The notes under the pieces: generated by a model
Told to the model about the DNA's origin: nothing
The model's input: only the letters and a program-made list of their open reading frames with translations
Database searches by the model: none
Made by a program: the position numbers and the translations under genes
Origin: Escherichia coli
Lineage (GTDB): Bacteria; Pseudomonadota; Gammaproteobacteria; Enterobacterales; Enterobacteriaceae
Assembly: GCF_029227855.1 (NCBI RefSeq)
Contig: NZ_CP074356.1
Length of the DNA stretch: 64,000 nt
Direction: 5' to 3' (one strand)
Shown: positions 1-64,000 of the stretch, piece by piece
How the letters are laid out: each line of letters opens with the position of its first letter
Position numbering within the stretch: the first letter of the stretch is position 1

Positions 1-1015
1 ACAGGTCTATATGCAACTGCTGAATAAAGAGCAGGAGCTGAAAATCACCGAAGCCAGCACCGTCGGCGATGTGCGCATTGTTGACCCGGCAATCACCCAG
101 CCTGGCGTGCTAAAACCGAAGAAAGGGCTGATTATCCTCGGCGCGATTATCCTTGGCCTGATGCTCTCTATCGTGGGTGTGCTGCTGCGCTCGTTGTTTA
201 ATCGCGGCATCGAAAGCCCGCAGGTGCTGGAAGAACACGGTATCAGCGTCTATGCCAGCATCCCGTTGTCGGAATGGCAGAAAGCGCGCGATAGCGTCAA
301 AACCATCAAAGGGATTAAACGCTATAAACAGAGCCAGCTACTGGCGGTGGGGAATCCAACCGATCTGGCGATTGAAGCCATTCGCAGTCTGCGTACCAGT
401 CTGCACTTCGCGATGATGCAGGCACAGAACAATGTGTTGATGATGACAGGGGTTAGCCCGTCAATCGGTAAAACCTTTGTCTGCGCCAACCTGGCGGCGG
501 TGATCAGCCAGACCAATAAACGGGTGTTGTTGATCGACTGCGATATGCGCAAAGGCTACACCCACGAGCTGTTGGGCACTAATAACGTTAATGGCCTGTC
601 GGAAATTCTGATTGGTCAGGGCGATATTACTACCGCTGCTAAACCGACCTCTATTGCCAAATTTGACCTGATCCCGCGCGGTCAGGTACCGCCAAATCCT
701 TCTGAACTGTTGATGAGCGAACGCTTTGCCGAACTGGTGAACTGGGCGAGTAAAAACTACGACCTGGTGTTGATTGATACGCCGCCGATTCTGGCAGTGA
801 CCGATGCCGCAATTGTTGGTCGTCATGTCGGAACCACGTTAATGGTGGCGCGTTATGCGGTCAACACATTGAAAGAAGTGGAAACCAGTCTGAGCCGCTT
901 TGAGCAAAACGGTATTCCGGTGAAAGGGGTGATTCTGAACTCCATCTTCCGCCGCGCCAGCGCGTATCAGGATTATGGCTATTACGAATACGAATATAAG
1001 TCGGACGCGAAATAA
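1..1015 (+). CDS. wzc: Tyrosine-protein kinase Wzc, C-terminal portion (5' end lies outside the window)
   Basis: ORF 11..1015 is open to the window edge; Walker A-like GVSPSIGKT and tyrosine-rich tail YQDYGYYEYEYKSDAK; matches recalled E. coli Wzc C-terminus. Confidence 0.9.
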   Translation, partial: QVYMQLLNKEQELKITEASTVGDVRIVDPAITQPGVLKPKKGLIILGAIILGLMLSIVGVLLRSLFNRGIESPQVLEEHGISVYASIPLSEWQKARDSVKTIKGIKRYKQSQLLAVGNPTDLAIEAIRSLRTSLHFAMMQAQNNVLMMTGVSPSIGKTFVCANLAAVISQTNKRVLLIDCDMRKGYTHELLGTNNVNGLSEILIGQGDITTAAKPTSIAKFDLIPRGQVPPNPSELLMSERFAELVNWASKNYDLVLIDTPPILAVTDAAIVGRHVGTTLMVARYAVNTLKEVETSLSRFEQNGIPVKGVILNSIFRRASAYQDYGYYEYEYKSDAK

Positions 1016-1021
1016 CGAGAT

Positions 1022-1082
1022 CCGCTGTCGGATGCGATGCTGACGCATCTTATCCGACCTCCGTTCACGCCGCATCCGGCAA
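1022..1082. repeat. REP-like palindromic unit in the wzc-wcaA intergenic region
   Basis: cggatgcgatgctgacgcatcttatccgac followed by ccgttcacgccgcatccggca, resembling the E. coli REP consensus with tgaacg core and gcatccggc arm. Confidence 0.5.
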
Positions 1083-1143
1083 CAGAACCCGTAAACAAGC
1101 TTATAAACCGGCAGAACATCTCGACACTCCGGGAGAACAACCT

Positions 1144-1983
1144 ATGAAAGACAATCCGCTGATCTCAATCTATATGCCGACCTGGAATCGCCAACAACTG
1201 GCGATTCGGGCGATAAAATCGGTCCTGCGCCAGGACTATAATAACTGGGAGATGATCATCGTGGATGATTGCTCCACCTCCTGGGAACAACTGCAACAGT
1301 ACGTCACCGCCCTCAACGATCCGCGTATTACTTACATTCACAACGACATAAACAGCGGGGCGTGCGCGGTACGTAACCAGGCGATTATGCTGGCGCAAGG
1401 GGAATACATCACCGGGATCGATGATGATGATGAATGGACGCCCAACCGCTTGAGCGTCTTCCTCGCCCATAAACAGCAACTGGTCACACACGCCTTTTTG
1501 TACGCTAACGACTACGTTTGCCAGGGCGAAGTCTATTCCCAACCAGCAAGTTTGCCGCTATATCCCAAATCGCCGTATTCACGCCGCCTGTTCTATAAAC
1601 GCAATATCATTGGCAATCAGGTCTTTACCTGGGCGTGGCGTTTCAAAGAGTGTTTGTTTGATACCGAACTGAAAGCGGCACAGGATTACGACATCTTCCT
1701 GCGGATGGTGGTGGAGTATGGCGAACCGTGGAAAGTGGAAGAGGCGACGCAGATCCTGCATATCAATCACGGCGAAATGCAGATCACCTCGTCACCGAAA
1801 AAATTCTCCGGATACTTCCACTTTTACCGTAAGCACAAAGACAAATTTGACCGCGCCAGCAAAAAATATCAGCTGTTTACCCTCTACCAGATCCGCAATA
1901 AACGCATGACCTGGCGCACTTTGCTGACGCTGCTGTCGGTGCGTAACGGCAAACGTCTGGCTGATGGTATTCGGGGGCGCTAA
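1144..1983 (+). CDS. wcaA: Colanic acid biosynthesis glycosyltransferase WcaA (GT2)
   Basis: 279 aa ORF; MKDNPLISIYMPTWNR N-terminus and DDD motif; position after wzc. Confidence 0.92.
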   Translation: MKDNPLISIYMPTWNRQQLAIRAIKSVLRQDYNNWEMIIVDDCSTSWEQLQQYVTALNDPRITYIHNDINSGACAVRNQAIMLAQGEYITGIDDDDEWTPNRLSVFLAHKQQLVTHAFLYANDYVCQGEVYSQPASLPLYPKSPYSRRLFYKRNIIGNQVFTWAWRFKECLFDTELKAAQDYDIFLRMVVEYGEPWKVEEATQILHINHGEMQITSSPKKFSGYFHFYRKHKDKFDRASKKYQLFTLYQIRNKRMTWRTLLTLLSVRNGKRLADGIRGR

Positions 1984-1985
1984 AG

Positions 1986-2474
1986 ATGCTGGAAGATCTG
2001 CGCGCCAACAGCTGGAGTTTACGCCCGTGCTGCATGGTTCTTGCCTATCGCGCCGCTCATTTTTGTTCGGTGTGGCGCAAAAAGAACGTTCTCAACAATA
2101 TTTGGGCGGCCCCGCTGCTGGTGCTGTATCGCATTATCACCGAATGCTTTTTCGGTTATGAAATCCAGGCAGCCGCAACCATTGGTCGCCGCTTTACTAT
2201 CCATCACGGTTACGCCGTAGTGATCAATAAAAACGTGGTTGCGGGGGATGATTTCACCATTCGCCACGGCGTCACTATCGGCAATCGTGGTGCCGATAAC
2301 ATGGCATGTCCACACATTGGCAACGGCGTCGAACTCGGTGCCAACGTCATTATTCTTGGTGATATCACGCTTGGTAACAACGTCACCGTGGGCGCGGGCA
2401 GCGTGGTGCTCGACTCTGTCCCGGACAACGCGCTGGTGGTGGGAGAAAAAGCGCGAGTGAAGGTAATTAAATGA
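1986..2474 (+). CDS. wcaB: Colanic acid biosynthesis acetyltransferase WcaB
   Basis: 162 aa ORF with hexapeptide-repeat-like C-terminus; matches recalled WcaB. Confidence 0.92.
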   Translation: MLEDLRANSWSLRPCCMVLAYRAAHFCSVWRKKNVLNNIWAAPLLVLYRIITECFFGYEIQAAATIGRRFTIHHGYAVVINKNVVAGDDFTIRHGVTIGNRGADNMACPHIGNGVELGANVIILGDITLGNNVTVGAGSVVLDSVPDNALVVGEKARVKVIK

Positions 2475-3688
2475 ATATTCTGCAATTTAATGTGCGACTG
2501 GCGGAAGGCGGTGCGGCAGGTGTGGCGTTAGATCTCCACCAGCGAGCACTGCAACAGGGGCTGGCGTCACATTTTGTCTACGGCTACGGCAAAGGCGGCA
2601 AAGAGAGCGTCAGCCATCAGAACTATCCGCAGGTCATCAAATATACGCCGCGGATGACCGCGATGGCGAATATTGCTCTGTTTCGTCTGTTTAATCGCGA
2701 TCTGTTTGGCAATTTCAATGAGTTATATCGCACCATTACTCGCACACCGGGTCCGGTGGTCCTGCATTTTCATGTGCTGCACAGCTACTGGCTAAATCTT
2801 AAGAGCGTGGTGCGCTTTTGCGAAAAGGTGAAAAACTATAAACCGGACGTCACTCTGGTCTGGACGCTGCACGACCACTGGAGCGTTACCGGACGCTGCG
2901 CCTTTACCGACGGTTGTGACGGCTGGAAAACAGGCTGCCGGAAATGCCCGACCTTAAATAATTATCCGCCGGTGAAGATTGATCGCGCACACCAGCTGGT
3001 GGCGGGCAAACGCCAGTTATTCCGTGAGATGCTGGCGCTGGGCTGTCAGTTTATTTCCCCCAGCCAGCATGTGGCTGATGCTTTCAATAGTCTGTACGGT
3101 CCAGGGCGTTGCCGGATTATCAATAATGGCATTGATATGGCAACCGAAGCGATTCTGGCGGACTTGCCTCCGGTGCGCGAAACTCAGGGCAAGCCGAAAA
3201 TCGCGGTGGTAGCGCATGACCTGCGTTACGACGGCAAGACTAACCAGCAACTGGTGCGTGAGATGATGGCGCTGGGCGACAAAATCGAACTACATACCTT
3301 CGGTAAGTTCTCGTCGTTCACCGCTGGCAACGTGGTTAATCACGGCTTTGAAACTGACAAGCGCAAGTTGATGAGCGCGCTCAATCAGATGGATGCGCTG
3401 GTATTCAGTTCTCGCGTCGATAACTACCCACTGATTTTGTGTGAGGCGCTATCGATTGGTGTGCCGGTGATTGCCACCCATAGCGACGCGGCACGTGAAG
3501 TGTTGCAAAAATCCGGCGGTAAAACCGTCAGCGAAGAAGACGTGCTGCAACTGGTGCAGTTAAGCAAACCGGAAATCGCGCAGGCGATATTTAGTACCAC
3601 GCTGGCTGAGTTCAGCCAACGCAGCCGCGTCGCCTACAGTGGACAACAGATGCTGGAGGAGTATGTCAACTTCTATCAGAATCTGTAG
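2471..3688 (+). CDS. wcaC: Colanic acid biosynthesis glycosyltransferase WcaC
   Basis: 405 aa ORF, start overlaps the wcaB stop; conserved cluster order. Confidence 0.92.
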   Translation: MNILQFNVRLAEGGAAGVALDLHQRALQQGLASHFVYGYGKGGKESVSHQNYPQVIKYTPRMTAMANIALFRLFNRDLFGNFNELYRTITRTPGPVVLHFHVLHSYWLNLKSVVRFCEKVKNYKPDVTLVWTLHDHWSVTGRCAFTDGCDGWKTGCRKCPTLNNYPPVKIDRAHQLVAGKRQLFREMLALGCQFISPSQHVADAFNSLYGPGRCRIINNGIDMATEAILADLPPVRETQGKPKIAVVAHDLRYDGKTNQQLVREMMALGDKIELHTFGKFSSFTAGNVVNHGFETDKRKLMSALNQMDALVFSSRVDNYPLILCEALSIGVPVIATHSDAAREVLQKSGGKTVSEEDVLQLVQLSKPEIAQAIFSTTLAEFSQRSRVAYSGQQMLEEYVNFYQNL

Positions 3689-4880
3689 CTACCTGCTGCT
3701 GCCGCTGATTTACCTGTTGGTTAACGTCAAAATCGCCCAGCTTGGCGAAAGTTTCCCCATCACCATCGTCACTTTTTTACCCGTCTTGTTATTGCTGTTT
3801 TTAGAACGCATCAGCGTTAAAAAATTGATGATTGCCTTAGGGATTGGCGCGGGACTCACGGCGTTTAACTACCTGTTTGGTCAGTCGTTGGATGCCAGTA
3901 AATACGTCACTTCAACCATGCTGTTTGTCTATATTGTGATCATTATTGGCATGGTGTGGAGTATTCGCTTTAAAACGATTTCGCCCCACAACCACCGCAA
4001 GATATTACGCTTTTTTTATCTGGTGGTCGGGTTGGTGGTGGCGCTGGCGGCGGTGGAGATGGCGCAAATTATCCTCACCGGTGGCAGCAGTATTATGGAG
4101 TCGATTTCAAAATATCTGATTTACAGCAACAGCTATGTACTGAATTTCATTAAATTCGGCGGCAAGCGCACGACAGCACTTTATTTCGAACCGGCATTTT
4201 TCGCTCTGGCATTAATCTCAATTTGGCTCAGCATCAAACAGTTTGGTATCAAAACCCCTAAAACCGATGCTATGATTCTCGCAGGGATAATATTATCCGG
4301 ATCGTTTTCAGGGGTTATGACCTTTATCCTGTTTTATTTGCTGGAGTGGGCATTTCAATATCTGAATAAAGAGGCGATTAAGAAAAAGTTACCGTTAGCA
4401 TTGATTTCTCTGGCTGTATTCCTGGTTGGTGTGGTAATTGCATTTCCTTATATTTCCACCCGTCTGGGCGATTTAGGTACGGAAGGATCGTCATCATATT
4501 ATCGTATTGTCGGTCCGCTGGTGATGGTCGGTTATTCTTTGACCCATATTGACGGTGTAGTCAGATTTGGCTCACTTTATGAATATGTCGCATCATTCGG
4601 AATATTTAACGGTGCGGATGTCGGAAAAACCATAGACAATGGTTTGTATCTGCTGATTATTTATTTTTCCTGGTTCGCGGTGTTTTTATCACTGTGGTAC
4701 ATGGGGAAAGTGATAAAAATGATGATCAACGCTTTTGGTGATAACCGCAATTTTCGCGTGCAATTATATCTTTTTACTCCGGTATCGCTGTTTTTTACCG
4801 GTTCGATATTTAGCCCGGAATATGCATTTTTAATCGTCTGTCCGTTTATTTTGCGAAAAGCGTTAAATATTACGAGGTAA
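3663..4880 (+). CDS. wcaD: Putative colanic acid polymerase WcaD
   Basis: Multi-pass membrane protein; start placed at internal ATG ([12 protein letters not shown]...) to give 405 aa as in K-12 WcaD. Confidence 0.88.
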
Positions 4881-4890
4881 GAATAAGAAC

Positions 4891-5637
4891 ATGTTGCTTA
4901 GCATAATCACTGTCGCGTTTCGTAACCTCGCAGGGATAGTCAAAACACACGCCTCGCTGGCGCATCTGGCGCAGGCGGACGATATCAGCTTCGAATGGAT
5001 TGTTGTCGATGGCGGTTCCAATGACGGCACCCGTGAGTACCTGGAAAATCTCAATGGTATCTATAACCTACGCTTTGTCAGCGAGCCAGATAACGGTATC
5101 TACGACGCCATGAACAAGGGCATTGCGATGGCACAAGGCAAGTTCGCGTTGTTTCTCAACTCGGGCGATATTTTTCATCAGGATGCCGCAAATTTTGTCC
5201 GTAAGTTAAAAGTGCAAAAAGATAACGTGATGATCACCGGCGATGCGCTGCTGGATTTTGGCGACGGGCATAAGATTAAACGTAGCGCCAAACCGGGGTG
5301 GTATATTTATCACAGCCTGCCCGCCAGTCATCAGGCGATATTTTTTCCGGTATCCGGCTTGAAAAAATGGCGTTATGACCTGGAATATAAAGTTTCTTCC
5401 GACTACGCGCTGGCAGCCAAAATGTATAAAGCCGGTTATGCATTTAAAAAACTCAATGGCCTGGTGTCTGAATTTTCTATGGGTGGAGTATCTACCACCA
5501 ATAATATGGAATTATGTGCTGACGCCAAAAAAGTCCAACGGCAGATATTGCACGTGCCTGGCTTTTGGGCTGAATTATCCTGGCATTTACGCCAACGTAC
5601 TACCTCAAAGACGAAAGCCTTATATAACAAAAGCTGA
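4891..5637 (+). CDS. wcaE: Colanic acid biosynthesis glycosyltransferase WcaE
   Basis: 248 aa ORF; GT2-like; conserved position. Confidence 0.9.
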
Positions 5638-5652
5638 ATATAAGGGAAAACG

Positions 5653-6201
5653 ATGCAGGATTTAAGTGGTTTCTCGGTGCCGAAAGGGTTCCGGGGCGGC
5701 AACGCTATTAAAGTGCAATTGTGGTGGGCGGTACAGGCAACATTATTTGCCTGGTCGCCACAAGTATTGTATCGCTGGCGGGCATTTTTATTACGTTTAT
5801 TCGGCGCAAAAATAGGAAAAAACGTAGTTATTCGTCCGTCAGTAAAAATTACCTATCCGTGGAAATTAACCTTAGGTGATTACGCGTGGGTCGGCGATGA
5901 CGTCAATTTATATACCCTCGGTGAAATAACCATTGGCGCACATTCGGTGATATCGCAAAAAAGTTATTTATGCACCGGGAGCCACGACCATGCAAGTCAA
6001 CATTTCACCATTAACGCCACGCCTATTGTGATTGGCGAGAAATGCTGGCTGGCGACAGATGTTTTTGTTGCCCCAGGCGTCACGATTGGCGACGGCACCG
6101 TCGTGGGTGCACGAAGCAGTGTTTTTAAATCGCTCCCGGCAAATGTGGTTTGCCGGGGGAATCCCGCAGTGGTGATACGCGAACGCGTTGAAACTGAATA
6201 A
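5653..6201 (+). CDS. wcaF: Colanic acid biosynthesis acetyltransferase WcaF
   Basis: 182 aa ORF with left-handed beta-helix hexapeptide repeats. Confidence 0.9.
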   Translation: MQDLSGFSVPKGFRGGNAIKVQLWWAVQATLFAWSPQVLYRWRAFLLRLFGAKIGKNVVIRPSVKITYPWKLTLGDYAWVGDDVNLYTLGEITIGAHSVISQKSYLCTGSHDHASQHFTINATPIVIGEKCWLATDVFVAPGVTIGDGTVVGARSSVFKSLPANVVCRGNPAVVIRERVETE

Positions 6202-6227
6202 ATTCAAAAAATACAGAGGAATAAGAC

Positions 6228-7349
6228 ATGTCAAAAGTCGCTCTCATCACCGGTGTAACCGGACAAGACGGTTCTTACCTGGCAGAGTTTCTGCTGGAAA
6301 AAGGTTACGAGGTGCATGGTATTAAGCGTCGCGCATCGTCATTCAACACCGAGCGCGTGGATCACATTTATCAGGATCCGCACACCTGCAACCCGAAATT
6401 CCATCTGCATTATGGCGACCTGAGTGATACCTCCAACCTGACGCGCATTTTGCGTGAAGTGCAGCCGGATGAAGTGTACAACCTGGGCGCAATGAGCCAC
6501 GTTGCGGTTTCTTTTGAGTCACCGGAATATACCGCAGACGTCGATGCGATGGGTACGCTGCGCCTGCTCGAGGCGATCCGCTTCCTCGGTCTGGAAAAGA
6601 AAACCCGTTTCTATCAGGCTTCCACCTCTGAACTGTATGGTCTGGTGCAGGAAATTCCGCAGAAAGAGACCACGCCGTTCTACCCGCGATCTCCGTATGC
6701 GGTCGCCAAACTGTACGCCTACTGGATCACCGTTAACTACCGCGAATCCTACGGCATGTACGCCTGTAACGGTATTCTCTTCAACCATGAATCCCCGCGC
6801 CGCGGCGAAACCTTCGTTACCCGCAAAATCACCCGCGCAATCGCCAACATCGCCCAGGGGCTGGAATCGTGCCTGTACCTCGGCAATATGGATTCCCTGC
6901 GTGACTGGGGCCACGCCAAAGACTACGTAAAAATGCAGTGGATGATGCTGCAACAGGAACAGCCGGAAGATTTCGTTATCGCGACCGGCGTTCAGTACTC
7001 CGTACGTCAGTTCGTGGAAATGGCGGCAGCACAGCTGGGCATCAAACTGCGCTTTGAAGGCACGGGTGTTGAAGAGAAGGGCATTGTGGTTTCCGTCACC
7101 GGGCATGACGCGCCGGGCGTTAAACCGGGCGATGTGATTATCGCCATTGATCCGCGTTACTTCCGTCCGGCAGAAGTTGAAACGCTGCTCGGTGACCCGA
7201 CCAAAGCGAACGAAAAACTGGGCTGGAAACCGGAAATCACCCTCAGAGAGATGGTGTCTGAAATGGTGGCTAATGACCTCGAAGCGGCGAAAAAACACTC
7301 TCTGCTGAAATCTCACGGCTACGACGTGGCGATCGCGCTGGAGTCATAA
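6228..7349 (+). CDS. gmd: GDP-mannose 4,6-dehydratase
   Basis: 373 aa ORF; N-terminal Rossmann motif [19 protein letters not shown]; matches recalled Gmd. Confidence 0.95.
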
Positions 7350-7351
7350 GC

Positions 7352-8317
7352 ATGAGTAGACAACGCATTTTTATCGCTGGCCATCGCGGGATGGTCGGTT
7401 CTGCCATCAGGCGGCAGCTCGAACAGCGCGGTGATGTGGAACTGGTATTACGCACCCGCGACGAGCTGAACCTGCTGGACAGCCGCGCGGTGCATGATTT
7501 CTTTGCCAGCGAACGTATTGACCAGGTCTATCTGGCGGCGGCGAAAGTGGGCGGCATTGTTGCCAACAACACGTATCCGGCGGATTTCATCTACCAGAAC
7601 ATGATGATTGAGAGCAACATCATTCACGCCGCGCATCAGAACGACGTGAACAAACTGCTGTTTCTCGGATCGTCCTGTATCTACCCGAAACTGGCAAAAC
7701 AGCCGATGGCAGAAAGCGAGTTATTGCAGGGTACGCTGGAGCCGACCAACGAGCCTTATGCCATTGCCAAAATCGCTGGGATCAAACTGTGCGAATCTTA
7801 CAACCGCCAGTATGGACGCGATTACCGCTCGGTCATGCCGACCAACCTGTATGGCCCGCATGACAACTTCCACCCGAGTAATTCGCATGTGATCCCAGCA
7901 TTGCTGCGTCGCTTCCACGAGGCGACGGCACAGAATGCGCCGGACGTGGTGGTGTGGGGCAGCGGTACACCGATGCGTGAATTTCTGCACGTCGATGATA
8001 TGGCGGCGGCAAGCATTCATGTGATGGAGCTGGCGCACGAAGTCTGGCTGGAAAACACCCAGCCGATGTTGTCGCACATTAACGTCGGCACGGGCGTTGA
8101 CTGCACCATCCGTGAACTGGCGCAAACCATCGCCAAAGTGGTGGGTTACAAAGGTCGGGTGGTTTTTGATGCCAGCAAACCGGATGGCACACCGCGCAAA
8201 CTGCTGGATGTGACGCGCCTGCATCAGCTTGGCTGGTATCACGAAATCTCACTGGAAGCGGGGCTTGCCAGCACTTACCAGTGGTTCCTTGAGAATCAAG
8301 ACCGCTTTCGGGGGTAA
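7352..8317 (+). CDS. fcl: GDP-L-fucose synthase (GDP-4-keto-6-deoxymannose 3,5-epimerase/4-reductase)
   Basis: 321 aa ORF; [16 protein letters not shown]-terminus; follows gmd. Confidence 0.95.
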
Positions 8318-8319
8318 TG

Positions 8320-8799
8320 ATGTTTTTACGTCAGGAAGACTTTGCCACGGTAGTGCGCTCCACTCCGCTTGTCTCTCTCGACTTTATTGTTGAGAACAGT
8401 CGCGGCGAGTTTCTGCTTGGCAAAAGAACCAACCGCCCGGCGCAGGGTTACTGGTTTGTGCCGGGAGGGCGCGTGCAGAAAGACGAAACGCTGGAAGCCG
8501 CATTTGAGCGGCTGACGATGGCGGAACTGGGGCTGCGTCTGCCGATAACAGCAGGCCAGTTTTACGGTGTCTGGCAGCACTTTTATGACGATAACTTCTC
8601 CGGCACGGATTTCACCACTCACTATTTGGTGCTCGGTTTTCGCTTCAGAGTAGCGGAAGAAGAGCTGTTACTGCCGGATGAGCAGCATGACGATTACCGC
8701 TGGCTGACGCCGGACGCACTGCTCGCCAGTGACAATGTTCACGCTAACAGCCGCGCCTATTTTCTCGCTGAGAAGCGTGCCGGAGTACCCGGATTATGA
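8320..8799 (+). CDS. gmm: GDP-mannose mannosyl hydrolase (Nudix)
   Basis: 159 aa from [12 protein letters not shown]; Nudix fold; position after fcl. Confidence 0.9.
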
Positions 8800-10019
8800 A
8801 AATACTGGTCTACGGCATTAACTACTCGCCGGAGTTAACCGGCATCGGCAAATACACCGGAGAGATGGTGGAATGGCTTGCGGCACAAGGTCATGAGGTG
8901 CGGGTCATAACCGCACCGCCTTACTACCCGCAGTGGCAGGTGGGCGAGAACTATTCCGCCTGGCGCTACAAACGAGAAGAGGGGGCCGCCACGGTGTGGC
9001 GCTGCCCGCTGTACGTGCCAAAACAGCCGAGCACCCTGAAACGCTTGTTGCATCTCGGCAGTTTTGCCGTCAGCAGTTTTTTCCCGTTGATGGCGCAACG
9101 TCGCTGGAAGCCGGATCGCATTATTGGCGTGGTGCCAACGCTGTTTTGCACGCCGGGAATGCGCCTGCTGGCGAAACTCTCTGGCGCGCGTACCGTGCTG
9201 CATATTCAGGATTACGAAGTGGACGCCATGCTGGGGCTGGGCCTTGCCGGAAAAGGCAAAGGCGGCAAAGTGGCACAGCTGGCGACGGCGTTCGAACGTA
9301 GCGGACTGCATAACGTCGATAACGTCTCCACGATTTCGCGCTCGATGATGAATAAAGCCATCGAAAAAGGCGTGGCGGCGGAAAACGTCATCTTCTTCCC
9401 CAACTGGTCGGAAATCGCCCGTTTTCAATATGTTGCAGACGCCGATGTTGATGCCCTTCGTAACCAGCTTGGCCTGCCGGATAACAAAAAAATCATTCTT
9501 TACTCCGGCAATATTGGTGAAAAGCAGGGGCTGGAAAACGTTATTGAAGCTGCCGATCACCTGCGCGATGAACCGCTGATTTTTGCCATTGTCGGGCAGG
9601 GCGGCGGCAAAGCGCGGCTGGAAAAAATGGCGCAGCAGCGCGGACTGCGCAACATGCAATTTTTTCCGCTGCAATCGTATGACGCTTTACCCGCACTGCT
9701 GAAGATGGGCGATTGCCATCTGGTGGTGCAAAAACGCGGCGCGGCAGATGCCGTATTGCCGTCGAAACTGACCAATATTCTGGCGGTAGGCGGTAACGCG
9801 GTGATTACCGCAGAAGCCCACACCGAACTGGGGCAGCTTTGCGAAACCTTTCCGGGCATTGCGGTTTGCGTAGAGCCGGAATCGGTCGAGGCGCTGGTGG
9901 CGGGGATCCGTCAGGCGCTCCTGCTGCCCAAACACAACACGGTGGCATGTGAATATGCCGAACGCACGCTCGATAAAGAGAACGTGTTACGTCAATTTAT
10001 AAATGATATTCGGGGATAA
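8796..10019 (+). CDS. wcaI: Colanic acid biosynthesis glycosyltransferase WcaI (GT4)
   Basis: 407 aa ORF; GT4 architecture; conserved position. Confidence 0.92.
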
Positions 10020-10021
10020 TT

Positions 10022-11458
10022 ATGGCGCAGTCGAAACTCTATCCAGTTGTGATGGCAGGTGGCTCCGGTAGCCGCTTATGGCCGCTTTCCCGCGTACTTT
10101 ACCCCAAGCAGTTTTTATGCCTGAAAGGCGATCTCACCATGCTGCAAACCACCATCTGCCGCCTGAACGGCGTGGAGTGCGAAAGCCCGGTGGTGATTTG
10201 CAATGAGCAGCACCGCTTTATTGTCGCGGAACAGCTGCGTCAACTGAACAAACTCACCGAGAATATTATTCTCGAACCGGCAGGGCGTAACACTGCACCT
10301 GCCATTGCACTGGCGGCGCTGGCGGCAAAACGTCATAGCCCGGAGAGCGACCCGTTAATGCTGGTGCTGGCGGCGGATCATGTGATTGCCGATGAAGACG
10401 CGTTCCGTGCCGCCGTGCGTAATGCCATGCCGTATGCCGAAGCGGGCAAGCTGGTGACCTTTGGCATTGTGCCGGATCTACCAGAAACCGGTTATGGCTA
10501 TATTCGTCGCGGTGAAGTGTCTGCGGGTGAGCAGGATACGGTGGCCTTTGAAGTGGCGCAGTTTGTCGAAAAACCGAATCTGGAAACCGCTCAGGCCTAT
10601 GTGGCAAGCGGCGAATATTACTGGAACAGCGGTATGTTTCTGTTCCGCGCCGGACGCTATCTCGAAGAACTGAAAAAATATCGCCCGGATATTCTCGACG
10701 CCTGTGAAAAAGCGATGAGCGCCGTCGATCCGGATCTCGATTTTATTCGTGTGAATGAAGACGCGTTTCTGGCGTGCCCGGAAGAGTCGGTGGATTACGC
10801 GGTCATGGAACGTACGGCAGATGCTGTTGTGGTGCCGATGGATGCGGGCTGGAGCGATGTTGGTTCCTGGTCCTCTTTATGGGAAATCAGCGCCCACACC
10901 GCCGAGGGCAACGTTTGCCACGGCGATGTGATTAATCATAAAACTGAAAACAGCTATGTGTACGCCGAATCTGGCCTGGTCACCACCGTCGGGGTGAAAG
11001 ATTTGGTGGTAGTGCAGACCAAAGATGCGGTGCTGATTGCCGACCGTAACGCGGTACAGGATGTGAAAAAAGTGGTCGAGCAGATCAAAGCCGACGGTCG
11101 CCATGAGCATCGGGTGCATCGCGAAGTGTATCGTCCGTGGGGCAAATATGACTCTATTGATGCGGGCGACCGCTACCAGGTGAAACGCATCACCGTGAAA
11201 CCGGGCGAAGGCTTGTCAGTACAGATGCACCATCACCGCGCGGAACACTGGGTAGTGGTCGCGGGAACGGCAAAAGTCACTATTGACGGTGATATCAAAC
11301 TGCTTGGTGAAAACGAGTCCATTTATATTCCGCTGGGGGCGACGCACTGCCTGGAAAACCCGGGGAAAATTCCGCTCGATTTAATTGAAGTGCGCTCCGG
11401 CTCTTATCTCGAAGAGGATGATGTGGTGCGCTTCGCGGATCGCTACGGACGGGTGTAG
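10022..11458 (+). CDS. manC: Mannose-1-phosphate guanylyltransferase
   Basis: 478 aa ORF; nucleotidyltransferase N-terminus [14 protein letters not shown] and C-terminal cupin domain. Confidence 0.95.
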
Positions 11459-11558
11459 CCGTTGAATAATCAACCGGATTAATTCTCCGGTAAATAACGA
11501 AAAAACAAAATTGGCCGCTTCGGTCAGGGCCAACTATTGCCTGAAAAAGGGTAACGAT

Positions 11559-12929
11559 ATGAAAAAATTAACCTGCTTTAAAGCCTATGATATTCGCGGG
11601 AAATTAGGCGAAGAACTGAATGAAGATATTGCCTGGCGTATTGGGCGTGCCTATGGCGAATTTCTCAAACCGAAAACCATTGTGTTAGGCGGTGATGTCC
11701 GCCTCACCAGCGAAACCTTAAAACTGGCGCTGGCAAAAGGTTTACAGGATACGGGCGTCGATGTGCTGGATATTGGCATGTCCGGCACCGAAGAGATCTA
11801 TTTCGCCACGTTCCATCTCGGCGTGGCTGGCGGCATTGAAGTTACCGCCAGCCATAACCCGATGGATTACAACGGCATGAAACTGGTGCGCGAAGGGGCT
11901 CGCCCGATCAGCGGCGATACCGGACTGCGCGACGTCCAGCGTCTGGCAGAAGCCAATGACTTCCCTCCTGTCGATGAAACCAAACGCGGTCGCTATCAGC
12001 AAATCAATCTGCGTGACGCTTACGTTGATCACCTGTTCGGCTATATCAACGTCAAAAACCTCACGCCGCTCAAGCTGGTGATCAACTCCGGGAACGGCGC
12101 GGCGGGGCCGGTGGTGGACGCCATTGAAGCTCGCTTTAAAGCCCTCGGCGCACCCGTGGAATTGATCAAAGTGCACAACACGCCGGACGGGAATTTCCCC
12201 AACGGTATACCTAACCCGCTGCTGCCGGAATGTCGCGACGACACCCGCAATGCGGTCATCAAACACGGCGCGGATATGGGCATTGCTTTTGATGGCGATT
12301 TTGACCGCTGCTTCCTGTTTGACGAAAAAGGGCAGTTTATCGAGGGCTACTACATTGTCGGCCTGCTGGCAGAAGCGTTCCTCGAAAAAAATCCCGGCGC
12401 GAAGATCATCCACGATCCACGTCTCTCCTGGAACACCGTTGATGTGGTGACTGCCGCTGGCGGCACGCCGGTGATGTCGAAAACCGGACACGCCTTTATT
12501 AAAGAACGTATGCGCAAGGAAGACGCCATCTACGGTGGCGAAATGAGCGCTCACCATTACTTCCGCGATTTCGCTTACTGTGACAGCGGCATGATCCCGT
12601 GGCTGCTGGTCGCCGAACTGGTGTGCCTGAAAGGAAAAACGCTGGGCGAACTGGTGCGCGACCGGATGGCGGCGTTTCCGGCAAGCGGTGAGATCAACAG
12701 CAAACTGGCACACCCCGTTGAGGCGATTAACCGCGTGGAACAGCATTTTAGCCGTGAGGCGCTGGCGGTGGATCGCACCGATGGCATCAGCATGACCTTT
12801 GCCGACTGGCGCTTTAACCTGCGCTCCTCCAACACCGAACCGGTGGTGCGGTTGAATGTGGAATCGCGCGGCGATGTACCGCTGATGGAAGCGCGAACGC
12901 GAACTCTGCTGACGTTGCTGAACGAGTAA
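11559..12929 (+). CDS. manB: Phosphomannomutase
   Basis: 456 aa from [14 protein letters not shown]; active-site TASHNP motif; the ORF track's upstream start at 11511 is a likely over-extension. Confidence 0.93.
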
Positions 12930-12983
12930 TGTCGGATCTTCCCTTACCCCACTGCGGGTAAGGGGCTAATAACAGGAACAACG

Positions 12984-14378
12984 ATGACAAATCTAAAAAA
13001 GCGCGAGCGAGCGAAAACCAATGCATCGTTAATCTCTATGGTGCAACGCTTTTCAGATATCACCATCATGTTTGCCGGGCTATGGCTGGTTTGCGAAGTC
13101 AGCGGACTGTCATTCCTCTACATGCACCTGTTGGTGGCGCTGATTACGCTGGTGGTGTTCCAGATGCTGGGCGGCATCACCGATTTTTATCGCTCATGGC
13201 GCGGTGTTCGGGCAGCGACAGAATTTGCCCTGCTGCTACAAAACTGGACCTTAAGCGTGATTTTCAGCGCCGGACTGGTGGCGTTCAACAATGATTTCGA
13301 CACGCAACTGAAAATCTGGCTGGCGTGGTATGGGCTGACCAGCATCGGACTGGTGGTTTGCCGTTCGTGTATTCGCATTGGTGCGGGCTGGCTGCGTAAT
13401 CATGGCTATAACAAGCGCATGATTGCGGTGGCGGGGGATTTAGCCGCCGGACAAATGCTGCTTGAGAGCTTCCGTAATCAGCCGTGGTTAGGGTTTGAAG
13501 TGGTGGGCGTTTACCACGACCCGAAACCGGGTGGCGTTTCTAACGACTGGGCGGGTAATCTGCAACAGCTGGTCGAGGATGCGAAAGCGGGCAAGATTCA
13601 TAACGTCTATATCGCGATGCAAATGTGCGACGGCGCACGAGTGAAAAAACTGGTCCATCAACTGGCGGATACCACCTGTTCGGTGCTGCTGATCCCCGAT
13701 GTCTTTACCTTCAACATTCTCCATTCCCGTATCGAAGAGATGAACGGCGTACCGGTGGTGCCGCTGTATGACACGCCGCTTTCCGGGGTTAACCGCCTGC
13801 TCAAACGTGCGGAAGATATTGTGCTGGCGACGCTTATCCTGCTGCTGATCTCCCCGGTGCTGTGCTGCATTGCGCTGGCGGTAAAACTGAGCTCACCGGG
13901 GCCGGTTATTTTCCGCCAGACTCGCTACGGCATGGATGGCAAGCCGATCAAAGTGTGGAAGTTCCGTTCTATGAAAGTGATGGAGAACGACAAAGTGGTG
14001 ACTCAGGCGACGCAGAACGATCCGCGCGTTACTAAAGTGGGGAACTTTCTGCGCCGCACTTCGCTGGATGAACTGCCGCAGTTTATCAATGTGCTGACTG
14101 GCGGGATGTCGATTGTGGGGCCACGTCCGCACGCCGTGGCGCATAACGAACAATATCGCCAGCTCATTGAAGGCTACATGCTGCGCCATAAGGTGAAACC
14201 GGGCATTACCGGCTGGGCGCAGATTAATGGCTGGCGTGGCGAAACCGACACGCTGGAGAAAATGGAAAAACGCGTCGAGTTCGACCTTGAGTACATCCGC
14301 GAATGGAGCGTCTGGTTCGATATCAAAATCGTTTTCCTGACGGTATTCAAAGGCTTCGTTAACAAAGCGGCATATTGA
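12984..14378 (+). CDS. wcaJ: UDP-glucose:undecaprenyl-phosphate glucose-1-phosphate transferase WcaJ
   Basis: 464 aa membrane protein with C-terminal bacterial sugar-transferase domain (PRPHAVAHNEQY...). Confidence 0.93.
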   Translation: MTNLKKRERAKTNASLISMVQRFSDITIMFAGLWLVCEVSGLSFLYMHLLVALITLVVFQMLGGITDFYRSWRGVRAATEFALLLQNWTLSVIFSAGLVAFNNDFDTQLKIWLAWYGLTSIGLVVCRSCIRIGAGWLRNHGYNKRMIAVAGDLAAGQMLLESFRNQPWLGFEVVGVYHDPKPGGVSNDWAGNLQQLVEDAKAGKIHNVYIAMQMCDGARVKKLVHQLADTTCSVLLIPDVFTFNILHSRIEEMNGVPVVPLYDTPLSGVNRLLKRAEDIVLATLILLLISPVLCCIALAVKLSSPGPVIFRQTRYGMDGKPIKVWKFRSMKVMENDKVVTQATQNDPRVTKVGNFLRRTSLDELPQFINVLTGGMSIVGPRPHAVAHNEQYRQLIEGYMLRHKVKPGITGWAQINGWRGETDTLEKMEKRVEFDLEYIREWSVWFDIKIVFLTVFKGFVNKAAY

Positions 14379-14379
14379 T

Positions 14380-15858
14380 ATGAGCTTACGTGAAAAAACC
14401 ATCACCGGCGCGAAGTGGTCGGCGATTGCCACGGTGATCATCATCGGCCTCGGGTTGGTGCAGATGACCGTGCTGGCGCGGATTATCGACAACCACCAGT
14501 TCGGCCTGCTTACCGTGTCTCTGGTGATTATCGCGCTGGCAGATACGCTTTCTGACTTCGGTATCGCTAACTCGATTATTCAGCGAAAAGAAATCAGCCA
14601 CCTTGAACTCACCACGTTGTACTGGTTGAACGTCGGGCTGGGGCTTGTGGTGTGCGTGGCGGTGTTTTTGTTGAGTGATGCCATTGGCGACATGCTGAAT
14701 AACCCGGACCTGGCACCGTTGATTAAAACATTGTCGCTGGCGTTTGTGGTGATCCCCCACGGGCAGCAGTTCCGCGCGTTGATGCAAAAAGAGCTGGAGT
14801 TCAACAAAATTGGCATGATCGAAACCAGCGCGGTGCTGGCGGGCTTCACTTTTACTGTGGTTAGCGCCCATTTCTGGCCGCTGGCAATGACTGCGATCCT
14901 CGGTTATCTGGTCAATAGTGCGGTAAGAACGCTGCTGTTTGGCTACTTTGGCCGCAAAATTTATCGCCCCGGTCTGCACTTCTCGCTGGCGTCGGTAGCA
15001 CCGAACTTACATTTTGGTGCCTGGCTGACGGCGGACAGCATCATCAACTATCTCAACACCAACCTTTCAACGCTGGTGCTGGCGCGTATTCTCGGCGCGG
15101 GCGTGGCAGGGGGATACAACCTGGCGTACAACGTGGCCATTGTGCCGCCGATGAAGCTGAACCCAATCATCACCCGCGTGTTGTTTCCGGCATTTGCCAA
15201 AATTCAGGACGACACCGAAAAGCTGCGCGTCAACTTCTACAAGCTGCTGTCGGTGGTGGGGATTATCAACTTTCCGGCGCTGCTGGGGCTGATGGTGGTG
15301 TCGAATAACTTTGTACCGCTGGTCTTTGGTGAGAAGTGGAACAGCATTATTCCGGTGCTGCAATTGCTGTGTGTGGTGGGTCTGCTGCGTTCCGTGGGTA
15401 ACCCGATTGGTTCGCTGCTGATGGCTAAAGCGCGGGTCGATATCAGCTTTAAATTCAACGTATTCAAAACCTTTCTGTTTATTCCGGCGATTGTTATAGG
15501 TGGGCAGATGGCGGGCGCAATCGGCGTCACGCTCGGCTTCCTGCTGGTGCAGATTATCAACACCATTCTGAGCTATTTCGTGATGATTAAACCGGTTCTT
15601 GGTTCCAGTTATCGCCAGTACATCCTGAGTTTATGGCTGCCGTTTTATCTCTCGCTGCCGACGCTGGTGGTCAGTTATGCGCTGGGCATTGTGCTGAAAG
15701 GGCAACTGGCGCTGGGGATGCTGCTGGCGGTGCAAATAGCCGCGGGCGTGCTGGCGTTTGTGGTGATGATTGTGCTGTCGCGCCATCCGCTGGTGGTGGA
15801 GGTGAAGCGTCAGTTTTGTCGCAGCGAAAAAATGAAAATGCTTTTACGGGCGGGGTGA
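14380..15858 (+). CDS. wzxC: Colanic acid repeat-unit flippase WzxC
   Basis: 492 aa polytopic membrane protein; position after wcaJ. Confidence 0.92.
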   Translation: MSLREKTITGAKWSAIATVIIIGLGLVQMTVLARIIDNHQFGLLTVSLVIIALADTLSDFGIANSIIQRKEISHLELTTLYWLNVGLGLVVCVAVFLLSDAIGDMLNNPDLAPLIKTLSLAFVVIPHGQQFRALMQKELEFNKIGMIETSAVLAGFTFTVVSAHFWPLAMTAILGYLVNSAVRTLLFGYFGRKIYRPGLHFSLASVAPNLHFGAWLTADSIINYLNTNLSTLVLARILGAGVAGGYNLAYNVAIVPPMKLNPIITRVLFPAFAKIQDDTEKLRVNFYKLLSVVGIINFPALLGLMVVSNNFVPLVFGEKWNSIIPVLQLLCVVGLLRSVGNPIGSLLMAKARVDISFKFNVFKTFLFIPAIVIGGQMAGAIGVTLGFLLVQIINTILSYFVMIKPVLGSSYRQYILSLWLPFYLSLPTLVVSYALGIVLKGQLALGMLLAVQIAAGVLAFVVMIVLSRHPLVVEVKRQFCRSEKMKMLLRAG

Positions 15859-15929
15859 ATGGTTGTTTTAGGCTCCGGCAATAAAAACAACAACATAACC
15901 TCACCTGGCACCAAATTTATGAGGAAAAA

Positions 15930-17210
15930 ATGAAATTACTGATTCTGGGCAACCACACTTGCGGCAACCGCGGCGACAGCGCCATCTTGCGCGGCTTACT
16001 TGATGCCATCAACATCCTCAATCCACATGCCGAAGTGGACGTAATGAGCCGCTATCCGGTCAGTTCTTCCTGGCTGCTCAACCGCCCGGTAATGGGCGAT
16101 CCGCTGTTCCTGCAAATGAAACAACACAACAGCGCGGCGGGCGTTGTCGGGCGCGTTAAAAAAGTCCTCCGTCGCCGCTACCAGCATCAGGTATTGCTCT
16201 CACGCGTCACCGACACTGGCAAGCTGCGTAATATCGCCATCGCCCAGGGATTCACCGACTTCGTGCGCTTGCTGTCAGGTTACGACGCCATTATTCAGGT
16301 CGGCGGATCGTTTTTTGTCGATCTCTATGGTGTGCCGCAGTTTGAACACGCACTTTGCACGTTTATGGCGAAAAAGCCGCTGTTTATGATTGGTCACAGC
16401 GTCGGTCCCTTCCTGGATGAGCAATTTAACCAACTGGCAAACTACGTTTTTGGTCACTGCGACGCGCTGATCCTGCGCGAATCGGTCAGCCTTGATTTGA
16501 TGAAACGCAGCAATATCACTACCGCAAAAGTTGAACATGGCGTCGATACCGCGTGGCTGGTCGATCACCACATAGAAGATTTCACCGCCAGCTATGCCGT
16601 CCAACACTGGCTGGACGTTGCCGCACAACAGAAAACGGTAGCAATTACCTTGCGCGAACTGGCACCGTTCGACAAACGTCTCGGCACCACTCAACAAGCG
16701 TATGAAAAAGCCTTTGCCGGGGTGGTCAATCACATTCTCGACGAAGGGTATCAGGTGATTGCGCTCTCCACCTGTACGGGCATCGACAGCTATAACAAAG
16801 ACGACCGCATGGTGGCGCTCAACCTGCGCCAGCACATCAGCGATCCTGCCCGTTACCACGTAGTGATGGATGAACTCAACGATCTGGAAATGGGCAAAAT
16901 TCTCGGTGCCTGTGAACTCACCGTCGGCACGCGCCTGCACTCAGCCATTATCTCGATGAACTTTGCCACTCCGGCGATTGCCATCAACTACGAACATAAA
17001 TCCGCCGGGATCATGCAGCAGTTGGGGCTGCAAGAGATGGCGATTGATATCCGTCATTTACTGGACGGCAGCTTGCAAGCGATGGTTGCGGATACCTTAG
17101 GCCAGCTTCCGGTGCTGAACGCACGACTTAGCGAAGCCGTCAGTCGTGAGCGTCAGACAGGAATGCAGATGGTGCAGTCCGTACTGGAACGCATCGGGGA
17201 GGTGAAATGA
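15930..17210 (+). CDS. wcaK: Colanic acid biosynthesis pyruvyl transferase WcaK
   Basis: 426 aa ORF; matches recalled WcaK. Confidence 0.9.
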   Translation: MKLLILGNHTCGNRGDSAILRGLLDAINILNPHAEVDVMSRYPVSSSWLLNRPVMGDPLFLQMKQHNSAAGVVGRVKKVLRRRYQHQVLLSRVTDTGKLRNIAIAQGFTDFVRLLSGYDAIIQVGGSFFVDLYGVPQFEHALCTFMAKKPLFMIGHSVGPFLDEQFNQLANYVFGHCDALILRESVSLDLMKRSNITTAKVEHGVDTAWLVDHHIEDFTASYAVQHWLDVAAQQKTVAITLRELAPFDKRLGTTQQAYEKAFAGVVNHILDEGYQVIALSTCTGIDSYNKDDRMVALNLRQHISDPARYHVVMDELNDLEMGKILGACELTVGTRLHSAIISMNFATPAIAINYEHKSAGIMQQLGLQEMAIDIRHLLDGSLQAMVADTLGQLPVLNARLSEAVSRERQTGMQMVQSVLERIGEVK

Positions 17211-18427
17211 AGGTCGGCTTCTTTTTACTGAAATTCCCGCTGTCTTCGGAAACCTTCGTCCTCAACCAAATCACTGCGTTTATTGATATGGGCTTTGAGG
17301 TGGAGATTGTCGCGCTGCAAAAAGGCGATACAGAGAACACCCACGCGGCATGGACGAAATACAACCTTGCCGCCAGAACCCGCTGGTTACAGGACGAACC
17401 TACGGGCAAAGTGGCGAAGCTGCGCCACCGCGTCAGCCAGACGTTACGTGGCATTCATCGTAAAAATACCTGGCAGGCGCTCAACCTCAAACGCTATGGT
17501 GCCGAGTCGCGGAACCTGATTTTGTCTGCCATTTGCGGCCAGGTCGCAACACCGTTTCGCGCCGATGTGTTCATCGCTCATTTTGGCCCGGCGGGGGTAA
17601 CCGCAGCAAAACTACGGGAACTGGGTGTCATTCGCGGCAAAATTGCCACTATCTTCCACGGCATTGATATCTCCAGTCGGGAAGTGCTCAACCACTACAC
17701 TCCCGAATATCAGCAACTGTTCCGCCGTGGCGACCTGATGCTACCGATCAGCGATCTTTGGGCCGGAAGGCTGCAAAAAATGGGCTGCCCGAGGGAAAAA
17801 ATTGCCGTATCGCGCATGGGCGTGGACATGACGCGCTTTAGCCCGCGTCCGGTGAAAGCGCCCGCAACGCCGCTGGAAATCATATCCGTCGCACGCTTAA
17901 CCGAGAAAAAAGGTCTGCATGTAGCGATTGAAGCCTGCCGTCAGTTGAAAGAGCAGGGCGTGGCATTTCGTTATCGCATCCTCGGCATTGGCCCGTGGGA
18001 ACGACGCCTGCGCACCCTCATCGAACAATATCAACTGGAAGATGTGGTAGAGATGCCGGGCTTTAAACCGAGCCACGAAGTGAAAGAGATGCTCGATGAC
18101 GCGGATGTTTTCCTGCTGCCTTCGGTAACGGGTGCGGATGGCGATATGGAAGGCATTCCAGTGGCGCTAATGGAAGCGATGGCGGTCGGCATTCCGGTGG
18201 TTTCTACTCTGCATAGCGGAATACCGGAACTAGTGGAGGCTGACAAATCCGGCTGGCTGGTGCCTGAGAACGATGCTCGCGCACTGGCACAACGTCTGGC
18301 GGCATTTAGCCAACTGGACACTGACGAACTGGCTCCGGTCGTCAAACGTGCGCGCGAAAAAGTCGAACACGATTTTAACCAGCAGGTGATTAATCGAGAA
18401 CTCGCCAGTTTGTTACAGGCTTTATAG
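17207..18427 (+). CDS. wcaL: Colanic acid biosynthesis glycosyltransferase WcaL (GT4)
   Basis: 406 aa ORF; start overlaps wcaK stop. Confidence 0.9.
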
Positions 18428-18437
18428 AGGAGAACGC

Positions 18438-19832
18438 ATGCCATTTAAAAAACTCTCCCGACGCACCTTCCTGACGGCAAGCTCGGCGCTTGCCTTCCTC
18501 CATACCCCTTTCGCCCGTGCACTTCCTGCCCGAGCAAGCGTTAACATTAACGATTACAATCCACACGACTGGATTGCTTCATTTAAACAAGCCTTCAGCG
18601 AAGGGCAAACGGTCGTCGTGCCTGCCGGATTGGTTTGCGACAATATCAACACCGACATCTTCATTCCTGCAGGTAAAACGTTACACATCCTTGGAAGCCT
18701 GCGCGGCAACGGCAGAGGGCGATTTGTCTTACAGGACGGCAGCCAGGTGACAGGGGAGGAGGGCGGCAGTATGCATAACATCACCCTGGATGTGCGTGGT
18801 TCTGACTGCACCATCAAAGGGCTGGCGATGAGCGGCTTTGGTCCGGTAACGCAGATTTATATCGGCGGCAAAAACAAACGGGTCATGCGCAACCTGACCA
18901 TCGATAACCTGACCGTTAGCCACGCTAATTACGCCATCTTACGCCAGGGATTTCATAACCAGATTATCGGTGCCAACATCACCAACTGTAAGTTCAGCGA
19001 CTTACAGGGCGACGCCATTGAATGGAACGTGGCGATTAACGACCGTGATATTTTGATATCCGACCACATCATCGAGCGCATCAACTGTACCAACGGCAAA
19101 ATCAACTGGGGCATCGGCATAGGCCTTGCGGGGAGTACTTATGATAATAACTACCCGGAAGACCAGGCAGTGAAAAACTTTGTCGTGGCGAATATCACGG
19201 GATCGGATTGTCGACAGTTGATCCATGTTGAAAATGGTAAACATTTTGTTATTCGTAATATCAAAGCCCGCAATATCACGCCGGATTTCAGTAAGAAAGC
19301 AGGTATTGATAACGCCACAGTTGCTATTTATGGTTGTGACAACTTTGTGATTGATAATATTGAAATGATTAATAGTGCCGGGATGTTAATCGGCTATGGG
19401 GTAATTAAAGGCAAATATCTCTCGATACCGCAGAATTTCCGGGTGAATAATATTCAACTGGATAATACTCATCTTGCTTATAAATTGCGCGGCATTCAAA
19501 TCTCCGCCGGGAATGCTGTCTCCTTTGTGGCGCTGACTAACATTGAGATGAAGCGTGCCTCGCTTGAGCTACACAATAAACCGCAACACCTTTTTATGCG
19601 TAATATCAAGGTGATGCAGGAATCCGCAGTTGGACCCGCATTGAGCATGAACTTCGACATGCGCAAAGACGTTCGCGGCGTGTTTATGGCGAAAAAAGAA
19701 ACACTGCTATCTCTTGCAAATGTTCATGCGGTGAATGAAAAAGGACAAAGCTCGGTCGATATCGACAGGATTAATCACCATATTGTTAATGTGGAAAAGA
19801 TTAACTTTAGATTGCCGGAACGGAGAGAGTAG
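18438..19832 (+). CDS. wcaM: Colanic acid biosynthesis protein WcaM (twin-arginine-type signal, predicted beta-helix)
   Basis: 464 aa ORF; N-terminus [15 protein letters not shown] resembles a Tat signal; last gene of the cluster. Confidence 0.9.
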
Positions 19833-20006
19833 ATTTGCGACCATTCCTGGAAAAATGGAGCCATACTTAGGAACAATGCTACTGCAATCCACAACGAAGC
19901 GGCGTAACATTACAAGTAATTCAGTAATCAATTCAGGGTAATTGATGCTGGCGAAAAAAATCGAACAAGCTATAATTCAGCAACCATTTTACAGGTGGAT
20001 GAAATA

Positions 20007-20900
20007 ATGACGAATTTAAAAGCAGTTATTCCTGTAGCGGGTCTTGGGATGCATATGTTGCCTGCCACTAAGGCGATTCCCAAAGAGATGCTACCCATCG
20101 TCGACAAGCCAATGATTCAGTACATTGTTGACGAGATTGTGGCTGCAGGGATCAAAGAAATCCTCCTGGTAACTCACGCGTCCAAGAACGCGGTCGAAAA
20201 CCACTTCGACACCTCTTATGAATTAGAATCTCTCCTTGAGCAGCGCGTGAAGCGTCAACTGCTTGCGGAAGTGCAGTCCATCTGTCCTCCGGGCGTGACC
20301 ATTATGAACGTGCGTCAGGGCGAACCTTTAGGTTTAGGCCACTCCATTTTATGTGCACGACCTGCTATTGGTGACAACCCATTTGTCGTGGTGCTGCCAG
20401 ACGTTGTGATCGACGACGCGAGTGCCGACCCGCTGCGTTACAACCTTGCTGCCATGATTGCGCGCTTCAACGAAACGGGCCGCAGCCAGGTGCTGGCAAA
20501 ACGTATGCCGGGTGACCTCTCTGAATACTCTGTCATCCAGACCAAAGAGCCGCTGGACCGTGAAGGTAAGGTCAGCCGCATTGTTGAATTTATCGAAAAA
20601 CCAGATCAGCCGCAGACGCTGGACTCAGACATCATGGCCGTTGGCCGCTATGTGCTTTCTGCCGATATTTGGCCGGAGCTAGAACGCACTCAGCCTGGTG
20701 CATGGGGACGTATCCAACTGACAGATGCTATTGCCGAACTGGCGAAAAAACAGTCCGTTGAAGCCATGCTGATGACCGGCGACAGTTACGACTGCGGTAA
20801 AAAAATGGGTTATATGCAAGCGTTCGTGAAGTATGGACTACGCAACCTGAAAGAAGGGGCGAAGTTCCGTAAAGGGATTGAGAAGCTGTTAAGCGAATAA
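20007..20900 (+). CDS. galF: UTP-glucose-1-phosphate uridylyltransferase regulatory subunit GalF
   Basis: 297 aa from [30 protein letters not shown]; matches recalled GalF. Confidence 0.95.
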
Positions 20901-21157
20901 TGAAAATCTAACCGAATGTAACGGTTGATAAGAAAATTGTAACGGCAGTGAGGATTCGTGGCGAAAGTAATTGTTGCGAATATTCCTGCCGTTGTTTTAT
21001 ATAAACAATCAGAATAACAACGAGTTAGCAATAGGATTTTAGTCAAAGTTTTCCAGGATTTTCCTTGTTTCCAGAGCGGATTGGTAAGACAATTAGCGTT
21101 TGAATTTTTCGGGTTTAGCGCGAGTGGGTAACGCTCGTCACATCGTAGACATGCATG

Positions 21158-21196
21158 CAGTACTCTGGTAGCTGTAAAGCCAGGGGCGGTAGCGTG
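21158..21196 (+). promoter_or_regulatory. JUMPStart element with ops (RfaH-dependent antitermination) upstream of the O-antigen cluster
   Basis: cagtactctggtagctgtaaagccaggggcggtagcgtg contains the ops core GGCGGTAGCGTG at 21185..21196. Confidence 0.85.
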
Positions 21197-21336
21197 TCTA
21201 GTTCAATCCGAGTAAATTAAAAATAATAGTTTTGGAAAAATTGTCTTTATAATGTTAACAAAGCAAGAGTAGGTAATACATATCGTTTTGACATGTATTG
21301 CACTTAAAGAAAACATATCAATTAAATTATCATACT

Positions 21337-22362
21337 ATGCTTATTTACAATACAATATTTGTCTTTTTATCATTTCTTGCACTTTTAGATTTAAGTCATA
21401 AAAAAAATTTGTTATTTTTTTTATTTCCTTGTTTTATATTACTACTGTTAACTGCTATTCGTGGTAATGGAGGAGATGATTTTTATGTGTATGAAAAATA
21501 TTTTAACGCTCTTCCTAATGAAATTTTTAACTATGGATATGGTTATTATAGTTTAAATATGTTTGTTAAAAATTTTGGAGAGTATCCTTTTTTTATTATC
21601 ATTTCATCAATAATATGCATAACTCTTCAGGCAATTTTTATTTATCGTGAGACTGAAAAACCAACTCTGGTTTTGTTTTTATTTTATTCAACTAGCTTTT
21701 TATGGTTGGATTTTATTTTAATTAGGCAGTCAATTTCCGTTGGTTTTTTTATTTTGGCAATATCATTTTTCAAAAATAATAAAAAAATTTTTGCCTGTCT
21801 GTTTTTGATTCTATCTTCATTATTTCATGAGACCGCTATTTTTGCTGGAGTAGTTTTTTATATTTTATACAGAGCCGAGAAGGCAGGTTTTCTTTTTACA
21901 ATTGGCTCGGTATTAATTATTGCACCATTTTTATCTGATATAATCACTATCATAAATGATATGACGATAAAAAATAATAATATAACTCTCTATCTGGAGC
22001 AGCGTACCTTACCAAGCATTGCAAATGTAATTGAGTTAACAATAGCATTTGTTGCATTTTATATAATTAATAAAAATTCCGTGTTTAGAGAGAGTAATGA
22101 GTATAAAATATATAAAAGTATACTATATTCTTCACTATGCATACTATTATTGTCTTATACAATCCCATCATTGGCTAGATTCCTAGAATTTTTTCGTTTT
22201 TTTTACTTCATTTTAGTAGTTAGAATGCTAATGCAATTTAATGTGAGAAGTAGATATCTTTTTTTTGTAATTATACTAGCGTACTGTTTTATGAGACTTA
22301 ATAGCTTCATAAATCAATTTGATTCTGGTTTTGATTATATTTATAATGGAAAAATACTGTGA
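21337..22362 (+). CDS. wzy: Putative O-antigen polymerase Wzy (EpsG-like polytopic membrane protein)
   Basis: Very hydrophobic AT-rich ORF; N-terminal RGNGGDDFYVYEKYF resembles the EpsG/Wzy family; ATG at 21337 chosen over the TTG at 21298. Confidence 0.55.
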   Translation: MLIYNTIFVFLSFLALLDLSHKKNLLFFLFPCFILLLLTAIRGNGGDDFYVYEKYFNALPNEIFNYGYGYYSLNMFVKNFGEYPFFIIISSIICITLQAIFIYRETEKPTLVLFLFYSTSFLWLDFILIRQSISVGFFILAISFFKNNKKIFACLFLILSSLFHETAIFAGVVFYILYRAEKAGFLFTIGSVLIIAPFLSDIITIINDMTIKNNNITLYLEQRTLPSIANVIELTIAFVAFYIINKNSVFRESNEYKIYKSILYSSLCILLLSYTIPSLARFLEFFRFFYFILVVRMLMQFNVRSRYLFFVIILAYCFMRLNSFINQFDSGFDYIYNGKIL

Positions 22363-23228
22363 CTATATTATTTTCTGTTATTACTCCTACCTATAATAGG
22401 GCAGATGAGTTAAGCTCATTGTTCAAAAGTCTTAATAATCAAGAGGGTATCGAATTCGAATGGGTGATAATTGATGATGGTTCTGAAGATCATACACAAC
22501 AACAAGTTAATGACTTCAAAAAACATAATAAAAACATCACAGATATAAAATATTTTTATCAAGAGAATAAAGGTAAAAATTCTGCTGTAATTAGAGGGAT
22601 TCAGAATGCTTCCGGCGATTATATTGTGGTGATTGATAGCGATGATTATTTATTGGATGATGCTTTAATAAGAGTAAAAAATATATTAGATGAAGAGAGT
22701 GTTAATGGCGATGATAAAATAATTGGCATTTCAGGTGTTAAAGTTAAAAGTGATTTCACACCTGTAAGTTATATTAGCAACTCTTCGGCATTGCGAATGA
22801 GTCATTATGAGTGGTTTTATAAGTTTCAGCGGTTAGGTGATCGGATTGACTTTTATAAAGCCCGAGTGCTTAAAGAGAAAATATTTAATGCATTTCCAAA
22901 GGAAAAGTTTATTACAGAAGACGCATATTGGTTGGACCTCGTTGGGGAAAAAATTTTCATAAATGAACCGTTATTAGTAATAAAATATTTAGAGGGAGGG
23001 CTTAGTTCAAGTTACTCATTACTCCTGCGAAACAGTCCTTTTGGAACATCATATTATTATTATATTCTATTAATTAATGCTGATAATTTTAAAACAAAAC
23101 TTAAAGCATCATTATTGATGATGTACTATATATTTGTTACCATATTAAAAAATAGTAATATAGTAATTGGGTTATTGTCACTCATGTTATTTCCAATCTT
23201 ATGTATAATAAAATTCTTTCGAAGCTAA
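22359..23228 (+). CDS. Glycosyltransferase family 2 (O-antigen)
   Basis: 289 aa; SVITPTYNRADEL and DSDD motifs typical of GT2; GTG start overlapping the wzy stop. Confidence 0.75.
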   Translation: MTILFSVITPTYNRADELSSLFKSLNNQEGIEFEWVIIDDGSEDHTQQQVNDFKKHNKNITDIKYFYQENKGKNSAVIRGIQNASGDYIVVIDSDDYLLDDALIRVKNILDEESVNGDDKIIGISGVKVKSDFTPVSYISNSSALRMSHYEWFYKFQRLGDRIDFYKARVLKEKIFNAFPKEKFITEDAYWLDLVGEKIFINEPLLVIKYLEGGLSSSYSLLLRNSPFGTSYYYYILLINADNFKTKLKASLLMMYYIFVTILKNSNIVIGLLSLMLFPILCIIKFFRS

Positions 23229-24406
23229 GAAACACTATTCTTCCTTGTTTCACTCTAGGAACGTCGACGATTTTTTTCTTTGCGATAGGTTTCTTCTTTG
23301 GTATAAATGAAAAATCTGATTTTATATTATTTACGATTACTTTACTTTCAACCATTGGAACTATTCTTCAAATTTCTTGGTATGGATTGTTACCTCGTTT
23401 GAGTTCGAGTTCAAGCTTAAAATTTTTAGGTTATATTATTTCTAATGGTTTTATCTACTGTTTGATCATAAATACCCTACCATTTGTGATTTTAACTCTG
23501 AACTTTACAAACTTTTTTTTTGCAGGGTGTCTCTACTCTTTATTTTTCCAACTGCATCAGTATCTTAAGAATGTTTTTGTTTATCTTGGGCGGCTTAAAG
23601 CATTTTATATTTTTGATGCCATCGGCTATGCCATATGTGTTATAAGTATTACTGTGTTCCAAAAATATCTATTACATTCAAACCCTCAGGATTTATTTGT
23701 TCTGCTTTCGTTATGTTGGCTTTTAATAGTAATTGGTGAGGTCGTACATCTTAAACTATATATTAATTATGACATATCTGTAAAGCCTGTTTATGTATGT
23801 ATTATTCCAACATGGAAAACAAGGATTGCAAACAGTGGTTTTATTGTGAAAGATCTTTTAACTGCGTATGCGCTTAATATACTTGCGCCGGTAGGCGGTT
23901 TAACTATATATTCATACGCAAGTAAGATTTCAACAGCTGTTTTTCAATTATTCTCTCAATATAAAGTAAATGCTTGGGTGGGCAGCATAAGAAAAAAAAG
24001 GTTAAGTGAAGTAGAATACGGTGATATAAAAAAAGTGTCATTATCTTCTTCAATTGATTTTTGTATTTTTCAGATCGTTGCATGGCTTTGTATCTTACCT
24101 ATTATATTATATAATGGCACAAATATAAATATTGAATGGTATGTATTAAGTATTATTACTGGTGGATTACTATACTTGATACAATCAATGGAACAGCCTT
24201 ATGCTAGATTTATTTATATGTCACGACATTTTACCGATATTGCCATCGCAGATGGAATAAATTTTATTATTTATATGGTTTTCTTTTCATATGGATTGTT
24301 AATGTTAAATGTATATTATCTATTTTTAGGTATTATATTAGCTCAATTATGTTCACTAGTTACTTATTCTTTATTTTGCAAGAGGTTGTTTAGGAATGAT
24401 ACCTAA
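23201..24406 (+). CDS. wzx: Putative O-antigen flippase Wzx (polytopic membrane protein)
   Basis: 401 aa hydrophobic ORF with many predicted TM segments; position within O-antigen cluster; the Wzx/Wzy assignment between the two membrane proteins is inference. Confidence 0.5.
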   Translation: MYNKILSKLRNTILPCFTLGTSTIFFFAIGFFFGINEKSDFILFTITLLSTIGTILQISWYGLLPRLSSSSSLKFLGYIISNGFIYCLIINTLPFVILTLNFTNFFFAGCLYSLFFQLHQYLKNVFVYLGRLKAFYIFDAIGYAICVISITVFQKYLLHSNPQDLFVLLSLCWLLIVIGEVVHLKLYINYDISVKPVYVCIIPTWKTRIANSGFIVKDLLTAYALNILAPVGGLTIYSYASKISTAVFQLFSQYKVNAWVGSIRKKRLSEVEYGDIKKVSLSSSIDFCIFQIVAWLCILPIILYNGTNINIEWYVLSIITGGLLYLIQSMEQPYARFIYMSRHFTDIAIADGINFIIYMVFFSYGLLMLNVYYLFLGIILAQLCSLVTYSLFCKRLFRNDT

Positions 24407-25052
24407 AATAATACATTACTGTTGGTTCGGGGGCGGGGATAAACCTGCTTTAGTTAAAAAATGTATGGGGACATGGGAAAAAGTCTTGCCTGGTTGGGAT
24501 ATTATTGAATGGAACGAAGATAATTCGCCAGTATCAGTTCCTTATGTAAAAAATGCGTTAGAAGATAAACGATATGCATTTGCTGCTGATTATGTAAGAT
24601 TCTATGCGCTAAAAACCATGGGAGGAGTTTATCTTGATACTGATATGGAATTGATCAAAGATATTTCTCCGCTTTTGAATAATAAATTCTTTACAGCGAA
24701 AGAATCAGAGGAGCTTATTAATGCAGCAATAATGGGGAGTGAAAAAGATGGGAGATTTGTCAATTTAGTAATCCAAGAATTACAATTGCGCACAGGACAT
24801 ACTTACGAATCTATACCAAAAATACTTACTGATATATTTAATACAGGAAATGGATTTAAAGATGAAACAACCATTTATGATAAGGAATATTTTTATCCTT
24901 ATAATCCCTTTGATAATAAACGAAATGAAGTTAAACAACTTTTCTATTGTGATATAACTCCTCATACTTATGCCATTCATCACTGGCAACAAAGTTGGCA
25001 CTATACATTTCTTGAACGGGTTATTAACAGAATAAGGATGCTTATAAAGTGA
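24396..25052 (+). CDS. Glycosyltransferase, GT32-like sugar-binding family (DXD motif)
   Basis: 218 aa; IIHYCWFGG N-terminus and YLDTDME motif. Confidence 0.7.
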   Translation: MIPKIIHYCWFGGGDKPALVKKCMGTWEKVLPGWDIIEWNEDNSPVSVPYVKNALEDKRYAFAADYVRFYALKTMGGVYLDTDMELIKDISPLLNNKFFTAKESEELINAAIMGSEKDGRFVNLVIQELQLRTGHTYESIPKILTDIFNTGNGFKDETTIYDKEYFYPYNPFDNKRNEVKQLFYCDITPHTYAIHHWQQSWHYTFLERVINRIRMLIK

Positions 25053-25819
25053 GTGGAAATAAATTAATAAGCATAATTATGGCATCAAATAAAATAGATG
25101 AGTTTCTACCTCTGGCAATAAACTCAATTCTTGAACAAACATATCAAAATATCGAAGTGATTTTTGTTGCTAATGGTGATAAAGCTCACTGTATTAGTTT
25201 GTATATAAAAAATTTTTTTAAAGATGAGCGAATCAAAATTTATGAAACACCAATAGGCCAACTATCACATGCGCTTAACCTCGCTATTTCTAACGCATCG
25301 GGTGATTATATTGCCCGCATGGATGCTGATGACATTAGTTTACCTGAGCGATTAACTAAACAGTTGGAATATTTAAGGTCACATAATTTAGATATGGTAG
25401 GTTCGGATATAATTCACATAGATACAAATGGAGAAGTTATTGGGATTAAACATTATCCCAAAGGGTTAAATAAAATTAACAAACAATTGTATTTTAGGAA
25501 TACTTTTTCGCATAGCACTATACTAATCAAAAAAAAAATACTCATTTCAGCGAGAGGCTACAATGCTGGATTTAATTCAGAGGACTATGATCTCTGGTTA
25601 AGATTAAGACGGAAGAATATCAAATGGGATAATATGGAGGAATGCCTCTTAAAATATCGTATACATAGTGCATCTACACAAAGGAAGAGATTGGGTTACG
25701 CCGAAGTCGCGGGTTATTCTCTACGTGAATTTTTATTACGTTTCTCATTTATTGGTATTTTTTCTGTTTTAATTCATATTGTTAAAGTTTATATTAAATC
25801 ATCTTCTCATGAAGAATGA
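25049..25819 (+). CDS. Glycosyltransferase family 2 (O-antigen)
   Basis: 256 aa; GT2-like N-terminus and DADD motif; GTG start overlapping the upstream stop. Confidence 0.7.
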   Translation: MSGNKLISIIMASNKIDEFLPLAINSILEQTYQNIEVIFVANGDKAHCISLYIKNFFKDERIKIYETPIGQLSHALNLAISNASGDYIARMDADDISLPERLTKQLEYLRSHNLDMVGSDIIHIDTNGEVIGIKHYPKGLNKINKQLYFRNTFSHSTILIKKKILISARGYNAGFNSEDYDLWLRLRRKNIKWDNMEECLLKYRIHSASTQRKRLGYAEVAGYSLREFLLRFSFIGIFSVLIHIVKVYIKSSSHEE

Positions 25820-26010
25820 TTTATATTTTAGGATAATTAACTATTTAAATTAGAATCATTTGAGCAAACTTAGGTAACTCTATATAATACACAGCATTGC
25901 AAATGAGTAACATATTGGAATAGCCATTCAATGGTAATATTACAAATTGCTTTAATAATAATGGATCATTTAGCTATGGTGCAATATTTTCTTCTTGCGG
26001 AATTTTACCC

Positions 26011-27129
26011 ATGAAAATACTTCTAATAGGAAACCTCTCTGATACTATTGTATTATTCAGAGAGAAGTTAATAAGAGAGTTGATTAAAAAAAATATCACG
26101 GTTTATACATTAACGATGGATTCTAATCAAGAAAACTTCAACATCATTGCCAGCTACGGGGCCAAACCTGATTCATACTCTTTTTCTCGTTCAGGTACAA
26201 ATCCTTTTTCTGATATTTGGGATACATACAAATTAAATAAAAAAATAAAAAAAATAAAACCTGACGTTGTTCTTTCTTTTTTTCCAAAACCTGTTATTTA
26301 TGGTTCTTTAGCTGCTAAAATAGCAGGGGTGAAAAAAATATTTAGTCTCTTGGAAGGACTTGGTTTTTGCTATACGAATAATTCTAGTCCAATTAGTCTC
26401 AAAAGGAAGATATTAAAATGTATACAAACAATGCTATACAGAATTAGCTTGCCATTATGTAATAAAGTTTTTTTCTTAAACAAGGATGATTTTAATGATC
26501 TCATTATTGATAATAAAATAACCATAAAGAATTATGAAATAATTGGTGGAATTGGTGTTAATTTAGAAGAGTACAGTTATAAGCAACCAAAGATTGATAA
26601 AATACATTTTGGGATGGTTTCGCGATTACTAGTCGAGAAAGGTATTCGCGAATTTGTTTTGGCCGCGAGCCAGGTGAAAAAAAAATTTCCTGAGGTCGAA
26701 TTTAGTATTGCTGGCGCAATTGATGATAATCCTGGTGGTATAACCGAAGATGAGATAAAAAAATGGGAATCAGAGGGGGTTGTCAAATTTTTAGGTCAAG
26801 TTTCTAATGTTAAAAGTTATTTATCTAATATCTCTGTTTTCGTTTTGCCATCTTACCGAGAAGGCGTACCAAGAAGTACTCAAGAAGCGATGGCTATTGG
26901 GCTTCCAATAATTACAACTAATGTTCCTGGTTGTCGTGATACAATTATCAATATGGTAAATGGAATCATGATCCCACCATTTGATATTCAGTCTCTAGCG
27001 GACGCAATGGTATTTTTTATACAAAACCCTCAGAGTATAACAATAATGGGTAGAGAAAGTAGAATAATTGCAGAGAAAAAGTTTAATGAAATAGAAGCCG
27101 CGAATAAATTACTTAAATTAATAATCTAA
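26011..27129 (+). CDS. Glycosyltransferase family 4 (GT-B fold, O-antigen)
   Basis: 372 aa; C-terminal EGVPRSTQEAMAIGLPII resembles the GT4 EX7E region. Confidence 0.75.
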   Translation: MKILLIGNLSDTIVLFREKLIRELIKKNITVYTLTMDSNQENFNIIASYGAKPDSYSFSRSGTNPFSDIWDTYKLNKKIKKIKPDVVLSFFPKPVIYGSLAAKIAGVKKIFSLLEGLGFCYTNNSSPISLKRKILKCIQTMLYRISLPLCNKVFFLNKDDFNDLIIDNKITIKNYEIIGGIGVNLEEYSYKQPKIDKIHFGMVSRLLVEKGIREFVLAASQVKKKFPEVEFSIAGAIDDNPGGITEDEIKKWESEGVVKFLGQVSNVKSYLSNISVFVLPSYREGVPRSTQEAMAIGLPIITTNVPGCRDTIINMVNGIMIPPFDIQSLADAMVFFIQNPQSITIMGRESRIIAEKKFNEIEAANKLLKLII

Positions 27130-27159
27130 TATATAGATTAACATCTACCGGAGTGTTTT

Positions 27160-28179
27160 ATGGCTATTCTTGTTACTGGCGGAGTTGGTTATATCGCTTC
27201 GCACACTATTATAACTTTACTAGAAAAAGGTGAAGAAGTTATAATACTTGATAATTTATCAAATTCATTCTACGAATCTTTGCATAAAGTTAAAAAAATT
27301 ACCGGGTATGATAGTCGATTTTATAGAGGTGATATACTTGACAAAGAGCTCTTACGCAAAATATTCAAAGAAAACACTATTTCTGACGTAATTCATTTTG
27401 CAGGCTATAAATCTGTAAAAGAATCCATTTCTCACCCATTGAAATACTATCAAAATAACGTTTCTGGTACATTGTCATTAATAGATGCGATGGGGGAGGC
27501 TTGTGTAAAAAGTTTGATTTTTAGCTCATCAGCTACAGTATATGGTGAACCAGAAAGAATACCTTTAGATGAAAATTGCAGAATTGGAGGTACAACGAAT
27601 CCATACGGCACGTCCAAGTTATTCGTAGAAAAATTCCTTATTGATTATTCACATGCATTCCCTGATTTTAGAACTACCATCTTAAGATATTTCAACCCTG
27701 TCGGTGCTCATCCATCTGGTGAAATAGGGGAAGATCCCAATGGTATACCTAACAACTTAATGCCATATATATGTCAAGTTGCTATAGGGAAGCAACAACA
27801 CCTCACTATCTTTGGTAGCGATTATCCAACAAAAGATGGTACAGGTGTTCGTGATTATATCCATGTCATGGATCTTGCTGAAGGGCATGTTGCAGCGTTA
27901 GAACATCGAAATGAAGGAGCAAATTGCAAGATCTATAATCTCGGGACGGGCACAGGATACTCAGTACTGGAACTTGTTGATGCATTTCAAAGAGTTACTG
28001 CACGTAAAGTTCCATATGTATTCAGTAAACGACGACCTGGTGATATTGCTGAGTGTTGGTCTGATCCTTCTAAGGCTTATAGGGAACTTGGATGGAAAGC
28101 GAAGCGTGGGTTGGAAGAAATGGTTCGAGATGCCTGGAATTGGCAACAAAAGAATCCGAACGGTTATATAAAAGCATGA
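27160..28179 (+). CDS. gne: UDP-hexose 4-epimerase of the GalE/Gne family (likely UDP-GlcNAc/UDP-Glc 4-epimerase)
   Basis: 339 aa; Rossmann GGVGYIASH, catalytic YGTSK motif; located immediately upstream of gnd. Confidence 0.85.
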   Translation: MAILVTGGVGYIASHTIITLLEKGEEVIILDNLSNSFYESLHKVKKITGYDSRFYRGDILDKELLRKIFKENTISDVIHFAGYKSVKESISHPLKYYQNNVSGTLSLIDAMGEACVKSLIFSSSATVYGEPERIPLDENCRIGGTTNPYGTSKLFVEKFLIDYSHAFPDFRTTILRYFNPVGAHPSGEIGEDPNGIPNNLMPYICQVAIGKQQHLTIFGSDYPTKDGTGVRDYIHVMDLAEGHVAALEHRNEGANCKIYNLGTGTGYSVLELVDAFQRVTARKVPYVFSKRRPGDIAECWSDPSKAYRELGWKAKRGLEEMVRDAWNWQQKNPNGYIKA

Positions 28180-28297
28180 ATGCTCAATGGTATTTTTGTC
28201 AATCTTAAAAATTATCGATTTTATGTATCCTGAGTTAACATAGCATCTACATTGACCTGAGTTATGTTTCGCAGTATCACCCTGACAGGAGTAAACA

Positions 28298-29704
28298 ATG
28301 TCAAAGCAACAGATCGGCGTAGTCGGTATGGCAGTGATGGGGCGCAACCTTGCGCTCAACATCGAAAGCCGTGGTTATACCGTCTCTATTTTCAACCGTT
28401 CCCGTGAGAAGACGGAAGAAGTGATTGCCGAAAATCCAGGCAAGAAACTGGTTCCTTACTATACGGTGAAAGAGTTTGTTGAATCTCTGGAAACGCCTCG
28501 TCGCATCCTGTTAATGGTGAAAGCAGGTGCAGGCACGGATGCTGCTATTGATTCCCTCAAGCCGTACCTCGATAAAGGTGACATCATCATTGATGGTGGT
28601 AACACCTTCTTCCAGGACACCATTCGTCGTAACCGTGAGCTTTCTTCAGAAGGCTTTAACTTCATCGGTACCGGTGTCTCCGGTGGTGAAGAAGGTGCGC
28701 TGAAAGGTCCTTCCATTATGCCTGGTGGGCAGAAAGAAGCCTATGAACTGGTAGCGCCGATCCTGACCAAAATCGCCGCAGTAGCTGAAGACGGAGAGCC
28801 ATGCGTTACCTATATTGGTGCCGATGGTGCAGGTCACTATGTGAAGATGGTTCACAACGGTATTGAATACGGTGATATGCAACTGATTGCTGAAGCCTAT
28901 TCTCTCCTGAAAGGCGGCCTGAATCTCTCTAACGAAGAACTGGCACAGACCTTTACCGAGTGGAATAACGGTGAACTGAGTAGCTATCTGATCGACATCA
29001 CCAAAGATATCTTCACCAAAAAAGATGAAGACGGTAACTACCTGGTTGATGTGATCCTGGATGAAGCAGCAAACAAAGGTACGGGCAAATGGACCAGCCA
29101 GAGCGCGCTGGATCTCGGCGAACCACTGTCTCTGATTACCGAGTCTGTGTTTGCACGTTATATCTCTTCTCTGAAAGATCAGCGCGTTGCCGCATCTAAA
29201 GTTCTTTCTGGTCCGCAAGCGCAGCCGGCAGGCGACAAAGCTGAGTTCATTGAAAAAGTTCGCCGTGCGCTGTATCTGGGCAAAATCGTTTCTTACGCTC
29301 AGGGCTTTTCTCAGCTACGCGCCGCGTCTGAAGAGTACAATTGGGATCTGAACTACGGCGAAATCGCGAAGATTTTCCGTGCTGGTTGCATCATCCGTGC
29401 GCAGTTCCTGCAGAAAATCACCGATGCATATTCCGAAAACCCGCAGATCGCTAACCTGCTGCTGGCTCCGTACTTCAAGCAAATTGCCGATGACTACCAG
29501 CAGGCGCTGCGTGATGTCGTTGCTTATGCGGTACAGAACGGTATCCCGGTTCCGACCTTCGCCGCTGCGGTTGCCTATTATGACAGCTACCGTGCTGCTG
29601 TTCTGCCTGCGAATCTGATCCAGGCTCAGCGTGACTATTTTGGTGCGCATACTTATAAGCGCATTGATAAAGAAGGTGTGTTCCATACTGAATGGCTGGA
29701 TTAA
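28298..29704 (+). CDS. gnd: 6-phosphogluconate dehydrogenase, decarboxylating
   Basis: 468 aa; [28 protein letters not shown]-terminus; matches recalled Gnd. Confidence 0.97.
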
Positions 29705-29729
29705 TCTGATTTAACCAACAATAAATTGA

Positions 29730-29760
29730 GGCCCGGCGTATATTACGCCGGGCTTTTTTG
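29730..29760 (+). terminator. Rho-independent terminator downstream of gnd
   Basis: gcccggcg tatatta cgccgggc stem-loop followed by a run of six T. Confidence 0.8.
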
Positions 29761-30470
29761 TGCACAGAAAACCCCCAGCTAGGCTGGGGGTTCCGGAAAG
29801 CTTTCAGCTTTGAGCCAGTTATTAAAACCCCTTTTGATTTGTTAAAACACTTTGCGGTCTGGCAACTGCAAGTGTCAAACAAGAAATCAAAAGGGGGTCC
29901 CAATGGGGAACGAAAAGAGCTTAGCGCACACCCGATGGAACTGTAAATATCACATAGTTTTTGCGCCAAAATACCGAAGACAGGTGTTCTACAGAGAGAA
30001 GCGTAGAGCAATAGGCAGTATTTTGAGAAAGCTGTGTGAGTGGAAAAGCGTACGGATTCTGGAAGCTGAATGCTGTGCAGATCATATCCATATGCTTGTG
30101 GAGATCCCGCCCAAAATGAGCGTATCCGGCTTTATGGGATATCTGAAAGGGAAAAGCAGTCTGATGCTTTACGAGCAGTTTGGTGATTTGAAATTCAAAT
30201 ACAGGAACAGGGAGTTCTGGTGCAGAGGGTACTACGTCGATACGGTGGGTAAGAACACGGCGAAGATACAGGATTACATAAAGCACCAGCTTGAAGAGGA
30301 TAAAATGGGAGAGCAGTTATCGATTCCCTATCCGGGCAGCCCGTTTACGGGCCGTAAGTAACGAAGTTGGATGCAAATGTCAGATCGTGTGCGCCTGTTA
30401 GGGCGCGGCTGGTAAGAGAGCCTTATAGGCGCATTTGAAAAACCTCCGGCTATGCCGGAGGATATTTATT
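29761..30470 (+). mobile_element. IS200-type insertion sequence (IS200/IS605 family), boundaries approximate
   Basis: About 0.7 kb with a single Y1 HUH transposase ORF; left-end hairpin acccccagctaggctggggg and right-end hairpin cctccggctatgccggagg; no terminal inverted repeats, as expected for IS200. Confidence 0.75.
29903..30361 (+). CDS. tnpA: IS200 transposase TnpA (Y1 HUH)
   Basis: 152 aa from MGNEKSLAHTRWNCKYHIVFAPKYRRQVFY; HIHMLVEIPP (HUH) motif; essentially the recalled Salmonella IS200 TnpA. Confidence 0.92.
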   Translation: MGNEKSLAHTRWNCKYHIVFAPKYRRQVFYREKRRAIGSILRKLCEWKSVRILEAECCADHIHMLVEIPPKMSVSGFMGYLKGKSSLMLYEQFGDLKFKYRNREFWCRGYYVDTVGKNTAKIQDYIKHQLEEDKMGEQLSIPYPGSPFTGRK

Positions 30471-30654
30471 TTTACCAATTATCTTATAGACTAAATTTCA
30501 CTGCTTAATATTAACTTAATAAATATCAGCTATTCTTATAAAGAAATTCTGAATTGTTTTTCGTTGCGTTGACCATCCAACAACGTAGCGTTAAAACTTT
30601 TAGCTCTTATCAGGATGCTAAAAACATCATGATTCACAGTTAAGTTAATTCTGA

Positions 30655-31830
<1,176 letters not shown>

Positions 31831-31975
31831 CATCCTGTTATCAGGGCTATTTACGCCCTGATTGTCTTTTGTTACTTGCGTAACAATTCATTATTTTTAT
31901 CAATTATCCTATAGCATTCATGAGGATTATCGCTAAACTATGCGGACTTGGAAATTTCCGTCAGTTAGGGTAATG

Positions 31976-32956
31976 ATGAGAGTAGAAAATAATAATGTTT
32001 CTGGGCAAAACCATGACCCGGAACAGATTGATTTGATTGATTTACTAGTGCAGTTGTGGCGTGGCAAGATGACAATCATCATTTCCGTCATTGTGGCTAT
32101 TGCCCTGGCTATTGGATATTTGGCAGTAGCGAAGGAGAAATGGACGTCAACAGCAATTATCACTCAGCCCGATGTGGGGCAAATTGCTGGCTATAACAAT
32201 GCCATGAATGTTATCTATGGTCAGGCTGCACCGAAAGTATCGGATTTGCAGGAGACGTTAATTGGTCGCTTCAGTTCTGCCTTCTCTGCATTAGCAGAAA
32301 CGCTGGATAATCAGGAAGAACCAGAAAAACTTACCATCGAACCTTCTGTTAAGAACCAGCAATTACCATTGACTGTTTCTTATGTTGGGCAAACTGCAGA
32401 GGGCGCACAAATGAAGTTGGCCCAATACATTCAGCAAGTTGACGATAAAGTGAATCAAGAGTTAGAAAAGGATCTCAAGGACAACATTGCTCTGGGACGG
32501 AAAAACTTGCAGGACTCTTTAAGAACGCAGGAAGTGGTTGCGCAGGAGCAGAAAGATCTGCGTATCCGTCAGATTCAGGAAGCGTTGCAGTATGCGAATC
32601 AGGCGCAGGTGACAAAACCGCAGATTCAACAGACTGGCGAAGATATCACACAAGATACGTTGTTCCTTTTGGGGAGCGAAGCGCTGGAGTCGATGATTAA
32701 GCATGAGGCGACTCGTCCGTTGGTGTTCTCACCAAACTACTATCAGACACGTCAAAACCTGCTGGATATCGAAAGCTTAAAAGTTGATGATCTTGATATT
32801 CATGCTTACCGTTATGTGATGAAACCGACGTTACCTATTCGTCGCGATAGCCCGAAAAAGGCAATTACCTTGATTCTGGCAGTGCTGCTGGGTGGCATGG
32901 TTGGCGCGGGGATTGTGCTGGGGCGTAACGCTCTGCGTAATTACAACGCGAAGTAA
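31976..32956 (+). CDS. wzzB: O-antigen chain-length determinant WzzB
   Basis: 326 aa from MRVENNNVSGQNHDPEQIDLIDLL; the ORF track start at 31940 is an upstream extension. Confidence 0.93.
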   Translation: MRVENNNVSGQNHDPEQIDLIDLLVQLWRGKMTIIISVIVAIALAIGYLAVAKEKWTSTAIITQPDVGQIAGYNNAMNVIYGQAAPKVSDLQETLIGRFSSAFSALAETLDNQEEPEKLTIEPSVKNQQLPLTVSYVGQTAEGAQMKLAQYIQQVDDKVNQELEKDLKDNIALGRKNLQDSLRTQEVVAQEQKDLRIRQIQEALQYANQAQVTKPQIQQTGEDITQDTLFLLGSEALESMIKHEATRPLVFSPNYYQTRQNLLDIESLKVDDLDIHAYRYVMKPTLPIRRDSPKKAITLILAVLLGGMVGAGIVLGRNALRNYNAK

Positions 32957-32974
32957 TCTTTTCGGTTTTAAAGA

Positions 32975-33040
32975 AAACGGGCAGGGTGGTGACACCTTGC
33001 CCGTTTTTTTTGCCGGATGCGACAACAACATCGCATCCGC
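32975..33040. terminator. Bidirectional terminator region between convergent wzzB and hisI
   Basis: cgggcagggtggtgacaccttgcccg hairpin flanked by A and T runs, plus a second hairpin ggatgcgacaacaacatcgcatcc. Confidence 0.7.
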
Positions 33041-33052
33041 TCAGCACGCCAC

Positions 33053-33657
33053 TCACTGATGCCGTTTACGCAGGTTCTCAATTACCGTCGTTAAATCCAG
33101 ATCCTGATCCTGCAACAACACCAGCAGGTGATACATCAAGTCAGATGCTTCGTTGGTCAGTTCAAAGCGGTCATGCACCGTTGCGGCCAGTGCGGTTTCC
33201 ACGCCTTCTTCGCCCACTTTCTGCGCAATGCGTTTGGTGCCGCTGGCATACAGTTTGGCTGTGTAAGAGGTTTCCGGGTCGGCAGATTTGCGTTCGGCGA
33301 GCAGTTGTTCCAGTTGATACAGGAACAGCCACTGGTGAGCGGTGTCGCCGAAGCAGCTGCTGGTACCTTTGTGGCAGGTTGGCCCGATTGGATTTGCCAG
33401 CACCAGTAACGTGTCGTTGTCGCAGTCCGGAGCAATACTCACCACATTGAGAAAATTGCCCGACGTTTCGCCTTTGGTCCACAGTCGCTGTTTAGTGCGC
33501 GAGAAGAAGGTGACATTGCCGCTTTCGATGGTTTTGTCCAGAGCTTCCGGGGTCATATAGCCCAGCATTAACACTTCGCCAGATACCGCGTGTTGCACAA
33601 TCACCGGCATAAGTCCGTCGGTTTTTTCCCAGTCCAGTTCGCGACGTTGTTGTTCTG

Positions 33658-33664
<7 letters not shown>
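33053..33664 (-). CDS. hisI: Bifunctional phosphoribosyl-AMP cyclohydrolase / phosphoribosyl-ATP pyrophosphatase
   Basis: 203 aa; matches recalled HisIE; last gene of the his operon. Confidence 0.95.
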
Positions 33665-35742
<2,078 letters not shown>

Positions 35743-35743
<1 letters not shown>

Positions 35744-36809
35744 TACAGCACTCCTTTCGACGAGGGCAGAGTATCGCCTTCCACGCGGATGGCCTGGCGC
35801 AGGGTGCGACCAAAGGCTTTAAAGAGACTCTCTACACGGTGATGATCGTTTTTACCTTTGGTTTTCAGGTGCAACGTCACGCCCATGGTGTAAGAGAGCG
35901 AACGGAAGAAGTGCTCGATCATTTCAGTGCTGAGATCGCCCACGCGCTGGTAGGTAAATTCAGCTTTATATTCCAGGTGCGGGCGACCAGAGATATCCAG
36001 CGCGCAGCGGGCAAGGCATTCGTCCATCGGCAGCACAAAACCAAAGCGGCAAATACCGCGTTTGTCGCCAAGAGCAATTTTTAACGCTTCGCCCAGCGCC
36101 AGGCCGGTATCTTCGACGGTGTGGTGATCGTCGATATAGAGGTCGCCTTTGACGTTGATTTCCATGCGGAAACCGCCGTGGGTAGCGATCTGATCCAGCA
36201 TGTGATCAAAGAAGCCAACACCGGTGTTAATCTTGCTGCCACCTTCGCGATCCAGCCACACCTGGACGTCAATTTGCGTCTCTTTGGTGTTGCGCACTAC
36301 ATGGGCGTAACGGTCTCGTTTAGTGAGCTGCTCGCCAATCATTGGCCAGTTCAGGGTTTCGCGGTCATAGCGTAAACCATTAATGCCCATGTTTTCCGCC
36401 AGCTGAATATCGGTCGCGCGATCGCCAATCACATAACTATTGGCACGATCCATCGCTTGCTCAGCGAGATAACGCTCCACCAGTTTTACTTTCGGCTTAC
36501 GGCAGTCGCACTCATCGGCGGGCAGGTGAGGACAAATCAGCACTTCATCAAACTGCACGCCTTGCGAGGTGAAGATCTGCATCATCAGGTTGTGCGGGCC
36601 ATCAAAATCCTCCTGCGGGAAACTTTGTGTTCCAAGACCATCCTGATTAGTGATCATCACCAGCTTGTAGCCCGCTTTTTGCAGCTTCAGCAGCTCCGGG
36701 ATCACGCCTGGTTCAAAGGCGAGTTTGTCAAAACGGTCCACCTGAAAATCACTCGGCGGTTCGCTAATCAGGGTTCCATCGCGATCGATAAAAAGATACT
36801 TCTGACTCA

Positions 36810-36810
<1 letters not shown>
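35743..36810 (-). CDS. hisB: Bifunctional histidinol-phosphatase / imidazoleglycerol-phosphate dehydratase
   Basis: 355 aa from [19 protein letters not shown]; HAD phosphatase N-domain plus IGPD C-domain. Confidence 0.96.
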
Positions 36811-39181
<2,371 letters not shown>

Positions 39182-39186
39182 GGCGA

Positions 39187-40086
39187 TCACTCCATCATCT
39201 TCTCAATCGGCAGCACCAGGATTGAACTGGCACCCAGCGCTTTCAGTTTTTCCATCGTTTCCCAGAACAGGGTTTCGCTACTGACCATGTGCATCGCTAC
39301 GCGCTGTTGATCACCTGCCAGCGGCAGAATAGTTGGGCGTTCGGCACCTGGCAGCAGGGCGATGACTTCATCCAGACGTTCAGTCGGTGCGTGCATCATG
39401 ATGTATTTTGATTCGCGCGCCTGGATCACGCCCTGAATACGGGTCAGCAGCTTGTCGATCAGTTGCTGTTTAGATTCTTCCATTTCGCCATCGCGCTGGA
39501 TCAGGCAGGCTTTCGAGCGGTAGATAACTTCGACTTCGCGCAGGCCGTTAGCTTCCAGCGTGGCACCGGTGGAAACCAGATCGCAAATCGCATCCGCCAG
39601 TCCGGCGCGCGGGGCGACTTCAACAGAACCGTTCAGTAAGCAGGATTTAAAAGAGATGCCTTTCTGGTCGAGATAACGCTTGAGCAGGTGAGGATAAGAG
39701 GTGGCGATACGTTTACCGTTTAAGGAGAGCGGACCGTCCCAGGCTTCATCAACCGGCGTTGCCAGCGAAAGGCGGCAGCCGCCGAAATCCAGTCGACGCA
39801 GGGTAAAGTAGCGCGGATCTTCACCCTGGGCTCGGCGGTTAAGCAGCTCTTCTTCCAGCACGTTTTCGCCGATAATCCCAAGGTCTACCACGCCGTCCAT
39901 TACCAGACCGGGAATGTCGTCGTCACGCACGCGCAGAATATCAATCGGCATGTTTTCTGCCATCGCGATCAGGCGCTGGGTGTGAAGATTGATTTTAATG
40001 CCACAGCGCGCCAGCAATTCGCGTGAGTCATCACTTAAACGGCCGGATTTCTGCATAGCTATGCGTAAACGAGTGTTGTCTGTCAT
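39187..40086 (-). CDS. hisG: ATP phosphoribosyltransferase
   Basis: 299 aa from [21 protein letters not shown]; the ORF track start at 40125 is an upstream extension. Confidence 0.95.
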
Positions 40087-40134
40087 TTTCTTATTCCTCT
40101 TTAAACCTGTCTGAACCGTTATCAACAGCGCAAT

Positions 40135-40170
40135 AAAAAAGCCCCCGGAAGGTGATCTTCCGGGGGCTTT
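40135..40170 (-). terminator. his operon attenuator (leader terminator)
   Basis: On the minus-strand transcript: agcccccggaag-aucacc-uuccgggggcu stem followed by a U run; lies between hisL and hisG. Confidence 0.85.
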
Positions 40171-40231
40171 CTCATGCGTTCATGCACCACTGGAAGATCT
40201 GAATGTCTTCCAGCACACATCGCCTGAAAGA

Positions 40232-40282
40232 CTAGTCAGGATGATGGTGATGATGGTGGTGTTTAAATTGAACGCGTGTCAT
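40232..40282 (-). CDS. hisL: his operon leader peptide
   Basis: Reverse complement encodes MTRVQFKHHHHHHHPD-stop, with seven consecutive His codons. Confidence 0.95.
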   Translation of the reverse strand: MTRVQFKHHHHHHHPD

Positions 40283-40529
40283 AAAAGTCTCTGTGAATGT
40301 TTATTCAACTGATGTCTTTTAACCTAAACCACTTTCACGTTAGAAAGCAAGGGCTTTTTTATATATTTTATGGCGATGGATTTGTTTAATGAATGAGCGG
40401 GGAAAGGAGGGGGCTAAGAGGACTGTCCTCTAACCTGACGGCACCAAAAATAGCGAAGCCTGGATTTTCGTCTCACTGACAATATCTTGATCTACAAACT
40501 AATTAATAAATAGTTAATTAACGCCCATC

Positions 40530-40551
40530 ATTGTACAATGAGCTGTACATA
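40530..40551 (+). promoter_or_regulatory. yefM-yoeB operator/promoter with paired TGTACA palindromes
   Basis: ttgtacaatgagctgtacat about 15 bp upstream of the yefM start; TGTACA cores at 40532..40537 and 40544..40549. Confidence 0.7.
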
Positions 40552-40564
40552 AGAGGAGATTGAT

Positions 40565-40816
40565 ATGCGTACAATTAGCTACAGCGAAGCGCGTCAGAAT
40601 TTGTCGGCAACAATGATGAAAGCCGTTGAAGATCATGCCCCGATCCTTATTACTCGTCAGAATGGAGAGGCTTGTGTTCTGATGTCACTCGAAGAATACA
40701 ACTCGCTGGAAGAGACGGCTTATCTACTGCGCTCCCCCGCTAACGCCCGGAGATTGATGGACTCAATCGATAGCCTGAAATCAGGCAAAGGAACGGAAAA
40801 GGACATTATTGAGTGA
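40565..40816 (+). CDS. yefM: Antitoxin YefM (type II TA system)
   Basis: 83 aa; [55 protein letters not shown]. Confidence 0.95.
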
Positions 40817-41067
40817 AACTAATCTGGTCTGAGGAGTCATGGGATGATTATCTGTACTGGCAGGAAACAGATAAGCGAATTGTTAAAAAGATCATTGAAC
40901 TTATCAAAGATACCCGCAGAACACCATTTGAAGGTAAGGGGAAGCCAGAACCCCTGAAGCATAATTTGTCAGGCTTCTGGTCCCGACGCATTACAGAGGA
41001 GCACCGTCTGGTATACGCGGTTACCGACGATTCACTGCTCATTGCAGCATGTCGTTATCATTATTGA
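40813..41067 (+). CDS. yoeB: Toxin YoeB (ribosome-dependent mRNA interferase)
   Basis: 84 aa; start overlaps the yefM stop; C-terminal HRLVYAV...YHY. Confidence 0.95.
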
Positions 41068-41149
41068 ACAGATTCATTCATAGAATGAATTGTCAGTTTT
41101 GATACGCTAGCGTAGCCTTATAGATCTAAGGTGTATCAGGAGATAACGG

Positions 41150-41974
41150 ATGAAAAAGGTCGCAATTGTCGGGTTAGGGTGGTTAGGCATGCCGCTGGCG
41201 ATGTCACTTTCAGCGCGAGGCTGGCAAGTCACCGGGAGTAAAACCACGCAAGATGGTGTCGAAGCGGCCCGAATGAGTGGCATTGATAGTTATCTGCTTC
41301 GCATGGAGCCTGAGTTAGTTTGCGATTCTGACGATCTGGATGCCCTGATGGATACCGATGCGCTGGTCATTACGCTTCCGGCACGTCGTAGCGGCCCCGG
41401 CGATGAGTTCTATTTACAAGCGGTACAAGAGTTAGTGGATAGCGCGCTGGCCCATCGTATTCCCCGCATTATTTTCACCAGCTCAACATCTGTCTATGGC
41501 GATGCGCAAGGCACGGTGAAAGAAACTACCCCGCGTAATCCGGTGACCAACAGTGGACGAGTATTAGAAGAGCTCGAAGACTGGCTGCACAATTTACCCG
41601 GTACTTCGGTCGATATTCTGCGTCTTGCGGGGCTGGTCGGACCGGGACGTCATCCCGGACGCTTCTTTGCCGGAAAAACCGCCCCTGATGGTGAACATGG
41701 TGTTAATTTAGTCCATTTAGAAGATGTTATTGGCGCTATCACTCTGTTGTTACAGGCACCTAAAGGCGGACACATCTATAATATATGTGCGCCAGCTCAC
41801 CCTGCGCGTAATGTTTTCTATCCGCAGATGGCCCGTTTACTGGGGCTGGAACCTCCGCAGTTCAGAAATAGTCTGGACAGCGGCAAAGGTAAGATTATTG
41901 ATGGCAGTCGGATTTGTAATGAACTGGGATTTGAATACCAGTATCCCGATCCGCTGGTAATGCCGCTGGAGTAA
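41150..41974 (+). CDS. yeeZ: NAD(P)-binding epimerase/dehydratase-family protein YeeZ
   Basis: 274 aa; Rossmann N-terminus VAIVGLGWLG; conserved position. Confidence 0.9.
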   Translation: MKKVAIVGLGWLGMPLAMSLSARGWQVTGSKTTQDGVEAARMSGIDSYLLRMEPELVCDSDDLDALMDTDALVITLPARRSGPGDEFYLQAVQELVDSALAHRIPRIIFTSSTSVYGDAQGTVKETTPRNPVTNSGRVLEELEDWLHNLPGTSVDILRLAGLVGPGRHPGRFFAGKTAPDGEHGVNLVHLEDVIGAITLLLQAPKGGHIYNICAPAHPARNVFYPQMARLLGLEPPQFRNSLDSGKGKIIDGSRICNELGFEYQYPDPLVMPLE

Positions 41975-42019
41975 ACGATCACGCCAGCAGGACGCCGCAT
42001 GCACTGCAAGGGGGCGTGT

Positions 42020-42949
42020 ATGAAACCACTGCTGGATGTGTTGATGATCCTCGATGCCTTAGAAAAAGAAGGCAGTTTTGCGGCGGCGTCGGCCAAACTC
42101 TACAAGACGCCGTCCGCTCTGAGTTACACCGTTCACAAGTTGGAAAGCGACCTTAATATTCAATTGCTTGATCGTAGCGGACACCGCGCTAAATTCACCC
42201 GCACCGGAAAAATGTTATTAGAGAAAGGGCGGGAAGTTCTGCATACCGTGCGGGAACTGGAAAAGCAGGCGATCAAACTGCATGAAGGCTGGGAAAACGA
42301 GCTGGTGATTGGTGTGGACGACACCTTCCCTTTTTCTCTGCTTGCGCCACTCATTGAAGCTTTTTATCAACATCATAGTGTGACGCGCCTGAAGTTTATC
42401 AATGGCGTACTCGGTGGTTCCTGGGATGCCCTGACTCAGGGGCGAGCGGATATTATTGTTGGCGCGATGCATGAGCCACCATCTTCCAGTGAGTTTGGTT
42501 TTTCACGGTTGGGCGATCTGGAACAAGTCTTTGCGGTCGCGCCTCATCATCCGTTAGCCCTGGAAGAAGAACCCTTAAACCGTCGTATCATTAAGCGATA
42601 TCGGGCGATTGTGGTGGGGGACACTGCGCAGGCCGGCGCTTCTACGGCCTCACAACTTCTCGACGAACAAGAAGCCATTACCGTTTTCGATTTTAAAACC
42701 AAGCTGGAGCTGCAAATTAGCGGCCTCGGCTGCGGCTATTTACCCCGTTATCTGGCGCAACGTTTTCTCGATAGTGGCGCGTTAATCGAGAAGAAAGTGG
42801 TCGCCCAAACTCTCTTTGAACCCGTCTGGATTGGCTGGAACGAACAGACCGCAGGACTTGCCAGTGGCTGGTGGCGGGATGAAATTTTAGCAAATAGTGC
42901 GATCGCCGGTGTTTATGCAAAATCTGATGACGGAAAATCAGCCATTTAA
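42020..42949 (+). CDS. yeeY: LysR-family transcriptional regulator YeeY
   Basis: 309 aa from MKPLLDVLMILDALEKEGSFAAASAKL (HTH); the ORF track start at 41999 is an extension. Confidence 0.88.
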   Translation: MKPLLDVLMILDALEKEGSFAAASAKLYKTPSALSYTVHKLESDLNIQLLDRSGHRAKFTRTGKMLLEKGREVLHTVRELEKQAIKLHEGWENELVIGVDDTFPFSLLAPLIEAFYQHHSVTRLKFINGVLGGSWDALTQGRADIIVGAMHEPPSSSEFGFSRLGDLEQVFAVAPHHPLALEEEPLNRRIIKRYRAIVVGDTAQAGASTASQLLDEQEAITVFDFKTKLELQISGLGCGYLPRYLAQRFLDSGALIEKKVVAQTLFEPVWIGWNEQTAGLASGWWRDEILANSAIAGVYAKSDDGKSAI

Positions 42950-43029
42950 AGAAAAATTATTATGACAAGCCTCTCATTCTCTTGTCATTTCCCCCCCATT
43001 TAGGCACAATGCGCCGCTGTCAAAAAATG

Positions 43030-43068
43030 ACTAAAAACCGACGTTTCATCAGCGTCGGTTATTTTTTG
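43030..43068 (+). terminator. Rho-independent terminator downstream of yeeY
   Basis: aaccgacgtttcatcagcgtcggtt hairpin followed by attttttg. Confidence 0.7.
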
Positions 43069-43215
43069 CTTCAAACCAATCATTCATACCAAGAGGCCGG
43101 GCTTCGTACCGGATAGATATTTACTAAAAATCGACAGTTGTTGTCGCTGAGGAATCCAAAAAAATGGGGCAATTTTTTGCTTACGCGACGGTTATCACCG
43201 TAAAGGAGAATGACC

Positions 43216-44574
43216 ATGTCGCATAACGTTACTCCAAACACCTCTCGCGTGGAATTGCGTAAAACGCTTACGTTAGTTCCGGTTGTAATGATGGGTCTTG
43301 CCTATATGCAGCCGATGACGCTGTTTGATACTTTTGGTATCGTTTCAGGCCTCACGGATGGTCATGTGCCGACAGCCTATGCGTTCGCATTGATTGCGAT
43401 CCTGTTTACGGCTCTGAGCTACGGGAAGCTGGTTCGCCGCTATCCTTCTGCTGGCTCTGCATACACTTACGCCCAGAAATCCATTAGCCCGACTGTCGGC
43501 TTTATGGTGGGTTGGTCTTCTCTGCTCGACTATCTGTTCGCGCCGATGATCAACATTCTGCTGGCGAAAATCTATTTTGAAGCTCTGGTGCCTTCCATTC
43601 CATCGTGGATGTTTGTGGTGGCGCTGGTGGCCTTTATGACCGCCTTTAACCTGCGTAGTCTGAAATCCGTAGCGAACTTCAACACTGTAATCGTCGTGTT
43701 GCAGGTAGTGCTGATCGCGGTGATCCTGGGCATGGTTGTTTATGGCGTATTTGAAGGTGAAGGCGCGGGTACGCTGGCGAGCACTCGTCCGTTCTGGTCT
43801 GGCGATGCGCATGTTATCCCGATGATTACCGGGGCGACAATCCTGTGCTTCTCCTTTACCGGCTTTGACGGCATCAGCAACCTGTCGGAAGAAACCAAAG
43901 ATGCAGAGCGCGTGATCCCGCGTGCGATTTTCCTGACCGCGCTGATCGGCGGCATGATCTTCATCTTTGCAACTTACTTCCTGCAACTGTATTTCCCGGA
44001 TATCTCTCGCTTTAAAGATCCGGATGCGTCACAGCCTGAAATCATGCTGTACGTTGCGGGTAAAGCGTTCCAGGTTGGCGCGCTGATCTTCTCCACCATT
44101 ACCGTACTGGCGTCCGGTATGGCGGCGCACGCAGGCGTAGCGCGTCTGATGTACGTAATGGGGCGTGATGGCGTGTTCCCGAAAAGCTTCTTCGGTTATG
44201 TACACCCGAAATGGCGTACTCCGGCGATGAACATCATCCTGGTTGGCGCGATTGCTCTGCTGGCAATCAACTTCGACCTGGTAATGGCTACGGCGCTGAT
44301 TAACTTTGGTGCGCTGGTGGCGTTCACCTTCGTTAACCTGTCGGTTATTTCGCAGTTCTGGATTCGTGAGAAGCGTAACAAGACGCTGAAAGATCACTTC
44401 CAGTATCTGTTCCTGCCGATGTGTGGTGCGCTGACCGTTGGTGCGCTGTGGGTTAACCTGGAAGAAAGCTCAATGGTTCTGGGTCTGATCTGGGCGGCTA
44501 TCGGTCTGATTTACCTGGCTTGCGTCACCAAGAGCTTCCGTAATCCGGTTCCGCAGTACGAAGACGTAGCATAA
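43216..44574 (+). CDS. plaP: Putrescine importer PlaP (APC family)
   Basis: 452 aa from [27 protein letters not shown]; 12-TM amino acid/polyamine permease. Confidence 0.93.
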
Positions 44575-44590
44575 TCATCTTTTCTAATAA

Positions 44591-44630
44591 TAAACCGGAG
44601 TCGAATGAATATTTGGCTCCGGTTTTTTTA
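44591..44630 (+). terminator. Rho-independent terminator downstream of plaP
   Basis: aaccggagtcgaatgaatatttggctccggtt hairpin followed by ttttttt. Confidence 0.75.
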
Positions 44631-44752
44631 TTCTTTTTTATCGACATCCTCATTGATAACCATTTGTTCTAATTTAGAGAATTTGGTTATTGGTCTGCAT
44701 TCCACCAGTCATGAATAATTTCCCCATTAACATTCATCTGGTTAATTAATTT

Positions 44753-45811
44753 ATGTTTTCAATGATATTAAGCGGGCTAATTTGTGGTGCTCTGCTGGGA
44801 TTTGTCATGCAGCGTGGGCGTTTTTGCCTGACAGGTGGTTTTCGCGATATGTATATCGCGAAAAATAATCGCATGTTTTACGCCTTGCTGATTGCAATTT
44901 CGGTACAAAGCGTGGGGGTTTTTGCGTTAATTCAGGCGGGCCTACTGACTTACGAAGCCGGGGCGTTCCCGTGGCTTGGTACTGTTATAGGTGGGTATCT
45001 TTTCGGGCTGGGAATTGTTCTGGCGGGTGGATGTGCCACCGGGACCTGGTATCGCGCGGGTGAGGGATTGATCGGCAGTTGGATCGCGCTTTTCACTTAT
45101 ATGGTGATGAGTGCGGTGATGCGTTCTCCACACGCCAGTGGTTTAAATCAAACCTTGCAGCACTACAGTACTGAACATAACTCTATTGCTGAGACTTTTA
45201 ATTTGTCTGTGTGGCCGTTGGTTGCCGTTTTGCTGGTGATAACGCTCTGGGTAGTGATGAAAGAGTTGAAGAAACCAAAATTAAAAGTCGCGACCTTACC
45301 GCCGCGCCGAACCGGGATCGCTCATATTCTGTTTGAAAAACGCTGGCATCCCTTTGTCACTGCTGTACTCATCGGTTTGATTGCGCTTTTAGCCTGGCCC
45401 CTGAGTGAAGCAACCGGACGCATGTTTGGGTTAGGAATCACTTCCCCAACGGCCAATATTCTGCAATTTCTGGTCGCGGGTGACGTGAAATACATTAACT
45501 GGGGCGTTTTCCTGGTGTTAGGGATCTTCGTGGGGTCATTTATTGCAGCCAAAGCGAGTCGTGAGTTCCGCGTTCGCGCAGCTGATGCACAAACAACATT
45601 ACGTAGCGGGTTAGGTGGTGTACTGATGGGCTTCGGTGCCAGTATTGCAGGTGGTTGCTCTATCGGTAATGGACTGGTTATGACTGCAATGATGACCTGG
45701 CAGGGCTGGATTGGCCTTGTATTTATGATTCTCGGAGTCTGGACTGCGTCCTGGCTTGTGTATGTTCGACCGCAGCGTAAGGCGCGACTGGCAACTGCTG
45801 CGGCAAATTAA
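44753..45811 (+). CDS. yeeE: Thiosulfate transporter YeeE/TsuA (YeeE/YedE family membrane protein)
   Basis: 352 aa polytopic membrane protein with conserved Cys-containing loops (GRFCLTGG, GGCATGTWYR, GGCSIGNG). Confidence 0.92.
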   Translation: MFSMILSGLICGALLGFVMQRGRFCLTGGFRDMYIAKNNRMFYALLIAISVQSVGVFALIQAGLLTYEAGAFPWLGTVIGGYLFGLGIVLAGGCATGTWYRAGEGLIGSWIALFTYMVMSAVMRSPHASGLNQTLQHYSTEHNSIAETFNLSVWPLVAVLLVITLWVVMKELKKPKLKVATLPPRRTGIAHILFEKRWHPFVTAVLIGLIALLAWPLSEATGRMFGLGITSPTANILQFLVAGDVKYINWGVFLVLGIFVGSFIAAKASREFRVRAADAQTTLRSGLGGVLMGFGASIAGGCSIGNGLVMTAMMTWQGWIGLVFMILGVWTASWLVYVRPQRKARLATAAAN

Positions 45812-45824
45812 GTAAGGTGTAAAG

Positions 45825-46052
45825 ATGGCGATTAAAAAGCTGGATGTGGTGACGCAGGTCTGTCCGTTTCCACTCATAGAAGCAAAAGCAGCACTGGCAG
45901 AAATGGCCAGCGGCGATGAGTTGGTAATTGAGTTTGATTGCACCCAGGCAACTGAAGCAATCCCACAGTGGGCGGCAGAAGAAGGACATGCCATCACCGA
46001 TTATCAGCAGATTGGCGATGCAGCGTGGAGCATCACCGTTCAAAAAGCCTGA
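45825..46052 (+). CDS. yeeD: TusA-like sulfurtransferase YeeD
   Basis: 75 aa; CPFP motif (LDVVTQVCPFPLIEAKAAL) typical of TusA family. Confidence 0.93.
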   Translation: MAIKKLDVVTQVCPFPLIEAKAALAEMASGDELVIEFDCTQATEAIPQWAAEEGHAITDYQQIGDAAWSITVQKA

Positions 46053-46056
46053 CTCA

Positions 46057-46090
46057 AAATTGTCCTCCGCCGTACCAGCGGCGGAGGCTT
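46057..46090. terminator. Bidirectional terminator between convergent yeeD and sbcB
   Basis: cctccgccgtaccagcggcggagg perfect hairpin. Confidence 0.7.
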
Positions 46091-46094
46091 CACA

Positions 46095-47522
46095 TTAGAC
46101 AATCTCTTCCGCGTACTGCCAAAGCGCTTTTAACAGCGCCACTTTTTCTTTATCGTCGGCATACTGCTGCGCCAGCATCTGAATCTCTTCTGCATAGCCT
46201 TGTAAAAACTCTGGCGTGAAGACCTGGCGGCGGTGCTCCAGCCAGCGTTGCTGCTCGGCATAATCCAGCGTCCCCGGGAAGTTGCGTGCCCGATAATTGA
46301 ACAACAGCTTTTCAATCCGTTTATCAACAAAAGTGATATCCAGTGCCGGTAAATTACGCGGCTCGGTTTCCAGCACAATTTTCATTGCTGCACGATCGGC
46401 GTCACTGAAAAAGCCATTATAAAGCTGTGCATCCACGTTATCTGAAGGCGTAAACGGTTCGGCTTCCGCGAATATCGCCACCACTTTTTCACGCACTTGC
46501 GGATTTTCACGCAGAATTTTCAGGTTATCGAGGCAATGCTGACGATTAATTCCCAGTCGGTCGGCATCTTCCGGGCGTAGCGTATTCGCCTGGGCCAGCA
46601 CCGGACATTTATTGATATGCACCAGTTTAACCGGAACGGCGGCGTTATCGCCAAGATCGGTTTTTGCGGTATATAAACGCTCGCGCAATGTGTCGCTATC
46701 CAGTTCCAGTAATGGCGAAATATCTCCTGCCAAATCCACCATAATTACGGCATTGCGATTTTCAGGATGCCACGCCAGCGGTGCCACCCAGCTGGTATTG
46801 CCGCGCCATGCCCCAAACATTCCGGAAACGTGAACCAGGGGTTTCATCTGCGGAACATCAATCAACGCCATCAGTTTGTGTTTATTACGATGGGTAAAGA
46901 GATAATCAAACAGGCGTGGCTGACGCGTTTTTACCAGTTTCGCCATCGCAATAGTGGCGTACACATCAGCCATCGCATCGTGGGCGTTGCTATGTTCAAT
47001 ACCATTCGCTTTGGTTAAATGCTCAAGGCGAAAGCTCGGTAGACCTTCATCATTTTCAGGCCAGTTTATTCCTTCCGGGCGCAGGGCATAGCAGGCACGC
47101 ATAACATCCAGTAAATCCCAGCGCGAGTTATCATGCTGCCAGCTCCAGGAGTAAGGATCGTAGAAATTACGATAAAAAACGTTGCGTGTGACTTCGTCGT
47201 CGAAACGCACATTGTTGTAGCCCAGAATACAGGTCTTCGGTACGGTAAAAAGCGAGTGAATACGGGCGGCAAACGCGGCTTCGTTTTCTCCTTTCGCCCG
47301 TGCTTCCTGCGGGGTAATACCGGTAATTAATACTGCTCCTGGCTGGGGTAAATAGTCATCCGCGGGCTTGCAGTAAAAGACTTCGGGTTCGCCGATGACA
47401 TTGAATTCGTTATCAGTGCGAATGGCTGCGAACTGTGCAGGGCGATCTAACGCGGGGTGCGTTCCAAAGGTTTCGTAATCGTGAAACAAAAAGGTAGATT
47501 GTTGCTTACCGTCATTCATCAT
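46095..47522 (-). CDS. sbcB: Exodeoxyribonuclease I
   Basis: 475 aa from MMNDGKQQSTFLFHDYETFGTHPALDRPAQFA (DEDDh exonuclease motif); the ORF track start at 47570 is an extension. Confidence 0.95.
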   Translation of the reverse strand: MMNDGKQQSTFLFHDYETFGTHPALDRPAQFAAIRTDNEFNVIGEPEVFYCKPADDYLPQPGAVLITGITPQEARAKGENEAAFAARIHSLFTVPKTCILGYNNVRFDDEVTRNVFYRNFYDPYSWSWQHDNSRWDLLDVMRACYALRPEGINWPENDEGLPSFRLEHLTKANGIEHSNAHDAMADVYATIAMAKLVKTRQPRLFDYLFTHRNKHKLMALIDVPQMKPLVHVSGMFGAWRGNTSWVAPLAWHPENRNAVIMVDLAGDISPLLELDSDTLRERLYTAKTDLGDNAAVPVKLVHINKCPVLAQANTLRPEDADRLGINRQHCLDNLKILRENPQVREKVVAIFAEAEPFTPSDNVDAQLYNGFFSDADRAAMKIVLETEPRNLPALDITFVDKRIEKLLFNYRARNFPGTLDYAEQQRWLEHRRQVFTPEFLQGYAEEIQMLAQQYADDKEKVALLKALWQYAEEIV

Positions 47523-47730
47523 TAGGTTAAATCCGTTATTTCTGCTGTCTGCCAGAGTATCAAATATCACCGTGCTAATCAGCTTTAGCGCGACAATTTG
47601 ACAGCGAGTGGCAACAGATCATGTCAGATGAAAATGAGAGGGTAGTCACATTTTCTTGCACTTTATTCCAGCCAGTTCATAAGTATTTCCGTAAAAAGAA
47701 CAGCTATTTGAAACTCCTGAGGGTTTGCTG

Positions 47731-48897
47731 TTGAAACGCCGTCTTATTATTGCTGCTTCTTTGTTCGTTTTTAACTTATTGTCTGGTTTTGCGGCGGAAA
47801 ACATTCCTTTTTCACCTCAGCCTCCTGAGATTCATGCCGGCTCCTGGGTATTGATGGATTACACCACCGGTCAGATCCTCACCGCGGGTAATGAGCATCA
47901 ACAGCGCAATCCCGCCAGCCTGACAAAGCTGATGACGGGCTATGTCGTGGATCGTGCTATCGATAGTCATCGCATTACGCCAGACGATATTGTCACCGTG
48001 GGGCGTGATGCGTGGGCGAAAGATAATCCGGTGTTTGTCGGTTCTTCACTGATGTTTTTGAAAGAGGGCGATCGCGTATCGGTACGTGATTTAAGCCGTG
48101 GTTTAATTGTGGATTCCGGAAATGACGCTTGTGTTGCACTGGCTGACTATATTGCCGGTGGGCAACGGCAGTTTGTTGAAATGATGAACAACTATGCCGA
48201 GAAGCTGCATCTCAAGGATACGCATTTTGAAACAGTGCATGGTCTGGATGCACCAGGCCAGCATAGCTCGGCTTATGATTTAGCTGTGCTTTCTCGCGCT
48301 ATCATCCACGGCGAGCCCGAGTTTTATCATATGTACAGTGAGAAAAGTCTCACCTGGAACGGTATCACCCAGCAAAACCGTAACGGGTTATTGTGGGATA
48401 AAACCATGAATGTTGACGGCCTGAAAACGGGTCATACTTCTGGTGCCGGGTTTAATCTCATTGCTTCGGCTGTGGATGGGCAGCGTCGTCTCATTGCAGT
48501 GATAATGGGTGCTGACAGCGCAAAAGGTCGTGAGGAAGAGGCAAGAAAATTACTGCGTTGGGGGCAACAAAACTTTCCCACGGTGCAAATTTTGCACCGT
48601 GGGAAAAAGGTTGGTACGGAACGCATCTGGTATGGCGATAAAGAAAATATCGCCCTGGGAACGGAACAAGAGTTCTGGATGGTGCTACCGAAAGCCGAAA
48701 TTCCACATATCAAAGCCAAATATACCCTTGATGGTAAAGAGCTCACCGCGCCAATTAGCGCCCATCAGCGGGTAGGGGAAATTGAACTTTACGACCGTGA
48801 TAAACAGGTGGCGCACTGGCCGCTGGTTACCCTGGAATCTGTCGGGGAAGGCAGCATGTTTTCTCGCCTGAGTGATTATTTCCACCATAAGGCCTGA
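47731..48897 (+). CDS. dacD: D-alanyl-D-alanine carboxypeptidase DacD (PBP6b)
   Basis: 388 aa; apparent TTG start; active-site SLTK, SGN and KTG motifs present. Confidence 0.92.
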   Translation: MKRRLIIAASLFVFNLLSGFAAENIPFSPQPPEIHAGSWVLMDYTTGQILTAGNEHQQRNPASLTKLMTGYVVDRAIDSHRITPDDIVTVGRDAWAKDNPVFVGSSLMFLKEGDRVSVRDLSRGLIVDSGNDACVALADYIAGGQRQFVEMMNNYAEKLHLKDTHFETVHGLDAPGQHSSAYDLAVLSRAIIHGEPEFYHMYSEKSLTWNGITQQNRNGLLWDKTMNVDGLKTGHTSGAGFNLIASAVDGQRRLIAVIMGADSAKGREEEARKLLRWGQQNFPTVQILHRGKKVGTERIWYGDKENIALGTEQEFWMVLPKAEIPHIKAKYTLDGKELTAPISAHQRVGEIELYDRDKQVAHWPLVTLESVGEGSMFSRLSDYFHHKA

Positions 48898-48981
48898 CCT
48901 TTCTTTTGCAGCAGACTGGCAGGAGTGCGAGTCTGCTCGCATAATCAACACTCATTCCTTGTGGTTTTAATATTGCAACTA

Positions 48982-49001
48982 TACTGTATATAAAAACAGT
49001 A
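48982..49001 (+). promoter_or_regulatory. LexA (SOS) box upstream of sbmC
   Basis: tactgtatataaaaacagta matches the CTGT-N8-ACAG consensus, about 15 bp upstream of the sbmC ATG. Confidence 0.85.
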
Positions 49002-49015
49002 ATAATGGAGGCGTC

Positions 49016-49489
49016 ATGAACTACGAGATTAAGCAGGAAGATAAACGTACCGTTGCAGGTTTCCATCTCGTTGGCCCGTGGGAACAGACGGTAAAGAAAG
49101 GTTTTGAGCAGTTGATGATGTGGGTAGATAGCAAAAATATTGTGCCGAAGGAGTGGGTTGCTGTCTATTACGACAATCCGGATGAAACACCCGCCGAAAA
49201 ATTACGCTGCGACACCGTCGTGACGGTACCGAATAACTTTACGCTCCCCGAAAACAGTGAGGGCGTCATTCTGACAGAAATTTCAGGTGGTCAATATGCG
49301 GTGGCGGTGGCTCGTGTAGTCGGTGATGATTTTGCTAAACCCTGGTATCAGTTCTTTAATAGCCTCTTGCAGGACAGTGCTTATGAAATGTTACCAAAGC
49401 CCTGCTTCGAGGTTTACTTGAACAATGGCGCGGAAGATGGGTACTGGGACATCGAAATGTATGTTGCGGTGCAGCCAAAACATCACTAA
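49016..49489 (+). CDS. sbmC: DNA gyrase inhibitor SbmC (GyrI)
   Basis: 157 aa; [24 protein letters not shown]; SOS box upstream. Confidence 0.95.
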
Positions 49490-49686
49490 TTCATCTCAGG
49501 GCGGTGTGTTGACGCGAAGACCACTCTTTTTTTGAAAGCGAAAAGAGTAAGATGCGCCTTTCAAATTTTTCGCTCCTGCCGGGAAATTACACCGTTCCCG
49601 GTATGTCCGTCGGATAACTCAGAGGCGCGCCTTCTGGCCGACAGATGTGTTATGAGCGCTTTTAATCTTCATTACGGAGTTTCTGC

Positions 49687-50745
49687 GTGCGTGCCGATAA
49701 GTCATTAAGCCCGTTTGAAATCCGGGTATACCGCCATTACCGCATTGTGCATGGTACTCGGGTCGCGCTGGCATTCCTGCTCACTTTTCTCATTATCCGC
49801 CTGTTTACTATCCCGGAAAGCACCTGGCCGCTGGTCACCATGGTGGTGATTATGGGGCCAATCTCGTTCTGGGGGAACGTTGTCCCTCGTGCCTTCGAAC
49901 GTATTGGCGGTACGGTGTTGGGGTCGATTTTAGGTCTTATCGCTCTACAACTGGAGTTAATCTCGTTACCGCTGATGTTAGTCTGGTGCGCGGCGGCCAT
50001 GTTCCTTTGCGGTTGGCTGGCGCTGGGTAAGAAACCGTATCAAGGTTTATTGATTGGGGTGACGCTGGCAATTGTTGTTGGTTCCCCGACAGGTGAAATT
50101 GATACGGCGTTATGGCGAAGCGGCGATGTGATCCTCGGCTCTTTACTGGCAATGTTGTTTACCGGTATCTGGCCACAACGGGCGTTCATCCACTGGCGCA
50201 TTCAACTGGCAAAAAGTCTGACCGAGTATAATCGGGTCTATCAATCTGCATTCTCACCGAACTTACTCGAACGCCCGCGTCTGGAAAGCCATCTACAAAA
50301 ACTCCTGACCGATGCCGTGAAAATGCGTGGGCTGATTGCGCCCGCCAGCAAAGAAACTCGTATTCCAAAATCGATATATGAAGGTATCCAGACCATTAAC
50401 CGCAATCTGGTTTGTATGCTGGAGTTGCAAATCAATGCATACTGGGCCACGCGCCCCAGCCATTTCGTGTTATTGAACGCGCAAAAACTTCGTGATACCC
50501 AGCACATGATGCAGCAAATACTGCTGAGCCTTGTTCATGCGCTGTACGAAGGTAATCCGCAGCCGGTTTTTTCCAATACGGAAAAATTGAACGATGCTGT
50601 GGAAGAGCTGCGTCTGTTGCTTAATAACCACCATGACCTGAAGGTTGTGGAAACACCAATCTATGGTTATGTGTGGCTGAACATGGAAACGGCGCATCAG
50701 CTTGAGTTGCTATCGAATCTGATTTGCCGGGCCTTGCGCAAATAA
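49687..50745 (+). CDS. yeeA: Inner membrane protein YeeA (FUSC-like)
   Basis: 352 aa; GTG start; hydrophobic N-half. Confidence 0.88.
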   Translation: MRADKSLSPFEIRVYRHYRIVHGTRVALAFLLTFLIIRLFTIPESTWPLVTMVVIMGPISFWGNVVPRAFERIGGTVLGSILGLIALQLELISLPLMLVWCAAAMFLCGWLALGKKPYQGLLIGVTLAIVVGSPTGEIDTALWRSGDVILGSLLAMLFTGIWPQRAFIHWRIQLAKSLTEYNRVYQSAFSPNLLERPRLESHLQKLLTDAVKMRGLIAPASKETRIPKSIYEGIQTINRNLVCMLELQINAYWATRPSHFVLLNAQKLRDTQHMMQQILLSLVHALYEGNPQPVFSNTEKLNDAVEELRLLLNNHHDLKVVETPIYGYVWLNMETAHQLELLSNLICRALRK

Positions 50746-50916
50746 TTCCTGAACTTCAGAATCATCTTGCTGCTGCTTCGATTCAGCAAGGATAAAGGGT
50801 ATGATAGTGAAAAGGGATAAAAGCATTGTCATCTGCGGCAGCTATGAGTAATGTTGGCCCTATCGAATAGCGGTTGCTTAAACGAATCCGACTCTCACAT
50901 TATCAGGGGTATAAAA

Positions 50917-51246
50917 ATGGAAACTACCAAGCCTTCATTCCAGGACGTACTGGAATTTGTTCGTCTGTTCCGTCGTAAGAACAAACTGCAACGTGAAATT
51001 CAGGACGTTGAGAAAAAGATCCGTGACAATCAGAAGCGCGTCCTGCTGCTGGACAACCTGAGTGATTACATCAAGCCGGGGATGAGCGTTGAAGCAATCC
51101 AGGGCATCATCGCCAGCATGAAAGGTGACTATGAAGATCGTGTTGACGATTACATCATCAAAAATGCCGAGCTCTCCAAAGAACGCCGCGATATCTCCAA
51201 AAAGCTGAAAGCTATGGGCGAAATGAAAAACGGCGAAGCGAAGTAA
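50917..51246 (+). CDS. yeeX: UPF0265/DUF496 protein YeeX
   Basis: 109 aa from [41 protein letters not shown]; the ORF track start at 50851 is an extension. Confidence 0.92.
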
Positions 51247-51258
51247 TTCCTGTTTTAT

Positions 51259-51300
51259 TCAATGAGGGTTGCCCGGCAACCCTCATTGCTCATTGTTTCT
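51259..51300. terminator. Terminator hairpin between convergent yeeX and pduV
   Basis: aatgagggttgcc-cggcaaccctcatt perfect inverted repeat followed by a T-rich stretch on the plus strand. Confidence 0.65.
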
Positions 51301-51346
51301 TTTCTGTGTATCACCGTCATCATTCCCATCTGATAACCTATTGAAA

Positions 51347-51790
51347 TTAGCGACAGCCTTCTTCTGTATGCAGCAAGGCAAAAAGTTCTGCAACTCCATT
51401 GTTATTAACCGCACTGGTTACTAACACATTGTGCGCTCCAGCTTCCCGTAACCAACTTTTCACCAAAGATATTTGTTCCATGCTGGCTAAATCTGCTTTG
51501 GTGACTACTCCAATGACCGGGCGATTCATTGACGAGGTAAAGCCTGGCGAAAAAGGGGACCACGGTGCGTCCGCATTAAGCACCAGGGCGATAATGTCCG
51601 CTTCGCAGGCGCTGACCAACAGAGCACTGTAGAGGCTGCGGTTTTCGAGGTATTCGCCTGGTGTATCAATGGTGGTCGGGGACCAGACGATTGCCTGCGT
51701 TTTCTGATAATGAATATTTTCGCCACGCAGACATTGCGTGAGTGACGTTTTTCCGCACTGGCTGGGGCCGATGAGCATCATACGTTGCAT
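51347..51790 (-). CDS. pduV: PduV, EutP/PduV-family small GTPase associated with the Pdu microcompartment
   Basis: 147 aa; P-loop [10 protein letters not shown]; matches recalled Salmonella PduV. Confidence 0.88.
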
Positions 51791-51794
51791 AACG

Positions 51795-52145
51795 TCAGGT
51801 CCGCGTAATGGGGCAGGCGGTAAAGCGCATCATTTCACCCAGCGTACGGGTAACCTGGCTAAGTGCATATTCAATGGCAGAAACATCACCAGTCAGCACT
51901 ACGGCACCGGTAAAACGATCAAGAAAACCGATCTCTACAGCGCCTGATTTTGTGGCGATATCACATGCGATGATAGATGCTTCGCTGGGGGTAATTGTCA
52001 GAATGCCAATAGCAGAAACGGTGTCTGGTAAACCCAATTTCTTAAACAGATCCTTCCCTGGATTGGCGATGACATGTGCCAGCGTGACCTGCTTACCAGG
52101 GACATATTCCTGAATCATCCGTTCAGTTGTGTGCTGAGTTGTCAT
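51795..52145 (-). CDS. pduU: PduU, BMC shell protein (circularly permuted BMC domain)
   Basis: 116 aa from [32 protein letters not shown]; near-identical to recalled Salmonella PduU. Confidence 0.9.
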
Positions 52146-52699
52146 TATCCCTCCACCATCTGACGCCACATGGCTTCATGTGGACGGGCAATCACCGACC
52201 GATAGACCAACAAACCTTTTTCTCCCGCACGCTCGCTGGCGACAGAGACCGCGTTATTAACATCTGAAATATCGCCAGCAACCACCATGTAGCATTTACC
52301 GCCAATGCCAAAAGCCATATGCACGCGAACAAGAATGACATTCGCAGCTTTGACAGCACAATCGGCAGCGTCAATGCAGGCGGCGACACTCCAGGTTTCG
52401 ACTACGCCGACAGCCCGGTGCTGTTCAACTTGGTTCAGTCCGCTGGTTGCAGAAAGGAGGCTGGGATGAATATTCGGCAGGACAAGACTGTCGACCAGCA
52501 TTTCACCAGCAAGGGAAGCACCGCTGTTGATGGCCTGTTGCACCGCGCCCACATCGCCACCGAGCATCAGCAGAAATTTTCCGGGGCATAGCGTTTTGCT
52601 GACCAGTAACTCAACGTTGGCGCTTTTCAGCATGGCGTCGCCGGTTTCCATCCCTTTCGCGATACTGCTAAGTTCTAAAATACCTACCGCTTTCGACAT
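52145..52699 (-). CDS. pduT: PduT, tandem-BMC-domain shell protein
   Basis: 184 aa with two BMC domains; [29 protein letters not shown]. Confidence 0.9.
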
Positions 52700-52701
52700 C
52701 G

Positions 52702-54045
52702 TTAACCTCTCACAAGCGTAATCGCGTTTTCTGTCACATCGCTGACCATGCCATCAATACTGGCATGAATGGGGGCACCTAATGTGCCGTGTGGAATTTG
52801 ACCTACACATTGCCCATGAACGACGCGATCGCCTTTTTGTACACACGCAATTGCGCTGGCACCGATGTGCTGGCGTAACAATAACGTCACTTTTTCGGTC
52901 TGAGGCACCTGTTCAGACAATGGCGCATCCTGATACCACGGGGTTAAGCCAAGTCTGGTTACCAGCCGTTTTACGGGAATCAGTCGATAATTTGCCATGG
53001 GATCTGCAGGATTTAAGGTACCTTCGTAACGGAGATTTTGTGCGCGTAATTCTTGCTTAAGCAGGCGGTTTATGCGCATTGGTGAAATTCCTACCGGACA
53101 GGCGACGCTGGCGCAGACGTTGCACTCCGAACAGGTGAGCGCCGTCAGTAACAGTTGTGGCGTAGCGAGCTGTTGGTAGTTAACCGCACGTACTAATAAA
53201 TGGGGTGCCAGTTCGTGACCGATTAAATGACGTGGGCAGAGATCGGTACACAAGCGGCATTGCTCACAAACAGTTTTCGCGACGGCAAGTACGCTGCGGT
53301 CATTCTGCATTCGACGTTGGATCAGTGAATGAGAGTTGGGTAAAACCAGCAAGCCGCCAGTGGTTTTGCTGACTGGTGTGTCGAGCGATGTGATCAAACT
53401 TCCCATCATCGGCCCGCCATTGATAAAACCAGGAGCATCCACTGTTGCGCCGCCCGCCAGCGCCAGGACTTCACGTAAAGACATGCCGATGGGGACGGTT
53501 ACCGTTATTGGTTTCGCCACTGCACCATTAACGGTGAGTGTGCGGCGCGTCACTGGATACTGTTGCTCGACGGCTCTGGCAATATTAAGTACGGTTTGAA
53601 CATTATTGACCACCACACCGACGTTAACGGGTAATGCAGCGGGTGGAACACGGCGACCAGTTGCCATCCAGATGGTCAGCACTTCGTCTCCTGCGGGGTA
53701 AACGTCGGGCAAAATATGCAGGCGGATATCCGGTGGTAACAGTGGTGTGAGTGCGTTTATTGCCCGTTGATATTTCTCTTTCAGCGCGATGATTCCGCTA
53801 CTGGCCCCGGTGGCTTTCATCGCATAGTGAACACCGCGAAGCAGGCGGCTGGCTTGCTGCGCCATTAACTGTTGATCCACTTTCAACATTGGTTCGCATT
53901 CCGCCGCATTCACCAGGAACGTGTCAACACGCGCTTGTAGCTTAATATGGGTTGGGAAACCTGCGCCGCCAGCACCCACGACACCAGCTGCCTGTACTCG
54001 CTCGCGGATGGTCTGGTCGTCGCAGGAGGTTAACTCGACGTTCAT
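52702..54045 (-). CDS. pduS: PduS, cobalamin reductase (RnfC/NuoF-like flavoprotein with two 4Fe-4S motifs)
   Basis: 447 aa; GAGGAGFP nucleotide-binding motif; Cys clusters [12 protein letters not shown] and [13 protein letters not shown]. Confidence 0.9.
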
Positions 54046-55154
54046 AACAACTCCTCGAGCAGTTCTGCAATAGCGGTGGCATCAGCCGTACGCGGGTTGG
54101 TACGCAACGTTGCATCCGCCAGTGCCGCCTGAACCATATCTGGTATGCGTATTGACCATTCTGCTTTTTTTTCTTTCAGCACATTGGTAAGAGTCGGTAG
54201 CTTACAGGTTGTTTTAAGCTGTTCAATATGTTGAATAAGTATATTCAGGCTGGCGGTGTCATTGGCGTTGTCCGGGCATAAATGGCACGTTTTCGCCAGC
54301 CGGGCGTAGCGTTTGGCAGCGCGCGGATCGCCAGCATTAAAGCGGATAACCGCCGTGAGCAGGAGCGCATTCGCCAGGCCGTGTGGCAGATGAAACTGTC
54401 CGCCGAGTTGATGAGCAATTGCATGGTTTAATCCCAGTCCAGCTTGGCTAAAGGCCATTCCTGCAAGTGTCGATGCATTATGCATTTTGCCACGGGTGGC
54501 GAGACAATCGCCTTTCTTCACTGCAGTGGGCAGGTATTGAAAAACAATTTGCACGGCTTTTTCGACCAGTGCATCCGTGAAGTCGCTGGCGCGGGGAGAA
54601 ACATAAGCTTCAAGCGCATGGGTTAAAACATCCATCCCGGTATTGGCCGTTATCGCCGGTGGCACGCTGACGATCAGAGATGGATCAAGGATCGCGATAT
54701 CCGGATAAAGTGCATTATCGAAAAGGGGATATTTAATCCCTTTCTCAGGATCGCTGATGACACAAGCACTGGTCACTTCGGAACCGGTACCGCTGGTGGT
54801 AGGAATGGCTACGCAGGTTTCAATTTCAATGCCACACTGGCGACCGAACCAGACAATCGCTTTTGCGGCGTCCAGGGCAGAACCGCCGCCAAAACCGATA
54901 ACCACATCCGGGCGTAAAGTCTGCATTTGCGCAATGCCTTTCACCACGGTCTGGATAGTTGGGTCGGGCGTTATTTCGCTAAAAATACTAAGACGATTAC
55001 TGTCGGGCAGCGCCTGATGCAACGTGTTAATGAGTGGTGAGCGTGCCAGAAAGACGTCGCAAATAATCCAGATGTGTTTATGAGAGAAACGGCTAAGTAC
55101 CTTGAGACTTCCCGGTCCGCTGTATAAACGCGTCTGCAGTGAAAAAGTATTCAT
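54042..55154 (-). CDS. pduQ: PduQ, iron-containing 1-propanol dehydrogenase
   Basis: 370 aa; Fe-ADH family glycine-rich region GFGGGSALDAAKA. Confidence 0.9.
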   Translation of the reverse strand: MNTFSLQTRLYSGPGSLKVLSRFSHKHIWIICDVFLARSPLINTLHQALPDSNRLSIFSEITPDPTIQTVVKGIAQMQTLRPDVVIGFGGGSALDAAKAIVWFGRQCGIEIETCVAIPTTSGTGSEVTSACVISDPEKGIKYPLFDNALYPDIAILDPSLIVSVPPAITANTGMDVLTHALEAYVSPRASDFTDALVEKAVQIVFQYLPTAVKKGDCLATRGKMHNASTLAGMAFSQAGLGLNHAIAHQLGGQFHLPHGLANALLLTAVIRFNAGDPRAAKRYARLAKTCHLCPDNANDTASLNILIQHIEQLKTTCKLPTLTNVLKEKKAEWSIRIPDMVQAALADATLRTNPRTADATAIAELLEELL

Positions 55155-55164
55155 TTCCGTTTCT

Positions 55165-56550
55165 CTAGCGAATTGAAAAGCCGCTGGTTAACACGCAGCG
55201 TCGTGAGCGGGCAAAAGTCCGTGCTGACGTTGTCCCTTCTCCGGTCGGTGTTGCAATGGTAAAGGTCGTAAAGCCTTCGCCGCCGACGCCAATACCCGCC
55301 CAGGAGGGGCCGTTTTTGACAAAGATTGAGGTTTGCATAACGCGTGCGGTAAGGTTGAGCCGTGAGACGTTCTGCGAGTGCATAATTGCCGTGTGGTGCA
55401 AGCCGTCTTCCACTTTCAGCGCCAGGGTGAGAGCGCTATCAAAATCGTTGACCTTCACAATGGGCAGCATTGGCATCAGTTGTTCACAAGTAACCCAACT
55501 ATCATTGGCGTCGACAACAGCAATCAGTAGGCGCGGCGCTTTTGCGGGCAAAGGGAGGCCTGCCGCTTCCAGCAAGGCTGATGGGCTTTTCCCAACCAGT
55601 TTTTTGTTGGCGCTACCGTCTGGCAGGCAAATTGCACGCAATTTCTCCGTTTGCTCATAGTTAAGAAGAAGCGCGCCAAAACTTTGCATCTGCTGAATTA
55701 AATAATCTGCCACTGATGCCACGACAATCAGGCTTTTTTCAGCAATACACGGCAGGTTGTAATCAAATGAAGCGCCGTTGATGATGTCCTCGGCGGCTTT
55801 CACAATATCCGCCGTTTCATCGACGATGCACGGAGGGTTACCCGCTCCGGCACCAATCACTTTCTTGCCACTTTTCATTCCCATGGCGACGATCCCCGGA
55901 CCGCCGGTAATCGCCAGAACGCTGATTTTAGGGTGCGCCATCATCTGTTCGGTTGCAGCAAAGGTCGGTTCAGATACGGTAACGATCAGGTTATGAATGC
56001 CACTACAACGAAACGCGATGTCTTCGATTGTGGTAATCAGTTTTAACGAAACGTATTTGGCTCCCGGGTGTGGACTGAAGTAGACGCTATTACCTGCTGC
56101 CAGCATGCTGATGCTGTTGTTAATGATGGTTTCCGTGGGGTTGGTGCTTGGCGTGACCGAGCCAATAACCCCAAACGGGGAGTATTCAAACAAAACCATG
56201 CCACCATCACCGGTTAGTGCAGTGGTGGTTAAATCTTCAATTCCTGGCGTGTTATCAAGTGCCGCTTTGTTTTTTAGGTACTTATCTTCTTTATTTCCCA
56301 TCCCCGTTTCTTTGGCGCTTTCTTCTGCCAGTTCGGTCAGGCGGGGTATTAATTCTTCGCGAATGGCGCTGATAATGGCGCTACGGGTTTTAAGCGGGCA
56401 CTGTTGAAAGCGTAAAAAGGCCTGGTGTGCTGCGCAGACCGCTTCATCAACAGTCTGGAAAATAGCGTTTCTTTGCATTCGTTGCGTAGCGGGGGCAAGC
56501 TGCTCACGCAGAATATTGCGGATCAGTGTTTCTAATTCAGAGTTATTCAT
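55165..56550 (-). CDS. pduP: PduP, CoA-acylating propionaldehyde dehydrogenase
   Basis: 461 aa aldehyde dehydrogenase with N-terminal amphipathic extension MNNSELETLIRNILREQL. Confidence 0.92.
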   Translation of the reverse strand: MNNSELETLIRNILREQLAPATQRMQRNAIFQTVDEAVCAAHQAFLRFQQCPLKTRSAIISAIREELIPRLTELAEESAKETGMGNKEDKYLKNKAALDNTPGIEDLTTTALTGDGGMVLFEYSPFGVIGSVTPSTNPTETIINNSISMLAAGNSVYFSPHPGAKYVSLKLITTIEDIAFRCSGIHNLIVTVSEPTFAATEQMMAHPKISVLAITGGPGIVAMGMKSGKKVIGAGAGNPPCIVDETADIVKAAEDIINGASFDYNLPCIAEKSLIVVASVADYLIQQMQSFGALLLNYEQTEKLRAICLPDGSANKKLVGKSPSALLEAAGLPLPAKAPRLLIAVVDANDSWVTCEQLMPMLPIVKVNDFDSALTLALKVEDGLHHTAIMHSQNVSRLNLTARVMQTSIFVKNGPSWAGIGVGGEGFTTFTIATPTGEGTTSARTFARSRRCVLTSGFSIR

Positions 56551-57554
56551 TGGTTTACTCCCACGTTAATTGCCGCCATTGCGCTTTGGGCAATATCCAT
56601 GTCTTGTTCAACGCTACCACCGCTGATGCCAAGCCCCCCGAGCAATATTCCGTCACGCCAGAGGGGGAAGCCGCCACCAAAGGTGACGACTTTGCCTTGC
56701 ATATGGCTTTCGAGCCCGTAAAGCGGCGCGCCGGGTTGCACGGTATCAGCAAGTTTGTGGGTTGCCGTTTTCATCGCCACGGCAGTCCAGGCTTTTTTCG
56801 GTGCCAGTTCACTGCTGACCAACAGGGCATCAGGCATCCGCCAGGTAACACTTTCTGTTCCGTTGGCATCAACAATGCTGATGACAACGGGAATATGCAG
56901 TTCATCCGCGCGCATTGCCGCACTACGAATGAGCTGGTGAAGATCCTGAAAAGTGAGCGGCATTGTGCGTTCCTTCAATGCTGGTGTGTGGTTGGCTTTG
57001 TGATAACGTTTTGTGATTTCCTGAATTATCAGGTTTTGATGAGCGACGTTGTCTTCCACGCGGGCGAGGGCATACAGGCAATCGGAAAGTCGGTTGATAT
57101 AGTGCAGCAAAACATTCCGGACGGTGATTTCCGTTGTCAGTTCAACCAGACGTCTTTCAGCACGTCGAGCCACCGTGCGGGCGAAATGCATACGGCTTGC
57201 AGCTTCACATCGCCCAGGCAGAATGAAGCTGTGAACTGGGGGGACGGCGTTCATTGCGCTATCGATCGCGTTTTCCAGCGCGGCAATTTCTTCCGTACCG
57301 ATGTAACGCAGCTGCGCTGACGGCTGTTCGCTTTCACTGGCAAGTTCGGCGCTAAACCAAAATATCTGTTGTTGAATGGCTTCCAGTAAGATGCGATGGC
57401 TTTCGATGGCGGTGGCGCAATAACACAGACTGAGTGTCGCGTTCAGTTCATCCAGCGTGCCATAGGTTTCGACACGTAGATGAGTTTTGCTGACGCGCTG
57501 TCCGGTAAATAAAGACGTACTTCCTGAATCACCTGTTCGGGTATAAATTGCCAT
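56547..57554 (-). CDS. pduO: PduO, ATP:cob(I)alamin adenosyltransferase with C-terminal DUF336 domain
   Basis: 335 aa; MAIYTRTGDSGSTSLFTGQRVSK N-terminus typical of PduO-type ATR. Confidence 0.92.
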   Translation of the reverse strand: MAIYTRTGDSGSTSLFTGQRVSKTHLRVETYGTLDELNATLSLCYCATAIESHRILLEAIQQQIFWFSAELASESEQPSAQLRYIGTEEIAALENAIDSAMNAVPPVHSFILPGRCEAASRMHFARTVARRAERRLVELTTEITVRNVLLHYINRLSDCLYALARVEDNVAHQNLIIQEITKRYHKANHTPALKERTMPLTFQDLHQLIRSAAMRADELHIPVVISIVDANGTESVTWRMPDALLVSSELAPKKAWTAVAMKTATHKLADTVQPGAPLYGLESHMQGKVVTFGGGFPLWRDGILLGGLGISGGSVEQDMDIAQSAMAAINVGVNQ

Positions 57555-57565
57555 CTTTCAGCTCC

Positions 57566-57841
57566 TTAGCGCGAAAGCGTATCGACAATGCCGACCACTG
57601 CCAGGTCGATGGCCTCGTTAGGGCCGGAAAACACATGTCTGGCGCTGGAACCACTGCTGAGGAGTACCAACTCACCAACGCCTGCGCCGACTGAATCAAC
57701 GGCAACTTCGTCGCCGGTTAATGGCGTGAGAGGCAGTTCGCCGTCAGCACTGACCCGGCGAACCAGCAGCAGTTTTTTCCCGATCAGAGATGGTGATTTT
57801 TGCGTGGATACTACCGCGCCAGTGACTCGAGCCAGATGCAT
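57566..57841 (-). CDS. pduN: PduN, BMC vertex (pentamer) protein of the EutN/CcmL family
   Basis: 91 aa; [17 protein letters not shown]. Confidence 0.9.
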
Positions 57842-57844
57842 AGG

Positions 57845-58336
57845 TTACTCCTGCCTAATTAACTGAATATTTCGGGTAATTGCCGCTTCACGAGCCAGTG
57901 CGGTCACACAACATTTCCGCTGTAACACCAGTATTCCCGAGCTTAACTGTGCGATATCGGCATAACTTAAAAGTCGATCACGATGAAGGTAGATCGGTTG
58001 CCCTTGTTCGTCGCACCAGCTTAGCGGTAGACGGGCGAGAGTCTTCAATTCAATGGCGTTCAGGAAATGACGCTGCAACGACAATTGAATGTGCATTCCC
58101 CAGGCTAACGCTTCGTGTATCTGGATTGCTGCTCGATCTGACGTTTCGTTCTCCGCAAGTTGTCGCAGCAGCGGCAGATCGACATATCGGATTTGTAATG
58201 ACGCATACTGATGAACGCTCTCTTGAACGCTGGCGTCTCGCAGTTGAAAAACAGTCAGCACGAGTGCTTTTCTCGCACGTTGTTTAAGGCGAAAAACCAC
58301 CTCGTCAACAATACGTTGCATCAGCATGTTATTCAT
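57845..58336 (-). CDS. pduM: PduM, microcompartment structural protein
   Basis: 163 aa; position between pduL and pduN; length matches recalled Salmonella PduM. Confidence 0.8.
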   Translation of the reverse strand: MNNMLMQRIVDEVVFRLKQRARKALVLTVFQLRDASVQESVHQYASLQIRYVDLPLLRQLAENETSDRAAIQIHEALAWGMHIQLSLQRHFLNAIELKTLARLPLSWCDEQGQPIYLHRDRLLSYADIAQLSSGILVLQRKCCVTALAREAAITRNIQLIRQE

Positions 58337-58965
58337 GGCACTGACACCAGTGTGGCAAAAACGTCAGGGCTATCAGCGCCTGCGGCGTTGGCCTCATCGG
58401 TATCAATATGCATTTCAAGACGCATATCCGGAGAGACGCGAACAGCGACGTTTTCGAATATCAGTCGTCGCTCACCACCTTCAATGGCAACCGCCACTTT
58501 ATCGCCATGCGTAACGCCATAAATCAGGGCATCCAGCGGAGACATATGAATATGCCGTTGCGCGACAATGACGCCAGATGTGATCTCCAGTTCCGCAAAT
58601 GGGCTTATCAAACGAATCCCCGGAGTGCCGCTGAGATCGCCTGACATGCGTAGCGGGGCGGTGATCCCTAACGTTCTGGCGTCCGTCCGGGAAATTTCCA
58701 CCTGGCTTGCATTGCGTAGCGGCCCCAACAAGCGAACGTTGTGCAATTTGCCTTTTGGTCCCTCCAGCGTAACAACCTGTTCAGCAGCGAATTGGCCAGG
58801 TTGCATTAACGGCTTTTTCTCGCTAATCGGTTGTTCAGGAAAAAGACGCAAATAATCCGCTGTTGAAAGATGAATATGGCGACTGGAAACGCCCAGTGGG
58901 ATAGGGCGCTCGCGCATCTCATCCAGAATCTGGCTCACTGTTTCCTGCAGGGTTTGTTTATCCAC
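58333..58965 (-). CDS. pduL: PduL, phosphate propanoyltransferase
   Basis: 210 aa; N-terminal MDKQTLQETVSQILDEM amphipathic peptide followed by PduL/EutD-type domain. Confidence 0.9.
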   Translation of the reverse strand: MDKQTLQETVSQILDEMRERPIPLGVSSRHIHLSTADYLRLFPEQPISEKKPLMQPGQFAAEQVVTLEGPKGKLHNVRLLGPLRNASQVEISRTDARTLGITAPLRMSGDLSGTPGIRLISPFAELEITSGVIVAQRHIHMSPLDALIYGVTHGDKVAVAIEGGERRLIFENVAVRVSPDMRLEMHIDTDEANAAGADSPDVFATLVSVP

Positions 58966-58967
58966 TG

Positions 58968-59390
58968 CTACTCCCCTCGCTTATTGGCGTACAGGCAAAG
59001 TGAGCGGGGCTCACCTTTTTGCCGCTGACATGCCGGGTCAAGACACAAATTACAACTGATAATCTCTGAGGTGACGGTTGTTGCTGGTGTTTTGCTTGTT
59101 TCAACCGTCACGGTCAATGCTTCAATTGTGTGGGGCAGAATGCCGTCTCCCGGGCGGGCAATCACTTTGTGTGCGACAAGGCCATTTCGCTGTCCGGCGA
59201 AACTGGCTCCCGTCGCGATCGCCGCATTAACCGAGGCGACGTCACCGGTGATTTTGATGAGCGTCCAGCCTGAGCCATTGGTCTTCTCAAGGCCAACCAG
59301 CGTGATGGACGCGGCTTTTGCCATAGCGTCTGCGCAACTGATGGCGAGAGCCAGACCACTGACTTCAAGTAATCCCAGTGATTGCTTCAC
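58968..59390 (-). CDS. pduK: PduK, BMC shell protein with Cys-rich C-terminal extension
   Basis: 140 aa; N-terminal BMC domain MKQSLGLLEVSGLALAISCADAMAKAA; C-terminal CNLCLDPAC...C. Confidence 0.88.
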   Translation of the reverse strand: MKQSLGLLEVSGLALAISCADAMAKAASITLVGLEKTNGSGWTLIKITGDVASVNAAIATGASFAGQRNGLVAHKVIARPGDGILPHTIEALTVTVETSKTPATTVTSEIISCNLCLDPACQRQKGEPRSLCLYANKRGE

Positions 59391-59413
59391 GCTGTGCTCC
59401 TTAGCGAATGGGG

Positions 59414-59689
59414 TTATGCTGATTTAGGTAAAATAGCCTCAACATCACTGTGTGGGCGCGGGATGACATGGCAGGATTTCACTTCGCCAACGGCGCTTGC
59501 GGCGGCGCTTCCTGCATCAACGGCGGCTTTTACTGCGCCAACATCGCCACGGACCATCACCGTAATCAGACCCGAACCAATCTTTTCATAGCCAACCAGC
59601 TGCACGTTGGCGGATTTAACCATGGCATCTGCAGCTTCAATTGCGCCAACTAACCCTTTTGTTTCAACCAGTCCTAGTGCGTTGTTCAT
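59414..59689 (-). CDS. pduJ: PduJ, major BMC hexamer shell protein
   Basis: 91 aa; [40 protein letters not shown]. Confidence 0.9.
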
Positions 59690-59708
59690 ACTGCATTTCT
59701 CCTGTGGA

Positions 59709-60059
59709 TTATGAGTGGAGTTCCCGGAAGGGAATCCCTTTTACCAGGCGGGCAGCGTTAGAGCCAATGCTGCGCCGGGCATGGTTATCTTGTTGATACA
59801 TCAGCGTAAACAGTGGCGCTGATGCCGGTAAGTTTTTGTAATGCACAATCAGTTTTTCCTGATCGCAGGCAATGCCAACCAACAGGGGAGATTGACTAGC
59901 AGCCAGCCAGGCGCTATCGATAACTTCACCTGACGGAATGTGTTGAATGCGAAAGGGAATACCTTCCTCTTCAATGCCAAGAAGCACCTCATCCCATATA
60001 GTGATGCAGTTACCGATCTCCATGACGACGATGGCTGGTGCACGCTCTTTACTTTCCAT
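59709..60059 (-). CDS. pduH: PduH, diol dehydratase reactivase small subunit
   Basis: 116 aa; start overlaps the pduG stop; position after pduG. Confidence 0.85.
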
Positions 60060-61881
60060 GAATCGACTCCTTGTGCCAGGCGATGAGTAGCCCAGTAGCT
60101 ACCGCGTTGCGCGGACCTTCGCTACCACGGATATTCCCCCGTCCGGCGACCAATCGATAATGCGCCAATGCATCGGTGACTAACTGCGGTACTTCGAAAT
60201 CCAGCGAAGAACCGCCCACCAGAACGACGAACGGAATATCGCGAATATTTCCGGCAGGGCTTACCTGACGTAGCGCGCGCAGGGCATTGGTTACGAAGAC
60301 ACGCTCTTTCGCACTGCGGCGGACAGCGCGTACTTTTTCCAGCGTCAAATCACCGGGAATGGGCACCAGTTCGTCGGGTTTCACTACACAGACGCGGGCA
60401 AATACATGGGGGGATAGGGGAGTAGGGAAGAACTGAACGCTGCCATCTTCATGGCGTAAGTGGAACAGGCTTTCTACTTTTGCCAACGGGTACTTTTTGA
60501 TTTCTTCTGCCAGATAACGATCATTTAAGCCCAGCTCACGAGCGATAATCATCGTTACCATGTCGCCCGCTCCCGCAAGGTGAGTGGCAACAATTTCTCC
60601 TTTCTGATTGATGATGGAGGCATCGGTAGAGCCTGCACCTAAGTCCAGAATTGCCAGTGGACGTGTGGTTCCAGGGGTAGTCAAGGCCCCCTGAATGGCG
60701 GCTTCTGCTTCTGCGCCTCCGACCTGAACATCAACATGCAGTTTTTGCTTAATTTCACTGGCGATCATTGCCATTTGCAGACGGTCGGATTTCACCATAG
60801 AGGCAATACCCACAGCCTGTTCCAGTGAAAATTCACCTGCCAGACCGCCGGTTACGCTGACGGGGACAGAGGTATCTATCGCCAGCAAATCCTGAATAAA
60901 AATTTCGTTGCTGGGTTTGTTGGTCAGTTCCGCCATGGTCTGGCGAACATGTTCCAGCATTCCGCCGATGTTGGTGCCTGGTTCTCCCGTCACGTTTTCC
61001 AGTTTTGGGCACTCACCGACCGCTTTCATAATGGCATCGGCACCAGCAGCTACATCAACGCGCGTTGTGCGCCCGGCAGAAAGCAGTTCGATATTTCCGG
61101 CGGGTATCGAACGGGCTTTAACGTCGCCAGAAGGCGTTTTCACTACCACTGCTGAACGGTTGCCGATTAGCGCCCGCGCGACAGGAACAATATTTTTAGT
61201 CTCTTCAGCATTGAGGGCGAAAACGGTGGCAATCCCATACGGGTTAGACAGGGTTTCGATAACTTTCCCGGGAACGGCAACTTCAATTGCAGCCAGCATG
61301 CCGAGCGGAATACGATCGATGTAGAGGACTTCATCAACAATAGGTACAGCAATTTCCAGGCGGTTACTGACCAGCACGCCATCGTCGCGTTGCAGAATAA
61401 CGCCAGTCAGCTGATATCCGGCACGTACGGAGGCGTTTATCATCGTCGCGATATCGGCAAAATCAAATGCCGATGACACCACCAGGATGTAAGGTGTGTC
61501 CGCCGGGCGTGTTAATAACTCTTGCGGAGTGATGGTGAGCCCTACGCCCAGCCCCACTCCGCCCGGAGTTTTCGGGTTGTGACCGATCATGGTTGATTCG
61601 GTGATGATGGTTTCAGTGATGGTTTCCATCGCCACATCACCAATGACCGGAGTTGCTTCGTTGATACGAATAAGCGAAATATCGCTAACATTGATGCCGA
61701 CTTTTTTCGTTGCCTGTGCGAGCGCCTCCTGAATACCATGGACGTTACGCAACGTACCTTTAATTCCGGTGGTTTCCGCCAGGGCGCTACTCACGAACGA
61801 CAACTCTCCAGTTGCACTGAGCGTTGCCAGCGCAACCTCTGTTGATGAGTTGCCGATATCAATGCCTGCTATATATCGCAT
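60049..61881 (-). CDS. pduG: PduG, diol dehydratase reactivase large subunit
   Basis: 610 aa; MRYIAGIDIGNSSTEVALA N-terminus (ASKHA ATPase fold). Confidence 0.92.
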   Translation of the reverse strand: MRYIAGIDIGNSSTEVALATLSATGELSFVSSALAETTGIKGTLRNVHGIQEALAQATKKVGINVSDISLIRINEATPVIGDVAMETITETIITESTMIGHNPKTPGGVGLGVGLTITPQELLTRPADTPYILVVSSAFDFADIATMINASVRAGYQLTGVILQRDDGVLVSNRLEIAVPIVDEVLYIDRIPLGMLAAIEVAVPGKVIETLSNPYGIATVFALNAEETKNIVPVARALIGNRSAVVVKTPSGDVKARSIPAGNIELLSAGRTTRVDVAAGADAIMKAVGECPKLENVTGEPGTNIGGMLEHVRQTMAELTNKPSNEIFIQDLLAIDTSVPVSVTGGLAGEFSLEQAVGIASMVKSDRLQMAMIASEIKQKLHVDVQVGGAEAEAAIQGALTTPGTTRPLAILDLGAGSTDASIINQKGEIVATHLAGAGDMVTMIIARELGLNDRYLAEEIKKYPLAKVESLFHLRHEDGSVQFFPTPLSPHVFARVCVVKPDELVPIPGDLTLEKVRAVRRSAKERVFVTNALRALRQVSPAGNIRDIPFVVLVGGSSLDFEVPQLVTDALAHYRLVAGRGNIRGSEGPRNAVATGLLIAWHKESIHGK

Positions 61882-61890
61882 AGTTCGTCC

Positions 61891-62409
61891 TTAATCGTCG
61901 CCTTTCAGTTTTTTGCGCTCGACATAAAGTTCCGCAGCTTCACGGACAAATGCAGCACAAATTTTGGCCTGATAACGCCGTTCAAGATCGTCAGCAATGG
62001 CAATAAGTTCTTGCTTAGTCGAACGATAAGGGCGTAACGCATTGTAGATTTCGAGGATGCGATCATCCGGTACTGAGGTAAGCTCAGCGGCGCGTTCAAA
62101 ATTCATCGCCAGGCGATCGCGACCAGCATCTCTGGCAATCGCGGCCTGAATACGCAATGTTTCAGGGGTTATACGCATATCCTGGGCGGTGACGTTATCG
62201 CTGAGTACATTTTCCAGAGTGAAATCGTCGAGCGTTTTATTGGTCGCCGTTTTAACCCATTCCGGATGTTTATTTGCCAGCGGATAATCCGTCACTTTGG
62301 CGCTCTGTATTGACGCGTTGGGTGCCGCAGAAACAGGAGCTGCATCCTGTAAACTGTTCATGCGATTCAACACGTCCCTGACCATCGACTCAATTGCATC
62401 GGTATTCAT
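61891..62409 (-). CDS. pduE: PduE, B12-dependent diol dehydratase small (gamma) subunit
   Basis: 172 aa; matches recalled PduE. Confidence 0.9.
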   Translation of the reverse strand: MNTDAIESMVRDVLNRMNSLQDAAPVSAAPNASIQSAKVTDYPLANKHPEWVKTATNKTLDDFTLENVLSDNVTAQDMRITPETLRIQAAIARDAGRDRLAMNFERAAELTSVPDDRILEIYNALRPYRSTKQELIAIADDLERRYQAKICAAFVREAAELYVERKKLKGDD

Positions 62410-62423
62410 GAAGGTTTCCTTTG

Positions 62424-63092
62424 TTAAAACGTCACGCGCAGTTCTTGCGGTTTTTTGCCAGTGACCACGTACTTCGTCTCTTTAATATGCAAAATGGCAG
62501 ATTTGGCCTGGTATTTCGGCCGCGCCATTTGATCGTTGAGGGTCGGCACCGGTTGTGGAGACTCACGCTTTGCATAACGCGCGGCGTTTTTGCCAATCTG
62601 ACGATAAGTTTCCAGCGTCAACAAAGGCGCTTGTGGGAATAGTTCCAGGTTAGACAAGGGAGGAAGACCTTGCTGGTGGATAACCGTTGTGCCTTTCGAC
62701 TGAATACCGATAGCAATACCTGAACCACTAAGACGATCGCCTTCGACTGCTACGAATGCGACATCGGACGATTTAAAGCAGCGAATCACACGGGCTTTAA
62801 TGCCTTCTTCTTCGATACCAGCAATCACTTCGCGCAAGATGTTTTTATGCGGAATACCGATGATATTGACGGTTTGCGCCAGGCCGAACGCCGGGCCTAC
62901 AGCAATAATGACTTCATCTTGCTGAGTGCCTTGTTGGGCTTCGCCAATTTCGGCCAGAAAAGTTCCGGTATCTGGCGCGGAAGAGACAGTTGCACAGGCA
63001 GGTGCGCGAAATGAAACGGGCTTGTCGCTGGTTTGCATTTCTGCCAGCACGTCTTCGATAATCTGACGCAGTAATTTTTCGTTAATTTCCAT
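62424..63092 (-). CDS. pduD: PduD, B12-dependent diol dehydratase medium (beta) subunit
   Basis: 222 aa; N-terminal [19 protein letters not shown] amphipathic peptide. Confidence 0.92.
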
Positions 63093-63101
63093 TTCTCACC
63101 C

Positions 63102-64000
63102 TTAGTCAATTTCGTTGGGATCAAGTGCACCGGGAATATTTTTGATCTCTTCCCAGCGTTCCCCTTGCAGGCGGTAACCTGTAGCCGGTCCGGCGTAATC
63201 ATTGACGTCATTGACCGCAGAGAGCACTTGTCCGTCATCGACGATGATGGCTGAGGTATGGAGATAATCGCCGGTCAGTTTTGCTTTTTGCATGTTGAGC
63301 ATGTCTTGGGCGACATCGGTAAAACCGCCTTGCGCCAGGGCTTTCACCACTTCCAGGCTGTTCCGGTTTTTATTGATAATCTCCTGGGCGAACTTGATGT
63401 CTTCCACAATATTGCGCTCAGGCATATCTTTTGAACCGTGGGCATAGGTTGCCGCTTCGACTTCTTCATCGGTAATAGGCGGTAGTCCCATACCGGCAAA
63501 GACAGCCTGTAAAGCGCGAGCGGCTTTATTGCGGATAGCGATAACATCTTCTTCGCGTACTGGTCGCAGGCCGCCATCAACCTTCAGGTCACGCTGAATG
63601 ACGTTGTAATCATCGAAGTCTTCAGCATCTTCGTTTGAACCAGCAAACATGTTGTCGTAGTTCGGCACAGCGGAAAAACCGGAAGAGATAAAGTCGGTAC
63701 CTGGCAGAAACTGCATCAGGAAACGTGCGGTACGGCGCATATCCGAGTGGGTAAAGGTCTGGTCATTACTGGAGGCGCATTCCAGATCCAGCGATGAGCA
63801 AATTAAGTTTTCCGCTAATACTGCGCGGATGCCTGATGGCACAGCCGATGGAACACCGATGCAGCTTACCGAACCATTCTGTAGACCCTGAACTCCTGCG
63901 GCTTTGGTGATGTAAATGCAACGAGCCTCGAGATAAAGCATTGATTTGCCTTCCGCGTAACCCATCTGTACTTCAGAGCCGGAGCCGGAAGTAAAGCGCA
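63102..64000 (-). CDS. pduC: PduC, B12-dependent diol dehydratase large (alpha) subunit, C-terminal part (5' end outside window)
   Basis: Frame open to the window edge; roughly 299 C-terminal codons including ...GPATGYRLQGERWEEIKNIPGALDPNEID-stop. Confidence 0.9.
   Translation of the reverse strand, partial: RFTSGSGSEVQMGYAEGKSMLYLEARCIYITKAAGVQGLQNGSVSCIGVPSAVPSGIRAVLAENLICSSLDLECASSNDQTFTHSDMRRTARFLMQFLPGTDFISSGFSAVPNYDNMFAGSNEDAEDFDDYNVIQRDLKVDGGLRPVREEDVIAIRNKAARALQAVFAGMGLPPITDEEVEAATYAHGSKDMPERNIVEDIKFAQEIINKNRNSLEVVKALAQGGFTDVAQDMLNMQKAKLTGDYLHTSAIIVDDGQVLSAVNDVNDYAGPATGYRLQGERWEEIKNIPGALDPNEID

Follow-up and report, generated by a model that had tools for sequence, protein, structure and literature searches.

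A close described counterpart of the locus analysed here is the Escherichia coli K-12 cluster for colanic acid, a slime capsule; the K-12 RefSeq record names the enzymes of the pathway. GDP-mannose is made by CpsG and CpsB, and it is transformed into GDP-L-fucose via Gmd and Fcl or hydrolysed by Gmm. WcaJ places glucose-1-phosphate onto undecaprenyl phosphate; further sugars are added by WcaI (fucose), WcaE (fucose), WcaC (galactose), WcaA (glucuronate) and WcaL (galactose), with acetylation performed by WcaF and WcaB, and pyruvylation by WcaK. The hexasaccharide unit is flipped by WzxC and polymerised by WcaD, and Wzc, Wzb and Wza take care of polymerisation control and export; as for WcaM, we know of no role for this protein. 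In the established model, a single RcsAB-activated promoter, located upstream of wza, drives the operon, with readthrough via RfaH/JUMPstart antitermination.

The full operon is wza-wzb-wzc-wcaABCDEF-gmd-fcl-gmm-wcaI-cpsB-cpsG-wcaJ-wzxC-wcaKLM, then galF; the wza-wcaM cluster has 20 genes (PMC9143390). The crossovers of published O-antigen switches map to wcaJ, wzxC or wcaK, as well as to his (PMC5359238; PMC3158064).

The present analysis concerns positions 1-20900 of the window, which is the whole 64,000-nucleotide stretch of DNA that was analysed. With very little doubt, this block comprises galF and the distal 85% of the operon for colanic acid (M-antigen) in E. coli, intact and of ordinary type, and its right end lies within a ~24-kb O23-carrying recombination tract ending in hisG. 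GalF is outside the colanic acid operon, and it is the left-flank marker of the O-antigen locus.

The colanic acid cluster in the window

The coding features of the block, all on the + strand, are:

1..1015, +, wzc 3' part: C-terminal 337 codons and stop of the tyrosine autokinase/co-polymerase (720 codons)
1144..1983, +, wcaA: glucuronosyltransferase, 279 aa; TIGR04017 and NF007453 above cut-off
1986..2474, +, wcaB: acetyltransferase, 162 aa; NF007564, 361 bits vs cut-off 196
2471..3688, +, wcaC: galactosyltransferase, 405 aa; TIGR04015, 883.6 bits vs cut-off 784.85
3663..4880, +, wcaD: colanic acid polymerase (Wzy-type), 405 aa; TIGR04010; 0 aa differences from K-12
4891..5637, +, wcaE: fucosyltransferase, 248 aa; TIGR04009
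5653..6201, +, wcaF: acetyltransferase, 182 aa; TIGR04008
6228..7349, +, gmd: GDP-mannose 4,6-dehydratase, 373 aa; TIGR01472
7352..8317, +, fcl (wcaG): GDP-L-fucose synthase, 321 aa; NF047922
8320..8799, +, gmm (wcaH): GDP-mannose mannosyl hydrolase, 159 aa; NF011963
8796..10019, +, wcaI: fucosyltransferase, 407 aa; TIGR04007, 896 bits vs cut-off 800
10022..11458, +, cpsB (manC): mannose-1-phosphate guanylyltransferase, 478 aa; NF012004
11559..12929, +, cpsG (manB): phosphomannomutase, 456 aa; NF011943
12984..14378, +, wcaJ: initiating undecaprenyl-phosphate glucose-1-phosphate transferase, 464 aa; NF007518
14380..15858, +, wzxC: colanic acid repeat-unit flippase, 492 aa; NF007773
15930..17210, +, wcaK: pyruvyl transferase, 426 aa; TIGR04006
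17207..18427, +, wcaL: glycosyltransferase, 406 aa; TIGR04005
18438..19832, +, wcaM: colanic acid protein, 464 aa; NF007517 and TIGR04004
20007..20900, +, galF: UTP-glucose-1-phosphate uridylyltransferase-like, 297 aa; TIGR01105, 687 bits vs cut-off 659

The 17 genes from wcaA to wcaM lie on one strand in the order listed, as read from the open reading frame map, the PGAP annotation of strain JNEC-KY178 (NZ_AP045174.1) and the K-12 record. All 18 complete coding sequences start with ATG, have exactly the K-12 length and contain zero internal stops, and for each of the 18 proteins the specific NCBIfam model (equivalog or subfamily) is matched over its whole length and above the curated cut-off; 97.1% of the block is coding, and 1-20900 shows neither an IS element nor any rearranged or truncated gene. 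The wzc part matches profile positions 384-720 of 720 of NF008568, with 0 amino acid differences from K-12. Wza, wzb and the first 383 wzc codons lie upstream of the window, therefore the cluster is incomplete inside it. The JNEC-KY178 chromosome, which is 100% identical over 1-20900 and has every gene named by PGAP, carries wza, wzb and the full-length wzc in intact form.

The first-pass annotation had set the limits of this block exactly (wzc stop at 1015, galF stop at 20900), and its statements on K-12 gene order, expected protein lengths and absence of frameshifts agree with what is reported above for MG1655; the alignment it proposed as a check for rearranged or truncated genes revealed none in the block. 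Its count of 19 genes from wcaA to wcaM has to be corrected to 17, or 20 for the whole wza-wcaM cluster, and the word complete has to be dropped, the window opening at codon 384 of 720 in wzc with wza, wzb and 53% of wzc upstream. As for the comparison with K-12, the predicted collinearity was observed, but not the near-identity: MG1655 shares 96.27% nucleotide identity over 21,195 aligned bases, with 94.7-98.2% per gene and 0-12 amino acid differences per protein. The claim of no insertions is correct for the genes and fails for the spacers, since those of wzc-wcaA and wzxC-wcaK differ in REP-element content. Both the 100% match to an E. coli chromosome and the canonical neighbours bear out its reading as an Escherichia-type chromosome, with a colanic acid (wca/cps) cluster and then galF.

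Regarding conservation, the block has 95-99% identity to 4675 further E. coli chromosomes, and at least 80% of it occurs in one collinear place in 4668 of 5426 complete E. coli genomes. The overall dN/dS against K-12 is 0.039 (dS 0.137, dN 0.0054), which shows that the genes of the block are under strong purifying selection; the strain would be expected to make colanic acid, a prediction that this ratio supports indirectly. The best non-self identities of the block's 5-kb pieces are 98.0%, 99.0% and 97.9%; these peaks resemble that of a control locus 25 kb away (46000-51000), which also peaks at 99.0%, so the strain simply belongs to a lineage that is sparsely sampled, and neither an exotic cps allele nor an unusually divergent cluster is proposed.

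Related Wzy-dependent capsule loci, either the E. coli group 1 K-antigen or the cps of another enterobacterial genus, share wza-wzb-wzc and the GDP-fucose genes, and a partial view could mislead, given that such loci have wzc, gmd, fcl, manB, manC and a WcaJ-type initiating transferase in common with the one described here. This reading has practically no probability left, and is already refuted: the colanic-acid-specific WcaA, B, C, D, E, F, I, K, L and M are all above their equivalog cut-offs, and the nucleotide identity to E. coli wca clusters, K-12 included, is 95-100%.

The locus is positioned between yegH/asmA and galF/O-antigen cluster/gnd/his, an arrangement found also in K-12; the upstream side was read in JNEC-KY178, where yegH-wza are the neighbours. 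Within the window, the downstream order is galF, JUMPstart, O-antigen cluster, gnd, ugd, wzzB and his. K-12 conservation runs up to the following element, just beyond 20900, and the sequences are unrelated directly after it, where the AT-rich block begins:

21158..21196, +, JUMPstart element with ops (GGCGGTAGCGTG): O-antigen operon leader; Rfam RF01707, 60 bits vs gathering score 35

The block places the window on an E. coli chromosome from an O23 lineage that is thinly sampled, and it serves as the left anchor of the O-antigen locus; its value is mainly orientation.

Spacers, the algC RNA motif and transcription

Three features in the spacers deserve description:

1016..1143, strand not assigned, wzc-wcaA spacer with REP-family palindromic units: 128 bp here vs 92 bp in K-12
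11505..11554, +, algC RNA motif (Rfam RF02929): candidate cis-regulatory element; 77.3 bits vs gathering score 33.8
12940..12965, +, cpsG-wcaJ spacer hairpin: 10-bp perfect stem, -17.1 kcal/mol, no T-run after

The wzc-wcaA spacer has 20-24 nt matches to the REP array of the K-12 wzxC-wcaK spacer, and it folds as a hairpin (-36.6 kcal/mol, z = -2.4); a REP consensus, searched across the window with up to 3 mismatches, gave zero matches. The wzxC-wcaK spacer is 71 bp here vs 275 bp in K-12, and it is shorter because the 204-bp REP array of K-12 is absent. The cpsG-wcaJ spacer (54 bp) is wholly identical to that of K-12, and its hairpin was not called in the terminator scan.

The algC RNA motif, a curated Rfam family for which we know of no demonstrated function, is matched over its full length (model positions 1-52 of 52), above the gathering threshold and directly upstream of the phosphomannomutase gene, ending 4 nt before the cpsG ATG (11559). 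Its 50 nt are almost invariant among five strains, whereas the cpsB-cpsG spacer has two unrelated forms of its 5' half, the K-12 form being unrelated to that of the window. A rather unlikely possibility is that the motif may be a working cis-regulator that sets phosphomannomutase translation, hence the supply of GDP-mannose and GDP-fucose, separately from the other genes of the Rcs-driven operon; one conceivable mechanism would involve alternative hairpins covering or freeing the Shine-Dalgarno region before cpsG. The main text of the source paper of the Rfam family makes no mention of the motif (PMC5737381).

As for transcription, a consensus scan of 1-20000 found 11 promoter-like sites vs 18.0 ± 4.4 in shuffles, fewer than chance, and 27 terminator-like sites vs 23.5 ± 5.6, at chance level; these counts are consistent with one long transcription unit, and sub-operons are unsupported, with no internal promoter or terminator signal above chance in that scan. 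In JNEC-KY178, a JUMPstart element (57.3 bits) is located 179 bp upstream of wza, i.e., beyond the left edge of the window, and the wza leader is identical to that of K-12 in 601 of 659 columns.

The O23-linked recombination tract

The history of the cluster was read by comparing the window with one O23-family strain, GMF065 (NZ_CM183923.1); the tract described here is thus inferred from two genomes. Its left junction falls in this interval:

15309..15573, strand not assigned, left junction interval of the ~24-kb tract common to O23 strain GMF065: from a mismatch map and a 500-bp identity table

To the left of 15309, GMF065 differs from the window by 10-41 mismatches per kb; the dense mismatches end at 15309, and thereafter, up to 21632, only 15573, 15576 and 16414 differ. 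Between ~15577 and 39471 the count falls to about 9 differences, excluding an IS200 insertion, and to the right of the tract (39-51 kb) the mismatches are again 3-28 per kb. An O-antigen-spanning segment is therefore near-identical between the two strains with both flanks diverged by 1-4%, and the WcaL, WcaM and GalF proteins are identical in GMF065. The cluster is thus a recombination mosaic, whose right end, from inside wzxC through galF, lies within a ~24-kb tract carrying the O23 O-antigen cluster and ending in hisG (~39.5 kb); the right-hand 5.5 kb (wzxC 3' end, wcaK, wcaL, wcaM and galF) shares its history with the O-antigen block and not with the rest of the cluster. The wzxC allele is chimeric, because the junction falls inside this gene. 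Further to the left, ~2 kb (12501-14500) are 99.4-100% identical to an O158:H23 strain, with neighbouring stretches at 95-97%, and WcaJ is identical to the protein of an O158:H23 strain. The dS against K-12 is 0.06-0.18 in the left part and 0.20-0.24 in wcaK-galF. Two Chi sites (15663 and 15789, + strand) are directly to the right of the left junction, out of six in the 20.9 kb; a Chi-guided crossover is not claimed, since such proximity is expected by chance at ~10-20% (a rough estimate, not computed) and no Chi site was found near the right junction.

The first-pass annotation had taken the block as a compositional baseline for the AT-rich genes that follow. This is true on average, the GC content being 0.524 for 1-20900 vs 0.310 for the O23 O-antigen genes (21337-28179), but the cluster is heterogeneous, with low values in wcaD (0.423), wcaE (0.469), wcaF (0.486) and wcaM (0.473) vs 0.545-0.560 in gmd, fcl, gmm, wcaI, cpsB and cpsG, and its right 5.5 kb shares the history of the O-antigen block. 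The compositional boundary (~21.2 kb, after galF and JUMPstart) does not coincide with the historical limit of the exchanged DNA, which is situated within wzxC, 5.5 kb to the left; when wca genes are taken as native backbone in work on composition or phylogeny, only 1-15.3 kb should be used.

Implicit in that baseline is a uniform, vertically inherited block, with exchange limited to the AT-rich O-antigen genes, and it is true that the gene order is universal and that composition shifts sharply only past galF and JUMPstart. We consider this very unlikely: identity to GMF065 rises from 96-99% to ~100% inside wzxC, ahead of the compositional boundary, and this lasts to hisG, in two strains that are not near-identical genome-wide, as their diverging flanks indicate; the 12501-14500 stretch and the climb of dS in wcaK-galF speak against it as well. 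Somewhat less remote, yet still improbable, is a cluster structurally intact but functionally impaired or silent, either by missense changes in WcaC and the chimeric WzxC or by regulatory defects outside the window. WcaC carries seven lineage-specific substitutions (H58Y, H123Y, E150D, Q157R, P282S, G375S and A387V), found in 0 of 4 reference strains, and the best non-self identity of wcaC among 5426 genomes is 97.9%; moreover, WzxC is a recombinant allele and the promoter region is beyond the window. On the other hand, WcaC scores above the cut-off of its equivalog model, 32 of the 41 nucleotide differences between wcaC and its K-12 counterpart are at third codon positions (dN/dS 0.078), no gene of the block has stops or frameshifts, and the upstream region, JUMPstart, wza and wzb are intact in JNEC-KY178.

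Comparison with known systems

The colanic acid cluster of the window poses no challenge to current knowledge of colanic acid biosynthesis. K-12 MG1655 (b2043-b2062, wcaM to wza; galF b2042) shares with it wzc, the 17 genes from wcaA to wcaM and galF, in the same order and orientation, and conservation between the two extends to the algC motif, to the hairpin-bearing spacer of cpsG-wcaJ and to the spacer of wcaM-galF. K-12 differs by the wzxC-wcaK REP array, by its shorter wzc-wcaA spacer with other REP content, and by the O-antigen cluster downstream, which is O16 (rfb, with an IS5-disrupted wbbL) instead of O23.

JNEC-KY178, a clinical isolate from Japan, has the same O23 cluster, IS200C, and his and pdu context as the window, with 6 single-base differences in 64 kb, all outside 1-20900; one of these makes tsuA a pseudogene in JNEC-KY178, whereas the gene is intact in the window. 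GMF065 is near-identical to the window over ~15.6-39.5 kb, which covers the wzxC 3' end, wcaK, wcaL, wcaM, galF, the O23 cluster, gnd, ugd, wzzB and hisI-hisD; its cluster departs from that of the window by 1-4% over the left 15.3 kb, and its wzc-wcaA spacer is of the K-12 type. In addition, GMF065 is without the IS200C and yefM-yoeB found in the window, and a GT4 gene of its O23 cluster is frameshifted.

Finally, the ~24-kb tract is of an already known type, that of O-antigen-linked recombination tracts. Those published for O157 (PMC3158064) and O156/O182 (PMC5359238) likewise span the O-antigen cluster over tens of kb, with crossovers in distal wca genes and in or beyond the his operon, and with REP-variable spacers nearby; the window differs from them in its serogroup, O23, and in its left junction, which falls within the coding sequence of wzxC, ~290-550 bp short of the REP-variable spacer between wzxC and wcaK, whereas in the published tracts it is at the spacer.

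Gene content and integrity of the colanic acid block

In a six-frame list of open reading frames, positions 1-23000 carry an uninterrupted + strand series, whose sizes agree with the colanic acid proteins of K-12. Gene names were taken from the PGAP annotation of the E. coli chromosome JNEC-KY178 (NZ_AP045174.1), a record identical over 1-20900.

Genes of the colanic acid block and galF (PGAP, identical record)
to 1015, +, wzc (3' end)
1144-1983, +, wcaA
1986-2474, +, wcaB
2471-3688, +, wcaC
3663-4880, +, wcaD
4891-5637, +, wcaE
5653-6201, +, wcaF
6228-7349, +, gmd
7352-8317, +, fcl
8320-8799, +, gmm
8796-10019, +, wcaI
10022-11458, +, cpsB
11559-12929, +, cpsG
12984-14378, +, wcaJ
14380-15858, +, wzxC
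15930-17210, +, wcaK
17207-18427, +, wcaL
18438-19832, +, wcaM
20007-20900, +, galF

The record of the K-12 strain MG1655 has the same gene set in the same order, which bears out the K-12 order proposed in the first-pass annotation; together with the PGAP names and the NCBIfam matches, it supports the reading as an Escherichia colanic acid cluster followed by galF. That annotation also called the cluster complete and counted 19 genes from wcaA to wcaM; the count is 17, and the window opens downstream of wza, wzb and the first 383 codons of wzc, the whole wza-wcaM cluster having 20 genes (PMC9143390). The wzc fragment covers positions 384-720 of the 720 of its NCBIfam profile. In JNEC-KY178, wza, wzb and wzc are intact, with 0, 0 and 3 amino acid differences from K-12, respectively, and a JUMPstart element stands ahead of wza.

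As for integrity, all 18 complete coding sequences have exactly the K-12 length, an ATG start and no internal stop; their products differ from K-12 by 0 to 12 amino acids each, and every one, aligned over its full length, scores higher than the curated cut-off of the NCBIfam equivalog or subfamily model specific to it. The coding share of 1-20900 is 97.1%. No rearrangement, truncation, insertion sequence or frameshift was found in 1-20900, so the rearranged or truncated genes that would speak against an intact block are absent from it. Against K-12, the block genes have dS 0.137 and dN 0.0054, and the resulting dN/dS of 0.039 shows them to be under strong purifying selection. The observation is confirmed in substance, with four details corrected.

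By established knowledge of the pathway, and by the names that the K-12 record gives the enzymes, GDP-mannose and GDP-fucose are provided by CpsG, CpsB, Gmd and Fcl. Synthesis is started on undecaprenyl phosphate by WcaJ, and WcaI, WcaE, WcaC, WcaA and WcaL assemble the hexasaccharide, which is acetylated by WcaF and WcaB and pyruvylated by WcaK; the unit is flipped by WzxC and polymerised by WcaD in a Wzx/Wzy-dependent pathway, and export of the polymer falls to Wzc, Wzb and Wza. For its expression the cluster relies on the Rcs phosphorelay, whose site of action is upstream of wza (PMC9143390). We infer that the window's strain would make colanic acid.

The proposed use of the block as a compositional contrast to the O-antigen genes is supported, its GC being 0.524 vs 0.310 in the O23 O-antigen genes (21337-28179). 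Within the cluster GC is uneven: wcaD (0.423), wcaE (0.469), wcaF (0.486) and wcaM (0.473) are below average, and gmd, fcl, gmm, wcaI, cpsB and cpsG are above it (0.545-0.560); the values of other strains are nearly equal (PMC5359238).

Spacers, RNA elements and transcription

The block had also been described as free of insertions, which holds for the genes but not for two spacers that differ from K-12 by REP elements. The wzxC-wcaK spacer (15859-15929) is 71 bp long vs 275 bp in K-12, where it has a 204-bp REP array that the window lacks, and an O158:H23 strain has an intermediate spacer of 160 bp; the wzc-wcaA spacer (1016-1143) is 128 bp vs 92 bp in K-12, with other, extra units of the REP family. 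The 54-bp cpsG-wcaJ spacer is the same as in K-12, and contains a perfect 10-bp hairpin (12940-12965) without a T-run.

Rfam, applied at the gathering threshold, called two RNA elements in or beside the block. The JUMPstart element occupies 21158-21196, downstream of galF and ahead of the first O-antigen gene. The other is an algC RNA motif (RF02929; 11505-11554, +), which scores 77.3 bits vs a gathering score of 33.8 and whose last base is separated from the cpsG ATG by 4 nt. In a comparison of five strains, the cpsB-cpsG spacer is almost invariant over its 3' 60 nt, which hold the motif, and has two unrelated forms over its 5' 45 nt. To our knowledge, this motif has no established function.

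Promoter-like consensus sites in 1-20000 number 11 vs 18.0 in shuffled sequence, and terminator-like sites 27 vs 23.5; neither kind is counted as in excess of shuffled sequence, which fits a single long transcription unit.

Allelic identity and recombination

When 1-20900 was searched by megablast in 5,426 complete genomes of E. coli, one chromosome, JNEC-KY178, was identical at all bases, followed by GMF065, another O23-family strain, at 98.1%; 4,675 records match the block at 95-99% identity, and 4,668 of the 5,426 genomes have at least 80% of it in one collinear place. In a further 204 genomes no collinear copy reaches 80% coverage, and 554 give no megablast match. The predicted collinearity with K-12 stands, but near-identity does not (94.7-98.2% per gene, 96.27% overall), and the two blocks are clearly different alleles. 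For 5-kb pieces of the left part, the best identity to any other complete genome is 98.0%, 99.0% and 97.9%, and at a control locus (46000-51000) it is likewise 99.0%; the explanation is simply poor sampling of the lineage.

The single point worth recording on allele unusualness is wcaC, whose best non-self nucleotide identity among the 5,426 genomes is 97.9%, and whose product has seven substitutions absent from K-12, GMF065, the O158:H23 strain and strain 144; it is a lineage-specific allele. It also bears clear signs of constraint: third codon positions account for 32 of the 41 differences that separate it from K-12, and WcaC scores 883.6 bits vs a cut-off of 784.85.

The window was compared base by base with GMF065.

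Differences between the window and GMF065
start to 15309: 10-41 mismatches per kb
15310 to 21632: differences at 15573, 15576 and 16414 only
about 15577 to 39471: about 9 differences, IS200C insertion left out
39 to 51 kb: 3-28 mismatches per kb

A tract of ~24 kb, from a junction at 15309-15573 inside wzxC to about 39472 in hisG, is near-identical in the two strains, and its flanks differ by 1-4%; it contains the wzxC 3' end, wcaK, wcaL, wcaM, galF, the O23 cluster, gnd, ugd, wzzB and hisI to hisD/G. Near-identity inside diverged flanks shows that the tract has a common recent origin in the two strains, and the last 5.5 kb of the colanic acid block is historically part of the O-antigen block. 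GMF065 likewise has an O23-family cluster, and the stretch from wcaK to O23 is found at 80% coverage or more in 19 of the 5,426 genomes. Values of dS against K-12 are higher toward the O-antigen end (wcaK 0.196, wcaL 0.244, wcaM 0.197, galF 0.223). Another recombination patch, smaller and about 2 kb long, covers positions 12501-14500 (cpsG 3' end and wcaJ): they are 99.4-100% identical to the O158:H23 strain (NZ_CP076709.1), the adjoining 500-bp windows are 95-97% identical to it, and WcaJ has one accession common to that strain and the window-identical record.

Chi sites (GCTGGTGG) occur at 15663 and 15789 (+), 90-480 bp right of the left junction interval; of the 12 such sites in the window, 11 are + strand. 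Their proximity to the junction may be chance, which by a rough estimate would produce it in about 10-20% of cases.

Several differences lie outside the block. The O23-family cluster (21337-28179; GC 0.31) comprises wzy, GT2, wzx, GT32, GT, GT4 and a galE-like epimerase; the GT4 gene (26011-27129) is intact in the window, and a 1-nt deletion near 26247-26254 shifts the frame of the GMF065 copy. A 705-bp IS200C insertion (29760-30464; tnpA at 29903-30361, Rfam STnc490 match at 29770-29893) separates gnd and ugd and is absent from the otherwise identical GMF065 tract. GMF065 also lacks the whole 658-bp segment (40415-41072) with the yefM-yoeB toxin-antitoxin pair between hisL and yeeZ. Downstream of tmaR comes the propanediol-utilisation (pdu) microcompartment operon (51347-64000, -), where identity to GMF065 is 99-100% over 51-58 kb; past 59.7 kb the divergence is greater, suggesting a further mosaic boundary. 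JNEC-KY178 differs from the window at six bases (23162, 25730, 38322, 44906, 48822 and 50572); 44906 encodes Gln52 of TsuA/YeeE in the window and a stop codon in JNEC-KY178, so tsuA is intact in the former and an annotated pseudogene in the latter.

In conclusion, the colanic acid cluster is already known and ordinary, and the added value lies only in an annotated, functionally uncharacterised algC motif ahead of cpsG and in the seam left by recombination within wzxC. As for the mosaic, it is known behaviour of rfb flanks: O-antigen switches have been described in which one crossover fell in wcaJ, wzxC or wcaK and the other in his, as have spacers of variable REP content close to junctions (PMC5359238; PMC3158064).

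What the first reader, a model, noticed from the sequence alone, without database searches (positions are those of the whole stretch)
18438..18536. Twin-arginine-type signal at the N-terminus of WcaM
The N-terminus [33 protein letters not shown] has an SRRxFL motif followed by a hydrophobic stretch and an AxA-like cleavage site. This suggests export of a folded beta-helix protein to the periplasm.
Basis: partly seen in the sequence, partly recalled or inferred. Interest (0 to 1): 0.2.

Follow-up and report, generated by a model that had tools for sequence, protein, structure and literature searches.

The report
Known Tat export signal on WcaM
The last gene of the E. coli colanic-acid capsule cluster, wcaM, starts with a genuine twin-arginine (Tat) export signal that probably sends a folded beta-helix enzyme to the periplasm, but this is already in published lists of Tat substrates, so the finding is correct and ordinary.

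Summary
Window 18438-18536 (+) encodes [33 protein letters not shown], the N-terminus of a 464-aa ORF that is WcaM (NCBIfam equivalog, 1023.7 bits), the last gene of the wza-to-wcaM colanic-acid cluster.

- **Conservation.** In 117 orthologues R8 and R9 are invariant, and S/T7, F11, L/I/V12, A/V26 and A28 are 96-100% conserved. The rest of the signal drifts.
- **Resemblance to known Tat signals.** A weight matrix built from 22 other E. coli Tat signals scores WcaM at 19.4 bits, inside the range of known substrates and far above every other ORF in the window.
- **Structure.** AlphaFold2 leaves residues 1-27 disordered and folds residues from about 31 to 464 as a right-handed beta-helix.
- **Published predictors.** TatP 1.0 and TATFIND both already call WcaM a Tat substrate, so this is not new.

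Corrections and additions:
- The conserved peptidase site is A26-R27-A28 (cut at 18521|18522).
- The generic Tat profile models are sub-threshold, but they also miss AmiA, AmiC and TorA.
- I could not read the primary in vivo evidence for Tat dependence.

The parts
18427..18432 (+). Shine-Dalgarno-like GAGGAG, 5 nt upstream of the wcaM ATG. It overlaps the wcaL stop codon TAG (18425-18427), which suggests translational coupling.
   Evidence: Sequence read directly; wcaL ORF ends at 18427.
18438..18455 (+). n-region of the signal peptide, residues 1-6 (MPFKKL). Its length and sequence vary among orthologues.
   Evidence: mean majority fraction 0.56.
18456..18473 (+). Twin-arginine motif S7-R8-R9-T10-F11-L12, matching the consensus S/T-R-R-x-F-L-K. 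The K position is T13 here and is K in the Enterobacter-type orthologues (SRRHFIK).
   Evidence: R8 and R9 100%, S/T7 99%, F11 98%, L/I/V12 100% in 117 orthologues. The best PSSM position is residue 8.
18474..18506 (+). h-region, residues 13-23 ([11 protein letters not shown]). Together with T10-L12 and the c-region up to A26 it forms a 17-residue uncharged run. It is moderately hydrophobic and contains Ser, Thr and His.
   Evidence: Best 10-residue Kyte-Doolittle mean 1.73, within the Tat range and below the Sec range.
18507..18521 (+). c-region, residues 24-28 (PFARA). It has a helix-breaking Pro at -5, the signal peptidase I site A26-x-A28 and a basic R27 at -2. The predicted cut is between A28 and L29 (18521|18522).
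   Evidence: A28 99% and A/V26 96% conserved. TatP cleavage call on the identical peptide (PMC7549933). pLDDT is below 50 for residues 1-27.
18522..18536 (+). Residues 29-33 (LPARA): a variable linker at the predicted mature N-terminus with net charge +1.
   Evidence: Positions 29-33 are poorly conserved, with majority fractions of 0.31-0.47. Other E. coli alleles have ARQ. The modelled beta-strand begins at residue 32.
18522..19829 (+). Predicted mature WcaM (residues 29-464): a right-handed parallel beta-helix homologous to the phage colanidase tailspike gp150. Conserved acidic and polar residues include D192, E195, H263 and E265.
   Evidence: AF2 pLDDT 92.6. Foldseek match to 6e0v, TM 0.76, E 6.7e-16. 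phmmer E 9e-25. Invariant columns in alignment A1.

Best explanation
The first 28 codons of wcaM (18438-18521) encode a cleavable twin-arginine signal peptide.

**Shown:**
- a positively charged n-region;
- an SRRTFL motif at the boundary between the n- and h-regions;
- a weakly hydrophobic h-region;
- a c-region, PFARA, with a small-x-small site.

**Inferred mechanism:**
- WcaM folds in the cytoplasm into its beta-helix.
- The RR motif is recognised by TatBC.
- The folded protein is moved across the inner membrane by TatA, driven by the proton-motive force.
- Signal peptidase I cuts after A28 and releases soluble mature WcaM (residues 29-464) into the periplasm.

**Inferred from homology:** in the periplasm WcaM probably acts on colanic acid as a glycan-cleaving enzyme related to phage colanidase tailspikes. 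The role could be trimming, chain-length control or clearing stalled polymer, as proposed for Pantoea WceF. It is unlikely to be a cytoplasmic biosynthetic enzyme.
For: **Sequence and identity.**

**Selection on the motif.** RR is invariant and S/T-RR-x-F-[LIV] is 98-100% conserved in 117 orthologues. The rest of the signal has a mean majority fraction of 0.56-0.68, against 0.87 for the mature protein.

**Distant relatives.** In the search of cluster representatives, 28 of those of at least 330 aa have a beta-helix that starts where it does in WcaM.
- Nine of these 28 carry Tat-like signals with PSSM of at least 10: eight share 29-36% identity with WcaM and one (P0121) shares 71%.
- Two more of the 28 carry RR motifs.
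- None of the 39 relatives with long, phage-like N-terminal extensions has one.
- The three relatives I looked up lie in or beside polysaccharide gene clusters.

**Resemblance to known Tat signals.** The PSSM score is 19.4 bits, inside the leave-one-out range of 5.8-30.8 for known Tat signals. Hydrophobicity is Tat-like, not Sec-like. R27 in the c-region and a +1 early mature region are classic Sec-avoidance features (established knowledge; charges computed).

**Not a lipoprotein.** There is no Cys before residue 67.

**Structure.** Residues 1-27 are disordered and the rest is a confident beta-helix.

**Published predictions and use.** TatP 1.0 calls the identical peptide (PMC7549933). A TATFIND-based survey lists wcaM as positive (PMC3027627). 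WcaM is listed or used as a Tat substrate or Tat signal in PMC8262268, PMC9604234 and PMC6965018.

**Functional inference.** Sequence and fold homology to the Phi92 colanidase tailspike. 246 phage records hold a WcaM-like domain, and among the 15 listed many are annotated as colanidase tailspike or colanic acid degradation protein. Pantoea WceF is an analogue: a Tat signal on a tailspike-like stewartan glycosidase (PMC7949094).
Against: - **Generic Tat profile models are sub-threshold.** Pfam PF10518 scores 12.7 bits on the full protein and 17.2 on a 40-aa fragment, against a cut-off of 22.7. TIGR01409 scores 12.1 against 16.7. This is weak counter-evidence. SufI, AmiA, AmiC, MdoD, FhuD, YcbK and TorA fail PF10518, AmiA, AmiC and TorA fail TIGR01409, and the two Sec controls get no hit at all.
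- **The motif is slightly off consensus.** The consensus Lys after F-L is Thr here.
- **I could not read any direct in vivo evidence.** No localisation in a tat mutant and no RR-to-KK substitution data were accessible. The reporter-fusion study (Tullman-Ercek et al. 2007) is not in the held library.
- **The fold does not require Tat.** Some distant family members carry Sec-type or lipoprotein-type signals: P0185, P0191, P0202 and P0231.
- **The enzyme role is inferred from homology only.** Salmonella laboratories use a wcaM deletion as a colanic-acid-deficient strain (PMC8171120), which fits a pure trimming role less easily.
Confidence: 0.85

Rival explanations
1. The peptide is a working signal peptide, but WcaM is exported mainly or partly by the Sec pathway. 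The RR pair would then simply be part of a positively charged n-region.
For: The n-h-c architecture is shared by Sec and Tat signals. PMC8262268, citing Tullman-Ercek 2007, notes that AmiA, AmiC and SufI show some flexibility towards Sec even with their native Tat signals. The generic Tat HMMs are sub-threshold. Distant homologues with Sec-like or lipoprotein-like signals exist.
Against: An n-region needing only positive charge would tolerate K. Instead RR is invariant in 117 of 117 orthologues, and the flanking S/T, F and L/I/V are 98-100% conserved. The h-region hydrophobicity of 1.73 lies below the whole Sec control range of 1.92-3.08. R27 in the c-region and the +1 early mature region disfavour Sec (established knowledge). 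TatP and TATFIND both call it Tat.
Confidence: 0.1
2. The N-terminus is a Tat-inserted (or Sec-inserted) uncleaved signal anchor, so WcaM stays tethered to the periplasmic face of the inner membrane next to the Wzx/Wzy/Wzc machinery.
For: Uncleaved Tat signal anchors are known in other proteins (established knowledge, for example Rieske proteins). A location beside the polymerase and flippase would make sense for a chain-trimming enzyme. Cleavage has not been shown experimentally in anything I could read.
Against: A small-x-small site is conserved at the end of the h-region (A28 99%, A/V26 96%), with a helix-breaking Pro at -5. The h-region is short and only weakly hydrophobic for a stable transmembrane helix. 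TatP predicts cleavage after A28.
Confidence: 0.04
3. It is a chance RR-containing hydrophobic N-terminus on a cytoplasmic biosynthetic protein, or the start codon is wrongly called.
For: The family name 'colanic acid biosynthesis protein' suggests an enzyme of the cytoplasmic pathway. The strict motif alone would be expected by chance in roughly 1 in 10,000 N-termini (my rough estimate from amino-acid frequencies).
Against: No alternative start codon exists before residue 61, and residue 61 lies inside the folded domain. A good Shine-Dalgarno sequence precedes ATG 18438. The motif is conserved across 74 distinct N-termini and in homologues at about 30% identity. None of 5000 shuffles reached the observed score. 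The beta-helix fold and its nearest relatives are extracytoplasmic glycan-degrading proteins.
Confidence: 0.01

Closest known systems
E. coli / Salmonella WcaM as a listed Tat substrate (TatP and TATFIND predictions; Tat-substrate tables)
   Same: It is the same protein. The 28-residue signal [28 protein letters not shown] is identical to that listed for E. coli PCN033 (PMC7549933). wcaM is positive in both species in PMC3027627.
   Different: The only difference is an allele-specific Q33A change, which creates a second A-x-A five residues downstream of the conserved site.
Cofactor-less E. coli Tat substrates of the cell envelope (AmiA, AmiC, SufI/FtsP, MdoD, MepK/YcbK)
   Same: They have an S/T-RR-x-[FL]-[LIV] motif, signals of 26-34 residues, similar h-region hydrophobicity and an A-x-A end, with no obvious cofactor to explain Tat use. 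Like AmiA and AmiC, WcaM scores below the generic Tat HMM cut-offs.
   Different: The mature domain is an unrelated beta-helix. [quoted passage not shown] I saw no such phenotype for WcaM; a wcaM deletion gave no virulence defect in ExPEC (competitive index 0.89, not significant).
Pantoea stewartii WceF (stewartan cluster; crystal structure; PMC7949094)
   Same: It is encoded in a Wzx/Wzy-type acidic exopolysaccharide cluster of an enterobacterium. It has a 28-residue N-terminal Tat signal and a right-handed beta-helix with a phage-tailspike-like fold. It is active on its own polysaccharide, and knock-outs give longer chains.
   Different: WceF is 736 aa and a trimer, whereas WcaM is 464 aa with unknown oligomeric state. 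WceF was not recovered as a sequence homologue in the PDB profile search, nor among the top 50 Foldseek matches. It is therefore an analogue rather than a family member.
[quoted passage not shown]
   Same: The beta-helix is clearly homologous: phmmer E 9e-25 over WcaM 163-349, profile E 5e-73, Foldseek TM 0.76. The motifs GDAIEWNV and HVENGK are conserved. Its substrate, colanic acid, is the product of the cluster that encodes WcaM.
   Different: The phage proteins have N-terminal virion-attachment domains and C-terminal extensions, and no signal peptide; 0 of 39 relatives with long N-terminal extensions have a Tat-like N-terminus. WcaM has a Tat signal in that position. Enzymatic activity of WcaM has not been shown.

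Membership tests
Twin-arginine (Tat) signal peptide | S/T-R-R-x-F-L-K-type motif at the boundary between the n- and h-regions, within the first ~35 residues | tested here: met
   S7-R8-R9-T10-F11-L12 matches the TatP regular expression RR.[FGAVML][LITMVF] and the stricter [ST]RR.F[LIVM]. The consensus K is T13 here.
Twin-arginine (Tat) signal peptide | The twin arginines are functionally constrained, that is, conserved where the rest of the signal drifts | tested here: met
   R8 and R9 are 100% conserved in 117 orthologues. The rest of the signal has a majority fraction of 0.56-0.68, against 0.87 for the mature part. RR signals recur in homologues at 29-41% identity.
Twin-arginine (Tat) signal peptide | Uncharged h-region of at least 13 residues after RR, less hydrophobic than Sec h-regions | tested here: met
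   The uncharged run is 17 residues. The best 10-residue Kyte-Doolittle mean is 1.73, against 1.86 +/- 0.28 for the Tat set and 2.56 +/- 0.27 for the Sec set, whose minimum is 1.92.
Twin-arginine (Tat) signal peptide | c-region with a small-x-small signal peptidase I site, often with a basic residue (Sec avoidance) | tested here: met
   P24-F-A26-R27-A28, with A28 99% and A/V26 96% conserved. R27 is basic. The early mature region carries +1.
Twin-arginine (Tat) signal peptide | Score above the curated cut-off of the generic profile models (Pfam PF10518, NCBIfam TIGR01409) | tested here: inconclusive
   WcaM is below both cut-offs: PF10518 scores 12.7 or 17.2 against 22.7, and TIGR01409 scores 12.1 against 16.7. 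The criterion also fails for accepted Tat substrates. Seven of nine controls fail PF10518, and AmiA, AmiC and TorA fail TIGR01409. The Sec controls OmpA and MalE give no hit to TIGR01409.
Twin-arginine (Tat) signal peptide | Positive call by dedicated predictors (TatP, TATFIND) | tested here: met
   I did not run these predictors. Published TatP 1.0 output on the identical 28-aa peptide is positive (PMC7549933), and a TATFIND-based table marks wcaM 'y' in E. coli and Salmonella (PMC3027627). My own leave-one-out PSSM gives 19.4 bits, within the known range.
Twin-arginine (Tat) signal peptide | Export depends on TatABC in vivo and is blocked by RR-to-KK substitution | not testable with these tools
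   This needs experiments. The reporter-fusion study of E. coli Tat signal peptides (Tullman-Ercek et al. 2007) could not be read.
WcaM (NCBIfam NF007517 / TIGR04004; Pfam PF27800) | Full-length score above the equivalog cut-off | tested here: met
   1023.7 bits against 808, and 972.8 against 794.6. Homologues carry PF27800:WcaM.
WcaM (NCBIfam NF007517 / TIGR04004; Pfam PF27800) | Last gene of the wza-to-wcaM colanic-acid cluster, upstream of galF | tested here: met
   Annotation of a record that differs from the window at 3 of 40,000 bases: wcaL, wcaM, galF, then the O23 O-antigen cluster.
Phi92 gp150-type colanidase beta-helix | Sequence and fold homology of the beta-helix domain | tested here: met
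   phmmer E 9e-25, profile E 5e-73, Foldseek E 6.7e-16 with TMq 0.76.
Phi92 gp150-type colanidase beta-helix | Tailspike architecture (N-terminal virion-binding domain, C-terminal extension) | tested here: not met
   WcaM has a signal peptide in place of an N-terminal adaptor domain and ends at residue 464, whereas gp150 aligns on to about residue 623. WcaM is a cellular paralogue, not a tailspike.
Phi92 gp150-type colanidase beta-helix | Cleaves colanic acid | not testable with these tools
   Only conservation of candidate acidic and polar residues (D192, E195, H263, E265) across cellular and phage members was seen.
Bacterial lipoprotein signal (lipobox) | L-x-x-C lipobox with Cys at +1 | tested here: not met
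   No Cys in the first 66 residues.

The most novel reading that the evidence does not exclude
WcaM is a host-encoded colanidase exported by Tat. It would be a periplasmic beta-helix glycanase that shares ancestry with phage colanidase tailspikes. It would trim, set the chain length of, or release colanic acid during Wzx/Wzy-dependent assembly, and it would use Tat because it folds (perhaps oligomerises) before export. Tat-signal beta-helix glycanases (WcaM, WceF) would then be a recurrent accessory module of enterobacterial exopolysaccharide clusters, and phages and hosts would have exchanged this domain. The homology is visible in annotations ('wcaM superfamily', 'colanic acid degradation protein'). 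I found no paper in the held library that shows WcaM activity or localisation.
Probability: 0.45. Interest if true: 0.4.

Novelty: already known. Interest (0 to 1): 0.12.

Why it matters
The Tat signal itself adds nothing new, because WcaM has been on E. coli and Salmonella Tat-substrate lists for about two decades.

Its value is contextual. It places WcaM outside the cytoplasm, so the name 'colanic acid biosynthesis protein' probably hides a periplasmic enzyme that modifies the glycan. Combined with the homology to phage colanidase tailspikes, this gives a directly testable function for the one gene of the colanic-acid cluster whose role I believe is still unassigned. It also links the host capsule machinery to the evolution of phage depolymerases.

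Tried and rejected
- **Generic Tat HMMs as a membership test.** WcaM is sub-threshold for PF10518 and TIGR01409. I calibrated with accepted Tat substrates and Sec controls and found the cut-offs too strict to be decisive, so I do not count this as a refutation.
- **Primary papers I could not obtain.** Tullman-Ercek 2007 (PubMed id, PMC id and DOI), Craig 2013 and Schwarzer 2012 on Phi92 are not held. I cannot say whether the WcaM signal was classed as Tat-specific or as Tat/Sec-promiscuous.
- **Literature searches on WcaM function.** Searches for WcaM with beta-helix, hydrolase or colanidase, and for WcaM alone, found no functional or localisation study. A search linking tat mutants to mucoidy found nothing useful.
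- **Promoter and terminator scan of 18200-20100.** Counts were at shuffle expectation, so it was uninformative.
I rejected it in favour of A28. A31 and A33 are not conserved, the ARA at 31-33 occurred only in this allele among the sequences compared, and the confident model already has a beta-strand starting at residue 32.
- **Lipoprotein signal.** Rejected because there is no Cys.
- **WceF as a true homologue.** Rejected because it did not appear in the PDB profile search or among the top 50 Foldseek matches. I kept it as a functional analogue.
Full report
**1. The observation**

It opens a 464-codon ORF, 18438..19832. ATG 18438 is the first start codon after the upstream in-frame stop. It sits 5 nt downstream of GAGGAG (18427-18432), which overlaps the stop codon of the preceding gene. 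The next possible in-frame start is at codon 61, inside the folded domain.

The protein is WcaM. NCBIfam equivalog NF007517 scores 1023.7 bits against a cut-off of 808, and TIGR04004 scores 972.8 against 794.6. The DNA around wcaM (window 18200-20000) matches 4657 of 5426 complete E. coli genomes, where it is annotated as wcaL and wcaM. One genome, strain JNEC-KY178, differs from the window at only 3 of 40,000 bases. Its annotation shows the canonical order: wza-wzb-wzc-wcaA…wcaL-wcaM, then galF, then an O23-type O-antigen cluster.

**2. Is the motif more than chance?**

I built a position weight matrix from 22 other E. coli Tat signal peptides, with sequences taken from Table 2 of PMC7549933 and WcaM left out.
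- WcaM scores 19.4 bits with the RR at residue 8.
- Leave-one-out scores of the known signals span 5.8-30.8 bits.
- The 106 ORFs of at least 100 aa in all six frames of the window average -10.2 +/- 6.9, and the next best scores 9.8.
- None of 5000 shuffles of WcaM's first 40 residues reached 19.4.

The h-region is Tat-like. Its best 10-residue Kyte-Doolittle mean is 1.73, against 1.86 +/- 0.28 for the 22 Tat signals. Twelve classic Sec signals give 2.56 +/- 0.27, with a range of 1.92-3.08.

Other features also fit:
- The n-region carries +4.
- The c-region has a basic R27.
- The first five mature residues carry +1.
- There is no Cys before residue 67, so this is not a lipoprotein.

**3. Evolutionary test**

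Among the 120 closest cluster representatives (74-98% identity), every full-length protein keeps RR.[FGAVML][LITMVF] in its first 40 residues, across 74 distinct N-terminal sequences. The one exception is an obvious wcaJ-wcaM fusion.

In a MAFFT alignment of 117 orthologues:

| Position | Conservation |
|---|---|
| R8, R9 | 100% |
| S/T7 | 99% |
| F11 | 98% |
| L/I/V12 | 100% |
| A/V26 | 96% |
| A28 | 99% |

The remaining signal positions have a mean majority fraction of 0.56-0.68, against 0.87 for the mature protein. The signal therefore evolves fast, except at the residues a Tat signal and a signal-peptidase site need.

An exhaustive search of 1.84 billion cluster representatives found 190 relatives. 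I split those of at least 330 aa by where the beta-helix starts:
- **Helix starts as in WcaM (28 proteins).** Nine have Tat-like N-termini with PSSM of at least 10: eight share 29-36% identity with WcaM and one (P0121) shares 71%. Two more have RR motifs. Four have Sec-type or lipoprotein-type signals.
- **Long N-terminal extension, looking like phage tailspikes or fibres (39 proteins).** None has a Tat-like N-terminus.

Three RR-bearing relatives that I looked up lie inside or beside polysaccharide gene clusters.

**4. Structure**

AlphaFold2 on a 36-sequence alignment gives mean pLDDT 92.6 and pTM 0.89. Residues 1-27 are below pLDDT 50, and confident beta-strands run from residue 32 to the C-terminus.

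The best PDB match by Foldseek is 6e0v, the 'colanidase tailspike protein gp150 of Phage Phi92' (E 6.7e-16, TMq 0.76). It is followed by polygalacturonases, alginate epimerases and lyases, and the HK620 and Sf6 tailspikes. The relationship also shows in sequence:
- phmmer gives E 9e-25 over WcaM residues 163-349.
- A family profile gives E 5e-73.
- Shared motifs include GDAIEWNV and HVENGK.
- D192, H263 and E265 are invariant, and E195, N197 and D202 nearly invariant, across cellular and phage members.

In the phage collection, 246 records hold a WcaM-like domain. Among the 15 listed, many are annotated 'colanidase tailspike' or 'colanic acid degradation protein'.

**5. Where is the cleavage site?**

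This allele has two A-x-A sites: A26-R27-A28 and A31-R32-A33. Four observations favour the first:
- Only the first is conserved among orthologues.
- Other E. coli alleles read ARQ at 31-33.
- Published TatP output on the identical 28-mer places the end at A28.
- The modelled fold already uses residues 32-36 as a strand.

I therefore put the cut at 18521|18522. This is an inference and has not been shown.

**6. Profile-HMM tests**

Pfam TAT_signal (PF10518) scores 12.7 bits on the full protein and 17.2 on a 40-residue fragment, against a gathering score of 22.7. TIGR01409 scores 12.1 against 16.7. Taken at face value the test is not met.

I calibrated with the same models:
- **PF10518:** SufI 16.4, AmiA 18.5, AmiC 13.2 and MdoD 21.3 are all below the cut-off. 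FhuD, YcbK and TorA get no hit at all. Only CueO and NapA pass.
- **TIGR01409:** AmiC scores 11.8, TorA 16.4 and AmiA gets no hit. SufI, CueO and NapA pass. The Sec controls OmpA and MalE get no hit.

WcaM therefore behaves like the cofactor-less Tat substrates, which these generic models under-call. The result is inconclusive, not negative.

**7. What is already known**

- TatP 1.0 predicted WcaM, with the identical signal, among 25 Tat substrates of an ExPEC strain. A wcaM deletion had no virulence defect there (competitive index 0.89, not significant) (PMC7549933).
- A TATFIND-based comparison marks wcaM positive in both E. coli (b2043) and Salmonella (STM2099) (PMC3027627).
[quoted passage not shown] - WcaM was over-produced as a Tat substrate in PMC9604234.
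- Its signal was used as a 'non-chaperone-binding Tat signal sequence' in PMC6965018.
- From my own memory, unverified here, the systematic reporter-fusion study of E. coli Tat signals (Tullman-Ercek et al., J Biol Chem 2007) included WcaM. I could not obtain that paper, so I cannot say whether its signal was Tat-specific or promiscuous.

The finding is correct, but it is textbook-level annotation.

**8. Mechanism**

- **Shown:** the signal-peptide anatomy, its selective conservation, the beta-helix fold, the homology to a phage colanidase, and the position in the cluster.
- **Inferred:** WcaM folds in the cytoplasm, is recognised through SRRTFL by TatBC, is translocated by TatA, and is cut by signal peptidase I after A28. 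The mature protein then acts in the periplasm on colanic acid.

The closest functional precedent is Pantoea stewartii WceF. It is encoded in the related stewartan cluster, carries a 28-residue Tat signal, has a tailspike-like beta-helix, cleaves stewartan, and gives longer chains when deleted (PMC7949094). WceF is an analogue, not a detectable homologue.

Two points argue against a pure trimming role or leave it open:
- Salmonella laboratories use a wcaM deletion as a colanic-acid-deficient strain (PMC8171120).
- Tat is not intrinsic to this fold, because some distant relatives carry Sec-type signals.

**9. Verdict**

- Observation: confirmed.
- Interpretation: supported (confidence about 0.85 for a cleavable Tat signal).
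- Novelty: already known.
- Interest: low (0.12).

The most novel reading not excluded is that WcaM is a Tat-exported host colanidase that shares ancestry with phage tailspikes. I give this a probability of about 0.45 and moderate interest.

Noticed in passing
window 18522-19829 (mature WcaM): [quoted passage not shown] 246 phage records hold a WcaM-like domain, and among the 15 listed many are annotated as colanidase tailspike or colanic acid degradation protein. A host 'biosynthesis' gene and phage depolymerases against the same polymer therefore share a beta-helix domain.
   Followed up: partly
window 18534-18536 (codon 33, GCA): This allele has Ala33 where the other E. coli WcaM sequences seen have Gln (ARQ). 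The change creates a second A-x-A motif five residues after the conserved peptidase site. Among E. coli genomes, only two records were at least 99% identical to the query.
   Followed up: partly
protein P0060 (761 aa, ENA assembly): This is an in-frame fusion of the N-terminal ~400 residues of WcaJ to WcaM from about residue 98. It implies a deletion that removes wzxC, wcaK, wcaL and the WcaM signal peptide in some E. coli. It is seen on 5 contigs.
   Followed up: no
proteins P0004 (437 aa) and P0007 (422 aa); These E. coli WcaM variants have internal in-frame deletions of 27 and 42 residues inside the beta-helix, around residues 236-282, while keeping an intact Tat signal. They may be inactivated alleles.
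   Followed up: no
window 21298-27000: The O-antigen region downstream of galF has a very low G+C content (0.298, against 0.53 for the cps genes). In the genome that differs from the window at 3 of 40,000 bases it is annotated as an O23-family wzy/wzx cluster. wcaM itself (0.473) is lower in G+C than the rest of the cps cluster.
   Followed up: no
window about 29903-30361 (locus L001 31704-32162): An IS200C-family transposase gene lies between gndA and ugd in the genome that differs from the window at 3 of 40,000 bases.
   Followed up: no
L002 8001-9344 (GCA_000737915.1): A WcaM homologue at 41% identity (P0123, signal SRRNFF followed by an unusually aromatic h-region) is encoded on the opposite strand to its colanic-acid-like cluster (WcaD, WcaJ-like, gmd/fcl/gmm). 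It sits between gnd and the wcaJ-like gene. The association with the cluster is kept although the operon arrangement is not.
   Followed up: no

Follow-up and report, generated by a model that had tools for sequence, protein, structure and literature searches.

The question raised by this locus is whether the short non-coding region ahead of its O-antigen genes is the site at which transcription of the gene cluster comes under the control of RfaH. The DNA analyzed here, a stretch of 64 kb referred to below as the window, is part of an Escherichia coli chromosome and runs from the colanic-acid genes through galF and the O23 O-antigen cluster to gnd, ugd, wzzB, and the his genes. The colanic-acid operon, wzc to wcaM, occupies positions 1 to 19832, and the his operon lies on the opposite strand, 3' of wzzB. 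The region in question, 20901 to 21336, is precisely the 436-bp intergenic region between galF, with its stop at 20900, and wzy, with its start at 21337. The galF gene (20007 to 20900, plus strand) encodes UTP-glucose-1-phosphate uridylyltransferase, as judged from a Pfam NTP_transferase match and from the PGAP annotation in strains 13TMH22 and JNEC-KY178, and it is the conserved 5'-side neighbor of the O-antigen locus. Across its first 34,087 bases the window is identical to JNEC-KY178 (NZ_AP045174.1; a clinical strain from Japan) save for two SNPs, at 23162 and 25730, each of which falls within an O23 glycosyltransferase gene.

The O23 genes extend from 21337 to 28179 on the plus strand and were assigned from Pfam matches and from PGAP names in two O23 genomes. 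Seven genes of 25 to 37% GC are present, the first of which is wzy (21337 to 22362; an EpsG-family gene by Pfam, PGAP "O23 family"). It is followed by a GT2 glycosyltransferase gene (22359 to 23228; Pfam), wzx (23201 to 24406; assigned by its PGAP "O23 family" name only, with no Pfam match), a GT32 gene (24396 to 25052), a second GT2 gene (25049 to 25819), a GT4 gene (26011 to 27129), and the epimerase gene gne/galE (27160 to 28179), the last four assigned by Pfam. With wzx, wzy, four glycosyltransferase genes, and wzzB downstream, the galF-gnd interval has the composition of a Wzx/Wzy-dependent cluster, and a review of the E. coli O antigens places O23 among the clusters with gne (PMC7685785). 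JUMPStart, ops, and RfaH are mentioned nowhere in that review. Four of the six junctions between O23 genes overlap or abut. In this otherwise tightly packed cluster, a 191-bp non-coding gap of 27% GC (25820 to 26010) separates the second GT2 gene from the GT4 gene and contains a promoter-like TTGAGC-17-TATAAT at 25860 to 25888; the gap could mark the join of two acquired modules or could hold an internal promoter.

Several further features of the window were noted. The wzxC-wcaK spacer of the colanic-acid operon (15859 to 15929) is 71 bp long in the window and 565 bp long in 13TMH22, a difference of about 493 bp, and the identity between the two O23 strains is 96.2% in the colanic-acid region upstream of this spacer and 98.8% downstream of it. 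Judged from these alignments, the surroundings of the spacer may be a recombination break, as the shift in identity suggests. Further Rfam matches above threshold were an algC RNA motif just before cpsG (11505 to 11554), a histidine operon leader on the minus strand (40133 to 40256), and the sRNA STnc240 (42995 to 43069).

An earlier note, made from the sequence of this DNA, had described a 39-bp JUMPStart-like sequence with an ops core about 140 bp upstream of the first O-antigen gene, and had proposed alignment to the JUMPStart consensus as a check. The JUMPStart element is reportedly to be traced to work by Hobbs and Reeves in 1994. The alignment bore the description out. The 39 bp from 21158 to 21196 on the plus strand, CAGTACTCTGGTAGCTGTAAAGCCAGGGGCGGTAGCGTG, match Rfam family RF01707 ("JUMPstart") over its full length (model positions 1 to 38 of 38) with a score of 60 bits against a gathering score of 35, and with an E value of 2.7e-11 in the whole window and 2.1e-13 in the intergenic region alone. 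The 3' end of the element, 21185 to 21196, is an exact copy of the 12-nucleotide ops sequence, GGCGGTAGCGTG, on the plus, non-template strand. This is the single exact copy in the window; the eight further matches all carry two mismatches, and no second ops was found between 21197 and 34335 when up to two mismatches were allowed. The ops element lies in non-coding leader DNA, on the coding strand ahead of the O23 cluster and in the orientation of all of the cluster genes, and the distance from its end to the wzy ATG is exactly 140 nt (21197 to 21336).

The sequence requirements of ops have been defined by mutagenesis: recruitment of RfaH needs G4, G5, A7, and G8, and in part C3 and T6, while pausing needs T11 and G12 (PMC5995543). 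The bases for RfaH contact, C3 to G8, and the pause dinucleotide T11-G12 are all present in the window in the consensus form GGCGGTAGnnTG, placing the predicted RNA polymerase pause, U11, at position 21195. Sequence, structure model, orientation, and position together support the identification of 21158 to 21196 as a bona fide JUMPStart/ops element. It is, in this sense, an ordinary feature: the element is well characterized, and the serogroup cluster in which this copy occurs is a known one. Compared with the JUMPStart elements of other O-antigen loci (K-12 rfb/O16, O7, and CFT073 O6), it is the same 39-bp element in the same place relative to galF, with the same hairpin and the same ops 12-mer. 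It differs from the usual JUMPStart by one private change in the unpaired 5' part, CAGTACT in place of CAGTGCT or CAGTGCA; its loop has GTAAA, as do those of K-12 and CFT073, while many other loci have GTTAA. The spacing between ops and the first gene also differs, being 140 nt in the window and about 60 to 75 nt in O6 and in clusters that begin with rfbB.

Upstream of the element, the leader contains the predicted parts of a new transcription unit. A long terminator-like hairpin follows galF on the plus strand at 20941 to 21003, with the hairpin itself at 20941 to 20994, formed by AACGGCAG and CTGCCGTT and followed by GUUUUAUAU, a U-rich run after the stem. The RNA from 20925 to 21010 folds with an energy of -28 kcal/mol (z of -5.25), and none of 200 shuffled sequences was as stable. 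In a diverged locus, L006, the arms of the hairpin are kept while inner stem bases have changed. From this modeled fold, the hairpin is a likely terminator for galF, and its presence implies that the O-antigen operon needs a promoter of its own. A conserved block at 21046 to 21100 is the candidate for this promoter; it is kept across the O16, O113, O6, and other loci, including some whose sequences diverge directly 3' of it. A standard promoter scan of 20700 to 21500 reported no site within the conserved block, and a permissive hexamer scan was therefore needed. The best candidate on the plus strand combines a -35 TTGTTT (21065 to 21070) and a -10 GACAAT (21088 to 21093) with a 17-bp spacer, for a predicted start at about 21099 to 21100. 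An alternative combines TTGGTA (21081 to 21086) with AATTTT (21103 to 21108), for a predicted start at about 21115 to 21118, and its -10 is not conserved in loci L005 and L007. The hexamer matches of these candidates are weak, at 7 of 12 positions.

Two estimates of the transcription start from other strains fall near these predictions. Marolda and Valvano, in 1998, are said to have reported a 173-nt leader before rmlB in O7, which would map to about 21099 in the window. A transcription-unit start derived from RNA-seq in CFT073 lies 67 nt upstream of ops G1 (PMC9765446) and maps by alignment to about 21118. The estimates lie about 20 nt apart, and on either of them ops is transcribed 67 to 86 nt after initiation and is present on the non-template strand. 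A literature search for a mapped start or for a function of the JUMPStart stem-loop returned generic mentions only. Near the 5' end of the predicted transcript, the minimum-free-energy fold of 21099 to 21339 contains a small leader hairpin on the plus strand (21120 to 21138; GCGAGUG-GGUAA-CGCUCGU), which in L006 reads ACGAGCG/CGCTCGT, a change from a U.G pair to a C-G pair. As for the view in the earlier note that the element marks the operon boundary, JUMPStart does precede the O23 cluster, but the transcriptional 5' boundary would be the promoter, about 60 to 90 nt upstream of JUMPStart.

Taken together, these features make it very probable that the galF-wzy region is a typical cis-acting leader of the kind that precedes enterobacterial O-antigen operons. 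The sequences of all the cis elements and their register, orientation, and conservation were computed in this analysis, while the loading of RfaH and its effect on elongation are taken from published work on an almost identical leader. Under this explanation, transcription of galF would end at the terminator-like hairpin (20941 to 21003), and a weak, conserved, sigma-70-type promoter within 21046 to 21100 would start a new transcript at about 21099 to 21118, the exact start being an estimate. After about 70 to 90 nt the polymerase would reach JUMPStart, and the transcription bubble would expose ops on its non-template strand, where it would form a tiny DNA hairpin with a C3:G8 pair and T6 flipped out and cause a pause at U11 (21195). 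The paused complex would then recruit RfaH, whose C-terminal domain would refold and could bind a ribosome. Staying on the polymerase, RfaH would suppress pausing and exclude NusG, and hence Rho, and it would carry the polymerase through the 25 to 37% GC, H-NS-prone O23 genes (21337 to 28179) and probably on into gnd, ugd, and wzzB.

The molecular steps of this scheme are those drawn from published mutagenesis and structures, in which ops bases 3 to 8 touch RfaH via a small hairpin in the non-template strand that has T6 flipped out, the pause at U11 is due to T11-G12, and RfaH then remains bound and suppresses pausing; it has also been proposed that RfaH may bring ribosomes to messages without ribosome-binding sites (PMC5995543). 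In vivo, ChIP-seq in CFT073 has placed RfaH loading at the same 12-mer in the O-antigen leader, downstream of a sigma-70 peak and a transcription-unit start (PMC9765446). The O-antigen operon of CFT073 is coated by H-NS/StpA, and RfaH helps RNA polymerase through it; without rfaH, polymerase traveling ratios (5.4 kb downstream) fall to 0.1 to 0.34 of those of the wild type for the wzx, kps, and rfa operons (PMC9765446). From the galF stop through the last ops base, the leader in the window is near-identical to those of CFT073 and K-12 in alignment. The rfaH gene itself lies outside the 64-kb window, and a species-wide check of 5,426 complete E. coli genomes detected it in 5,425 of them. No Shine-Dalgarno sequence was detected by anti-Shine-Dalgarno duplex energy before wzy (21337; +1.7 kcal/mol) or wzx (23201; +1.5 kcal/mol), while the energies of most colanic-acid genes were -4 to -12 kcal/mol; the lack of such a sequence at wzy and wzx fits the RfaH-mediated recruitment of ribosomes proposed in PMC5995543. 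By analogy with CFT073, we infer that the O23 operon of the window's strain would depend on RfaH. The window shares with the targets listed for the RfaH/ops system in CFT073 (rfaQ/waa, the O-antigen operon, wza, kps, hly, and others) the sequence GGCGGTAGnnTG, carried by the non-template strand of a 5' leader, and what follows is likewise a long operon, AT-rich and horizontally acquired, whose ribosome-binding sites are poor; no structural difference was noted.

The extent of RfaH-modified transcription in the window can be approached in the same way. In CFT073 the RfaH ChIP peak covers wzx through gndA, ugd, and wzzB (PMC9765446), and read-through of gnd, ugd, and wzzB would be expected in the window by analogy. 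The annotated stretch with gnd, an IS200C insertion, ugd, and wzzB occupies 28298 to 32956 on the plus strand. The insertion (about 29760 to 30464; tnpA at 29903 to 30361) is located between the gnd terminator (about 29731 to 29759) and ugd and points in the direction of the operon. JNEC-KY178 carries it, with 24 places in that genome matching the query, whereas the other O23 genome, 13TMH22, lacks it; an Rfam match to "STnc490" at 29770 to 29893 corresponds to the left end of the insertion. Because it lies inside a stretch that is crossed by RfaH-bound polymerase in CFT073, the insertion might affect the expression of ugd and wzzB. A terminator scan of 21000 to 33300 gave counts equal to those expected from shuffled sequence; the obvious gnd terminator escaped it, and it therefore says little about where RfaH-modified transcription ends. 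A search for Rut-like regions with C in excess of G found no strong site within the O23 genes, with the best sites in ugd, and no conclusion on Rho sites was drawn from it.

A second full JUMPStart/ops element was observed in JNEC-KY178 (NZ_AP045174.1; positions 2259 to 2297 of locus L132), with a score of 57.3 bits and the loop AGCTAAAAA. It precedes wza by 178 nt and window position 1 by about 2.9 kb, so the colanic-acid operon at 1 to 19832 is headed by an element of the same kind. In CFT073, binding of RfaH to the ops element of wza requires the deletion of hns and stpA (PMC9765446).

The ops sequence makes up only the 3' end of JUMPStart, and the alternative that retains most weight is that JUMPStart works mainly or additionally as a structured RNA, the contact of ops DNA with RfaH being then only part of the story. 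The Rfam consensus structure places a hairpin at 21165 to 21183 on the plus strand, with the stem CUGGU (21165 to 21169) paired with GCCAG (21179 to 21183) around a 9-nt loop, AGCUGUAAA, that contains a degenerate second GGUAGC. This hairpin, or a longer stem at 21146 to 21200, might act as a pause or anti-backtracking hairpin, as a protein site, or as an mRNA stabilizer. Across 24 aligned enteric-type copies, the stem is paired in 99.2% of cells, with changes on both sides in seven cells and double changes in two pairs, whereas slid controls, with partners shifted by one to three columns, were 21 to 62% paired; the 24 copies had been chosen by eye on loop similarity, not on pairing, which tempers the result. 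A cruder test on unselected sites pointed the same way. A scan of one genome per species for GGGGCGGTAGCGTG returned at least 120 stretches of DNA, and among the 119 listed exact sites, from diverse genomes, 56 had a stem of at least 5 bp with its 3' arm ending in the register of the hairpin, at the first G of the pattern. At control offsets among the same listed sites, the corresponding counts were 9 to 17 at 5 nt or more away and 10 to 31 within 3 nt. The register-locked stems were found in Enterobacterales, Aeromonas, Idiomarina, Pseudomonas/Stutzerimonas, Marinobacter, and Nitrincola, and included unrelated stem sequences (CTGGT/GCCAG, CAGGT/GCCTG, CAGGA/TCCTG, CAAGA/TCTTG, CACTGG/TCGGTG, and TGATGG/CCATCG). 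A fixed register shared by at least six unrelated stem sequences argues for a geometric rather than a sequence constraint.

The geometry itself places the RNA stem close to the pause. The stem closes 2 nt before ops G1 and therefore 12 nt behind U11, so that it could fold within the RNA exit channel just when the polymerase arrives at ops. In his-type hairpin-stabilized pauses, the spacing of the pause hairpin is roughly 11 nt. The likeness, a 5-bp RNA stem ending 12 nt before U11, is a lead only, and membership in this class is not claimed. The ops pause differs from these pauses in that it is described as biochemically distinct and works without a hairpin in vitro, where 12 nt of ops on a synthetic scaffold are enough for both pausing and RfaH loading (PMC5995543). 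That study and the other structural and biochemical work on RfaH consulted here used such minimal ops scaffolds, and the JUMPStart hairpin is not addressed in them. On the other side, JUMPStart was listed by Weinberg et al. (2010) as a likely RNA motif of unknown mechanism, and the leader folds better than shuffled sequences (z of -4.1 and -3.5). Weighing these points, we regard a mainly or additionally structural role as possible but rather unlikely. At a similarly tentative level, the 5' half of JUMPStart might be a register-locked nascent-RNA hairpin that cooperates with ops by prolonging the pause or limiting backtracking.

The longer stem was also observed in the fold of the leader. It encloses the whole of JUMPStart (21146 to 21200) by pairing UAGACAUGC with GCGUGUCUA, and the fold of 21140 to 21205 has an energy of -25.8 kcal/mol (z of -3.5). 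Its 3' arm consists of the last five bases of ops and four serogroup-specific bases (21197 to 21200), and the stem is only partly formable in K-12, which speaks against a general role for it. An A at 21149 that is private to O23 (G in K-12 and CFT073) pairs in this stem with the T at 21197 of O23 (C in K-12 and CFT073); this apparent pair of compensatory changes, seen in the alignment, may also be a coincidence.

Far less probable is the proposal that the sequence has been conserved solely as a homology anchor for swaps of O-antigen clusters and has no regulatory role in this strain. The comparison of genomes gives this proposal its appeal. In a megablast search with the 436-bp spacer, matches were found in 3,572 of 5,426 complete E. 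coli genomes, which share the upstream 296 bp, and only 20 span the last 140 bp. The match ended at query base 296, which is window position 21196 and the last base of ops, in 26 of 30 sampled rows; two more ended at 297 and 301. A 61-bp JUMPStart probe was found in 5,425 of 5,426 genomes, at a median of three places per genome, and its match ended at probe base 57 (21196) in 23 of 40 sampled rows. In an alignment of eight E. coli loci with differing first genes (rfbB, wzx O113, a neuD-like gene, a GT2 gene, and wzy O23), the core CTGGTAGCTGT-A/T-AAGCCAGGGGCGGTAGC-G/A-TG is unchanged in all eight, and similarity is wholly gone from the next base. By these comparisons, the last base of JUMPStart is the apparent border between widely shared E. 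coli DNA and serogroup-specific DNA. However, locus L008 keeps JUMPStart intact between diverged flanks, which indicates that the element is selected in its own right. The same element also heads unrelated operons such as wza, occurs with covarying stems in other genera, and lies in the near-identical leader of CFT073 at which binding of RfaH has been shown experimentally (PMC9765446). The role of JUMPStart at the junction is better seen as a consequence of its regulatory role: being needed in every serogroup, it is the last conserved DNA, and its end coincides with the left-hand break for exchange of O-antigen clusters.

The proposal that ops is vestigial in this strain, with O23 transcription arising from an AT-rich, serogroup-specific promoter downstream and RfaH never being loaded, is very unlikely. 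It concerns the serogroup-specific part of the leader, 21197 to 21336 on the plus strand, which is 140 nt long, has 24% GC, and is common to only 20 of the 5,426 genomes. Its start brings the abrupt fall in GC that the earlier note had placed right after the element and that was recovered here, from 52% in 21100 to 21199 to 25% in 21200 to 21299, with 18 to 28% onward. By feature, GC is 25.5% in wzy and 30 to 37% in the other O23 genes, as against 52% in galF and 50% in gnd. Since the spacer upstream of the promoter block (20900 to 21100) also has only 35 to 38% GC, JUMPStart occupies a small GC-rich island and does not mark a simple step in GC. Within this AT-rich DNA, a perfect -10 TATAAT at 21248 to 21253 could give some ops-independent transcription, and promoter-like sites are present at 21327 to 21356 and 21344 to 21373. 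None of these downstream sites has a good -35 at the right spacing, however, and promoter-like sites are as frequent in the cluster as expected from shuffled sequence (41 versus 42.7). Moreover, the perfect preservation of the upstream promoter block and of ops is unexpected for a vestige, and the sigma-70 peak and transcription-unit start of CFT073 are upstream of ops (PMC9765446). No Shine-Dalgarno sequence was detected by anti-Shine-Dalgarno duplex energy before wzy (21337; +1.7 kcal/mol) or wzx (23201; +1.5 kcal/mol), while the energies of most colanic-acid genes were -4 to -12 kcal/mol; the lack of such a sequence at wzy and wzx fits the RfaH-mediated recruitment of ribosomes proposed in PMC5995543.

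A chance match to ops/JUMPStart is excluded by the number of exact 12-mers expected (about 0.008 in 128 kb of two-strand sequence, by our own arithmetic), by the Rfam E value of 2.7e-11, and by the presence of the element at the orthologous position in thousands of genomes. Within the sequence that was analyzed, no evidence was found against the reading of the region as an RfaH-recruiting leader.

For the O23 locus itself, this reading matters little, as such a leader is the expected regulatory region of an E. coli O-antigen operon. By analogy with the characterized leader, the element predicts that O23 expression, and hence serum resistance and virulence, would depend on RfaH. The comparison also resolves to one base, 21197, the point at which O23-specific DNA begins, and the conserved segment from galF to JUMPStart forms the left arm of the recombination that switches serogroups. 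What the hairpin half of JUMPStart does is a matter for the whole family rather than for the copy in the window: if the hairpin does cooperate with ops, it might widen the time window in which scarce RfaH can load on the backtrack-prone ops pause.

Follow-up and report, generated by a model that had tools for sequence, protein, structure and literature searches.

A Wzx/Wzy-dependent O-antigen gene cluster, very probably of serogroup O23, at the galF–gnd site of an Escherichia coli genome

O23 is a classical serogroup of Escherichia coli. The structure of its polysaccharide was reportedly published by Bartelt in 1993, and its gene cluster is said to be among those sequenced in the 2015 survey of all serogroups by Iguchi. 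In the leader of O-antigen operons, the JUMPstart/ops element serves as an RfaH-dependent antitermination signal, and wecA of E. coli is situated in the ECA locus. The O-antigen clusters of all 184 serogroups have been sequenced, and wzx and wzy are serogroup-specific, with the nearest pairs sharing less than 70% DNA identity. According to a review, O23 carries gne within the cluster and has an O unit with one GlcNAc and one GalNAc, of which GlcNAc is the first sugar, and a PCR specific for the O23 wzx has been published, giving an amplicon of 403 bp.

The window, that is, the whole 64,000-nucleotide stretch of E. coli DNA analyzed here, contains at positions 21337–28179 seven co-directional ORFs on the + strand, mostly overlapping and all open in the ORF listing. 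Neighboring genes overlap by 4–28 nt at four of the six junctions and are separated by 30 and 191 nt at the remaining two. The block begins and ends exactly where wzy starts and galE stops in the RefSeq annotation of an almost identical genome. Its GC content is 31.0% (25.5–37.6% gene by gene), as against 49% for the whole window and 50–52% for galF and gnd, the conserved left and right flanks of the O-antigen locus, which lie at 20007–20900 and 28298–29704 (both +) and whose products are 100% identical to those annotated in RefSeq at the almost identical locus. Further downstream is wzzB (31976–32956, +), whose product regulates O-antigen chain length together with Wzy; the gene was located by shifting the same annotation by a coordinate offset of 15199 and coincides with a matching ORF. 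Ahead of the block, a JUMPstart element is found at 21158–21196 (+; Rfam RF01707, 60 bits versus a gathering score of 35), within which an exact ops motif, GGCGGTAG, occupies 21185–21192. All seven ORFs and their catalytic motifs are intact, bearing out the initial annotation, which had described a seven-gene, AT-rich block between galF and gnd. Since every product can be placed firmly in a family or fold, the seven-gene block, as judged from homology and structure prediction, is far beyond chance expectation. Over the region, promoter-like and terminator-like sites were no more numerous than in shuffled sequence, and a conserved element sought in the 191-bp GT2–GT4 gap across E. coli, Citrobacter, and Salmonella was not found, the gap itself not being conserved.

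The block is almost certainly an intact Wzx/Wzy-dependent O-antigen cluster of E. coli serogroup O23 (Og23) at the usual galF–gnd site. Over 7051 bp, it is 99.9–100% identical to 18 of 5426 complete E. coli genomes, all 18 of which carry wzx and wzy annotated in RefSeq as O23 family; wzx and wzy thus surpass the DNA identity of at least about 95–97% that marks O23 membership, and the Wzy and Wzx proteins are each 100% identical. A comparison with NZ_AP045174.1 shows only two mismatches in 19 kb and an identical gene order. The published O23 wzx primers, when run in silico, give a product of exactly 403 bp (23580–23982), the forward primer matching exactly at 23580–23599 and the site of the reverse primer (23963–23982) having one extra T, a one-base indel relative to the printed 19-mer. 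In addition, gne lies inside the cluster, fitting an O unit with GlcNAc and GalNAc. The basis of the assignment is the RefSeq "O23 family" naming together with one independent primer pair, rather than a direct alignment with the type strain; among the NCBIfam HMMs there is no O23-specific wzx or wzy model, and the "O23 family" names are not reproducible by HMM.

The initial annotation had left the serogroup unassigned and had regarded the block as the part of the window likeliest to differ from well-studied references. The only support for a novel or unassigned O serogroup, apart from a Wzx without a Pfam or NCBIfam match, which is unusual on its face, is that the initial annotation did not place the cluster in a serogroup. 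Such a serogroup is nevertheless highly improbable in view of the near-identity to 18 complete genomes annotated O23 family and the in silico O23 PCR with its exact amplicon size, all the more so with type-specific wzx and wzy and 184 of 184 serogroup clusters already sequenced. By the initial annotation's own reasoning, a whole-block match to a characterized cluster would make the locus known rather than novel, and O23 provides just such a match; both of its expectations were mistaken. As matched here, the O23 cluster is already catalogued, and thus an ordinary known feature, not an unassigned one. The O-genotype of the source strain would be O23 with an intact cluster, information of use in typing and epidemiology; the suggestion of an undescribed O-antigen locus in the window is removed, and there is little significance beyond correct annotation.

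Wzx/Wzy-dependent synthesis requires a polymerase of the EpsG or O-antigen polymerase family and a flippase of the MOP superfamily. The first gene, wzy (21337–22362, +), encodes a polytopic membrane protein of 341 aa, the putative O23 O-antigen polymerase, with about nine hydrophobic segments in a crude hydropathy scan; it matches Pfam EpsG (PF14897) over residues 26–322 with E=7e-36, thus falling within the required families, and is 100% identical to WP_001578578.1, an "O23 family O-antigen polymerase". The third gene, wzx (23201–24406, +), encodes a protein of 401 aa that is 100% identical to the RefSeq "O23 family" Wzx WP_001389120.1 and has no match in Pfam (Polysacc_synt models included), in NCBIfam, or in a profile search of PDB sequences. 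Because the Pfam and PDB profile searches gave nothing, fold comparison was used instead. The AF2 model (pLDDT 80.7, pTM 0.76) has 12 long helices, and in a Foldseek search of the PDB its best matches are WzxE (9G9N, TM 0.65) and MurJ (TM 0.70), followed by matches that are all MOP transporters, while in AFDB50 the Wzx-type matches exceed 2000, at TM 0.7–0.82. The 12-helix MOP fold shared with WzxE, the ECA lipid III flippase, and with MurJ, the lipid II flippase (5T77/6NC6), is recovered at TM 0.65–0.70 with a Foldseek probability of 1.00, although sequence identity to these proteins is just 13–16%. The MOP-superfamily membership of the putative O23 O-unit flippase is therefore seen in the fold, not in a Pfam Polysacc_synt sequence profile. 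Databases name this protein merely by self-similarity, and the fold now supports its identity as a flippase independently.

It might be argued that the two calls are swapped or that gene 3 encodes no flippase, given that its product lacks a sequence-profile match and shows just eight strong hydrophobic segments in the crude hydropathy scan. The Kyte–Doolittle scan, however, undercounts the helices of this protein (8 versus 12 in the model) and was not relied on. Either reading is scarcely credible: the model of the gene 3 product finds no matches other than MOP flippases and transporters, WzxE and MurJ heading the list, the Wzx-like AFDB models that it matches exceed 2000, and gene 1 belongs to the Wzy-type EpsG family. 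By profile and predicted fold, wzx and wzy are not swapped, so that the corresponding calls of the initial annotation have withstood independent tests.

Between and behind these genes are four glycosyltransferase genes, all on the + strand. The first, at 22359–23228, starts with GTG and encodes a GT2 enzyme of 289 aa (Pfam PF00535, E=2e-27) with a DSD motif at residue 93 and, in the hydropathy scan, a C-terminal hydrophobic, TM-like segment at 268–286; the enzyme is presumed to be inverting, forming a beta linkage. The gene at 24396–25052 specifies a GT32-type enzyme of 218 aa (Pfam PF04488, E=4e-12, and PF05704, E=3e-10; DTD motif at residue 81), named "glycosyltransferase family 32 protein" in RefSeq, which would be retaining and form an alpha linkage. 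It is followed by a second GT2 gene at 25049–25819, likewise with a GTG start, the 256-aa product of which (Pfam PF00535, E=5e-23; DAD motif at residue 92) is probably inverting, and by a GT4 gene at 26011–27129, the 372-aa product of which (Pfam PF00534, E=1e-30, and PF13477, E=7e-10; EX7E motif at residues 284–292) is probably retaining.

The last gene, gne (27160–28179, +), annotated as galE, encodes a UDP-hexose/UDP-N-acetylhexosamine 4-epimerase (TIGR01179, 461 bits versus a cut-off of 262), the predicted supplier of UDP-GalNAc. In established GalE biochemistry, Cys at position 299 broadens the specificity to UDP-GlcNAc/UDP-GalNAc. The product of gne shares 55% identity with GalE of E. 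coli K-12, is within one residue of it in length, and keeps the SDR Gly-rich motif as well as Ser124, Tyr149, and Lys153; the difference is at residue 299, which is Cys in Gne and Tyr in GalE. As is characteristic of group 2 UDP-hexose 4-epimerases, the GxxGxxG NAD-binding motif is present as GGVGYIA from residue 7 along with the Ser-Tyr-Lys triad, and a small residue, Cys, replaces the bulky Tyr299. The best match among PDB sequences is 1LRK, one of the structures of the GalE Y299C mutant (1LRK/1LRL), with which Gne has Cys299 in common. From the biochemistry of GalE, Cys299 is expected to give the cluster epimerase its Gne function. The initial annotation had named the seven genes wzy, GT2, wzx, GT32-like, GT2, GT4, and gne, and Pfam, TIGR01179, and fold comparison agree with all seven names; it was also correct that, except for the GalE/Gne epimerase, no dedicated sugar pathway is present.

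From these assignments a scheme of O-unit assembly can be proposed, in which the sequence evidence is direct and the biochemistry is drawn from the protein families. Transcription would begin upstream of the JUMPstart/ops element at 21158–21196, which would recruit RfaH and thereby allow read-through of the long AT-rich operon. WecA, encoded beyond the window, would load GlcNAc-1-P onto undecaprenyl phosphate, after which the four transferases of the cluster would attach four further sugars taken from housekeeping UDP-sugars; beta linkages are expected of the GT2 pair, as inverting enzymes, and alpha linkages of the GT32 and GT4 enzymes, as retaining ones. UDP-GalNAc would be provided by the cluster Gne, in which Cys at the position of GalE Tyr299 would open the active site to N-acetylated substrates. 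The MOP-fold Wzx would then carry the pentasaccharide on its lipid across to the periplasmic side, where the EpsG-family Wzy would polymerize the O unit to a length controlled by WzzB (31976–32956), and WaaL, the gene for which lies elsewhere, would ligate the polymer to lipid A-core. The housekeeping UDP-sugars and the pentasaccharide envisaged by the initial annotation both fit the four transferases plus WecA and the GlcNAc and GalNAc given in the review; the pentasaccharide unit, however, like the alpha and beta assignments, is something that we infer.

The same gene set recurs in other genomes. The Og23 loci of strains JNEC-KY178 (NZ_AP045174.1), 13TMH22 (NZ_CP019256.1), and 2-1 (NZ_CP097198.1) contain the same seven genes in the same order and with the same sequence, without any difference of substance, and their flanks, galF, gnd, IS200C, ugd, and wzzB, are also those of the window. 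A seemingly novel cluster variant in pig ETEC genomes, which share only the 3′ 70%, was rejected as such and is explained by IS1-mediated truncations with a wzx pseudogene. Beyond E. coli, the galF–gnd loci of Citrobacter freundii and Salmonella enterica subsp. houtenae have the gene order of the window (EpsG-type wzy, GT2, a profile-less wzx, GT32, GT2, and GT4), with protein lengths equal or nearly equal, a similarly low GC content of 29–30%, and ops motifs upstream, but the proteins are just 58–78% identical to those of the window. The two loci also differ at the 3′ end: in C. freundii, gne is internally deleted, with only its 5′ 71 nt and 3′ 312 nt remaining, whereas in S. enterica subsp. 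houtenae an additional Acyl_transf_3 gene is located between gne and gnd.

Such variation bears on whether an O23 genotype might go with a non-canonical antigen, either in a rough strain or through alteration of the O unit by outside genes, such as glucosylation by prophage gtr genes or O-acetylation. Other groups of E. coli have documented serogroup differences that arise via modification genes outside the O-AGC, decay of O23-type clusters is seen in certain lineages, the IS1-truncated clusters of pig ETEC being an example, and the Salmonella relative has its additional acyltransferase gene. In the window, however, the seven genes are intact with their catalytic motifs, JUMPstart and wzzB are in place, and neither the ORF list nor the RefSeq annotation contains an acyltransferase or gtr gene inside the cluster, so that a departure from the canonical O23 antigen seems unlikely.

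Conservation of the colinear O23-type gene order in Escherichia, Citrobacter, and Salmonella, with 58–78% identity, implies that this O-antigen form would be old. The O23 Wzx family is very small: clustering at 90% identity leaves 11 clusters in a set of 5.8 billion proteins, and a set of 1.84 billion contains 17 representatives. It may be speculated, albeit with considerable doubt, that the O23-type Wzx constitutes a very small branch of the MOP flippases, nearly confined to Enterobacterales and belonging to an old colinear cluster type, and that it might have an unusual mode of O-unit recognition or serve as a useful outlier for identifying the sequence features that a Wzx requires. That so small a Wzx family escapes sequence profiles is the sole mild curiosity of the O23 cluster.

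The segment at 21337-28179, between galF and gnd, holds seven open reading frames by ORF calling in the window, all on the + strand; neighbouring frames overlap by 4-28 nt at four of the six junctions and are separated by gaps of 30 and 191 nt at the other two. The block has a GC content of 31.0% (25.5-37.6% per gene), lower than that of the window as a whole (49%) or of galF and gnd on either side (50-52%), which confirms the seven-gene, AT-rich block described in the initial annotation. The limits proposed there are exactly those at which wzy starts and galE ends in the annotation of a nearly identical RefSeq genome. The cluster is real, intact and of a wholly conventional Wzx/Wzy O-antigen type.

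The identity of the cluster was examined by megablast with positions 21200-28250 (7051 bp) against 5426 complete E. coli genomes. The entire block is present in 18 of these at 99.9-100% identity, always on the chromosome, and all 18 copies are annotated with "wzy: O23 family O-antigen polymerase" and "wzx: O23 family O-antigen flippase". In one of them, NZ_AP045174.1 (strain JNEC-KY178), the order is wcaM, galF, wzy, GT2, wzx, GT32, GT, GT4, galE, gndA, IS200C tnpA, ugd, wzzB and hisIE, and only 2 positions differ from the window over 19,051 bases. As an identity check that does not depend on RefSeq naming, an in-silico PCR was performed with O23-specific wzx primers, whose 403-bp product has been validated with three O23 strains in multiplex PCR (PMC7403468). 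At 23580-23599 the window is a perfect match to the forward primer; the site of the reverse primer, at 23963-23982, carries one extra T relative to the printed 19-mer, and the amplicon is exactly 403 bp. The reverse primer as printed in the supplement, CCCACCCAAGCATTACTTT (19 nt), is one T short of its target CCCACCCAAGCATTTACTTT at 23963-23982 (PMC7403468); because the amplicon length agrees exactly, the T was probably lost through a typographical slip or during extraction. Clusters have been sequenced for all 184 serogroups, and wzx and wzy are unique to each cluster type, with the closest pairs sharing <70% DNA identity (Iguchi et al., PMC4379981). O23 itself, for which a structure paper of 1993 is cited, is listed among those O antigens that contain a single GlcNAc and a single GalNAc, its initial sugar being taken as GlcNAc because the cluster carries gne (Liu et al., PMC7685785). 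Taken together, the genome matches, the PCR and this literature therefore identify the cluster as that of E. coli O23, an already characterised serogroup. The initial annotation had regarded the serogroup as unassigned and the locus as potentially novel, unless the whole block should match a characterised cluster at high identity; O23 proved to be such a match, and the claim of novelty is refuted.

At the level of single genes, family matches and motifs (fold in the case of gene 3) show all seven earlier calls to be accurate. Gene 1, wzy (21337-22362), matches the Wzy-type Pfam family EpsG over residues 26-322 (E = 7e-36). The GT2 genes 2 (22359-23228) and 5 (25049-25819) match Glycos_transf_2 (E = 2e-27 and 5e-23) and carry DSD and DAD motifs, respectively. 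Gene 4, GT32 (24396-25052), contains the DXD sugar-binding domain PF04488 together with PF05704 and a DTD motif at residue 81, and gene 6, GT4 (26011-27129), combines PF00534 and PF13477 with an EX7E motif at residues 284-292.

Gene 3, wzx (23201-24406), gave no match to Pfam even at E ≤ 10, none to NCBIfam, and no meaningful one when PDB sequences were searched with a profile. Its family is very small, with 11 clusters (90% identity) in a set of 5.8 billion proteins. None of these has a Pfam domain, and the named ones belong to Escherichia, Citrobacter, Salmonella and Morganella. When 1.84 billion proteins were searched exhaustively with a HMMER profile, 17 representatives emerged (E ≤ 0.001). 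Since the "flippase" label might merely have been propagated, the structure was predicted from the 11-sequence alignment, yielding a model with 12 long helices (mean pLDDT 80.7, pTM 0.76). Foldseek against the PDB placed the WzxE lipid III flippase first (9G9N, TM 0.65) and MurJ next (TM up to 0.70), followed to about rank 49 by further MOP and MATE transporters. AFDB50 returned >2000 matches, and those listed, with TM mostly 0.7-0.82, are either uncharacterised or named as Wzx-type oligosaccharide flippases or polysaccharide-export proteins. By its modelled MOP fold, gene 3 is thus a Wzx, and the wzx and wzy assignments are borne out with no swap. The sequence-orphan character of the O23 Wzx family is the sole mildly unusual trait, one that the comparison of folds settles.

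Gene 7, gne (27160-28179), scores 461 bits against the GalE equivalog (cut-off 262) and is 55% identical to K-12 GalE. Ser124, Tyr149 and Lys153 of the K-12 enzyme are likewise present, whereas the gating Tyr299 is replaced by Cys, as it is in the top PDB sequence match, GalE chain 1LRK. Cys in place of Tyr299 opens the GalE site to UDP-GlcNAc and UDP-GalNAc, and the residue in gene 7 fits a Gne that supplies UDP-GalNAc.

From gene families, we infer a pathway in which WecA, encoded outside the window, would initiate the unit by placing GlcNAc-P onto undecaprenyl phosphate, after which the four cluster transferases would extend it by four sugars drawn from UDP-Glc, UDP-Gal and UDP-GalNAc; by this count, the O unit may be a pentasaccharide. 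In the CAZy scheme GT2 enzymes are inverting, and both of those encoded here would be expected to form beta linkages; GT4 and GT32 enzymes are retaining and would be expected to form alpha linkages. Wzx would then flip the unit and Wzy polymerise it, with WzzB setting chain length and WaaL ligating the polymer to lipid A-core.

The clusters that hold Wzx relatives in Citrobacter freundii (L006, L007) and Salmonella enterica subsp. houtenae (L008, L009) are colinear with that of the window and likewise lie between galF and gnd (6137-12446 in L006 and 6137-15545 in L008), with GC of 29-30% and protein lengths equal or nearly equal to those of the window. The cluster proteins share 65-78% (Citrobacter) and 58-72% (Salmonella) identity with the window, as opposed to 93-96% for galF and gnd. 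In the C. freundii cluster, an internal deletion has left just 71 nt at the 5' end of gne and 312 nt at its 3' end. The houtenae cluster carries, between gne and gnd, an additional Acyl_transf_3 gene that points to an O-acetylated variant. Four pig ETEC genomes retain remnants of an O23-type cluster at about 98% identity; in both inspected (NZ_CP122859.1 and NZ_CP122758.1), wzy and GT2 have been lost to an IS1B element, which has also truncated wzx. Both strains are Belgian and presumably O-rough or non-typable, and in one of them the GT4 gene and wzzB are disrupted as well.

Upstream, a JUMPstart element (21158-21196; Rfam, 60 bits, gathering score 35) sits 141 nt before wzy and includes the ops motif GGCGGTAG at 21185-21192; wzzB (31976-32956) lies downstream. 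Generic promoter-like and terminator-like matches occurred at least as often in shuffled sequence. The operon has just one sizeable intergenic gap, the 191-bp GT2-GT4 spacer (25820-26010), which contains a sigma-70-like match, TTGAGC-17-TATAAT, at 25860-25888, and shows no conservation in the Citrobacter or Salmonella versions. Between gnd and ugd is an IS200C element (29770-30470) with tnpA at about 29903-30361, a 5' leader matching Rfam STnc490 (29770-29893, 144.6 bits) and a strong hairpin at 30443-30461; the O23 strain JNEC-KY178 has the same insertion. Other Rfam matches in the window are an algC RNA motif at 11505-11554, in the colanic acid region, the histidine operon leader (40133-40256, - strand) and the sRNA STnc240 (42995-43069).

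Follow-up and report, generated by a model that had tools for sequence, protein, structure and literature searches.

Organization of the O23 O-antigen cluster

Runs of overlapping genes in an O-antigen operon raise the question of whether the overlaps are real, whether they couple the translation of neighbouring genes, and whether they hold the genes together in inheritance. For the window, a stretch of 64,000 nucleotides of Escherichia coli (contig NZ_CP074356.1), a sequence-only reading had proposed four consecutive overlaps involving GTG starts, tight translational coupling and co-inheritance of the overlapping genes as a unit. By its sequence and its position between galF and gnd, the locus can be assigned to the O-antigen cluster of E. 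coli O23, a known cluster of the Wzx/Wzy-dependent type that is already annotated in RefSeq. A segment of 4.9 kb (21200-26100) is 100% identical at the nucleotide level to RefSeq genomes carrying the annotation 'O23 family O-antigen flippase/polymerase'. Complete sets of these clusters have been published (Iguchi et al. 2015, PMC4379981; DebRoy et al. 2016, PMC4732683), and according to a review the O23 cluster contains gne (PMC7685785).

The cluster is low in GC (26-33%) and starts with a JUMPStart element including the ops site, followed by wzy, GT2a, wzx, GT32, GT2b, a spacer, GT4, and gne/galE (Table 1). The JUMPStart element matched Rfam RF01707 with 60 bits (gathering score 35, E 5e-12), the match to ops was exact, and the element marks the leader of an RfaH-dependent operon, ending 141 nt ahead of wzy. 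The wzy product matched Pfam PF14897 (E 7e-36) and is named 'O23 family O-antigen polymerase' in RefSeq. PF00535 was found in the products of GT2a and GT2b (96.9 and 82.8 bits, cutoff 23.3), and PF04488, the DXD sugar-binding region, at residues 17-96 of the GT32 product (48.2 bits, cutoff 23). Four glycosyltransferases together with WecA would suit an O unit of five sugars. In the O23 RefSeq cluster used for comparison, gene order, annotated starts and the location between galF and gnd are as in the window. All differences between this strain and two compared O23 genomes lie outside the cluster: yefM-yoeB is present, and gnd and ugd are separated by an IS200-like insertion.

Table 1. Features of the O23 cluster and its flanks (positions in the window)
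Feature	Position	Strand	Remarks
galF	20007-20900		upstream flank of the cluster
JUMPStart with ops site GGCGGTAGCGTG	21158-21196	+	ops at 21185-21196
wzy, O23 O-antigen polymerase, EpsG family	21337-22362	+	341 aa; ATG start, SD absent
wzy/GT2a overlap	22359-22362		4 nt, GTGA
GT2a, family-2 glycosyltransferase	22359-23228	+	289 aa; GTG start
GT2a/wzx overlap	23201-23228		28 nt
wzx, O-unit flippase	23201-24406	+	401 aa; ATG start, SD absent
wzx/GT32 overlap	24396-24406		11 nt
GT32, family-32 glycosyltransferase	24396-25052	+	218 aa; ATG start
GT32/GT2b overlap	25049-25052		4 nt, GTGA
GT2b, second family-2 glycosyltransferase	25049-25819	+	256 aa; GTG start
Spacer, AT-rich	25820-26010		191 nt; edge of the tightly packed five-gene block
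GT4-family glycosyltransferase	26011-27129	+	372 aa; PF00534 and PF13692
galE/gne, UDP-hexose 4-epimerase	27160-28179	+	RefSeq annotation; last cluster gene before gnd
gnd	28298-29704		downstream flank of the cluster

Between 21.3 and 27.1 kb, neither promoter-like sites (38 found, 42.7 expected) nor terminator-like sites (2 found, 3.0 expected) were in excess, and because of this we infer a single transcript. In the same region, no minus-strand ORF of at least 80 aa was present. The spacer behind GT2b contained no block conserved across four genera (mean column identity 51%) and gave no match to Rfam.

Start codons and gene overlaps

The four overlaps are present where the sequence-only reading had placed them, and the gene coordinates given there are the same as those assigned by RefSeq/PGAP in the 100% identical genomes. 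They depend on the start codons, and if the starts were mis-called and downstream ATGs were the true ones, the overlaps would be annotation artefacts. The starts were therefore evaluated by ORF structure, Pfam domain boundaries, and the N-termini and start codons of orthologues in nine further lineages.

For GT2a, the GTG at 22359 is the sole ATG, GTG or TTG codon between an in-frame stop (22344-22346) and the GT2 domain, leaving no alternative start ahead of the conserved motif SVITPTYN; position 1 of the PF00535 profile corresponds to residue 6. In GT2b, the GTG at 25049 is the first start codon past the in-frame stop at 25025-25027, and the PF00535 domain begins at residues 7-9 (profile position 3 at residue 9). 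An in-frame ATG does exist at 25079, 30 nt inside the gene at residue 11, and eight of 120 GT2b homologues are called from this internal methionine, but a start at this position would remove the first beta-strand (ISxxM), which is kept in the other 112. Orthologues of wzy begin with MLIYN, favouring the ATG at 21337 over a TTG at 21298. In E. coli wzx, no later ATG, GTG or TTG can be read off the sequence before about codon 63, and the N-terminus M(Y/L/F)xKI(I/L)xK is conserved across genera, although in one C. freundii record wzx is called 33 nt further downstream. The N-terminus of the GT32 product, MIPKIIHYCWFG, is conserved from residue 1 in all orthologues.

In the orthologous clusters of Citrobacter, Salmonella and Morganella, the same codons serve as starts, and for each E. 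coli GTG at least one orthologue has an ATG at the aligned position. While GT2a starts with GTG in E. coli, the orthologous clusters have ATG, which in C. freundii and Salmonella is part of ATGA; the start switches between the two with a synonymous exchange, CTA/CTG, in the final codon of wzy. For GT2b, GTG is also used in C. freundii and Salmonella, and ATG is found at this codon in C. portucalensis and Morganella. Both GTG starts are thus correct, in agreement with RefSeq, and the alignments of homologues spoke against downstream ATGs that would abolish the overlaps. Mis-calling of the starts is effectively refuted.

Four overlaps in a row are nothing beyond what usual operons display. In closely related, collinear O23 genomes, the genes of the his operon overlap at six junctions in succession (7, 19, 1, 1, 1 and 4 nt), the wca cluster overlaps at four of 16 junctions, one of them by 26 nt, and the pdu operon at five of 17. 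Within the window, yefM/yoeB (40565-41067) show another GTGA overlap. The arrangement is ordinary architecture and no special device.

Conservation of gene order among lineages

The proposed co-inheritance held with respect to linkage, but the extent of the unit had to be changed, since the order conserved across lineages comprises five genes and includes wzy. Even a betaproteobacterial genome retains the order wzy-GT2-wzx-GT32-GT2. Clusters of C. freundii, C. portucalensis and Salmonella enterica occupy the galF-gnd locus and contain the same families in the same order as E. coli O23, with proteins of Enterobacteriaceae orthologues being 49-78% identical to those of E. coli. The cluster of Morganella morganii harbors the same gene families but adjoins cpxRA, and its GT32 gene is located behind GT4.

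Distances at the junctions within the block, negative values denoting overlaps, lie between -28 and +18 nt in every lineage. The GT2a/wzx overlap of the orthologous clusters has exactly the E. coli length, 28 nt. The wzx/GT32 junction measures -11, -4, -20 or +18 nt depending on the lineage, the overlap being 4 nt in Salmonella and C. portucalensis compared with 11 nt in E. coli. Among more distant lineages, overlap lengths are preserved neither here nor at GT2a/wzx (-28, -4 or +2 nt), which speaks against coupling. At the GT32/GT2b junction, the -4 geometry is found in six of the seven lineages having this junction.

Interpenetrating coding regions could act as a physical lock that bars recombination and in this way causes inheritance as a block. 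The five genes do stay together in all lineages with the same order, and GT4, which in E. coli is situated beyond the 191-nt spacer, has orthologues in C. freundii (72%) and Salmonella (62%), while in C. portucalensis and Morganella its place has been taken by non-orthologous GT4 genes, 26-27% identical. The same order is retained, however, with junctions that do not overlap, +18 and 0 nt in Aromatoleum, +2 nt in a JGI contig and in a further lineage (L015), and 0 nt in C. portucalensis. In clusters of the Morganella type, excision of GT32 has made wzx and GT2b neighbours with a new overlap of 8 or 4 nt, and an IS1 deletion in ETEC1720-type strains ends within wzx. Since the order persists with gapped junctions and GT32 was relocated in Morganella, the overlaps are not the cause of the linkage, and a lock is very improbable. 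It is simpler to explain the linkage by function, since one O unit is assembled by the enzymes and then processed by a matched Wzx and Wzy.

The wzx product

The wzx product showed no match to Pfam or NCBIfam even at E = 10 when 11 family members were searched, and no match to PDB sequences. An AlphaFold2 model (pLDDT 84.7, pTM 0.81) was all-helical, and Foldseek retrieved WzxE (9g9n) as the best hit with this model (E 2e-7, TM 0.69), followed by MurJ and MATE transporters. The protein is thus predicted to have the fold of MOP transporters with about 12 transmembrane helices. An EpsG-family wzy is located two genes upstream of wzx in every lineage with a contig long enough to include it, which applies to all except the short L017. 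The family of O23 Wzx proteins is a small sequence orphan, and 1.84 billion clusters contain only nine representatives of it. Across a range extending from Enterobacterales to a betaproteobacterium, it is always found inside the wzy-GT2-wzx-GT32-GT2 module.

Initiation signals and possible translational coupling

Calculated SD energies differ among the genes of the block. Values of -6.5 and -6.0 kcal/mol were obtained for GT32 (AAGAGG, 24380-24385) and GT2b (TAAGGA, 25033-25038), moderate sites among the top ~6% of cluster positions, -3.3 kcal/mol for the weak TGGA of GT2a, and +1.5 kcal/mol for wzx, with a mean background of -1.6 kcal/mol in the cluster. In all nine lineages, wzx is without a preceding SD sequence (-0.9 kcal/mol or weaker throughout). 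Of the 60-nt windows in the cluster, those with the starts of wzy and wzx are the least structured (-0.9 and -1.9 kcal/mol, 96th-98th percentile), a setting in favour of SD-less initiation by each gene on its own. Having SD sites of their own, GT32 and GT2b are probably able to initiate independently as well, and direct initiation is possible at wzx because its start region is unstructured and A/U-rich.

Tight translational coupling, as proposed by the sequence-only reading, is nevertheless a plausible and sensible deduction from the overlaps. With each true start in the block falling within the last nucleotides of the gene before it, ribosomes ending one gene could re-initiate at the neighbouring start or open it up. 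Such coupling would matter most for wzx, lacking an SD sequence, and also for GT2a with its GTG start and weak SD. Among the genes of the block, coupling is most likely at wzx, as this gene is SD-less in every lineage; in all nine lineages it either adjoins GT2a directly or overlaps it (-28, -4 or +2 nt).

Known cases bear on the four junctions differently. Four of five native E. coli pairs tested with 4-nt overlaps were translationally coupled, bioBF being the uncoupled one (PMC6728339). Termination-reinitiation is documented for distances of -8 to +6 nt, its efficiency drops steeply with distance, and overlaps of more than 8 nt are rare (PMC10666635). The co-directional wzy/GT2a and GT32/GT2b pairs with their 4-nt stop/start overlaps belong to the class of 1, 4 or 8 nt. 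They resemble the termination-reinitiation pairs at ATGA or GTGA described for trpBA, hyfHI, astDB and menDH (Huber et al. 2019, PMC6728339; 2023, PMC10666635), with co-directional genes in one operon; the putative SD inside the upstream gene is moderate for GT2b and weak for GT2a. The other two O23 junctions, wzx/GT32 and GT2a/wzx, are outside the documented range with 11 and 28 nt, coupling in O23 is a prediction from sequence, and the O23 products are not known to be parts of a stoichiometric complex.

The overlaps could also be neutral by-products of compaction and of stop/start drift in AT-rich DNA, without meaningful coupling. GT32 and GT2b would then initiate through their moderate SD sites, and wzy and wzx through their unstructured, A/U-rich regions. 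The free drift of junction distances among lineages, the toggling of the GT2a start by a synonymous change, the frequency of overlaps in neighbouring operons and the uncoupled bioBF pair are in line with this possibility. On the other hand, in-block distances never exceed +18 nt, compared with 46-349 nt at the junction behind GT2b in the other lineages of the same order, which suggests selection for adjacency. Further points against neutrality are the maintenance of the -4 geometry at GT32/GT2b, the prevalence of coupling among the tested E. coli 4-nt pairs, and the need to express wzx, which is SD-less everywhere. Purely neutral overlaps are considered rather unlikely. The O23 core represents ordinary tight operon packing with real starts and overlaps and, as a likely consequence, partial translational coupling.

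Annotation of the cluster and the GT2a/wzx junction

The O23 overlaps were already known and are normal operon packing. The starts assigned to the cluster in RefSeq, including the two GTGs, are right, and the value of the analysis lies mainly in annotation quality.

The GT2a/wzx segment deserves separate mention. The ATG of wzx precedes the GT2a stop by 25 nt, and this ATG together with the 28-nt overlap is the same in six lineages. In five aligned lineages, mean pairwise nucleotide identity was 84% in the overlap compared with 57% and 65% in the flanks. Perhaps wzx is translated solely by ribosomes that, after termination at GT2a, move back to the ATG, but this is judged improbable. A comparable case is the coat-lysis overlap of phage fr, 34 nt in length, together with the scanning model for reinitiation (Adhin and van Duin 1990, summarised in PMC10666635). 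As in phage fr, the downstream gene lacks an SD and starts upstream of the preceding stop, and a terminated ribosome would need to move backwards. In contrast to the phage, wzx belongs to a cellular operon and, as noted above, may be initiated directly. If such exclusive reinitiation were true, the junction would be a cellular counterpart of phage fr coat-lysis, and the ratio of Wzx to glycosyltransferase would be fixed at a low level. The GT2a/wzx junction may serve as a clean candidate for a native test case of reinitiation over a long overlap.

The O23 O-antigen locus

The overlapping genes belong to the published, RefSeq-annotated O-antigen cluster of E. coli O23. Over 21200-26100, a dozen complete E. 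coli genomes match the window at 100% identity, and in them wzy and wzx carry the RefSeq labels 'O23 family O-antigen polymerase' and 'O23 family O-antigen flippase'. Gene coordinates were taken from the RefSeq annotation of these identical genomes and carried over to window positions. The window contains, in this order, the colanic-acid (wca) cluster, galF, the O-antigen cluster, gnd, ugd, wzzB, the his operon and, further on, the pdu operon, and GC content drops to 26-33% over the O-antigen cluster. A JUMPStart element with an ops site was detected and, therefore, the cluster has the usual RfaH-type leader. Further matches to GGCGGTAG at 9782 and 63478 are at chance level (three matches, 1.28 expected; 13 of 100 shuffles reach three), and an ORF scan of the opposite strand of the cluster detected no ORF that reaches 80 aa. 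The E. coli O-antigen clusters have been described in complete sets (PMC4379981, PMC4732683), and for O23 a review gives GlcNAc as the initial sugar and places gne within the cluster (PMC7685785). A literature search on the O23 structure and on the Salmonella and Citrobacter counterparts yielded no repeat-unit structure and no named serogroup for the orthologous clusters.

Features of the O23 cluster and its surroundings, with Shine-Dalgarno (SD) pairing energies in kcal/mol
Feature	Position	Start	Assignment	SD energy	SD motif
JUMPStart element with ops site	21158-21196		Rfam, 60 bits (gathering score 35)		
wzy	21337-22362	ATG	RefSeq; Pfam EpsG	+1.7	none
wzy/GT2a overlap, GTGA	22359-22362				
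GT2a, family-2 glycosyltransferase	22359-23228	GTG	RefSeq; PF00535	-3.3	TGGA
GT2a/wzx overlap, 28 nt	23201-23228				
wzx	23201-24406	ATG	RefSeq	+1.5	none
wzx/GT32 overlap, 11 nt	24396-24406				
GT32, family-32 glycosyltransferase	24396-25052	ATG	RefSeq; PF04488	-6.5	AAGAGG, 10-nt spacer
GT32/GT2b overlap, GTGA	25049-25052				
GT2b, second family-2 enzyme	25049-25819	GTG	RefSeq; PF00535	-6.0	TAAGGA, 10-nt spacer
AT-rich spacer between GT2b and GT4, 191 nt	25820-26010				
GT4, GT4-family glycosyltransferase	26011-27129	ATG	RefSeq; PF00534		
galE/gne	27160-28179	ATG	RefSeq		
IS200-like insertion between gnd and ugd, 706 bp	29759-30465				
STnc490 (Hfq-binding RNA) match	29770-29893		Rfam, 144.6 bits		
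IS200-like ORF	29852-30361		Y1 transposase family (PF01797, E 5e-38)		
yefM/yoeB, one GTGA overlap	40565-41067				
pdu operon, minus strand	~51500-64000				

The wzx product could not be identified by sequence profile, since no match was obtained in Pfam, NCBIfam or PDB sequences; fold comparison alone succeeded. A confident AlphaFold2 model (pLDDT 84.7) gave the flippase WzxE as best match (TM 0.69), with MurJ and MATE transporters next, and by this predicted fold the protein is a real Wzx. Its family is very small, with only nine matches among 1.84 billion representative proteins; its loci are the window gene and the compared contigs L005, L008-L010, L013 and L015-L017.

Outside the cluster, the IS200-like insertion is missing in the two closest O23 genomes compared, CP019256 and GMF065. 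Strain GMF065 shares the propanediol-utilisation (pdu) microcompartment operon, located after tmaR, at 99% identity, and in strain 13TMH22 CP4-44-type prophage remnants, IS elements and cob genes occupy its place.

Overlaps and start codons

The sequence-only reading had proposed that four consecutive genes, two with GTG starts, overlap their upstream neighbours, and all four overlaps are present at exactly the positions it gave. Homologues favouring downstream ATG starts would remove them. In GT2a, the stretch from the in-frame stop at 22344-22346 to the conserved SVITPTYN motif holds a single ATG, GTG or TTG, namely GTG 22359, and in GT2b, GTG 25049 is the first start past the in-frame stop at 25025-25027. 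In GT2a the PF00535 profile sets in at residue 6, in GT2b at residue 7-9; starting GT2b at the alternative ATG 25079 (residue 11) would remove the first beta-strand. The ISxxM strand upstream of this internal Met is kept in 112 of 120 GT2b homologues, and close relatives have 6-7 residues ahead of it, the same as E. coli. The GTGA of E. coli at the wzy/GT2a junction corresponds to ATGA in C. freundii and Salmonella; the two differ by a synonymous CTA/CTG change of the final wzy codon, and the GTG of GT2a varies among orthologues. The GT32/GT2b junction is GTGA in C. freundii and Salmonella as well and ATGA in C. portucalensis; Morganella GT2b has ATG at the same codon, its upstream neighbour there being wzx. 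The wzx ATG with the N-terminus M(Y/L/F)xKI(I/L)xK and the GT32 N-terminus MIPKIIHYCWFG are conserved in the C. freundii, Salmonella, C. portucalensis and Morganella clusters. ORF structure, domain boundaries, homologue N-termini and orthologous DNA, four independent lines of evidence, agree; therefore, downstream ATG starts are ruled out for all four genes and both GTG starts are borne out. The longest wzy ORF begins at TTG 21298, but orthologues (MLIYN...) and RefSeq favour ATG 21337.

GTG starts occur in about one in seven E. coli genes, and two among the seven genes here are unremarkable. Textbook descriptions of operons include overlapping starts, GTGA junctions and presumed coupling. Overlaps were counted for his, wca and pdu in closely related O23 genomes collinear with the window, and for yefM/yoeB in the window itself. 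The his operon has six consecutive overlapping junctions (7, 19, 1, 1, 1 and 4 nt); overlaps were also found at four of 16 wca junctions (one of 26 nt) and five of 17 pdu junctions (one of 11 nt). The yefM-yoeB toxin-antitoxin pair, located between the his leader and yeeZ, shows the geometry of wzy/GT2a and GT32/GT2b, with yoeB starting at GTG in a 4-nt GTGA overlap; it is absent from both compared O23 genomes, which have ~217 bp there versus 659 bp in the window. Among unidirectional gene pairs, no other spacing is nearly as common as the -4 nt overlap, and 24% of such pairs in E. coli fall between -8 and +6 nt (PMC10666635); in most prokaryotic groups, ~15% of gene pairs overlap co-directionally (PMC6728339). 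The four-overlap pattern of the O23 block is not unusual and is already known in kind.

Conservation of the five-gene block

The arrangement wzy-GT2a-wzx-GT32-GT2b followed by a spacer was found in every wzx-family contig long enough, barring the Morganella-type relocation of GT32; the short contig L017 covers only GT2a-wzx-GT32. The module also occurs in contigs with Wzx only 24-30% identical and in a betaproteobacterial Aromatoleum MAG, with a module GC of 52%. Across the five genes, protein identity to E. coli varies rather little, with 64-78% for C. freundii and 55-71% for Salmonella. Shared neighbourhood and even identities together argue that the block is an old unit, wzy included.

Adjacency is conserved, but the particular overlaps are not. 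Distances (negative, overlap; positive, gap) are -4, -4, -4, 0, +3, +1, +2, -14 and -17 nt at wzy/GT2a, -11, -11, -4, -4, -11, +18, -4 and -20 nt at wzx/GT32, and -4 nt in six lineages and 0 at GT32/GT2b. In Morganella-type clusters, GT32 was relocated behind GT4 and a new wzx/GT2b overlap of 8 or 4 nt was formed. Since the junctions drift and the block can be broken, as in Morganella and strain ETEC1720, the overlaps fail to account for the linkage; a simpler reason is that the genes share one biochemical task, a single O unit with its matched flippase and polymerase. The co-inheritance suggested from the overlaps thus stands for an old block, which also takes in wzy and whose cause is not the overlaps.

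A mosaic, in which another serogroup shares part of the block, was also considered. The only partial matches were ETEC1720, ETEC1722 and ETEC1739, with a common match breakpoint. In ETEC1720, the one strain of the three whose flanks were read, an IS1-mediated deletion and not a recombinant was found. This porcine ETEC (NZ_CP122859, 6288-8013) has an O23-like cluster of 97.9% identity, from which the deletion removed the wcaM 3' end, galF, wzy, GT2a and the first ~190 nt of wzx; GT4 is fragmented. The three strains are presumably rough or O-non-typeable. In Salmonella enterica GCA_900456225.1 (1999-4310), galF is broken into two ORFs and the wzy call is a fragment of 197 aa, which may reflect either a degraded cluster or sequencing errors; another Salmonella assembly (L008) has both genes intact.

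Every lineage that shares the E. coli gene order has a spacer, of 46-349 nt, at this point. For the 191-nt spacer of E. coli, a functional element was rejected: the four-genus alignment is unconserved, Rfam gave no match, and promoter-like sites are at chance level. Because GT4 behind it is non-orthologous in C. portucalensis, the spacer seems to mark the edge of a module and a point of recombination. In C. portucalensis and in Morganella, GT4 is swapped for a 26-27% identical enzyme.

Initiation signals and the GT2a/wzx overlap

SD strength was calculated as the energy of pairing to the 16S tail; the background over the cluster is -1.6 ± 2.7 kcal/mol, with -6.0 reached at 6% of positions. Among nine lineages compared, wzx is always without SD, and GT32 and GT2b mostly have one. 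Both starts that lack an SD, those of wzy and wzx, fall in the 60-nt windows with the least structure in the cluster (-0.9 and -1.9 kcal/mol, 96th-98th percentile). Internal promoters or terminators dividing the block were rejected, with counts of promoter-like and terminator-like sites at or below shuffle expectation. Of native E. coli 4-nt overlaps, four of five were coupled in experiments, bioBF being the exception (PMC6728339), and reinitiation declines steeply with distance (PMC6728339, PMC10666635). Sequence cannot demonstrate coupling, but the translational coupling initially proposed is likely at both GTGA junctions. For wzx, coupling would be a reasonable route to any translation at all, and GT32 and GT2b are probably capable of their own initiation too. 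The initial observation is thus correct and its interpretation partly supported.

The GT2a/wzx overlap is 28 nt long in E. coli, C. freundii, Salmonella, C. portucalensis, Morganella and a Morganella-like metagenomic contig; members further removed have -4 nt, in three lineages, or +2 nt at this junction. In an alignment of five lineages, mean pairwise nucleotide identity of the 28-nt segment is 84%, compared to 57% upstream and 65% downstream, which matches the prediction of dual-frame constraint. This conserved long overlap ahead of an SD-less wzx is the only remainder that appears mildly novel, and the GT2a/wzx junction could be a native test case for long-range reinitiation.
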